Positions 1-13,719 of a stretch of DNA of 13,719 nt are shown here, one piece after another. The notes below the pieces were generated by a model. It was not told where the DNA came from. It worked only from the letters and a program-made list of their open reading frames with translations, and made no database searches. The position numbers and the translations under genes were made by a program. Positions within the stretch are counted from its first letter, which is position 1, and every line of letters begins with the position of its first letter. Origin of the DNA: a virus. The stretch is taken from positions 1 through 13,719 of IMG/VR virus record IMGVR_UViG_3300045988_070799; one strand, 5' to 3'.

Positions 1-104
1 TATTCCTGTAATAAAAAAATAATTGTCATTTCCCCACCGTCTGCGAGTTAGTTATAACTATCTGCCTATTAGTCAACCCTAACTCACTTATAAACAACAT
101 TCAA

Positions 105-124
105 TATATAACGTCTGTTATATA
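105..124. promoter_or_regulatory. Perfect 8-bp inverted repeat TATATAAC-gtct-GTTATATA inside the ITR (mirror copy 13596-13615); candidate operator or origin-binding site
   Basis: The palindrome is read directly from the sequence. Related motifs occur nearby: AGTTATAACT (50-59, a 10-bp palindrome), GTTAAC (133-138) and ACTGTTAGT / ACTAACAGT (142-150 / 175-183). Confidence 0.4.
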
Positions 125-186
125 ACGCATTTGTTAACTCAACTGTTAGTAGAAAAAATTCGTCCTCAAAATCAACTAACAGTATC

Positions 187-215
187 TTCACAATAGCCGT
201 TGAACGTGCTATTAT
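187..215 (+). promoter_or_regulatory. Candidate sigma-A/sigma-70 promoter inside ITR-L, facing inward
   Basis: The -35 is TTCACA (187-192), followed by a 17-nt spacer and an extended -10 TGcTATTAT (207-215). It lies about 50 nt upstream of the first ATG (269). Confidence 0.5.
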
Positions 216-268
216 ATACTTGTAAAGAGGAAGGAAACCTCACAAACCAGAAAGGGGAATGTTGCAAC

Positions 269-511
269 ATGAATAAATCAATTATAACACGCGAAGGCTG
301 GCACGTCACAAATGATGGCTTTCGCTACTATATTAAAGGTGGAAGAATCATTTACGGAGTTGTAAATGCCGAGGACGGCTCTGAAATTCGGGTGTTTCAA
401 TACAAGGTTCGACGTACAAAGAGCGGAAAAGTTTTTGACTACAAACGCGTTACACCACTTGCCCGTTATTATAATTTAACCCGCTACGTTTGGAGTCCAT
501 TTTTTGTTTGA
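269..511 (+). CDS. Hypothetical small basic protein (80 aa), first gene of the left arm
   Basis: The ATG at 269 follows the ITR-encoded SD AAAGGGGA (251-258). The ORF track extends the ORF to TTG 200, which lies inside the ITR promoter, so I trimmed it. I recognise no domain. Confidence 0.55.
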   Translation: MNKSIITREGWHVTNDGFRYYIKGGRIIYGVVNAEDGSEIRVFQYKVRRTKSGKVFDYKRVTPLARYYNLTRYVWSPFFV

Positions 512-524
512 AGGAGGGAACAAA

Positions 525-581
525 ATGTTGCTAACAGTAATCATGCTTGTAATTCTTGTAACATGGGGGTTGCAACAATGA
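525..581 (+). CDS. Candidate 18-aa hydrophobic micropeptide (MLLTVIMLVILVTWGLQQ)
   Basis: A consensus SD AAGGAGG (511-517) sits 7 nt upstream of ATG 525. The stop TGA (579-581) overlaps the ATG (578-580) of the next gene as ATGA. The ORF is below the ORF-track size cutoff. Confidence 0.35.
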   Translation: MLLTVIMLVILVTWGLQQ

Positions 582-763
582 ACAATAGAAAACGTCGATA
601 TAAAGTGATAACGATATCCATGTATCCTGAAGACTTGATGCGACTAAAAGAAATTTGCGACATTACGAGAGTGGGCAATCTTTCAAAAACTGCTCGTCTC
701 TGTATTAAAACCGTTTACAACGAATTGACAAGAAGGGGCCTTATAAATGGCAAGGTGGAATAA
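578..763 (+). CDS. Ribbon-helix-helix (Arc/MetJ/CopG-like) DNA-binding protein, putative transcriptional regulator
   Basis: The sequence MNNRKRRYKVITISMYPEDLMRLKEICD...NLSKTARLCIKTVY shows a basic N-terminus, a short beta strand and two helices, which is typical of RHH proteins. GGGGG (565-569) lies 8 nt before ATG 578. Confidence 0.6.
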   Translation: MNNRKRRYKVITISMYPEDLMRLKEICDITRVGNLSKTARLCIKTVYNELTRRGLINGKVE

Positions 764-1448
764 ACGATTCGCGCAAAGCACGGCGCTTGAAAATCGCCCG
801 CTTCCAGCGTCTGTATATGTAGGTACAAAAATTCCAAAAGCTGGGTTAACGCTAAAAGATGTTAAAAAAGAAATGAAGGCGCTTATAGATTTAATGGATA
901 AGCGCTTTAAGGCGGCACGGAAAAAGGGGGTTGAGTACGAAAGCATTAAACAGTATGAGCGCCATTATTGGGATAAACCATCCACCGTGCGGACGGTGGA
1001 GGAAGGCGTTCGGCAGATTCGCGCAATGTGGAAAGTGGTTAGTGGTACAAAAACTCCACAGAAATTATTTGCGGCACAACAAAACCAGTGGAAACGCGAA
1101 TATGAAACACTTTTACAGCGTGGATGGTTTACAGAAGAAACATTTACATATGAGGATTTTCTGCAATTCAGAAAATTTTTTGCCGTTTATTCCGACGCGA
1201 ATAAAGAAGCACAATATTATTACATCCTGCAAGATATAGTTGATATATCACAGGAGGGAACCACAAGGGTTAAGCGGAAATTCGCCAAATCGGACTGGGA
1301 GGACTTGTTAAAGAGGTGGGACTATTGGCAGCGTCAAGCGGATAAAGCACGGGCGCGATATAAAGAACGGCTTAAAGCAGGGGAATTTGTGAGCGGTTCA
1401 ACGGTTCGCGCAATGTTTGAAAAAGCCAAAAGAGAAGGGAATATTTAG
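747..1448 (+). CDS. Candidate terminal protein (TP) for protein-primed replication, 233 aa
   Basis: The gene lies immediately upstream of the protein-primed polB gene and is co-oriented with it, with a 2-nt gap. This matches the arrangement in phi29 (gp3-gp2), Cp-1 and PRD1. The protein is basic and helical, of TP-like size, and the genome has ITRs. The call rests on synteny and size only, because I recognise no sequence motif. The SD is AAGGGG (733-738). Confidence 0.55.
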   Translation: MARWNKRFAQSTALENRPLPASVYVGTKIPKAGLTLKDVKKEMKALIDLMDKRFKAARKKGVEYESIKQYERHYWDKPSTVRTVEEGVRQIRAMWKVVSGTKTPQKLFAAQQNQWKREYETLLQRGWFTEETFTYEDFLQFRKFFAVYSDANKEAQYYYILQDIVDISQEGTTRVKRKFAKSDWEDLLKRWDYWQRQADKARARYKERLKAGEFVSGSTVRAMFEKAKREGNI

Positions 1449-1450
1449 GA

Positions 1451-3466
1451 ATGTTCAGCGTATATGATGGCATTCAAAAAATAACGGCATTAACGCCTGA
1501 TAATCCACGGGCTAAAATTATATACGCTGATGCGCTGATGGCGTTTGACATTGAAACAACCCGGCTTGACGATGACAATGCCATAATGTACATCTGGCAA
1601 TGCGGGCTTTATGTAGGCGGAGAATACTATATCACATATGGGAGAACGTGGGAAGAATGGACTGCATTACAGGAAGCCTTAAATGCGCGACTGGGCGGAA
1701 TTACAATAATTTGTCTTGTTCATAATCTCTCATATGAGTTCCAATTTCTTGCAGGACTTTATGAATTTTCTGACGTTAAGTGCCTTAAAGCTCGAAAAAT
1801 ACTCTCTGCGACATGCGGTTGCATTGAATATCGTTGTTCCTACATCTGGACAAATAAAACGCTTTCAAAATTTCTGAAGGAAATGAATGTCCAGCACATG
1901 AAGAAGTCAGGAGCGGAATTTGACTATTCTAAAATCCGCTATCCGTGGACTGAACTTTCAGAAGCGGAGATTGAATATTGCCAAAATGACGTTATTGGAC
2001 TGCTTGAAGCTGCCGAAAAGAAGATTCTGCAAGATGGCGACACTCTTTATTCAGTTCCGCGCACATCTACGGGTTACGTCCGCCGGGATGCAAAACAAGC
2101 GTTAAGCCAAACACCACTCGGGGCGCTTAAACCCACAGAAGAAATTTATAGAAAACTGCGGAAGGCATTTCGTGGCGGAAACACGCACGCAAACCGTTAT
2201 TTTGTTGGCAAGGTTCTCTCCGGGGTGCAGTCCGTTGACCGTTCATCAAGTTATCCCGATGTGATGTTAAATCAGAAATTTCCGATGAAAGCATTCAAAA
2301 AATGCCCTGACGGAATCGCAACTATAAGGCGGGCGTTTGCATCTGGGCTTGCAATTCTTTGCACGATGAGCATAACAGGCGCGGCCCTGCGCAATCCGTT
2401 GTGGGGGTGCCCTTATATCCCTGTTAGCAAATGCCAAATGCTTATAAATCCTTTGGAAGATAACGGGCGTGTTCTTGAAGCGGATGCACTGACGATTGAA
2501 GTAACAGAAGTGGATATGCAGATAATTTTAGAAGAATATGACGGCGAATTCGATTTTACAGATATTTACACGGCAGAGAAGGACTATTTACCCAAGCCGT
2601 TTACTGATTGTATAAAACGCTACTACACAAACAAAACCAAACTTAAAGGCATTGAAGGGAGTGAATATGAATACATGAAAAGTAAGAATTTGTTAAATAG
2701 TCTGTACGGGATGACGGCGACAGACCCTGGAAAAGATGATATTATATTTGACGGCGACGAATATATTCAGCAGGAAACAGACGTAATTAAAAATATCAAA
2801 AAATCATTCCTTCCGTATCAATGGGGCGTATGGGTTACAGCGTACGCAAGGCTTGAGTTGGAAGAAATGATAAAGATTGCAGGGAATAATTTTGTTTATG
2901 CCGATACGGATAGCTGTAAATATATAAAATCAGCATCAATTAGTTACGAATCCTATAATAATAGATGCAAAACAATGTCACTTGAGCATGAGGCGTTTGC
3001 CGTAGACCCCCACGGAACATTTCATTACATGGGCGTTGCAGAAACAGAGGGTGAATATTTCCAGTTTTTAACATGGGGGGCGAAAAAATATGCTTCACAG
3101 GATGAACAGGGGCATATAAATATAACTATCGCAGGTGTGCGCAAAAATTCCACCAAAAATGCAGCTGGTGACATTGTGGAGTGGGGTGGTGCTGATGAAC
3201 TGGAAGAAGCAGGAGGACTTGTAAAATTCGCTCCCGGTTTTGTTTTCCGAAAAGCTGGGGGGCTTGAAAGCGTTTACAACGACCATGTATCGAAGACAAT
3301 TAGTATTGATGGGCACGAGTTACAAATAACAAGAAACGTATGTTTACGCCCTTCAACCTATGCAGTAGGAATTACATATAAATATGCGGACTTGCTCGAA
3401 GCGTTGAATAACACTTATATAAGTCTTGACGCTGACAGGAATGTGTGCTATAATCTTATTAGGTGA
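1451..3466 (+). CDS. Protein-primed family B DNA polymerase (phi29 gp2-like)
   Basis: The exonuclease motifs are present: ExoI FDIETT, ExoII HNLSYEFQF and ExoIII YCQNDVIGL. AFRGGNTH is followed by motif A VDRSSSYPDVM, then motif B KNLLNSLYGMTA, motif C VYADTDS (nt 2897-2914) and KxY GAKKYA. All occur in the canonical order. Confidence 0.97.
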   Translation: MFSVYDGIQKITALTPDNPRAKIIYADALMAFDIETTRLDDDNAIMYIWQCGLYVGGEYYITYGRTWEEWTALQEALNARLGGITIICLVHNLSYEFQFLAGLYEFSDVKCLKARKILSATCGCIEYRCSYIWTNKTLSKFLKEMNVQHMKKSGAEFDYSKIRYPWTELSEAEIEYCQNDVIGLLEAAEKKILQDGDTLYSVPRTSTGYVRRDAKQALSQTPLGALKPTEEIYRKLRKAFRGGNTHANRYFVGKVLSGVQSVDRSSSYPDVMLNQKFPMKAFKKCPDGIATIRRAFASGLAILCTMSITGAALRNPLWGCPYIPVSKCQMLINPLEDNGRVLEADALTIEVTEVDMQIILEEYDGEFDFTDIYTAEKDYLPKPFTDCIKRYYTNKTKLKGIEGSEYEYMKSKNLLNSLYGMTATDPGKDDIIFDGDEYIQQETDVIKNIKKSFLPYQWGVWVTAYARLELEEMIKIAGNNFVYADTDSCKYIKSASISYESYNNRCKTMSLEHEAFAVDPHGTFHYMGVAETEGEYFQFLTWGAKKYASQDEQGHINITIAGVRKNSTKNAAGDIVEWGGADELEEAGGLVKFAPGFVFRKAGGLESVYNDHVSKTISIDGHELQITRNVCLRPSTYAVGITYKYADLLEALNNTYISLDADRNVCYNLIR

Positions 3467-3498
3467 TAAATGCCGAACAAATATTAGGAGGGTTCATC

Positions 3499-3849
3499 AT
3501 GAGTAACACGAAGACTAACCAGAGTATTTCCCCGGCGGAACTGTATAAGCTGACGCTTTCTCGTGAAGGGCATACGATGTCGGAGTTGATGTCGAAGACT
3601 GTGCGCGTTGATGCATGGGCGGTCACAGAAACGGTTGACAGTAACGGCGAATTTAAGCCTCGTTGCGGAATTATCGTTGACGGTGTGGCCTATATCACGA
3701 ATGGTAGAGCGTTCAGTGAACGGCTTCTTTCCATTGTTGAATATCTTTGTACGGCTGGGATGGACGATGCCGGGTTCAAATTGCAGGTTACTAAGATTCG
3801 GAGCAAGAATAACCGCGATTATACGTCTTGCGAATTGATTTTCGAGTGA
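3499..3849 (+). CDS. Candidate single-stranded DNA-binding protein (phi29 gp5-like), 116 aa
   Basis: AGGAGG (3487-3492) lies 6 nt before ATG 3499. The protein is colinear with my recollection of phi29 gp5 (DG..Y......E....IV.L.....FK.QV....SKNN..Y.S.EL). Its size and its position beside the polymerase also fit. This needs HHpred confirmation. Confidence 0.45.
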   Translation: MSNTKTNQSISPAELYKLTLSREGHTMSELMSKTVRVDAWAVTETVDSNGEFKPRCGIIVDGVAYITNGRAFSERLLSIVEYLCTAGMDDAGFKLQVTKIRSKNNRDYTSCELIFE

Positions 3850-3856
3850 CGCATAT

Positions 3857-3886
3857 AGGCAGGGCGAGAACCCTGCCTTTATTTTT
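3857..3886 (+). terminator. Rho-independent terminator after the replication module
   Basis: The stem pairs AGGCAGGG (3857-3864) with CCCTGCCT (3871-3878) around a 6-nt loop. It is followed by the run TTTATTTTT. Confidence 0.8.
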
Positions 3887-3897
3887 AGGAGGGGTGT

Positions 3898-4917
3898 ATG
3901 AATAACTTATTTTTAGAAAACGGCTACGTTGATATGGCGCGAATAATAGAACAAAAATACCCATTTATTCTTATGACGGGTGCAAGAGGGACGGGAAAGA
4001 CTTACGGTGCAATTAAATATGTGATTGAACATAAGATGAAATTTATTTATATGAGACGAACAAAACTGCAAGCGGATGTTATTAGCTCCCCCGAAATGTC
4101 ACCATTCGCACCAGTATGCGAAGATATGAGTATGGCTCTTGAAATGGATAAAGTTTCTAAAGAAGCTACTGCCGTATATATCAATGAGGAAAGTACCCCC
4201 GCTGGCTATGTTATGGCGCTGTCCGGTGTTTCAAATATTCGAGGGTTTTCCGCACATGATATTGAAATTATCATATTTGATGAATTTATACCGGAATCGC
4301 ACGAACGAAGAATAAAAAATGAAGGGGATGCATTTTTTAACGCCTACGAGACAATAAACAGAAACAGGGAGTTGCAAGGTAAGCCGCCCGTGAAGTGTTT
4401 ATGCCTTGCCAATAGCAACAGCATTGTAAACCCGATTTTCCAGAGTTTAGGGCTTATTACGATTGCATACAAAATGGCGGAGCAGGAAACGCAGGAATAC
4501 AAAAACGGTGAGCGCGGATTGTATCTAATAAACTTGCGCAATAGCCCTATTAGCCGAAAGAAGGGAGAAACTGCGCTTTATCGACTTCTAAAGGATAATA
4601 AAATAAAAGATATGTCGCTGGAAAATCGCTTTTTGGATAAACCAGTATTGCAGACCATGAGCGCGAACCTAAAAGAGTATACGCCACTTGTAACGTGTGG
4701 AGAAATTACAGTTTATCGGCACAAGAGTAACCGAACATATTATATTAGCCCGCATGGGCAAGGAACGCGCCCGATATACAGTACTACGGAAAATGATTGT
4801 TTACGATTCCGCACGCTTTATCGATATCTGATGCTGGCATACATTGAACGCAAAATATACTGTGAATCCCCTGCTTGCGAAATTGTTTTTTGCCAATATT
4901 TCGGGATAGTTAAATAA
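3898..4917 (+). CDS. DNA encapsidation (packaging) ATPase, phi29 gp16-like
   Basis: Walker A is GARGTGKT (nt 3979-4002) and Walker B is IIIFDEF. The blocks FIYMRRTK, TINRNRE and CLCLANSNSIVNPIF match phi29 gp16 blocks GARGIGKSY, FIYVRRYK, IVFDEFI, FRNRE and CICLSNAVSVVNPYF. The SD is AGGAGGGG. Confidence 0.9.
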   Translation: MNNLFLENGYVDMARIIEQKYPFILMTGARGTGKTYGAIKYVIEHKMKFIYMRRTKLQADVISSPEMSPFAPVCEDMSMALEMDKVSKEATAVYINEESTPAGYVMALSGVSNIRGFSAHDIEIIIFDEFIPESHERRIKNEGDAFFNAYETINRNRELQGKPPVKCLCLANSNSIVNPIFQSLGLITIAYKMAEQETQEYKNGERGLYLINLRNSPISRKKGETALYRLLKDNKIKDMSLENRFLDKPVLQTMSANLKEYTPLVTCGEITVYRHKSNRTYYISPHGQGTRPIYSTTENDCLRFRTLYRYLMLAYIERKIYCESPACEIVFCQYFGIVK

Positions 4918-4920
4918 GCC

Positions 4921-4949
4921 TTGACAAATATAAAAAATTATGATATATT
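4921..4949 (+). promoter_or_regulatory. Near-consensus sigma-A promoter (candidate late or lysis-capsid promoter)
   Basis: The -35 is TTGACA (4921-4926), followed by a 17-nt spacer and an extended -10 TGaTATATT (4941-4949). Confidence 0.65.
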
Positions 4950-4955
4950 AAAATC

Positions 4956-5044
4956 AGCAATAGGGAAGCTCGAACGACAACCCCGGAAGGGTGAGCACGG
5001 CATAGTCGTATGCCCAGACCCCTATTGCTATTTGTTTCCGGGGA
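4956..5044 (+). promoter_or_regulatory. Structured roughly 90-nt leader or candidate small RNA downstream of the consensus promoter
   Basis: A 10-bp helix pairs 4956-4965 (AGCAATAGGG) with 5020-5029 (CCCTATTGCT). An inner hairpin is GGCATA-gtcg-TATGCC (4999-5014). CCCCGGA (4981-4987) is complementary to TCCGGGG (5038-5044), which gives a pseudoknot-type topology. The region has no convincing ORF. Confidence 0.45.
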
Positions 5045-5059
5045 GACAGGGGGATATAT

Positions 5060-5254
5060 ATGGAAATCTCCGATATTGTTACGCTAATCACGAATGTAGG
5101 TTTTCCGATTGCGTGTACTTGTGCACTTTTCTATTTTTGGAATAAGGAGCGCGAACAGCACCGGGAAGAAACAGTGGAATTGAAGGATGCTATCAATAAT
5201 AATACGATTGTAATGCAGCACCTCATTGATAGGTTTGGCGGTGATGAAAATTGA
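5060..5254 (+). CDS. Small membrane protein, YvrJ-like; putative holin
   Basis: The 64-aa protein has a single N-terminal transmembrane segment containing the NVGFPI motif that I associate with the YvrJ family, and a charged C-terminal tail. The SD AGGGGGA precedes the start. The stop overlaps the start of the downstream NlpC/P60 gene as TTGA. Confidence 0.55.
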   Translation: MEISDIVTLITNVGFPIACTCALFYFWNKEREQHREETVELKDAINNNTIVMQHLIDRFGGDEN

Positions 5255-5754
5255 TTGCGGCAGAATGGGCGGAAAAAATCAGTGCAAACCGTGTAGATTT
5301 AATCGGCATTCCGTATACATCACTTGATTGTCAGGCATTTGTCGAATTTTGCCTGAAAAAATACGCGGGAATCTCCAAAAACTGGCGCGGCTCAAATGAT
5401 ATGTGGCGCAACGCTGTGCATGATAAATCCGAAAATTTTGATAATGTCGATGTAGGAGAATGGGTATTCTCCATCAAACATGATGGAAACGAGCCAAAGC
5501 GCTATACCGATGGAGTGAATGCATCACATGTTGGCATCTACATCGGAAACGGAGAAGTTATTCACTCGACGACGGGCGGCGTGCAGATGGACAAAATTGA
5601 CAATAGAAAGCGGTGGACACATCACGCAAAGGCTAATTGCTTATACTATGCCTCTGAGGTTGTCAACACGCCTGTGCCGGATGAGAACGAACTATATTCT
5701 AACCTATACGGCGAACTTGTCACACTTGTAAATAAATATGGAGGTAACAAATAA
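5251..5754 (+). CDS. NlpC/P60-family cell-wall endopeptidase, putative endolysin
   Basis: The catalytic Cys context is YTSLDCQAFV and the His context is SHVGIYIGNGEVIHS. The start is TTG; the next in-frame Met would delete the catalytic Cys. The gene is adjacent to the holin-like gene. Confidence 0.85.
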   Translation: MIAAEWAEKISANRVDLIGIPYTSLDCQAFVEFCLKKYAGISKNWRGSNDMWRNAVHDKSENFDNVDVGEWVFSIKHDGNEPKRYTDGVNASHVGIYIGNGEVIHSTTGGVQMDKIDNRKRWTHHAKANCLYYASEVVNTPVPDENELYSNLYGELVTLVNKYGGNK

Positions 5755-6080
5755 TGAATGTATCTGACATTTTGACTCTGGCAAAAGCAGGCTTCACCGC
5801 TGAACAGATTGTGAAGCTGATGCAGATTGGTGCACCAGCACCGGCACCAGCACCGGCACCAGCACCGGAACCAGCATCTGCACCGGCACCAGCATCTGCA
5901 CCAGCATCTGCACCGGCACCAGCACCGGATAATACACAGGCGCAGTTTGACAAGGTTTTCCAGCAAATCGCAAACCTTACTGGAATTGTGCAGAAGGGCA
6001 ATTTACAGAATACACACGTTGACAATAGCAAGACGTTGACCGCGGAGGATGTTCTTTCGGAAATCATTCGCCCGAACTAA
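5754..6080 (+). CDS. Putative scaffolding protein with a central Ala-Pro linker
   Basis: The 108-aa protein lies directly upstream of the capsid gene, as phi29 gp7 precedes gp8. It has an N-terminal helix-hairpin motif LAKAGFTAEQIVKLM, which is common in Firmicute phage scaffolds, a 32-residue (AP)n-type linker, and a helical C-terminus. GGAGG lies 9 nt upstream of the ATG. Confidence 0.5.
   Translation: MNVSDILTLAKAGFTAEQIVKLMQIGAPAPAPAPAPAPEPASAPAPASAPASAPAPAPDNTQAQFDKVFQQIANLTGIVQKGNLQNTHVDNSKTLTAEDVLSEIIRPN
5832..5927 (+). repeat. Imperfect tandem repeat of 6-nt GCACCR units (with GCATCT/GAACCA variants) encoding APAPAPAPAPAPEPASAPAPASAPASAPAPAP
   Basis: The repeat is read directly from the sequence. 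It opens spurious ORFs in several frames on both strands. Confidence 0.9.
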
Positions 6081-6095
6081 TGGAGGTGTTAAAAT

Positions 6096-7271
6096 TTGGC
6101 TAACACGTTGACAATTGATAAGATTAGCACCCTGCTTAAAGCAGTTCTAAAGGATGCTACAGGGCAGGATACCGCAGCACTCGACACAAAGCAACTTTTG
6201 ACGCTCGGGCAGAAGACGTTGAAAACGGGCGCTGATCCTGTGATGAACGCAATTTCGCAGATGCTTTCGCGAACAATTTTTTCCAGTCGTCCCTATAAAG
6301 CGAAGTTTGAGGGTATGCGCCTTAGTGATGAGCAGTGGGGGAACTGGGTGCGAAAAATCAAAACAATCGACGACCCGGACGACCTGACCGATAATCCTTA
6401 CTGTGATTTGACAGACGGCCAGAGCGTTGACCAGTACACGATTCATAAGCCGAAGGTTGCGCAGTTTAACTTCTACGGGCAGCAAAGCTACGAATATGAA
6501 AAAACAATTTTTGAAACGCAGCTGAACACGGCGTTCAATTCTGCGGAAGATTTCGGTGCATTTATTTCGATGATTCTTACAAATATGAATAACAAAATCG
6601 AGAAGACGCACGAGGAAACCGCGCGCGCGACCGTTGCGGGGTTTGCCGCTGGCAAGATTGCACAGAAATCCGATGTTATTCATCTGCTGACTGAGTACAA
6701 CACCGTTACAGGGCTGGAATTGACTGCTACAACCGTTATGCAGCCAGCCAACTATAAAGCGTTCACACAGTGGGCGTTTTCTCGGCTTGCTAACCTGTCC
6801 GACATGCTGACAGAATATTCCAGCTTGTATCAGACCAATAGCGCGGATGGTGTATTCCTACAGCACAGCCCGAAGTCCGCACAGCGTGTATATCTTAACT
6901 CCATGTTTATGCATCAAACAAACATGATGGCGCTTGCGGATACGTACCACGACAATTTCCTTCGCATGGCGGGTGATGTTGAATATGTCAATTACTGGCA
7001 GATTATGACCGACCCACAGAAAATCAATGTTGTAAAGCCTCAGTACCTCGCGGCTGACGGCACTATTGCAACGGCGACTGCTGACGTAAAACAGGGGAAC
7101 GTTCTAGGTATTATCTGTGACCGTGACGCATTCGGATATAGCCCGATTCTGACGCGACAGCGTGTCACGCCGCCGAATGCTAAGGGCGAATACTACAACA
7201 TTTTCTGGAAGTATAACGAGAGACACATGGTGGACTTTACCGAAAAGGGAATTGTTATCCTAATGGATTAA
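6096..7271 (+). CDS. Putative major capsid protein (391 aa)
   Basis: The gene follows the scaffold candidate and is followed by a strong hairpin. Its size is typical of small podovirus HK97-fold capsid proteins. The start is TTG, with GGAGG (6082-6086) 9 nt upstream. I recall no diagnostic motif, so the call rests on synteny. Confidence 0.6.
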   Translation: MANTLTIDKISTLLKAVLKDATGQDTAALDTKQLLTLGQKTLKTGADPVMNAISQMLSRTIFSSRPYKAKFEGMRLSDEQWGNWVRKIKTIDDPDDLTDNPYCDLTDGQSVDQYTIHKPKVAQFNFYGQQSYEYEKTIFETQLNTAFNSAEDFGAFISMILTNMNNKIEKTHEETARATVAGFAAGKIAQKSDVIHLLTEYNTVTGLELTATTVMQPANYKAFTQWAFSRLANLSDMLTEYSSLYQTNSADGVFLQHSPKSAQRVYLNSMFMHQTNMMALADTYHDNFLRMAGDVEYVNYWQIMTDPQKINVVKPQYLAADGTIATATADVKQGNVLGIICDRDAFGYSPILTRQRVTPPNAKGEYYNIFWKYNERHMVDFTEKGIVILMD

Positions 7272-7277
7272 CTTAAT

Positions 7278-7360
7278 AGTAATAGCCCTGTATTCGCACA
7301 AAAAAAACAGGCCATAAGGCGCCCAAGTTAATAACATAGCAATACAGGGCTATTACTTTT
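7278..7360 (+). terminator. Long hairpin (17-bp perfect stem, 46-nt loop) plus T-run after the capsid gene; terminator or structured RNA
   Basis: AGTAATAGCCCTGTATT (7278-7294) pairs with AATACAGGGCTATTACT (7341-7357). The stem is followed by TTTT (the last stem T plus 7358-7360). Confidence 0.6.
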
Positions 7361-7430
7361 GAGGCGATTCTGTGCGATTTTCCAGAATATGTTGGTAAAT
7401 AACTTTACCAGAAAATACAGGAGGTGCAAC

Positions 7431-8174
7431 ATGGCAGGAGATAGACAGAGAATGCCCGGCAGCAACATAGTCCCTGCTGTGGACAGCACAGCAGCCCGCT
7501 ATCCCCATTGGTACAAGCCGTTTCGGTTGCCGCAGGAGTGGTATTATAGTATATACGATGATCCATATTTTGACTATCAAGACCACGAGACAGCGAGCGA
7601 AACAAACGGCGTACTTATTGCAACTGGGCTGTATAAAAACGGATGGAAAGTCCCCCAAATAGCGGCGATGCTGGGGAATATGTGCCGGGAATCTACGCTA
7701 AATCCCGCCATATGGCAGGGCGGACACGCCCCAAGCCCTGACCCCAATAATTACAAGCAGAACACGGAAAAGAAATACGGTTTTGGGATTGTGCAGTGGA
7801 CAGGAGCAGATAAATATATAGACTGGGCGATAGAAATATTTGGAACAAATGGGGCATATGCTGGGCTTGATTGTTGGTATAACGGCAGTATCCAGATAGC
7901 GCGCATTATGTACGAGGTGGAGCATAACTATCAGTGGGAGGGCGGCACGATATACCCGGACTTTCAAGATTTTTACTTTACTGATAGTACAGATATTGAG
8001 CAGTTGACAAAAAGTTTTTGTCTTTGCTATGAACGGCCTGCCATTACGGACTGGGAAGAAACAAGCAAATATCGTATTCAATGGGCTAATTATTGGTATG
8101 ATAAATTGCAAAAAATCAATCTGAATAGCTTGCCTGTCTGGTTTATTTGCAAAGCTGCCAATAAATGGAGGTGA
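7431..8174 (+). CDS. Lysozyme-like peptidoglycan hydrolase (phage tail lysozyme type), probably virion-associated
   Basis: The motif MLGNMCRESTLNP ... YGFGIVQWTG matches the GN...ES..NP / G.G..QWT signature of phage tail lysozyme domains. AGGAGG lies 6 nt before ATG 7431. I trimmed the ORF-track start at 7359 because it has no SD. Confidence 0.7.
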   Translation: MAGDRQRMPGSNIVPAVDSTAARYPHWYKPFRLPQEWYYSIYDDPYFDYQDHETASETNGVLIATGLYKNGWKVPQIAAMLGNMCRESTLNPAIWQGGHAPSPDPNNYKQNTEKKYGFGIVQWTGADKYIDWAIEIFGTNGAYAGLDCWYNGSIQIARIMYEVEHNYQWEGGTIYPDFQDFYFTDSTDIEQLTKSFCLCYERPAITDWEETSKYRIQWANYWYDKLQKINLNSLPVWFICKAANKWR

Positions 8175-8178
8175 AAGA

Positions 8179-9630
8179 GTGGAAGCATGGTTCGCCAGAG
8201 TCGGGAAACGCAGAAATTCAACCTACGCGCCATCGGTAACATCTTATGAAGATAGTCTAAAATATGATGTTATTTTGAAGGATAATACAAATGTACAAAA
8301 TCCTGTTATAAGTTTAATCTGGTCAAATAACAGTTATACGCCAGAAAGTGTAAATTATGTATTTATTCCATTGTTTGAGCGCTACTATTTTGTGGAAAAT
8401 GTAACGTTTGAGCGGAACAGAGTATTTTTTGAATTGCGGACGGATGTATTAGCGTCTTTTTGGGGGCAGCTGAAGACGTCAACGCAATATGTTATCAGGT
8501 CTGCAAGCAAGTATAATTCACGCATTATAGATACTTCTTTGCCAATTTTGGCAAAAGGGGAAAAACAAACCTATGAAATAGATGGCACTGGCTATGTATC
8601 AGTTATGTCGGATGGATGGTATGTTGTAGGTATCATCGGGACGGAGGGTAACGCAGTTGGTGCTGTATCGTACTATGTAATGTCACAAACACAATTTACA
8701 TATTTTAGAAGTAAGTTGCTAACTGATTATAGTTATATGGGTGTAAATGCTGCAGAAATTTCGGCGGAACTGTTAAAAGCTATTGTAAATCCTTTCCAAT
8801 ATATCGTATCTTGTAGATGGTATCCTATAAAGCCTCCGACATTAGATACTTTAACAACTGTTAAGGTATCAGGCTGGGAATTGGCGGGCACTTCCGCGCG
8901 TCTGTTATCCTCGTCCACTGTTACAACAAAATCTTTTTACTGTGGCACTGGATATATTCAACAGGATGTATGGAAAAATTGTTATCCATATCGTCAAATA
9001 GCAATAAATCTTGCTCCATGGGGTTATTTTCAGGTCGACACAACTTCACTTACAAAATATGGAGAAAATATAACAATCAGGGCGTATATAGATTTTACAA
9101 CTGGAGGCTCAATCGCTTATTATCTGTGCGGAGCAGAGGCTAACAACTATCATGTTTTAGGAGTGCGAGAAGCCCAATTTGGCGTTGATATTCAGTTGGC
9201 GCAAACTGGATATGGGCAAGACATCATCTCAGTAGCCGGTAATGTCGCAGCTGGTGTAGGCGGTGTCGGCGCTGCGATTTTGGGGGATGCAAAAGCGATA
9301 AGTAGTGTATCTGATAGTATTAACAATATAGTGTCCTCAGTGTCAGACGGCTTTGGATCTGTATCCTCATTTTCGGCAAACGCCTCAATTGCAAAATATG
9401 CAATGCCGCAATATGTAGATGTTGTATATACATATACTGCGGACCAAAATGCCAAAATAAATGGGCGACCTCTCTGTGAAACAGTTAAATTGGAAAATTT
9501 ATCAGGATATACGCTTGTAAATAATCCAGACACTTCAACTATCACTTATTGTTACGGCGCGGAACGTGATGAAATAACACGCTATATGCAAACAGGATTT
9601 TACATAGAGGAGGCAGAAATCAGTGAATAA
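8179..9630 (+). CDS. Tail knob / distal tail tube protein (phi29 gp9-like)
   Basis: The N-terminal block NYVFIPLFERYYFVENVTFERNRVFFELRTDVLASFW is colinear with phi29 gp9 [43 protein letters not shown]. An internal Gly/Ala/Val/Ser-rich hydrophobic segment is present. The start is GTG, with GGAGG 7 nt upstream. Confidence 0.7.
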   Translation: MEAWFARVGKRRNSTYAPSVTSYEDSLKYDVILKDNTNVQNPVISLIWSNNSYTPESVNYVFIPLFERYYFVENVTFERNRVFFELRTDVLASFWGQLKTSTQYVIRSASKYNSRIIDTSLPILAKGEKQTYEIDGTGYVSVMSDGWYVVGIIGTEGNAVGAVSYYVMSQTQFTYFRSKLLTDYSYMGVNAAEISAELLKAIVNPFQYIVSCRWYPIKPPTLDTLTTVKVSGWELAGTSARLLSSSTVTTKSFYCGTGYIQQDVWKNCYPYRQIAINLAPWGYFQVDTTSLTKYGENITIRAYIDFTTGGSIAYYLCGAEANNYHVLGVREAQFGVDIQLAQTGYGQDIISVAGNVAAGVGGVGAAILGDAKAISSVSDSINNIVSSVSDGFGSVSSFSANASIAKYAMPQYVDVVYTYTADQNAKINGRPLCETVKLENLSGYTLVNNPDTSTITYCYGAERDEITRYMQTGFYIEEAEISE

Positions 9631-10546
9631 TCCACCCTTTGATTACAACCGCATAAATGCCTATGAATCGAGTATTTCCCCCTCTACTTGTCACACCAAA
9701 AACACCGCACTTTTCCAATACTATCAACGCTATTTATTCCAGAAACTAACAAGCCAATTTAAATGGAGCCTACCTGAAGGCTGGAGCGATACATATTTTC
9801 TCGGTTGCTTGTACGCATGGGGAAGCGTGGCGATTTTTAACAGTAAGCGTTACGGTGTAATTCCGCAGGCGGGCGCATTGTATGGATACAATGTTTTCTA
9901 TCAACCGACAACCGTGATGATTGCAAATCCCCTTTTGCCACCGATGCGATTGCAAATTGATAAGGATTGCGTTCTTTTCCGGTTGCAACGCGATTATCAC
10001 GGCGCGTTAGACATTGTTAATTATTACGCGGACTTACTTGCGACATCCGTTGAATCGCTTGCAATGAACATTATGAATTCTAAACTTTCCTATGTGTTCG
10101 CGTGCAGTTCTAAAAATGCCGCACAAACTGGCAAAGAATTAATGGACAGGGTAACATCTGGCGAGTTAGCTGTATGGGTGGATAAAGCCCTTTTTAATGA
10201 TGACGGTTCCCCCTCGTGGGCGCCATTCTCACAAAACGTAGGACAAAACTATATCGCGGACAAAATTCTTTCCAACATGAGACAAATTGAAGCAGAATTT
10301 GACACCCGCGTAGGGATTCCGACTTGTAACACCGACAAAAAAGAACGGTTGATTACAGCTGAAGCGGAACGGAACGACGTTGAAACAGACGCAATCGTTG
10401 CGCAATGGTTCGATACCATTCAGGATTGCATTCGCAACGTGCAGAATGCGTTCGGCGTGACAATCACTTGTGAGCGACGTTATCCGATTGAGCATAACAC
10501 AGATGGAGGTGTTAAGATTGAGCGTGATGTTGGCGACAATGTATAA
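9623..10546 (+). CDS. Portal / upper collar connector protein (phi29 gp10-like)
   Basis: The protein is 307 aa, whereas I recall about 309 aa for phi29 gp10. The blocks KKERLITAEAERNDVETDA, FKWSLPEG, GALYGYNVFYQPT and ITCERRY are colinear with gp10 blocks KKERMVTDEVSSNDEQIES, FEWENLPP, GALSGQRDVYNQAT and VKFRY. The start is GTG, with GAGGAGG 9 nt upstream. Confidence 0.85.
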   Translation: MNNPPFDYNRINAYESSISPSTCHTKNTALFQYYQRYLFQKLTSQFKWSLPEGWSDTYFLGCLYAWGSVAIFNSKRYGVIPQAGALYGYNVFYQPTTVMIANPLLPPMRLQIDKDCVLFRLQRDYHGALDIVNYYADLLATSVESLAMNIMNSKLSYVFACSSKNAAQTGKELMDRVTSGELAVWVDKALFNDDGSPSWAPFSQNVGQNYIADKILSNMRQIEAEFDTRVGIPTCNTDKKERLITAEAERNDVETDAIVAQWFDTIQDCIRNVQNAFGVTITCERRYPIEHNTDGGVKIERDVGDNV

Positions 10547-11111
10547 TTTTGACCCCTCTATCTTTGACGGCGTGGAATTTCCTTCTAATATATCGGTGCA
10601 AGATTTCATTGATTCTCTATTGATGCAGTGCGGAGAAATGCCTGTTCTTTATTCATCCCCACCTTTGCTTAAATCGTTAATTCTCGTATGGTCAAAAATT
10701 TCGCAATATAGCTGGGTACACCTCGCTGCAACACTAACGGCGGAATATAATCCAATAGAAAATTATGACAGAATTGAAGAATGGAAGGAAAGCACCATAA
10801 ACAATTCGCGCTATACAAATACTGTAAATAACACTTCCAGCGGCTCAACAAAAGAACAAGTTTACGGTTACAATGATTTACAAAACCCGGCGGACAATAG
10901 CGCAAGCACCAGCGCAAGCACAAGCGCGGATACAAGCGATAGTGCCGGAACTGGCACAAGTTCTGGCACGCGAAACGGGCGCACGCATGGTAACGTCGGT
11001 GTAACCACTACACAGGAAATGCTGGAAAGTGAGCGGCGGGTTGCAATGTTCAACTTCTATGACGCAGTTATTCGGGATTTCCAGAAGCGGTTTTTAATTT
11101 GGGTGTATTAA
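10518..11111 (+). CDS. Candidate lower collar / head-tail adaptor protein (gp11 position)
   Basis: The gene lies directly after the portal gene. The start is ambiguous: TTG 10518 lies 8 nt after GGAGG (10505-10509), and the alternatives are ATG 10527 or ATG 10470. The protein contains an AEYNPIENYD block and a Ser/Thr/Ala-rich low-complexity insert. The function is inferred from synteny only. Confidence 0.4.
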   Translation: MSVMLATMYNFDPSIFDGVEFPSNISVQDFIDSLLMQCGEMPVLYSSPPLLKSLILVWSKISQYSWVHLAATLTAEYNPIENYDRIEEWKESTINNSRYTNTVNNTSSGSTKEQVYGYNDLQNPADNSASTSASTSADTSDSAGTGTSSGTRNGRTHGNVGVTTTQEMLESERRVAMFNFYDAVIRDFQKRFLIWVY

Positions 11112-11127
11112 TAGGAGGTGTAGATAT

Positions 11128-12579
11128 ATGGGTATTTGGGAACAATTCCCGTTTACGAATTTCCACGAACAAAATCTTGACTGGGCTTATAAGTCAATCA
11201 AAGAACTTGATGGAAGAGTTGACACGCTGGAAAAGAGCGGTAATGTAAGCAAAGAATACGTGGACGAACAGGATGCGGCGCTTGACGAAAAAATCAGCGG
11301 CGAACGTTCCGCGCGAACAACCGCAGACCAAGCACTCCAAAATCAGATTACAGCACATACTACAAGTATTAGCGGTCTAAACGGTCGAATGGTGGAAGCT
11401 GAAAAAAACATTGGCGTCAAGCCTTCTGTGCCTAATTTCAGCAGCATTTGGAGCACAATTGGCGAATACAATGCTACACAAGCAATCGGCAGTAAATTGC
11501 TTCAAGTTCAGACGGAGGGCAAAGAAAATCATCGTTCTATTGCAGGAAGTAATGGAGTGTATGATATTACCAAGGGAACTATTCAGGCGCGTTTGAATGT
11601 GATTGAGGATGCGCTGAAACCCGGCTCACTTGTAAAGCAGAACAGCTCAGCGATTATTTCCATTCCATCAAACACTGCAAGAGGTACGCGCTTTAAGCCT
11701 TCGTCAACCGTGCCGAAGTTTGACTTTGCTATTGCAGAACGTGAAACATCCATTGATACTGATGTCGGAACTTCTGATAATATCATTCTGCTGTGTTCGC
11801 CTATTATTGATGCAGCTGGCGTACAATATAATTCGTATGAAGTGGAAGCTAATTGCAAGGGAGACAAAACGCTCGAACATATGCGTGTCCGCGTGCGAAC
11901 GTTTGTATTGGTGGCGGGAGCTTCCGGCGAGCAGTATGCAACAACATCCTATGTAGATGAAAAAACTGATCAGCTGGCAACCGAATTGGGTAACGTAGAA
12001 GCAGAAGTCAAGGATGCATATACCAAAGCGGAAACAGCCGACAACAATGCCTCAATTGCCAAGTCAACCGCAACAACGGCAGCCTCTACTGCTTCTTCTG
12101 CACTGGAAAAAATCGGCACGAAACCGGCAGAATCGAAATATAACACCCTGTGGGATACAATCGGAATCTGGTCGGAAAATGTTCCGATGGCTCTCAGAAT
12201 CAATCCCGCCTTTAATTGGAGTCAGAACAATCGTTCAGCTATCAATGGCACTTCTGATTACCCTACTGATAAAGCGCCTATCAATTCGCGCTTATCCGAT
12301 TTGGAAACAGCTATTGCCAAATTCCAGAATATGCCAAAAATTGCGAGGGGCAACGTTCTGGCATACCAAGACCAAGACACCATTATTGATTATCAGTCGG
12401 CGGGATTTACCGAAATTCCGACCGTGGTTGCGACTTATGCAAACAAGGGGGCGGTTGCGGATAGTGTAACACGCAGTCAGTTGATTTTCGCCAAAACTAC
12501 AAGCTCAGCTAAAATTAGGCTTTCCGGCACGTCGACGCATGAGCAGTTCGCCGTGGACTGGATTGCAGTTGGTGTGTAA
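11128..12579 (+). CDS. Tail fibre / receptor-binding protein with an internal tandem duplication
   Basis: The protein has an N-terminal FTNFHEQNLDWAYKSIKEL motif followed by coiled-coil heptads, which is typical of Firmicute phage fibres. It contains two colinear modules (about aa 43-266 and 274-483). The C-terminus (...FTEIPTVV...FAVDWIAVGV) resembles an H-type-lectin-like knob. It is the last gene of the structural operon. Confidence 0.6.
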   Translation: MGIWEQFPFTNFHEQNLDWAYKSIKELDGRVDTLEKSGNVSKEYVDEQDAALDEKISGERSARTTADQALQNQITAHTTSISGLNGRMVEAEKNIGVKPSVPNFSSIWSTIGEYNATQAIGSKLLQVQTEGKENHRSIAGSNGVYDITKGTIQARLNVIEDALKPGSLVKQNSSAIISIPSNTARGTRFKPSSTVPKFDFAIAERETSIDTDVGTSDNIILLCSPIIDAAGVQYNSYEVEANCKGDKTLEHMRVRVRTFVLVAGASGEQYATTSYVDEKTDQLATELGNVEAEVKDAYTKAETADNNASIAKSTATTAASTASSALEKIGTKPAESKYNTLWDTIGIWSENVPMALRINPAFNWSQNNRSAINGTSDYPTDKAPINSRLSDLETAIAKFQNMPKIARGNVLAYQDQDTIIDYQSAGFTEIPTVVATYANKGAVADSVTRSQLIFAKTTSSAKIRLSGTSTHEQFAVDWIAVGV

Positions 12580-12581
12580 CA

Positions 12582-12611
12582 ATAAAGGGAGGGCATTGCC
12601 CTCCCTTTATT
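12582..12611. terminator. Bidirectional rho-independent terminator between convergent operons
   Basis: The stem pairs AATAAAGGGAGGGC (12582-12594) with GCCCTCCCTTTATT (12598-12611) around a 3-nt loop. The arms are A/T-rich at both distal ends. The right arm contains the stop codon of the minus-strand gene. Confidence 0.85.
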
Positions 12612-12852
12612 CACCCCATGCAGTTAGATGCACGCCCCCACGAAACCTGGTTGCAACCCAGCGATACCCCCCGGCACGGCGGCGGCAATACAGCTTTGCG
12701 CACTGCACTGCGGAATCGCACTCAGTTGCGCCTTTAAGCGCCTTCAATGCCATTTTTCGCGTGTAAAAATGATACCGAAAAACATCCGCCCCATGCGCAA
12801 AAACCTCATGCCCGTCTGCATCGTAACAAACGAGTACATAATTAGTAAGCAT
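12607..12852 (-). CDS. Hypothetical protein (81 aa) with a GC-rich, Arg/Gly/Cys-rich C-terminal half
   Basis: GGGAGGA lies 7 nt upstream of ATG 12852. I trimmed the ORF-track start at 12945. This is the last gene of the right-arm operon. I recognise no domain. Confidence 0.55.
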   Translation of the reverse strand: MLTNYVLVCYDADGHEVFAHGADVFRYHFYTRKMALKALKGATECDSAVQCAKLYCRRRAGGYRWVATRFRGGVHLTAWGE

Positions 12853-13069
12853 CCATCTTCCTCCCTTTATATAATCTCTCATAGATTCGGACTTGTTCAA
12901 CTCCACAAAGCGGCTCATCGATTGAACGCGCCATAAATTCTGCACTGGTTATGCGGTTAACTATGTTGACTCCCTCCAATACTGTCCAATAGTAGTGACG
13001 TCTTGTAAAGGTGCACCCCTTGCGGTGCAAGTCTTCAATTTGAGAATGTGTTAGTCTTGCCTGTTTCAT
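12842..13069 (-). CDS. Hypothetical protein (75 aa)
   Basis: ATG 13069 lies 8 nt after AAGGGG and overlaps the stop of the upstream gene as ATGA. The GTG at 13078 is too close to the SD to be the start. Confidence 0.55.
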   Translation of the reverse strand: MKQARLTHSQIEDLHRKGCTFTRRHYYWTVLEGVNIVNRITSAEFMARSIDEPLCGVEQVRIYERLYKGRKMDAY

Positions 13070-13257
13070 TGTGAACACCCCTTCCTGCGTTCTTTCCGCT
13101 TTGCTATAATTTCAAGGGTGATAGCCCGTGCGATGGCAAGTAGAGCTTCACGTTCATATGAACTGAAACCCTTATAATTTCGATTCGTCAAGTTGCAAAT
13201 CTCAGTTAATGTTTTCGCCCGAAGAAACTGAACCGCCAGAAACCGAAAATCATTCAT
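13066..13257 (-). CDS. Hypothetical protein (63 aa), possible helix-turn-helix
   Basis: The gene overlaps its upstream neighbour by 8 nt (ATGAATGA). The segment KTLTEICNLTNRNYKGFSSYER could form an HTH, but this is weak evidence. Confidence 0.5.
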   Translation of the reverse strand: MNDFRFLAVQFLRAKTLTEICNLTNRNYKGFSSYEREALLAIARAITLEIIAKRKERRKGCSQ

Positions 13258-13456
13258 TCAACACGCCCTCAATTCGTTCAGCCCTGAGTCGCTCAACAAA
13301 CATGTCATAAAGCAGAACTTTTACTTCCGCCTGTGTTAGCTTGTCAATCTTGTAATCATAAAGAACTGCACTAATGATAGCCTCAATTTGAGCCAGCGGA
13401 ATGTGACTATATGCCTTTTGTAACCGTTCACACCATACTTCCATTCTCTCTGACAT
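13250..13456 (-). CDS. Hypothetical protein (68 aa), first gene of the right arm
   Basis: ATG 13456 lies 5 nt after the GGGG core (3 nt after the end) of the ITR-encoded SD AAAGGGGAA. The protein is helical and slightly acidic. I recognise no domain. Confidence 0.6.
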   Translation of the reverse strand: MSERMEVWCERLQKAYSHIPLAQIEAIISAVLYDYKIDKLTQAEVKVLLYDMFVERLRAERIEGVLNE

Positions 13457-13459
13457 TTC

Positions 13460-13719
13460 TTCCCCTTTCTGGTTTGTGAGGTTTTCCTTCCTCTTTACAA
13501 GTATATAATAGCACGTTCAACGGCTATTGTGAAGATACTGTTAGTTGATTTTGAGGACGAATTTTTTCTACTAACAGTTGAGTTAACAAATGCGTTATAT
13601 AACAGACGTTATATATTGAATGTTGTTTATAAGTGAGTTAGGGTTGACTAATAGGCAGATAGTTATAACTAACTCGCAGACGGTGGGGAAATGACAATTA
13701 TTTTTTTATTACAGGAATA
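13460..13719. repeat. Right inverted terminal repeat (ITR-R)
   Basis: This is the reverse complement of 1-259 with one extra T in the run 13482-13485. It ends exactly at the last base of the window. Confidence 0.97.
13505..13533 (-). promoter_or_regulatory. Identical promoter copy inside ITR-R, facing inward
   Basis: This is the mirror image of 187-215: -10 TATTAT is the reverse complement of 13505-13510, and -35 TTCACA is the reverse complement of 13528-13533. It lies upstream of the minus-strand ATG at 13456. Confidence 0.5.

Follow-up and report, generated by a model that had tools for sequence, protein, structure and literature searches.

A small phi29-like podophage genome from the human gut with long inverted terminal repeats and a conserved three-way-junction RNA downstream of its packaging ATPase gene

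The DNA analysed here (the window, 13,719 nucleotides in full) very probably represents a virulent phi29-like podophage of the human gut, whose genome it contains except for a GGG at each end. Directly 3' of its gp16-type packaging ATPase gene there is a conserved 74-nt RNA with a three-way junction, which may be a compact counterpart of the phi29 prohead RNA (pRNA). The genome alone is of small import, and it mainly corrects the view that a size of 13.7 kb is out of the ordinary; greater follow-up value lies in the RNA.

Results

Genome ends

It had been proposed in the original prediction that the window is a complete genome bounded by inverted terminal repeats (ITRs) at its very edges. The repeat pair was confirmed: bases 1-237 match the reverse complement of bases 13483-13719 without exception, and past a difference of 1 nt within an A/T run a further 25 bases pair up (235-259 with 13460-13484). 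This difference is absent from L095, an independently assembled ENA sequence of this strain (99.99% identical), thus the ITR is probably a perfect repeat of 259 nt. Chance cannot explain an inverted repeat of such length. Both copies sit directly upstream of a start codon.

As to completeness, an essentially complete phi29-like podophage genome is present, but three bases seem to be missing from each end. The window begins with TATTCC. Four related contigs begin with GGGTATTCC, two of them at both ends (L002, L003) and two at the left end (L006, L010), therefore the window probably lacks GGG at each end, and the true end would be GGG followed by base 1. More distant relatives start with AAAGTTAC or AAATT, i.e. 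with a homopolymer triplet, which is also the case for phi29. Among the 13 closest contigs none extends further outward, except for 13 odd bases at the right end of L010. The ends of the window are the real ends to within 3 nt.

Gene content

The features recognized in the window are collected in Table 1. A gene caller applied to L095 gave 18 genes, and together with the conserved 66-codon ORF this makes about 19, the number that had been anticipated.

Table 1. Features of the 13,719-nt window, with the basis or remarks for each assignment
Feature	Position	Strand	Remarks
Left inverted terminal repeat	1..259	+	Presumed replication origin, conserved over first ~40 nt
Promoter-like site in left ITR	187..215	+	TTCACA-17-TATTAT with TG
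Early gene, 80 aa	269..511	+	Variable among relatives (59-81% aa)
Small early gene, <=66 aa	563..763	+	Conserved 66-codon ORF; ribbon-helix-helix-like pattern by eye only
Terminal-protein candidate, 233 aa	747..1448	+	Position only; predicted all-helical
Family-B DNA polymerase, protein-primed type	1451..3466	+	Motifs DRSSSYP, KNLLNSLYG, YADTDS
phi29 p5-type single-stranded-DNA-binding protein, 116 aa	3499..3849	+	
Terminator-like hairpin, then T run	3857..3878	+	After replication genes
gp16-type DNA packaging ATPase, 339 aa	3898..4917	+	PF05894 1e-19
Near-consensus promoter	4921..4949	+	TTGACA-17-TATATT with TG; ends 7 nt before RNA
Three-way-junction RNA, 74 nt, phi29 pRNA-like architecture	4956..5029	+	Conserved
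U-rich tract after RNA	5030-5037	+	
Holin-like protein, 64 aa	5060..5254	+	Two alleles among relatives
NlpC/P60 peptidoglycan hydrolase, likely endolysin	5251..5754	+	
Scaffold candidate, 108 aa, Ala-Pro/Ala-Ser repeat	5754..6080	+	Position only
phi29-type major capsid protein (gp8)	6096..7271	+	PF25622 2e-18
Optional 143-nt intergenic insert	7272..7414	+	23-bp inverted repeat; missing in four relatives
Tail lysozyme	7431..8174	+	Homologous to phi29 gp13 N-terminal domain; PDB 3CSQ 6e-16
Tail knob, 483 aa	8179..9630	+	Homologous to phi29 gp9
Portal (upper collar)	9623..10546	+	phi29 gp10 homologue; PF05352 2e-17
Lower collar (tail tube connector)	10518..11111	+	Homologous to phi29 gp11
Tail fibre/appendage candidate, 483 aa	11128..12579	+	Position and size only
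Perfect 15-bp palindrome between converging operons	12581..12611	.	Read as two-way terminator
Leftward operon, four small genes (81, 75, 63, 68 aa)	12607..13456	-	Read from right ITR promoter
Right inverted terminal repeat	13460..13719	-	Copy of left ITR
Promoter-like site in right ITR	13505-13533	opposite strand	Same as 187-215; faces leftward operon

The protein-primed polymerase and the homologues of phi29 gp5, gp9, gp10 and gp16 that had been suggested from the letters were all recovered. Polymerase, ATPase, capsid and portal proteins match their Pfam and PHROG families (the polymerase PF03175 at 1e-15 and phrog_1907 at 4e-55). The gp5-like protein aligned with phi29 p5 in profile comparison (hhalign, 91%, E 9e-7), and 9 of the 18 members of its family match PF17427. 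The AlphaFold model of the knob matched PDB 5FB5 and 5FB4 (E 7e-13, TM 0.51); this protein contains a low-confidence Gly/Ala/Ser-rich loop (residues 343-400) and occurs as two very different alleles among the relatives. The lower collar was recognized by a profile match to PDB 6QZ9 at 2e-37 (hhalign 99.7%). Homologues of the whole phi29-like core set (p8, p9, p10, p11, p2 and p16; Evseev et al. 2024, PMC11476376) were detected. As had been noted for head fibre, p4 and p6, these phi29 proteins and the gp12 appendage have no detectable homologue in the window, and the scaffold, fibre, holin and small early proteins showed no similarity to their phi29 counterparts.

The terminal protein (TP) would be, by its position, the 233-aa candidate whose gene immediately precedes that of the polymerase. 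The polymerase gene starts where an ORF of 165-318 aa ends in 78 of 80 related loci. The profile match of the candidate to these positional equivalents was weak (E 5e-4 to 4e-3, probability 9-33%). A PDB sequence search with the candidate gave no match, its AlphaFold model had no fold match in the PDB (Foldseek), no homology to the TPs of phi29 and Cp-1 was detected by profile comparison, and neither the profile of the positional equivalents searched against PDB and Pfam nor tblastn against phages gave a link to terminal proteins. For the product of the 66-codon ORF no family match was found, and its iterative profile was discarded because of drift into antisense ORFs.

Replication and transcription signals

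Replication is proposed to initiate at both ends on a 3'-CCC template, where dGMP would be linked to the TP candidate and the ends would be restored by sliding-back; initiation of this kind at both ends would keep the ~260-nt repeats identical. For annotation purposes GGG can be taken as the probable true end, as sliding-back initiation predicts, and it is also of use that a terminal operon has its promoter and leader within each repeat. The promoter-like site of the left ITR is followed by an invariant leader and then by the RBS GAAAGGGGAA; since promoter, leader and RBS are present in each repeat, both terminal early operons appear to be driven by the same sequence. The replication genes would be transcribed rightward from the left end and the four small genes leftward from the right end, while the packaging, lysis and structural genes would be read rightward as far as the putative two-way terminator.

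The RNA downstream of the ATPase gene

The order 3' of the gp16-like gene is promoter, 74-nt RNA and U-rich tract. This architecture is found again at the corresponding site in phages whose polymerases are only 33-43% identical, among them the cultured Amedibacillus phage AD70P3, and the same junction was obtained by unconstrained folding in three sequence groups. The RNA starts 30-55 nt past the ATPase stop codon in the main groups and 7-95 nt past it in further lineages, the latter copies being parsed by hand or by descriptor and not found by the model. Each copy has an upstream promoter, and most have a downstream U-rich tract. In the RNA alignment, which was hand-fitted to the structure, 99.5% of the cells pair and both-sided changes occur in 19 of 21 pairs; 36-48% pair with slid partners. 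The covariation score was 0.779 versus 0.238 in shuffles. A covariance model gave one match per genome, always after the ATPase gene, and no other in 1.13 Mb; with filters off it recovered the AD70P3 copy, on which it had not been trained, at E 1e-4. Among close relatives the RNA is 96% identical as compared with 81-88% for the aligned genomes, the changes being located in the junctions.

The prohead RNA architecture is defined by a closing helix A, a C-E arm with a one-sided bulge (R loop) and a hairpin D (L loop) around a three-way junction, and all of these are present in the window RNA. Comparison of the Rfam pRNA consensus with the window fold revealed the same helix order and a 9-nt one-sided 5' bulge. 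The bulge is complementary to the hairpin loop to an extent that exceeds composition shuffles (combined P = 0.0002), where complementarity covers pairing within and between molecules alike. The complementary runs are 5, 4, 4 and 4 bp in four lineages with differing sequences, and only 2-3 bp in five other lineages.

The Rfam pRNA model RF00044, which scores phi29's own pRNA at 145 bits, had no match on the whole window at E up to 1 or on bases 4930-5060 at E up to 10. Our covariance model had no match in phi29 or Cp-1, and searches of the 15-16 kb relatives, Clostridium phage HM2 and Phanie did not reveal the RNA. No description of it was found in the papers and the RNA library searched, and it had been overlooked when the window was first read. 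An earlier covariance model, built from close relatives only, was too sequence-specific and recovered only the L014 copy, with filters off. In a scan with a hand-written descriptor the shuffled genomes reached a top score of 47 versus 44-45 for one real group, thus the descriptor was not specific enough by score alone and was used only for parsing.

A pRNA was sought at two other sites as well. The 7272-7430 gap contains a strong hairpin (z -5.1), which was rejected as a core function since the segment is absent in four close relatives; within the ITR there are hairpins (z -3 to -3.7) with only 3 covarying pairs and no clear transcript.

Discussion

Packaging RNA or late-operon leader

According to the model suggested by the architecture, the 74-nt RNA would link the gp16-type ATPase to the portal and might form a ring, in which the 9-nt bulge of one copy would pair with the hairpin loop of the neighbouring copy. 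We give about an even chance to a packaging function of the window RNA. The wider proposal, that beyond the Bacillus phi29 group a broad clade of phi29-like gut phages of 11-14 kb uses a minimal prohead RNA of 60-78 nt in its packaging motors, encoded immediately 3' of the gp16-type ATPase gene, is possible, but we place it slightly on the doubtful side of even. The RNA may instead be a cis-acting leader of the late operon, i.e. a promoter-proximal terminator or attenuator or an antitermination element that sets lysis and capsid expression; for antitermination the HK022 put RNA and the lambda PR'-6S-tR' arrangement are the comparators. This explanation is a serious one, even if the chances are somewhat against it. 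The RNA begins at the predicted start site of a strong promoter (the sole promoter-like site before the holin gene in the window), the U-rich tract and the late genes come after it, and such a position at the start of the late transcript fits a leader equally well; the Rfam pRNA model is without a match, too. Nevertheless a simple terminator requires neither a three-way junction and a conserved 9-nt one-sided bulge, nor bulge-loop complementarity co-changing across lineages. Furthermore, the place after the ATPase gene is kept whatever follows (holin in this genus, scaffold-like gene elsewhere), the L099 copy is 611 nt away from the ATPase gene, and the phages concerned encode a gp16-type ATPase, whose phi29 counterpart requires RNA to dock on the prohead (PMC5066667). 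According to reviews, prohead RNA occurs only in phi29 and related Bacillus phages (PMC5066667, PMC11476376).

If the wider proposal is true, the RNA would be tied to the gp16-type motor, and it would be the smallest natural pRNA scaffold, offering a far smaller natural three-way junction. It would also permit a test in culture of why the motor uses RNA and whether every gp16-type ATPase has one. Since AD70P3 is cultured, the packaging-RNA claim is testable.

Status of the genome

Two other readings concern the genome as a whole, and both are very improbable. That the ITRs are an assembly artefact (a fold-back or a duplicated end), or that the molecule runs on past the window, is the more remote of the two. 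Short-read assemblers can yield near-identical ITR copies by repeat collapse, and several related contigs are cut symmetrically within the repeat; however, relatives of 67-86% similarity bear their own diverged repeats of similar length, four independent contigs end at the same GGG, and the independent assembly L095 starts at base 2 of the window. Moreover, promoter and RBS of a terminal operon come from both copies, and a repeat of 236 nt exists in the known relative Cp-1. It is also highly unlikely that the element lacks autonomy, either as a satellite-like virus in need of a helper, as reported for Acinetobacter phage Phanie, or as a linear plasmid with protein-primed replication and phage genes. 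Small phi29-like genomes of Gram-negative hosts may require the tail of a helper (PMC11476376), and the 11.9 kb Phanie is a distant relative of the window. On the other hand, the window has an unsplit gp9-type knob, lower collar, tail lysozyme, fibre candidate, holin and endolysin, the split knob with Ig-like domains of the Phanie group is not present, and no partition or maintenance gene was seen which would point to a plasmid.

The genome belongs to an already catalogued type of small phi29-like gut phages, to which it adds one more species. The novelty suggested originally did not hold: the same strain was found at 99.99-100% in three assemblies and is already in ENA, NCBI and IMG, 11 IMG/VR genomes are 67-86% similar (VIRIDIC-like, genus level), and the polymerase of GenBank MT839743 is 88% identical. 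Nor is the genome unusually compact, as it had been thought, since the group of phi29-type gut phages is already well populated: there are many public gut assemblies of 12-14 kb, isolates of 10.4-12.3 kb are in a phage collection, and Ruminococcus isolates of 13.0 kb were described in a 2017 paper. No description of the genus of the window was found in the papers searched.

Comparison with known phages

The layout is closer to that of Cp-1 (Streptococcus, Salasmaviridae, Cepunavirus, 19.3 kb) than to that of phi29, as had been proposed. Cp-1 has an ITR of 236 nt (about 260 nt in the window), small early genes followed by the TP (230 aa) and the polymerase read rightward, rightward late genes and, at its right end, a short early operon read leftward, with three ORFs in Cp-1 and four small genes in the window. 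In contrast, the ATPase and lysis genes precede the capsid genes in the window, and in Cp-1 they close the late operon. The Cp-1 genome ends in AAA, unlike the probable GGG of the window, and its capsid protein has no BLAST-level similarity to that of the window. phi29 (Bacillus, Salasmaviridae, 19.3 kb) shares homologues of p2, p5, gp8, gp9, gp10, gp11, the N-terminal domain of gp13 and gp16, and both phages have a small RNA in which the helices of a three-way junction follow the same order; however, the phi29 pRNA has 118-174 nt and its gene is at the left end, the phi29 ITR is 6 nt versus 259 nt, and its TP and polymerase genes are read leftward. Relatedness at the level of Salasmaviridae was not found: polymerase identity is only 23-24% (24% for Cp-1), the VIRIDIC-like similarity values are 0.6% for phi29 and 1.2% for Cp-1, and tblastn with the capsid protein matched no Salasmaviridae record.

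The closest cultured relatives are, in a tie, Amedibacillus phages AD70P2 and AD70P3 (12.2-12.3 kb, filed under Guelinviridae) and Clostridium phage HM2 (17.5 kb, partly annotated, polymerase 33% identical); Evseev et al. put Amedibacillus and Clostridium members in different clusters (PMC11476376). The closest matching gene order is that of AD70P2 and AD70P3, where the TP-position gene, polymerase, small genes, ATPase and a small gene are followed by capsid, knob, portal, lower collar and fibre, and one end carries small genes on the other strand. In AD70P3 the same RNA is located 33 nt past the ATPase gene behind the promoter TTGACA-17-TGATATATT. The polymerase is 33% and the capsid protein 28% identical, and nucleotide similarity is 1.6%. 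These phages differ from the window in that the RNA is not followed by a holin/NlpC-P60 pair and the knob is not preceded by a gp13-like gene, and the G+C content of AD70P2 is 26.7% versus about 43%.

The Astrithrvirus group (Salmonella phages astrithr and Astrid, Pectobacterium DU_PP_III, Acinetobacter Phanie) consists of small phi29-like phages of 11.2-11.9 kb with Gram-negative hosts. Their polymerase is of the same family (31-37% identity), and they share the rightward order of TP-position gene and polymerase and the short leftward genes at the right end. Two genes, with Ig-like domains, encode their split knob, and they have a shortened lower collar (PMC11476376). Membership requires at least 70% intergenomic similarity and the split knob, whereas the window has 1.2% similarity to Phanie and a single 483-aa knob; unlike in the window, the ATPase gene of Phanie is not followed by a gap, and the RNA model gave no match there.

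As regards the host, the nearest phage matches of the endolysin are in Bacillus and Clostridioides phages (31-36%), and a GTDB scan with the polymerase yielded only distant relatives of 33-36% in four Clostridia MAGs, which is the sole host hint. Near the window in size are the uncultured human-gut phi29-like genomes of 12-14 kb (IMG/VR dataset 3300045988 and GenBank MT83xxxx, unannotated records) and the cultured Ruminococcus phages phiRa02 and phiRa04 (13.0 kb).

A conserved RNA after the ATPase gene

A real, selected and structured RNA can be placed after the ATPase gene with high confidence, and this is the sole feature of the genome that could interest specialists, made testable by its presence in a cultured relative. 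The ATPase stop (4917) and the holin start (5060) are 142 nt apart, and this gap contains a promoter, the RNA and a U-rich tract. The RNA folds into a three-way junction of helix P1 (10 bp), arm P2 (5 bp, a 9-nt one-sided bulge, 3 bp and a GGAA loop) and hairpin P3 (6 bp, loop GUCG). In close relatives this stretch is 96% identical versus 81-88% for the aligned genomes, and where it varies, the changes are compensatory or lie in the junctions. At the same site, phages with polymerases only 33-43% identical have another sequence with the same fold, and the junction was predicted by unconstrained RNAfold in three sequence groups.

The RNA starts 30-55 nt past the ATPase stop in the main groups, 7-95 nt past it in further lineages (where the copies, missed by the covariance model, were parsed by hand or with a descriptor) and 611 nt past it in one MAG contig. 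A promoter-like site stands just 5' of every copy, and a U-rich tract 3' of most. An unannotated copy was recognized in the cultured Amedibacillus phage AD70P3 (5864-5925 of L093, the reverse complement of OP172639.1), in the 123-nt gap after the packaging ATPase gene with a TTGACA-17-TGATATATT promoter ahead, and plain folding of this gap predicts it too. The RNA was not found in Phanie, HM2 or the 15-16 kb relatives.

In an alignment of 20 sequences, made by hand with the register held by N padding, 99.5% of the cells pair and both sides have changed in 19 of 21 pairs, counts which are biased towards the structure since the alignment was fitted to it; this concern is tempered by the independent folds and by the fact that MAFFT, unaided, detected sequence similarity between two of the groups. 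The covariation score was 0.779 versus 0.238 in shuffles (none of 500 reached the observed value), and with slid partners just 36-48% of the cells pair. The covariance model built from this alignment was searched against both strands of 1.13 Mb and gave 25 matches (E <=0.02), all of them on the ATPase strand, one per genome, and none away from the post-ATPase site. With the filters off, exactly five matches were obtained in 88.6 kb, among them the AD70P3 copy (E 1e-4), which stands outside the training set.

Packaging RNA or leader

The Rfam consensus of the phi29 prohead RNA (pRNA) runs helix A, helix C, 9-nt one-sided bulge, hairpin E, junction, hairpin D, helix A, and the window RNA has the same helix order and the same asymmetric bulge. 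In phi29 the ring on the prohead forms by pairing of the bulge (R loop) of one molecule with the D loop (L loop) of its neighbour (PMC4201828, PMC5066667). Complementarity between the bulge and the P3 loop is found in the genus of the window (ACGAC/GUCGU), in one subgroup of the largest sequence group, the related contig L061 and AD70P3 (AUCC/GGAU), and in another contig, L071 (GACU/AGUC). Nine representative sequences were tested, and in five of them it comprises just 2-3 bp; the summed run length exceeds that of composition-preserving shuffles (P = 0.0002).

As the main rival explanation, the RNA would act in cis as a leader or attenuator of the late operon, in line with the fact that the late transcript begins with it. 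The Rfam pRNA model had no match in the window, which counts against direct membership of that family, and our covariance model had none in phi29 or Cp-1. In the incomplete set of papers searched, no pRNA is described outside phi29 and related Bacillus phages, save a proposal for Cp-1 (PMC5066667, PMC11476376, PMC6266182). A packaging role is put forward tentatively, as a possibility somewhat short of an even chance.

Terminal repeats and genome ends

Positions 1-237 are the exact reverse complement of 13483-13719, and past a 1-nt difference in an A/T run 25 more bases agree, so that the repeat measures 259 or 260 nt and reaches the window edges. The 1-nt difference is missing from L095, an independent ENA assembly of the same strain (13,491 nt, 99.99% identical), the first base of which is window base 2. 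The ends were compared among 13 IMG/VR contigs with polymerases 89-94% identical. The window starts TATTCC, while the start GGGTATTCC occurs at both ends of L002 and L003 and at the left end of L006 and L010; none of the 13 has sequence beyond the shared terminus, the sole exception being 13 odd bases on the right of L010. Since relatives start GGGTATTCC and no close contig extends further out, the window appears to be the entire molecule less GGG at each end. In more distant relatives the first bases are AAAGTTAC or AAATT, with homopolymer triplets like those of phi29. The prediction of a genome bounded by inverted terminal repeats was confirmed.

Among relatives the first ~40 nt and the last ~75 nt of the repeat are conserved and the middle is variable, and start codons stand directly after both copies (269 and 13456). 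The two apparently functional copies and the diverged repeats of the relatives argue against an assembly fold-back. Conserved palindromes inside the repeat (104-123 and 142-183, with mirror copies), ATATAAC...GTTATAT and CTGTTAGT...ACTAACAG, are possible protein-binding sites, with weak RNA covariation (3 pairs). The IMG/VR relative L017 opens with a sequence resembling an Illumina Nextera adapter (1-30, AGATCTACAC...TCGTCGGCAG), and the last 13 bases of L084, the right part of the L010 contig, lie outside the shared terminus; in both cases the public record probably contains debris from assembly.

Gene content and order

From the left, the window carries the repeat, small early genes, the terminal protein (TP) candidate, polymerase, SSB, a terminator-like hairpin (3857-3878) and the ATPase; then the promoter and RNA, holin, endolysin, scaffold, capsid, tail lysozyme, knob, portal, lower collar and fibre; and finally a 15-bp palindrome (12581-12611), four small leftward genes and the repeat. 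The Cp-1-like layout of the original prediction was borne out by the Cp-1 record, which follows the same plan (236-nt repeat, 230-aa TP then polymerase rightward, three leftward right-end ORFs), and AD70P3 and Phanie have similar layouts. Most of the predicted gene identities were supported by family, profile or fold matches, and those of TP, scaffold and fibre rest on position.

Features of the genome and the basis of their assignment
Feature	Position	Basis or description
Promoter-like site	187-215	in conserved last part of repeat, with invariant leader and RBS GAAAGGGGAA
TP candidate	747-1448	place before polymerase
Polymerase	1451-3466	PF03175 at 1e-15, phrog_1907 at 4e-55
SSB	3499-3849	family profile, phi29 p5-type
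ATPase	3898-4917	PF05894 at 1e-19
Near-consensus promoter	4921-4949	TTGACA-17-TATATT with TG
Three-way-junction RNA	4956-5029	74 nt, 7 bases after promoter; U-rich tract directly 3'
Holin-like protein	5060-5254	direct family match
NlpC/P60 hydrolase	5251-5754	direct family match
Scaffold candidate	5754-6080	position only
Capsid protein	6096-7271	PF25622 at 2e-18
Tail lysozyme	7431-8174	PF18013 at 2e-25
Tail knob	8179-9630	predicted fold, phi29 gp9
Portal	9623-10546	PF05352 at 2e-17
Lower collar	10518-11111	family profile, phi29 gp11
Fibre candidate	11128-12579	position only

The polymerase has the motifs DRSSSYP, KNLLNSLYG and YADTDS and shares 23-24% identity with the phi29 and Cp-1 enzymes. 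A direct family search with the SSB gave no match; its family also takes in proteins of 120-124 aa whose genes follow the polymerase gene in distant loci. Compared with phi29 p5, the family profile aligned over 93 columns (91%, E 9e-7), and nine of 18 members match PF17427 Phi29_Phage_SSB (best E 6e-10). The protein preceding the polymerase remains a candidate terminal protein. In its favour, 78 of 80 related loci have an ORF of 165-318 aa that runs up to the polymerase start, and the profile of the candidate matches these positional equivalents weakly (E 5e-4 to 4e-3, probability 9-33%). The homologues of the candidate are 42-92% identical, unnamed and all on contigs <=14 kb; its all-helical model (pLDDT 78) had no Foldseek match in the PDB, and its profile did not align with the TP of phi29 or Cp-1.

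The tail lysozyme matches the phi29 gp13 lysozyme domain (PDB 3CSQ and 3CSR, 6e-16). Sequence searches with the knob gave no match; its AlphaFold model (67 homologues as input, pLDDT 81.5) matched the phi29 gp9 knob (PDB 5FB5, 5FB4; E 7e-13, probability 1.0, TM 0.51) and nothing else below E 0.09, residues 343-400 being a low-confidence, Gly/Ala/Ser-rich loop. For the lower collar, the family profile matched PDB 6QZ9, the proximal tail tube connector of phi29 (2e-37), and the lower collar of P68 (1e-4), and hhalign against gp11 gave 99.7%. Counterparts of head fibre, p4, p6, gp12, gp16.7 and gp17 were not detected in the window, nor were tRNAs.

A 17-codon ORF (525-578) between the first two early genes has its own ribosome-binding site (AGGAGG) and codes for a strongly hydrophobic peptide (MLLTVIMLVILVTWGLQQ). 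The small early protein 563-763, which had no family match, shows by eye a strand-helix-helix pattern (KVITISMYPEDLMRLKEI...SKTARLCIKTVYNEL) resembling ribbon-helix-helix regulators. The scaffold candidate contains about eight copies of a 12-nt tandem repeat (5832-5928) coding an Ala-Pro/Ala-Ser run.

Relatives and genome size

The genome had been considered unusually compact and novel, and neither claim held. Related polymerases were found in isolates of 10.4-12.3 kb (Vibrio K58 g2, Shigella vB_SHGBLB0004, Salmonella astrithr and Astrid, Pectobacterium DU_PP_III, Enterobacter Entb_47, Acinetobacter Phanie, Amedibacillus AD70P2/P3) and in human-faecal records of 12.4-14.0 kb, and IMG/VR returned 114 relatives, mostly on 11-16 kb contigs. 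More than 2000 phi29-like entries have been described, many of them human-metagenome genomes of 12-14 kb (Evseev et al. 2024, PMC11476376), and the Ruminococcus albus phages phiRa02 and phiRa04 have 13.0 kb (PMC5723332). The exact polymerase and capsid proteins are already present in NCBI, IMG, ENA and Logan, and the strain in three assemblies at 99.99-100%. The VIRIDIC-like score is 67-86% to 11 IMG/VR genomes, which by this measure would be different species of the same genus, and <=6% for all else tested (phi29 0.6, Cp-1 1.2, AD70P3 1.6, Phanie 1.2). On account of these relatives and same-strain assemblies, the 13.7 kb size is ordinary, and the lineage, while uncultured, has been sampled before. 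The only hints to the host are that the knob is unsplit as in relatives infecting Gram-positive bacteria and that distant relatives are present in Clostridia MAGs.

Among the genomes 67-86% similar, the knob occurs in two types, 89-92% or 34-37% identical in amino acids to that of the window; the limits of the swap are the gene ends, and the lysozyme and portal on either side are 86-97% identical, a pattern that points to cassette exchange at a protein interacting with the host. Two alleles also occur for the holin (86-92% or 59-61%), and in most relatives unrelated sequence takes the place of the first gene of the leftward operon (13250-13456). A 143-nt insert (7272-7414) with a 23-bp inverted repeat sits precisely between the stop codon of the capsid gene and the RBS of the tail lysozyme gene; it folds strongly (z -5.1) and is perhaps a terminator module or a small mobile hairpin. 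The window and the related contigs L001, L003, L006 and L009 carry the insert, and L002, L005, L010 and L013 lack it; in the L006 copy the stem is kept and 26 nt of the loop are gone.

Follow-up and report, generated by a model that had tools for sequence, protein, structure and literature searches.

Inverted terminal repeats of a predicted phi29/Cp-1-like podophage extend through a promoter, leader, and Shine-Dalgarno sequence and carry a covarying RNA motif found in contigs of other candidate Clostridia phages

The window, that is, the whole 13,719-nucleotide (nt) stretch of DNA analyzed here, is, as judged from its sequence, the complete genome of a small, phi29/Cp-1-like gut podophage. Pfam searches identified the open reading frame (ORF) at positions 1451 to 3466 as a protein-primed family B DNA polymerase (pPolB; PF03175, DNA_pol_B_2, E = 1.2e-15) and detected a gp16-type packaging ATPase (PF05894, E = 1.3e-19), while an upper collar connector (phrog_2038, E = 1.3e-32) and a major head protein (phrog_2006, E = 2.4e-12) were recognized through PHROG. 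The putative terminal protein (TP), a 233-amino-acid (aa) product with no homologs detected in Pfam or PHROG, is designated as such from its position upstream of the polymerase only. An Rfam search for a packaging RNA (pRNA) returned no match in the window at E ≤ 10, and this RNA may be missing from the phage family or be too divergent for detection. Among GenBank phages, the sole match was the partial relative MT839743. The genes and operon boundaries referred to below are as follows.

269 to 511, plus strand: first left-arm gene, encoding 80 aa (MNKSIITREGW...), an ORFan kept in 11 relatives
578 to 763, plus strand: 61-aa candidate ribbon-helix-helix (RHH) protein, the fold being suggestive
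747 to 1448, plus strand: putative TP, 233 aa
1451 to 3466, plus strand: protein-primed family B DNA polymerase (DNA_pol_B_2), forming with the TP gene (747 to 3466) the body of the left early operon
3857 to 3878, plus strand: intrinsic terminator at the end of the left early operon
12580 to 12606, no strand assigned: bidirectional terminator hairpin at the junction of the right-arm operon and the late genes, from alignment (AAAGGGAGGGCATTGCCCTCCCTTTAT)
13250 to 13456, minus strand: first right-arm gene, encoding 68 aa (MSERMEVWCE...), an ORFan also present in L085 and L089 and in the left arm of L093

Both termini of the window are occupied by long inverted terminal repeats (ITRs). Positions 1 to 237 are the exact reverse complement (100%) of positions 13483 to 13719; the right arm has one extra A (A3 versus A4 at 235 to 237), and then 25 identical nt follow. 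The initial annotation had placed the limit of identity at 259 and 13460, and alignment of the arms returned the same limit, with the first ATG lying 9 nt farther on in the left arm (269) and 3 nt farther on in the right arm (13456). It had further described the arms as sharing the same inward-facing promoter, 5′ untranslated region (UTR), and Shine-Dalgarno (SD) sequence and as diverging directly past the latter, a description which the alignment corroborates, as it does the view that the repeat extends beyond any plausible replication origin, these three signals being conserved in either arm. The elements of the repeat are listed below.

1 to 259, plus strand: left ITR, from arm comparison, whose true end is probably 3 nt (GGG) longer
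13460 to 13719, minus strand: right ITR, 260 nt, with the extra A in the leader loop, from arm comparison
21 to 40, no strand assigned: AATTGTCAT..TTCCCCA block near the terminus, a candidate TP/DNA polymerase origin element
105 to 127, no strand assigned: pair of TATATAACG direct repeats, 14 bp apart, with no copy outside the ITRs
139 to 184, no strand assigned: pair of TCAACT-N4-GTA elements, 33 bp apart and enclosing an A-tract, immediately upstream of the −35 element
187 to 215, plus strand: left early promoter, TTCACA-17-TGcTATTAT, with an extended −10 element (TTCACA at 187 to 192, TG at 207 to 208, TATTAT at 210 to 215)
225 to 255, plus strand: left leader copy, with stem 227 to 230/238 to 241 (GAGG/CCTC), loop 231 to 237 (AAGGAAA), linker, and AACCAGAAAGG at 245 to 255
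249 to 257, plus strand: SD AGAAAGGGG, the innermost element of the ITR
13464 to 13495, minus strand: right leader copy, with the canonical 8-nt loop AAGGAAAA, matched by the covariance model
13505 to 13533, minus strand: right early promoter, of the same sequence as the left one (mirrored copy at 13533 to 13505)

The same layout was evident in all 12 of the full-length relatives in which both arms are readable, divergence setting in 0 to 6 nt past the SD (AGAAAGG), and also in single arms of L088, L001, L012, and L013. Among more distant pPolB gut podophages, 16 contigs with terminal repeats of 33 to 410 bp were inspected, none of which was SD bounded on both arms or contained the leader motif described below. 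Identity between the two ITRs of one genome ranged from 0.90 to 1.00, compared to a between-genome mean of 0.76, although repeats of a length greater than k are merged during de Bruijn assembly, and near-perfect arm identity in metagenome assemblies may therefore be inflated. Arm-to-arm differences fall mostly within the inner half of the ITR, and the leader is its most conserved segment (0.95 to 0.96, versus 0.60 to 0.85 for the rest). Relatives begin with GGGTATTCC, and in L092 a sequencing adapter directly adjoins the GGG at both ends; the window probably lacks these three terminal bases.

As regards the remaining ITR elements, TTCCCCA is conserved across the phage family, and TTCCCCA-like motifs lie near the ends of pPolB podophages with only 33 to 43% DNA polymerase identity. 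The TATATAACG repeats, with four matches, all of them within the ITRs (0.2 expected), are confined to one lineage of the family. The TCAACT-N4-GTA pair is likewise restricted to the ITRs (0.07 expected), with a column conservation of 0.85 in the phage family, and represents a candidate for regulator or UP-like sites.

The promoter TTCACA-17-TGcTATTAT, as originally assigned, was recovered in both arms at mirrored positions. It scores 10/12 in addition to its extended −10 element, and five promoters of such quality were found in the window, compared to 0.33 ± 0.53 in Markov resamples, the number expected per 260-nt stretch being approximately 0.003. Across the phage family, TGnTATTATAT is nearly invariant, the −35 element is either TTCACA or TGTACA, and the 17-nt spacer varies in sequence yet is constant in length in all arms but the left arm of L092. 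Transcription probably starts near positions 222 and 13498. A promoter scan detected no outward promoter of the type annotated in Cp-1 within the ITR.

Each arm thus presents a promoter, a leader of approximately 45 nt, and the SD AGAAAGGGG, with which the Firmicute 16S rRNA 3′ terminus, UCUUUCC(U)C, pairs. The distance from GG to ATG is 13 nt in the left arm (from the GG at 254 to 255) and 7 nt in the right arm, the usual distance for the leader motif described below being 8 to 10 nt. An out-of-frame ATG is present at position 259 of the left arm. Because the two terminal operons begin with unrelated genes, their identical initiation signals, to which attention had been drawn at the outset, constitute a fact of the sequence.

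The initial annotation had treated the leader as a signal of the ITRs. While it is indeed present in both, it belongs to a far broader family: the ITR leader is, on comparative sequence evidence, an instance of a covarying RNA motif common to many unrelated gut and rumen Clostridia phages. This motif comprises a variable stem of 3 to 6 bp, the loop AAGGAAAA, an A/C-rich linker, and AACCAGAAAGG, with an ATG following 8 to 10 nt on. Exact matches to the 25-nt leader were found in approximately 30 unrelated viral contigs of 18 to 181 kb, and multiple diverged copies occur per contig, with up to six units in a 14-kb locus. The exact leader of the window had no match among 185,579 species genomes; a stem-agnostic pattern identified 60 stretches in genome contigs, mostly metagenome-assembled genomes of Clostridia. 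One copy of the motif adjoins an integrase beside a host gene.

The structure of the leader is visible only comparatively, as the hairpin is weak and single-sequence folding of either copy was no better than that of shuffles (z = −0.4 and −0.1). Of 124 unselected pattern matches, 88% possess a stem of 3 bp or more, as opposed to 20% in flank shuffles, and these matches include 28 distinct 4-bp stems; 98.2% of stem cells are paired (63% in shuffles), and double-sided stem changes number 102 (21.5 in shuffles). The covariation score was 0.855 against 0.18 (0/500 shuffles), with slid controls not exceeding 0.126, only the two outer stem pairs being fully unbiased since some of the motif copies had been collected using patterns in which the loop, the SD, and (for L131 to L190) the closing G-C pair were fixed. 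RNAalifold predicts the same hairpin. The stems vary freely, whereas AACCAGAAAGG is conserved and the loop AAGGAAAA is the same in 114 of the 137 unique copies.

A sigma-70 promoter whose −10 element ends 8 to 15 nt before the stem (11 nt in the window) accompanies 127 of 159 copies, 116 of these 127 promoters possessing the extended TG, and an ATG lies 8 to 10 nt past the GG in 125 of the 159. In 87% of copies, AAAGG is followed by A or G, either of which pairs with the U that comes next in the 16S sequence. Downstream of the motif lie no fewer than 49 unrelated ORF families, and the internal copies in large, unrelated contigs always exhibit the order promoter, hairpin, SD, and ATG.

A covariance model, R1, matched the left leader with 40.2 bits (E = 4.5e-9) and the right leader with 50.5 bits (E = 3.3e-12); the R1 seed included the rows of the window, while 113 of its 115 sequences were derived from other loci, most of them unrelated contigs and five of them close relatives of the phage family. 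Within the family, the model detected the two ITR copies per genome and nothing else, and it returned no match in 37 distant pPolB podophage loci, PRD1, or Cp-1. A search of positions 222 to 260 and 13460 to 13498 against Rfam 15 (cmscan) gave no match at E ≤ 10, and a pRNA or other known RNA in the ITR was rejected as a candidate, as the Rfam hits at this threshold were weak matches elsewhere (the terminator region at 12570 to 12656 and noise). The motif was found neither in Rfam 15 nor in GenBank phages other than the partial relative MT839743, and a literature search by sequence string retrieved primers only; the motif may be previously undescribed.

The position immediately downstream of the leader is also one of gene exchange. 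First genes are swapped between genomes and between arms among the relatives, and extra first genes are inserted past the leader, ahead of the MNKS gene, whose own AGAAGGGAAGTTGCA remnant is retained.

We consider it probable, on the strength of these sequence comparisons, that the ITR leader represents an early-expression module, composed of a 5′ hairpin and a tail-type SD, which also acts as a recombination joint that fixes the inner edge of the ITR. The repeat would then consist of two zones, an outer protein-priming origin of approximately 45 bp and an inner early-expression module of approximately 120 bp, the promoter of which would be an extended −10 promoter recognized by sigma-A/sigma-70. 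The predicted transcript would carry no more than approximately 5 unpaired nt, followed by a short hairpin with AAGGAAA(A), an A/C-rich linker devoid of structure, and the SD AGAAAGG(G). Upon infection, host RNA polymerase is presumed to fire both copies inward, the left copy driving gene 1, a mini-ORF, the RHH-like gene, the TP and DNA polymerase genes, and a gene for 128 aa as far as the terminator at 3857, and the right copy driving four small ORFans up to the terminator at 12580 to 12606. As a duplicated early-expression unit, the repeat would offer host RNA polymerase the same signals at either end. The leader itself would be a generic cassette of many gut and rumen Clostridia phages and integrated elements, in which the 5′-proximal hairpin, possibly with a 30S subunit on its SD-like loop, would shield the 5′ end from decay, while the tail-type SD of 7 to 9 nt would confer efficient initiation. 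It is, furthermore, proposed that the arms diverge directly past the SD because this is the inner edge of the only sequence which the terminal operons have in common. Recombination or template switching within the module, together with panhandle-type repair, may homogenize everything distal to it, and the same joint would be the site at which first-gene cassettes are inserted, lost, or moved from arm to arm.

Against this interpretation stand the weakness of the hairpin in single-sequence folding, the 13-nt GG-to-ATG distance and the out-of-frame ATG of the left arm, and also the invariant loop and the conserved AACC before the SD, which would not be required of a plain stabilizer and point to a sequence-specific partner. 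A more specific proposal, which we advance tentatively as plausible rather than probable, is that the leader is an undescribed cis-acting RNA motif at the 5′ ends of early transcripts of phages and integrated elements of uncultured gut and rumen Clostridia, which operates via a specific host partner and serves in addition as a cassette exchange joint. The partner would be the 3′ tail of 16S rRNA in a standby 30S subunit or else a protein resembling CsrA, and in this phage family the joint would exchange whole genome ends and thereby set the ITR boundary.

A related but somewhat unlikely explanation is that the leader is the binding site of a sequence-specific posttranscriptional regulator, of CsrA type or a factor shared among phages, which represses or times the translation of all leader-bearing early mRNAs, those of both terminal operons included. 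The conservation of the loop AAGGAAAA and of AACCAGAAAGG alongside variable stems is consistent with such a site, as is the spacing of approximately 22 to 25 nt between the invariant loop GGA and the SD, at which AAAGGA is present in 57% of copies (the window reads AAAGGGGAA at this point). The other 43%, however, are without a second GGA, the same features fit 16S rRNA pairing as well, and no candidate RNA-binding protein was detected in the 13.7-kb genome using Pfam and PHROG, a host CsrA being putative. Regulation might alternatively occur at the DNA level, with the 61-aa RHH-like protein binding operators in both ITRs and repressing the terminal promoters as a pair, its own expression included, an interpretation that we regard as unlikely. 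The RHH label originally given to this protein is weakly backed: its top Foldseek matches are mostly of RHH fold (such as ORF56/CopG-like, ParD2, NikR, MatP, and PrpA), but all of these are weak (E = 1.7 to 9.5, TM of about 0.5), and no sequence match was found in Pfam, PHROG, or PDB; a search of 5.8 billion proteins retrieved only close relatives and no Pfam domain. Its AlphaFold2 model (pLDDT of 71) predicts helices at residues 17 to 30 and 35 to 52 and an N terminus that is unstructured in the monomer, a topology that may be compatible with the RHH fold. The conserved, ITR-specific TCAACT-N4-GTA pair adjoining the −35 element may provide a target. Conversely, the putative DNA-reading strand (residues 8 to 15) is constant among genomes with completely different promoter spacers, so protein and operator do not covary at the spacer; if the protein binds the ITR, it would need a conserved block such as the TCAACT-N4-GTA pair (139 to 184) rather than the spacer. 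An operator within the spacer was rejected: dyads are present there in some genomes (L091 and L005), but the spacer is unconserved and does not covary with the protein.

That the inner ITR acts instead as DNA in replication or packaging, as a phi29 p6-like scaffold or a packaging signal, its likeness to a promoter and leader being incidental, appears highly improbable. It does lie within the terminal repeat of a protein-primed genome, and replication and packaging signals cluster in the terminal regions of phi29 and adenovirus; nevertheless, the leader recurs at many internal sites of large, unrelated contigs in its fixed promoter-hairpin-SD-ATG order, its stem covaries as expected of an RNA, and the spacer changes in sequence but not in length next to an invariant −10 element and TG. 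Still harder to credit, to the point that we give it almost no weight, is the idea that the long identical ends are an assembly artifact and that the real ITRs are short or absent. Such collapse in de Bruijn graphs does affect repeats longer than k, and several relatives end in 55- to 59-nt "ITRs" that resemble k-mer overlaps, but twelve independent assemblies display the same architecture with genome-specific ITR sequences, L089 and L092 retain diverged arms (95 to 98% identity), the adapter abuts the GGG at both ends of L092, the Sanger-sequenced Cp-1 genome has the same layout, and ITRs are to be expected in a pPolB phage.

If the early-expression module is accepted, the long ITRs of protein-primed phages can be more than origins, and the inner boundary of the repeat would be accounted for by a shared module rather than by chance. 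The leader would constitute a short RNA motif, backed by covariation, by which early genes could be recognized in many uncultivated Clostridia phages, with potential use in annotating early regions and predicting hosts. It is also a candidate 5′ UTR for high-level expression in genetic tools for gut anaerobes that are hard to manipulate, and it allows the idea of regulatory cassettes acting as recombination joints in phage mosaicism to be put to the test. Should the stabilizer/translation model be true, mutants of the stem or loop (AAGGAAAA to AACCAAAA) will lose expression and compensation in the stem will rescue it; should host 16S 3′ ends read ...CCUUUCUGGU, the conserved ACCAG would be explained.

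Among known systems, the 5′ stabilizers of Firmicutes, such as the STAB-SD of cryIIIA and the 5′ stem-loops of aprE and ermC, place an SD-like sequence or hairpin, not immediately followed by a start codon, within a few nt of the 5′ terminus, pair with the 16S 3′ end, and guard against 5′-to-3′ decay. The leader conforms to the STAB-SD pattern in that its SD-like loop is complementary to 16S rRNA and lies near the predicted 5′ end (AAGGA approximately 10 to 14 nt from the predicted start site, with no start codon within the next 12 nt), and by analogy a stabilizing role may be envisaged; the cryIIIA, aprE, and ermC elements differ, however, in being single-gene cases without a family-wide conserved loop and linker. 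In leaders such as that of Bacillus subtilis hag, a CsrA dimer spans a pair of GGA sites, the first located in a hairpin loop and the second at the SD. Such target leaders similarly display a loop GGA on a short hairpin at the 5′ end, with another purine-rich site over the SD approximately 20 nt downstream, whereas only 57% of copies of the present motif have the second GGA.

In T4-type phages, PeSL elements, reportedly described by Arbiol and colleagues in 2010 as "mobile regulatory cassettes," are said to combine a conserved early promoter with a stem-loop, to be repeated before many small, variable early ORFs, and to supply homology for the shuffling of ORF cassettes. In the present motif, too, units of promoter and stem-loop recur around interchangeable small ORFs, but as this phage is not of the T4 type, the likeness is one of analogy rather than membership. 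PeSL differs in its phages, hosts, and sequence, while the leader motif is distinguished by an invariant SD-like loop and a fixed SD, by spanning very different phage types, and by forming the inner ITR end in this phage family.

Phage phi29 has early genes at both genome ends, transcribed by host sigma-A RNA polymerase, and resembles the present phage in its gp16 ATPase, connector, and pPolB module. Its ITR is, however, only 6 bp long, and hence its two ends have no signal in common; its left early operon reads outward, and it possesses a pRNA, none being detectable by Rfam in this phage. The early promoters of phi29 are A2b/A2c/A1 and C2 (PMC11476376).

PRD1 and Cp-1, both of which had been invoked as parallels for inward early transcription from both ends, were compared by means of their GenBank records (AY848689 and Z47794, respectively). 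The PRD1 parallel proved to be poor. This member of the Tectiviridae, which belongs to another virus realm, also has a linear, protein-primed genome with inward early genes at both ends (VIII/I on the left and XII/XIX on the right), but its arms are identical for 110 bp only, and the 120 to 130 nt that separate the ITR from the first genes, VIII and XII, are unrelated between the arms; its promoters are thus not shared repeat sequence. The likeness to Cp-1, by contrast, holds, the architecture being essentially the same. A protein-primed podophage, Cp-1 has its genes in the order TP, DNA polymerase, and late genes, and its long ITR (236 bp perfect, with similarity continuing to approximately position 352) carries depositor-annotated, inward-facing sigma-70 −35/−10 signals mirrored in both arms, which diverge approximately 20 nt before different first genes at 376 and mirror position 375. 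It differs in having two tandem promoters per arm, in the absence of the AAGGAAAA hairpin leader (no covariance model match), and in that its perfect repeat stops inside the first promoter and its two SDs are unlike, whereas in the present phage the identity spans the complete 5′ UTR and SD.

The window comprises the linear genome, complete or nearly so, of a small phi29/Cp-1-like podophage, with the following layout:

269 to ~12,579, + strand: main gene block
Within the block, + strand: 233-aa ORF, assigned as the terminal protein (TP) by position
Within the block, + strand: protein-primed family B DNA polymerase (DNAP; PF03175, E 1.2e-15)
Within the block, + strand: gp16-type encapsidation ATPase (PF05894, E 1.3e-19)
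Within the block, + strand: major head protein and upper collar connector
12,580-12,606: bidirectional terminator hairpin, at the junction of the - strand ORFs with the late genes
13,456 down to ~12,607, - strand: four small ORFs

Its sole GenBank relative is MT839743, an unannotated 4-kb contig from human feces; IMG/VR holds 13 close full-length relatives (amino acid identity of 89-94% for DNAP and 80-97% for MCP) and dozens of distant ones (DNAP identity of 32-43%). A 108-aa ORF just 5' of the head protein gene (5754-6080, + strand) carries a long Ala-Pro repeat tract (APAPAPAPAPEPASAPAPASAP...) and may encode a scaffold or linker protein, and a long hairpin with 23-nt arms that are 91% complementary (7272-7294 / 7341-7363) occupies the gap 3' of the major head protein gene.

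As claimed in the initial annotation, the same repeat is present in both arms, positions 1-237 being 100% complementary to 13,483-13,719, followed by a 1-base difference in an A-run and 25 further identical bases, and identity ends at 259 / 13,460. The inward promoter described there, TTCACA (187-192), 17 nt, and TGcTATTAT (207-215), was recovered in each arm, as were the SD AGAAAGGGG (249-257) and the start codons at 269 (left) and 13,456 (right); the left SD-ATG spacing is unusually long (13 nt past GG), with an out-of-frame ATG at 259. Both genome ends carry a conserved and statistically unlikely extended -10 promoter: the window contains five sites with an extended TG and a score of 10/12 or better, versus 0.33 +/- 0.53 in first-order Markov resamples, and the chance expectation for a promoter of this quality is ~0.003 per 260-nt stretch. 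The two best matches of the genome (11/12 plus TG) lie elsewhere on the + strand, at 3426-3454, within the end of the polymerase gene and upstream of a 128-aa gene, and at 4921-4949, from which a GC-rich leader of ~100 nt, apparently self-complementary in part, extends to a 64-aa gene at 5060; the leader hairpin motif of the ITRs is absent at both. A promoter-like GTGACG-17-TGtTATAAT on the - strand (309-281), inside gene 1, is directed outward, so that it would read the left ITR in antisense orientation relative to the leader, its counterpart in relative L082 being weaker (GATAAT).

The same promoter and leader were found in 12/12 relatives with both arms readable, as well as in single arms of four partial contigs, and the arms of the 12 diverge 0-6 nt past AGAAAGG, i.e., 3-10 nt ahead of the start codons. 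ITR identity was higher within genomes (0.90-1.00) than between them (mean 0.76, range 0.62-0.95), which indicates concerted evolution of the two ends, with the reservation that collapse of long repeats by assemblers can inflate within-genome identity; the rare arm-to-arm differences fell mostly within the inner half of the repeat. Beyond the leader, the MNKSIITREGW gene is either the first gene of the left arm or is preceded by an inserted gene, of which there are four unrelated kinds; in the latter case the MNKS gene retains its own AGAAGGGAAGTTGCA remnant. On the right arm, at least two unrelated genes were seen in first position. The left arms (1-1250) of relatives L092 and L093 contain the right-arm gene set of the window, upstream of the RHH-like (candidate ribbon-helix-helix) and TP genes; another copy from the first-gene family is present on the right arm (the left copy of L092 being truncated), an arrangement which is evidence of past end-to-end transfer. 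Because the variable genes lie 3' of the leader, its 3' edge represents a joint at which cassettes are recurrently gained or lost and ends exchanged, and the inner ITR boundary at this edge is a family trait rather than accidental. The terminal "ITRs" of L085 and L090 (59 and 55 nt) resemble k-mer overlaps of a de Bruijn assembly, placed at the inner boundary of the ITR, and incidentally mark the point of arm divergence.

The interest of this boundary is that the ITR ends in a widespread leader motif which doubles as a marker of the recombination joint. A 25-nt leader pattern had exact matches in ~30 unrelated viral contigs of gut and rumen metagenomes (18-181 kb). Almost all of these matches lie closely between a consensus TTGACA-17-TGnTATAAT promoter on the 5' side and an ATG on the 3' side; with relaxed matching, a 14-kb locus could contain as many as six diverged copies. 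The motif consists of a 3-6-bp stem, the loop AAGGAAAA, an A/C-rich linker of 3-5 nt, AACCAGAAAGG, and an ATG 8-10 nt on. The stem sequence is almost free (GAGG/CCTC, GGTG/CACC, AGTG/CACT, AGCC/GGCT, GTTG/CAAC, GGAC/GTCC, and others), with 28 distinct 4-bp stems among 124 unique matches chosen without any stem requirement, of which 88% formed a stem of 3 bp or more, versus 20% with flanks shuffled between copies. In a MAFFT alignment of 115 sequences (A2), in which the closing G-C pair was fixed by one retrieval pattern and the remaining two pairs were unconstrained, the three innermost pairs were formed in 98.2% of cells (63% in shuffles), double-sided stem changes numbered 102 (21.5 +/- 3.6 in shuffles), and the covariation score was 0.855 (0.18 in shuffles, 0/500; slid controls at most 0.126). 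The same hairpin was predicted by RNAalifold.

A sigma-70 promoter precedes 127/159 copies, with an extended TG in 116 of these 127, and the distance from the end of its -10 element to the stem is 8-15 nt (mode 12), implying that the hairpin starts within a few nucleotides of the 5' end. A or G follows AAAGG in 87% of copies, and the genes downstream belong to at least 49 unrelated ORF families with a median length of 111 aa; all of those tested were ORFans. The 5' UTR of the window is a member of this covarying leader family, always ordered promoter, hairpin, SD, and ATG. In each genome of the phage family of the window, a covariance model matched both ITR copies and nothing else, and it gave no match in PRD1, Cp-1, or 37 loci of distant pPolB podophages; Rfam 15 gave no match at the leader site, GenBank phages harbored the motif nowhere except in MT839743, and literature searched by sequence string yielded nothing relevant. 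The leader represents one copy of an early-leader RNA motif which is widespread in Clostridia phages and apparently undescribed. Where no promoter is directly upstream, the hairpin follows another repeatedly found element, GGGTGAGGGAAAC...(G)CCCTG (motif loci L131, L135, L137, L141, L161, and L185); such copies precede a 136-aa family (MKK...I.VTKKF..), and the element may be another structured leader element.

In genome collections, a stem-agnostic pattern matched mostly Clostridia MAG contigs from rumen and gut (Acutalibacteraceae, Oscillospiraceae, Christensenellales, Lachnospiraceae, and other Clostridia), and about a dozen matches fell in unrelated taxa and appear fortuitous. In L131 (3495-5442), from a rumen Clostridiales MAG, a tyrosine integrase adjoins a host M32 carboxypeptidase gene, and the first gene divergent from the integrase has a motif copy as its leader; the motif is thus also present in integrated elements, and this copy provides a host clue.

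The ITR contains three further elements:

21-40 / 13680-13699, near the terminus: AATTGTCAT..TTCCCCA block
In the ITR: two TATATAACG repeats
Immediately 5' of the -35: two TCAACT-N4-GTA elements with a spacing of 33 bp, absent from the rest of the genome (0.07 expected)

A TTCCCCA-containing block ~25-40 nt from the end also occurs in six pPolB podophages with a DNAP identity of only 33-43% (L026, L031, L046, L050, L055, and L062) and may be a conserved origin element. The termini of relatives L083, L084, L087, L089, and L092 begin GGGTATTCC, and in L092 Illumina adapter read-through lies directly against GGG at each end, marking true physical ends; the true ends therefore probably read 5'-GGG, the window being short of three terminal nucleotides, and a terminal GGG repeat would suit sliding-back initiation. 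Column conservation over ten genomes was 0.60-0.79 across window positions 1-140, 0.85 across 141-180, 0.75-0.83 over the promoter, and 0.95-0.96 over the transcribed leader (221-260). Across the phage family, TGnTATTATAT is nearly invariant, the sequence of the 17-nt spacer varies freely, and two versions of the -35 occur, TTCACA and TGTACA.

The 61-aa RHH-like protein (578..763, + strand), named as a candidate regulator in the initial annotation, has only close homologs, which lack domains; its medium-confidence model comprises a disordered N terminus and two helices, and the top Foldseek matches were mostly RHH-fold proteins, none significant. Its N-terminal strand showed no covariation with the variable promoter spacer, and the protein is a reasonable candidate binder of the conserved TCAACT-N4-GTA pair. 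An 18-codon hydrophobic mini-ORF (525-581, + strand; MLLTVIMLVILVTWGLQQ) with a strong SD, AAGGAGGGA, overlaps the ATG of the RHH-like gene with its stop codon; it is kept in L085, and L093 has a similar peptide tail.

We propose that host RNA polymerase would start near 222 and 13,498 and read inward, both terminal transcription units being putative early operons by analogy with the Cp-1 and phi29 TP/DNAP operons. The near-5'-terminal hairpin, perhaps together with a 30S subunit on the SD-like loop, whose 5'-AAGGA would pair with 3'-UUCCU of the 16S tail, would shield the 5' end in the manner of Firmicute STAB-SD and 5' stem-loop stabilizers, and AGAAAGG(A/G) would pair with the last 7-8 nt of 16S rRNA for initiation. 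As the invariant loop and the conserved ACC exceed the needs of a generic stabilizer, a sequence-specific partner is likely, with the ribosome, a CsrA-like protein, or another protein as candidates. The promoter-leader module is the innermost sequence common to the terminal operons of both arms. If recombination or template switching took place inside this module, such events, coupled with panhandle-type repair, which is known from adenovirus-like replication, would homogenize everything distal and nothing proximal, which would explain the position of the ITR boundary.

By analogy, the leader family may act like the T4-type PeSL "mobile regulatory cassettes" and may be likened to Firmicute 5' stabilizers, and it falls outside every described family that could be compared. 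Among distant gut relatives, inspection of 16 with 33-410-bp terminal repeats revealed none ending at an SD on both arms, and the ITR of phi29 spans 6 bp (PMC11476376). The interpretation in the initial annotation is supported in part, for the shared signals and for the Cp-1 parallel. Of the two systems which it invoked for inward early transcription, PRD1 is only a loose parallel, its arms being identical for 110 bp and unrelated after. The parallel to Cp-1, the closest system, holds: mirrored -35/-10 signals are annotated in both arms of its record, and alignment of the arms gives 236 identical bp, then ~95% similarity to ~352. Each Cp-1 arm bears two tandem TTGACA-17-TGCTATAAT promoters, so that duplicated inward early promoters in an ITR are an already known design. 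The Cp-1 arms diverge ~20 nt ahead of their first genes, which start at 376 and, on the other arm, at mirror position 375, whereas arm identity in the window additionally spans the entire 5' UTR and SD.

What the first reader, a model, noticed from the sequence alone, without database searches (positions are those of the whole stretch)
4921..5059. A consensus promoter drives a roughly 90-nt highly structured leader next to the gp16-like ATPase, making it a candidate pRNA-like RNA or riboregulator
TTGACA-17-TGaTATATT is the best promoter in the genome. Downstream there is no credible ORF for about 100 nt. Instead there is a closing 10-bp helix (4956-4965 / 5020-5029), an internal hairpin with loop GUCG (5005-5008), a single-stranded CGAC (4975-4978) complementary to that loop, and a 7-nt pairing (4981-4987 / 5038-5044) that crosses the closing helix and ends just before the holin SD. 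phi29-type gp16 motors use a packaging RNA with an end-pairing helix and complementary loops. No pRNA-sized non-coding gene is evident elsewhere in this genome. The element is shorter than phi29 pRNA, and the 4-nt loop complementarity could be chance. It may instead simply control holin-lysin-capsid translation.
Basis: partly seen in the sequence, partly recalled or inferred. Interest (0 to 1): 0.7.

Follow-up and report, generated by a model that had tools for sequence, protein, structure and literature searches.

The report
Mini pRNA-like RNA heading late operon
A strong promoter in this tiny phi29-like gut phage makes a conserved ~75-base three-armed RNA built like the core of phi29's DNA-packaging RNA. 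It may be the first packaging RNA found outside Bacillus phages, but it could instead be a regulatory leader for the late genes.

Summary
A consensus promoter (4921-4949) starts transcription at about 4956, at the foot of a 10-bp helix (4956-65/5020-29). That helix closes a three-way junction with two arms. One arm carries an 8-nt 5' bulge and a CGGAA-looped hairpin. The other is a hairpin with loop GUCG.

A covariance model finds one copy per genome in 73 of 85 related sequences, and diverged copies in more distant phages, including the cultured Amedibacillus phage AD70P3. All helices covary. The bulge/loop complementarity also covaries, with at least 12 different sequences. This is the hallmark of the phi29 pRNA CE-loop/D-loop pairing, in the same arm order.

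It is an 8-nt box (5036-43) just before the SD, complementary to the E arm plus loop, and it covaries in at least 8 clades.

The element tracks the start of the late operon, not the ATPase gene. Rfam holds nothing like it.

Best reading (~0.5): a miniature packaging RNA made as the late-transcript leader. Main rival (~0.3): a cis-acting riboregulator. It is a new RNA family either way.

The parts
4921..4949 (+). Sigma-70-type promoter: -35 TTGACA (4921-26), 17-nt spacer with extended -10 TG (4941-42), -10 TATATT (4944-49). Predicted start at about A4956/G4957, the first base of helix A.
   Evidence: 11/12 match, TG present. An equivalent promoter whose -10 ends 0-10 nt (mode 4-6) before helix A is present in every clade examined.
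4956..5029 (+). Core structured RNA (74 nt). Helix A 4956-65/5020-29. Junction AA 4966-67. Helix C 4968-71/4993-96. 5' bulge GAACGACA 4972-79. Helix E 4980-83/4989-92 with loop CGGAA 4984-88. Junction AC 4997-98. Helix D 4999-5004/5009-14 with loop GUCG 5005-08. Junction CAGAC 5015-19.
   Evidence: MFE fold. RNAalifold. CM R1 gives 63.9 bits, E = 6e-17, and one hit per related genome. 24 of 25 pairs show double changes; covariation score 0.675 against 0.203 in shuffles, 0/500.
4974..4978 (+). Bulge nucleotides ACGAC, complementary to GUCGU 5005-5009. This is the equivalent of the right-hand (CE) loop.
   Evidence: Same-molecule complementarity averages 4.5 nt against 2.4 nt cross-molecule. 80% paired at four fixed positions against 49% in shuffles (maximum 60% in 2000). 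21 distinct 4-mer combinations.
5005..5009 (+). D-loop nucleotides GUCG(U), complementary to the bulge. This is the equivalent of the left-hand (D) loop.
5030..5037 (+). U-rich tract AUUUGUUU directly after helix A. Possible leaky intrinsic termination point, giving an RNA of about 80 nt.
   Evidence: The window clade has 6-9 T in the 10 nt after helix A. The L037 clade instead has a separate canonical terminator hairpin plus U-run here. Other clades have neither. The simple terminator scan did not call it.
5036..5043 (+). Box UUCCGGGG, the reverse complement of the helix-E 5' arm plus loop (CCCCGGAA 4981-88). It is mutually exclusive with helix E and forms only in read-through RNA.
   Evidence: arm positions covary in at least 8 clades (C:G, G:C, U:A, A:U; for example L069 CAGCCGGA/UCCGGCUG, L059 UCUCGGA/UCCGAGA). 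L095 ACGGACGGA/UCCGUCCGU; duplex -14.4 kcal/mol against -4.3 for the E hairpin.
5048..5254 (+). SD AGGGGGA (5048-54) and the first late gene (5060-5254). It encodes a 64-aa holin-like membrane protein.
   Evidence: weak YvrJ match; phrog_4898 holin, E = 5e-4. Homologues with the VGFPI motif follow the element in most clades.
3898..4917 (+). gp16-type packaging ATPase (context only; not part of the RNA).
   Evidence: Pfam PF05894, E = 1e-19. 28% identity to phi29 gp16 over residues 25-301.

Best explanation
The region is the gene for a small structured RNA. Host RNA polymerase starts at the consensus promoter, at about position 4956. The first 74 nt fold into a three-way junction closed by helix A.

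One arm (helix C, an 8-nt 5' bulge, and hairpin E with the near-invariant loop CGGAA) and the other arm (hairpin D) carry 4-6 complementary nucleotides, in the bulge and in the D loop. This is the architecture of the prohead-binding core of phi29 pRNA, in the same 5'-to-3' order.

I infer that it is the packaging RNA of this group of ~13-kb phi29-like gut podoviruses.

The free RNA would arise by leaky termination at helix A plus the U-run (5030-37) or by processing. Polymerases that read through make the late mRNA (holin-like protein, lysin, capsid, tail). In that longer RNA the box 5036-43 pairs with the E arm and loop and unfolds hairpin E. I infer that this keeps mRNA-tethered copies out of the motor, tunes translation of the first late gene, or both.

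Shown: the promoter, the fold, the covariation of all helices, of the kissing pair and of the box, and the family's distribution.

Inferred: that the kissing is intermolecular, any role in packaging, the 3' end of the RNA, and the purpose of the box.
For: 1. The structure is real and under selection.
- CM R1 finds one hit per genome in 73 of 85 sources at 34-77 bits. It finds weaker hits at the expected place in L092, L034 and L090, L095, L096 and L099, and 16 further contigs.
- 83% of cells are paired against 57% in shuffles, covariation is 0.675 against 0.203 (0/500), and the slide control peaks at 0.

2. The kissing pair covaries. This is the criterion the pRNA field itself uses, together with gp10 and gp16 in the same genome (PMC12670572).

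3. The arm order equals that of phi29 pRNA, as shown by the Rfam structure line for phi29: A helix, C helix, 9-nt 5' bulge, E hairpin, C 3' strand, D hairpin, A 3' strand.

4. The genome is phi29-like. It has protein-primed PolB, a gp16-type ATPase, a phi29-type capsid protein, a gp10-type connector and a 259-bp ITR. I saw no other conserved structured non-coding RNA in it.

5. There are signs of a discrete RNA.
- The predicted start site lies at the first base of helix A in all clades.
- The window clade has a U-run after helix A.
- The L037 clade has a canonical terminator after helix A.
- In a sister clade (33 loci, for example L136) the same site holds a larger RNA of about 110 nt. It has its own strong promoter and a canonical terminator, followed by a separate late promoter flanked by palindromic sites. 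That makes it a free-standing RNA gene.

6. Sequence conservation is low outside the E loop while the structure is strict. Bacillus pRNAs behave the same way (12% sequence similarity; PMC5066667).
Against: - No match to Rfam RF00044, even at E <= 10.
- Helix A is only 10-16 bp and has no conserved bulge. In phi29, bases 1-28/92-117 of the A helix are required for DNA packaging (PMC5066667).
- The portal lacks the basic N-terminus: VNNPPFDYNRINAY here against MARKRSNTYRSINEIQRQKRNR in gp10. From my own knowledge of the literature, that segment binds pRNA in phi29.
- Arms C and D are of similar length (4-6 bp). The bulge/loop pairing could therefore form within one molecule, as in purine or THF riboswitches (my own knowledge), and nothing here shows it is intermolecular.
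- The element is always at the 5' end of the late transcript.
- In some clades (L087, L074) the SD follows helix A directly with no terminator, so a free RNA would need processing.
- The covarying box shows that the read-through form is itself under selection, as expected for a cis-regulator.
- Homology between the mini element and the large RNA of the L136 clade is not established.
Confidence: 0.5

Rival explanations
1. It is a cis-acting riboregulator of the late operon. The three-way junction, locked by an intramolecular bulge/D-loop pseudoknot, is a sensor domain in the 5' leader. Its invariant E loop binds a phage or host factor. When hairpin E is not stabilised, its 5' arm and loop pair with the box next to the SD. 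This changes translation of the first late gene, or the fate of the transcript. The RNA has no role in packaging.
For: - The element always heads the late operon, whatever the genome arrangement.
- The box pairing covaries and is mutually exclusive with helix E in at least 8 clades. It is thermodynamically competitive (-14.4 against -4.3 kcal/mol; alternative fold -19.3 against native -16.1).
- In clades without a box, the E 5' arm matches the SD region itself: L023 and L082 CCUC/GAGG, L081 AGCCC/GGGCU, L091 CGCCC/GGGCG.
- In L087 and L074 the SD abuts helix A.
- Equal C and D arm lengths allow a cis pseudoknot.
- The portal lacks the phi29 pRNA-binding N-terminus.
Against: - The junction nucleotides are poorly conserved, unlike ligand-binding riboswitch cores (alignment).
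- The box is missing in several clades: L040, L071, L074, L075, L076, L080, L083 and AD70P3.
- The downstream gene is not constant. It is holin-like in most, but scaffold-like or another gene in L071, L090 and AD70P3.
- The L037 clade puts a constitutive canonical terminator with no antiterminator alternative between the element and the box.
- The positional counterpart in the L136 clade is separated from the late mRNA by a terminator and a second promoter.
- Under this reading, the identity of topology with pRNA in a phi29-like phage would be a coincidence.
Confidence: 0.32
2. It is a cis-acting element that modifies or protects the transcript without sensing anything. One version is a processive antitermination RNA (like HK022 put or Bacillus EAR) that lets polymerase read through the leader terminator and the strong hairpin after the capsid gene. 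The other version is simply a 5'-terminal stabiliser that protects the 7.6-kb late mRNA from 5'-end-dependent decay.
For: - The structure starts at the very 5' end of the transcript.
- Terminator-like signals follow it in some clades.
- A very stable hairpin lies inside the operon after the capsid gene (7272-7363, z = -7.2).
Against: - put RNAs are two stem-loops, not a three-way junction with a pseudoknot (my own knowledge), and no Rfam family matches.
- A plain stabiliser needs only a terminal hairpin. It would not need an invariant apical loop, a covarying kissing pair or a covarying box.
- The post-capsid hairpin is not conserved in sequence among close relatives.
Confidence: 0.12
3. It is a chance structure or a short protein-coding region with no RNA-level function.
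For: A loose topological descriptor finds 0.29 such structures per shuffled genome. ORFs formally overlap the region.
Against: There is one significant CM hit per genome across many clades, 24 of 25 pairs carry compensatory changes, and indels are incompatible with coding. At the real element's stringency there were 0 hits in 400 shuffles.
Confidence: 0.01

Closest known systems
phi29-family prohead/packaging RNA (pRNA; Rfam RF00044; Bacillus phages of Salasmaviridae)
   Same: - A small RNA of a protein-primed phi29-like podovirus that encodes gp16-type ATPase and gp10-type connector.
- The 5' and 3' ends pair in helix A, which closes a three-way junction.
- The arm order is A, then C/E, then D.
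- The C/E arm has a 7-9-nt bulge on the 5' side only and a 4-bp E hairpin.
- 4-6 nt of that bulge are complementary to the D loop, and the two covary.
- Sequence is poorly conserved while structure is strictly conserved.
- It is driven by a strong host-type promoter.
   Different: - 70-85 nt instead of 120-174 nt.
- Helix A is 10-16 bp and perfect, instead of about 25 bp with essential bulges.
- Helix C is 4-6 bp instead of about 10 bp.
- The junction linkers are 2/2/5-7 nt instead of 1/3/0 nt.
- The E loop is the near-invariant CGGAA.
- It is encoded at the head of the late operon and fused to the late mRNA leader, not as an early gene at the left genome end.
- It has a downstream box that can unfold hairpin E.
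- The portal lacks the basic N-terminal pRNA-binding segment.
- No match to the Rfam model.
- Function in packaging is untested.
Riboswitch-type leaders with a three-way junction and a loop-to-bulge or loop-to-loop tertiary pairing (purine and THF riboswitches)
   Same: It is a 5' leader of about 70 nt. A P1-like closing helix and two roughly equal side-by-side arms are bridged by Watson-Crick tertiary pairing. An alternative pairing connects the structured domain to the region next to the SD.
   Different: - The junction core is not conserved.
- The tertiary helix is hypervariable in sequence.
- The switch sequence pairs with an apical hairpin arm and loop, not with the P1 strand.
- The box is absent in several clades.
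- No ligand is suggested by the gene context (phage structural and lysis genes).
HK022 put and Bacillus EAR processive-antitermination RNAs
   Same: A structured RNA encoded right after a phage or operon promoter, acting on the same transcript, with terminator-like signals downstream.
   Different: The secondary structure differs. No sequence or structure match was found, and no evidence of antitermination was obtained here.

Membership tests
phi29-type pRNA | Match to the curated covariance model (Rfam RF00044) | tested here: not met
   No hit at E <= 10 in the window. The model finds phi29 (145 bits) but not the genuine B103 pRNA at gathering score, so it is narrow and this failure has little weight.
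phi29-type pRNA | 5' and 3' ends paired in helix A, closing a three-way junction with arm order A, C/E (5'-side bulge plus E hairpin), D hairpin | tested here: met
   for the element. structure line for phi29.
phi29-type pRNA | [quoted passage not shown] | tested here: met
   at least 12 different kissing sequences; 80% paired against 49% in shuffles.
phi29-type pRNA | The loop pairing is intermolecular and builds a ring on the prohead | not testable with these tools
   This needs native gels or AUC, trans-complementation of loop mutants, or cryo-EM. Equal arm lengths leave a cis pseudoknot possible.
phi29-type pRNA | Long A helix (bases 1-28/92-117 in phi29) with bulges, required for DNA translocation and gp16 function | tested here: not met
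   Helix A is 10 bp in the window and up to 16 bp in relatives, perfect, with no conserved bulge. The requirement in phi29 is taken from PMC5066667.
phi29-type pRNA | Genome also encodes gp16-type ATPase, gp10-type connector and protein-primed replication | tested here: met
phi29-type pRNA | Connector with a basic N-terminal segment (MARKRSN...) that binds pRNA | tested here: not met
   The window portal starts VNNPPFDYNRINAYESS. phi29 gp10 starts MARKRSNTYRSINEIQRQKRNR. The role of that segment is from my own knowledge of the literature.
phi29-type pRNA | Independent transcription unit giving a discrete small RNA | tested here: inconclusive
   It always has its own strong promoter. A terminator or U-run is present only in some clades, and the SD abuts helix A in others. 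A free-standing unit is seen only for the larger RNA of the L136 clade.
phi29-type pRNA | Bound to proheads; packaging is RNase-sensitive | not testable with these tools
   Experimental only.
Riboswitch or cis-regulatory leader | Located in the 5' UTR of the regulated gene, with a mutually exclusive alternative pairing reaching the expression signals | tested here: inconclusive
   Met in at least 8 clades, where the box pairing covaries. The box is absent in about 8 other clades, and the element is uncoupled from the mRNA in the L136-type arrangement.
Riboswitch or cis-regulatory leader | Highly conserved unpaired core nucleotides forming a ligand pocket | tested here: not met
   The junction strands vary. 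Only the E loop CGGAA, the A before helix E, and a few junction purines are conserved (alignment). The E loop itself changes to CCGAA, CAGAA or GUGACA in distant clades.
Intrinsic terminator or attenuator | G+C-rich stem immediately followed by a U-run | tested here: inconclusive
   Helix A is followed by AUUUGUUU in the window. It was not called by the hairpin-based scan, and the U-run is not conserved across clades.

The most novel reading that the evidence does not exclude
The RNA is bifunctional. As a free ~80-nt molecule it is a miniature packaging RNA that oligomerises on the portal. As the 5' leader of the read-through late mRNA, the same fold is a switch: the box unfolds the E hairpin, which I presume binds the prohead. 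This masks mRNA-tethered copies that would otherwise poison the motor, and could couple expression of the holin and late genes to the state of head assembly. It would be the first pRNA outside Bacillus phages and the first one wired into gene regulation.
Probability: 0.2. Interest if true: 0.92.

Novelty: new variant of a known kind. Interest (0 to 1): 0.8.

Why it matters
For nearly 40 years pRNA has been regarded as unique to phi29 and its Bacillus relatives. Reviews from 2016 and 2024 still say so (PMC5066667, PMC11476376), and a 2025 structure-based search found new pRNAs only in Bacillus phages (PMC12670572).

How the many other phi29-like phages dock their nuclease-less gp16-type ATPase has been an open question. 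This work identifies a concrete candidate that is widespread, with hundreds of gut-virome genomes carrying the ATPase family. It is also present in cultured phages (Amedibacillus AD70P2/P3), so the question becomes directly testable.

If confirmed, a ~70-nt pRNA would do three things:
- define the minimal functional core of pRNA;
- inform models of motor evolution;
- supply new self-assembling three-way-junction modules for RNA nanotechnology.

If it is instead a cis-regulator, it is still a new, abundant structured RNA family with a pseudoknot and a covarying switch that controls phage late genes.

Tried and rejected
- **Rfam scan of the window at E <= 10.** Nothing in the region. The only hits are terminator look-alikes near 12570-12660.
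- **Rfam pRNA model as a membership test.** It is too narrow, because it misses B103.
- **First MAFFT alignment.** It put helices A and D, and the kissing pair, out of register for the window clade. I corrected this with CM alignment and my own fixed-register count.
- **A generic pRNA-topology descriptor for finding analogues in other small podoviruses.** The genomes were CI461P1, LE1-1, Bifidobacterium BP1, Microbacterium Evcara and metagenomic contigs. At loose settings it gives many false positives and nothing convincing.
- **The best new candidate, Evcara 72-148.** It folds as a plain long hairpin, so I dropped it.
- **The very stable hairpin after the capsid gene (7272-7363) as an alternative pRNA.** Rejected. 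Its loop is deleted or the whole hairpin is replaced by an unrelated one in 94-97%-identical relatives.
- **C-arm against D-arm lengths as a cis/trans discriminator.** No trend (by eye).
- **Cross-molecule control for the box.** It is weak because all boxes share CCGG (mean 5.8 against 5.0). The evidence for the box rests on covariation at the arm positions.
- **Homology between the mini element and the ~110-nt RNA of the L136 clade.** I could not establish it. The kissing partners sit in different places.

Full report
**Context**

The window is a complete 13.7-kb linear genome with 259-bp inverted terminal repeats. Its gene set is that of a phi29-like podovirus:
- protein-primed type-B DNA polymerase (1451-3466);
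- gp16-type packaging ATPase (3898-4917; 28% identical to phi29 gp16);
- holin-like gene (5060-5254);
- NlpC/P60 lysin;
- phi29-type major capsid protein (6096-7271);
- tail lysozyme;
- gp10-type connector (9623-10546).

It belongs to a very large group of ~13-kb phages from gut viromes. The ATPase has 1779 homologues in the protein collection. The nearest cultured relatives are Amedibacillus phages AD70P2 and AD70P3 (Guelinviridae; ATPase about 35% identical).

**Check of the observation**

- the promoter TTGACA-17-TGaTATATT (4921-4949), which ties for best in the genome with 3426-3454;
- the perfect 10-bp helix 4956-65/5020-29;
- the hairpin with loop GUCG;
- the single-stranded CGAC;
It extends to 8 bp: 4981-88 with 5036-43.

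I wrote a descriptor for this topology: closing helix, an arm with a 5' bulge and a hairpin, a second hairpin, and bulge/loop complementarity.
- It finds only this site in the window, on either strand.
- Loose thresholds give 0.29 hits per shuffled genome.
- Thresholds just under the real values give 0 hits in 400 shuffles.

**Comparative evidence**

Thirteen close relatives (ATPase 93-97% identical) keep the core 4956-5032 almost invariant, while the promoter spacer, the downstream spacer and even the first late gene vary.

Eighty more distant loci (ATPase 41-70% identical) show the same arrangement: promoter, structured element, then the first late gene. I built a covariance model from 30 diverse copies.
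- It finds exactly one hit per locus in 73 of 85 sources, always at that place, at 34-77 bits.
- The 12 misses are eight loci whose late operon lies outside the fetched flank, plus four diverged copies. Three of those four are recovered with filters off. The fourth (L086) is recognisable by eye in the output.

On the model alignment (49 distinct sequences):
- 24 of 25 base pairs show changes on both sides;
- 83% of cells pair, against 57% in shuffles;
- the covariation score is 0.675 against 0.203 (0/500);
- sliding the partners destroys the signal.

RNAalifold independently recovers helices C and E, with compensatory changes in seven of their eight pairs.

Covariation fixes hairpin E as 4 bp closed on a pentaloop CGGAA. 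That loop is invariant in this set. In more distant clades it becomes CCGAA, CAGAA, GGAA or GUGACA.

**The kissing pair**

The 7-8-nt bulge on the 5' side of the C/E arm is complementary to the D loop in every clade, and the sequences differ between clades:

| Locus | Bulge / D loop |
|---|---|
| window | ACGAC / GUCGU |
| L023 | ACACC / GGUGU |
| L069 | GGUCA / UGACC |
| L043 | GACCA / UGGUC |
| L051 | AGUCA / UGACU |
| L079 | GCACA / UGUGC |
| L036 | UUGCA / UGCAA |
| L055 | GAAACC / GGUUUC |
| L080 | UGCAC / GUGCA |
| L087 | GAUCA / UGAUC |
| L074 | UAGG / CCUA |

- The longest Watson-Crick match within a molecule averages 4.5 nt, against 2.4 nt between molecules.
- In a fixed register, four core positions pair in 80% of sequences. 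Shuffles give 49%, with a maximum of 60% in 2000 shuffles.
- The slide control peaks sharply at zero, and there are 21 distinct combinations.

It is selected.

**The box**

A 6-9-nt box lies just 5' of the SD of the first late gene. It is the reverse complement of the E-helix 5' arm plus loop, and the arm positions covary. Examples:

| Locus | E arm + loop / box |
|---|---|
| window | CCCCGGAA / UUCCGGGG |
| L069 | CAGCCGGA / UCCGGCUG |
| L032 | GGCCGGA / UCCGGCC |
| L059 | UCUCGGA / UCCGAGA |
| L037 | AUCCCGG / CCGGGAU |

Two further cases were read from sequence print-outs: L095 ACGGACGGA / UCCGUCCGU and L097 GCCGGAA / UUCCGGC.

- The pairing cannot coexist with helix E.
- It is much stronger than helix E: duplex -14.4 against hairpin -4.3 kcal/mol.
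- Several clades lack the box. In some of them the E arm matches the SD region itself.

**What the element is linked to**

It is not linked to the ATPase gene as such. In phages whose late operon is inverted, the element sits kilobases from the ATPase gene. It is still immediately behind a consensus promoter and in front of the first late gene.
- MT835998 (L095): element at 12898-12968 on the minus strand, ATPase at 3588-4607.
- L177 and L186 show the same arrangement.

The first late gene is holin-like in most clades. It is a different gene (scaffold-like by its sequence) in L071, L090 and AD70P3.

In all clades the -10 box ends 0-10 nt (mode 4-6) before helix A, so the transcript should begin at the foot of helix A.

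What follows helix A varies:
- a U-run in the window clade (6-9 T of 10);
- a separate canonical terminator in the L037 clade;
- A/U-rich spacer in others;
- the SD directly in L087 and L074.

**A larger RNA at the same site**

In a sister clade (33 of 80 contigs in the second sampling) the same site carries an RNA of about 110 nt.
- It has its own TTGACT-17-TATAAT promoter.
- Its two-segment helix A shows compensatory changes between subclades.
- A hairpin loop UGUAC is complementary to an upstream GUACA, with one compensatory change.
- A canonical terminator follows.
- Only after the terminator come two GTTTCACGTGAAAC palindromes, a weak-35/good-10 late promoter, and the holin-like gene.

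In that clade the RNA is therefore a free-standing gene. I could not show that it is homologous to the mini element. Rfam has no match for it.

**Comparison with phi29 pRNA**

The Rfam model recovers phi29 pRNA from the phi29 genome. Its structure line shows helix A, helix C, a 9-nt 5' bulge, hairpin E, the helix C 3' strand, UUU, hairpin D, and the helix A 3' strand. This is the same order and the same one-sided bulge as here. In phi29, bulge bases pair with the D loop of the next molecule.

The field accepts new pRNAs on three criteria: a three-way junction, covarying right- and left-hand loops, and gp10 and gp16 in the same genome (PMC12670572). The present element meets all three.

It differs in these ways:
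- size, about 74 nt against 117 nt for domain I;
- a short, unbulged helix A, whereas the phi29 A helix is needed for translocation (PMC5066667);
- short C helix and different junction linkers;
- its place in the genome and its fusion to the late leader;
- the box;
- a connector without the basic N-terminus of gp10.

Current literature holds pRNA to be restricted to Bacillus phages (PMC5066667, PMC11476376, PMC12670572). The Clostridium podovirus paper PMC3362512 mentions pRNA only in describing the encapsidation protein.

**Interpretation**

Two readings fit most of the data.

1. A miniature pRNA made from the late promoter. This explains:
   - the topology;
   - the hypervariable but always matched kissing sequences;
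   - the start at helix A;
   - the terminators where they are present;
   - the free-standing RNA gene in the sister clade;
   - why a phi29-like phage with a gp16-type ATPase has no other RNA candidate.

   Under this reading the box would unfold hairpin E in read-through mRNA, which might otherwise deliver an RNA with a 7-kb tail to the motor. That is an inference.

2. A cis-acting riboregulator with an intramolecular pseudoknot. This explains:
   - the constant position at the head of the late operon;
   - the covarying box;
   - the clades where the SD abuts helix A.

   The equal arm lengths make a cis pseudoknot sterically plausible.

The two readings are not mutually exclusive. I put about 0.5 on a packaging function (with or without a cis role). 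I put about 0.3 on a purely cis riboregulator, about 0.1 on antitermination or stabilisation, and about 0.01 on no function.

Independently of function, the existence of a new, widespread, strongly covarying RNA family is about as certain as comparative analysis allows.

Noticed in passing
L136:5486-5765 (and 32 other loci, for example L131, L146, L149, L187): A sister clade carries a larger RNA of about 110 nt at the same site. It has its own strong promoter, a covarying two-part closing helix, a GUACA/UGUAC long-range complement and a canonical terminator. A separate late promoter follows. This is a free-standing, undescribed RNA gene with no Rfam match.
   Followed up: partly
L136:5668-5725; also just upstream of the element's promoter in L037-type loci (about L037:3525-3550): The palindrome GTTTCACGTGAAAC (two copies in L136) lies around the -35 region of the late promoter. 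It looks like an operator for a late-gene activator or repressor, analogous in position to the p4 sites of phi29. The window itself has no such palindrome.
   Followed up: no
window:7272-7363: A very stable long hairpin (17-bp perfect stem plus extensions, 45-nt loop; -41 kcal/mol, z = -7.2) lies between the capsid gene and the tail-lysozyme gene. Its 3' arm overlaps the next gene's start. In 94-97%-identical relatives the loop is shortened, or the whole hairpin is replaced by an unrelated long hairpin. The structure, not the sequence, is kept. It may be an attenuator, a processing site or a 3' stabiliser for the capsid message.
   Followed up: partly
window:1-259 and 13460-13719: 259-bp inverted terminal repeats, perfect for 237 bp. 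Each carries an inward-facing promoter-like site with an extended -10 (187-215 on +, 13533-13505 on -). This is far longer than the 6-bp ITR of phi29.
   Followed up: no
window:3426-3454 and 3857-3878: A second 11/12 promoter with TG lies inside the 3' end of the polymerase gene. A good intrinsic terminator (8-bp stem, 6 G-C pairs, U-run) lies just before the ATPase gene. The ATPase would therefore be expressed only by read-through or from an unrecognised promoter.
   Followed up: no
window:5045-5100 compared with L002, L005, L008-L010, L012, L013 (alignment A1 columns about 150-199): Among phages whose ATPase is 93-97% identical, the first late gene occurs as two clearly different alleles (ATGGAAATCTCCGAT... 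and GTGGATGTAACAACC...). The switch falls right at the 3' edge of the RNA element, which suggests a recombination boundary there.
   Followed up: no
window:12569-12617: A strong bidirectional terminator hairpin (AAAGGGAGGGCAUUGCCCUCCCUUU) lies at the end of the late operon. It produced the only sub-threshold Rfam hits (STnc320, sraA), which are terminator look-alikes.
   Followed up: no
L094:5833-5935 (Amedibacillus phage AD70P3, OP172639) and L112: A cultured phage carries a diverged copy of the element. It has TTGACA-17-TGATATATT, helix A TGAGGG/CCCTCA, bulge AUAUCCAA, E loop CCGAA and D loop GGGAU. It has no box, and the element precedes a lysine/glutamate-rich protein rather than a holin. 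The record does not annotate it.
   Followed up: partly
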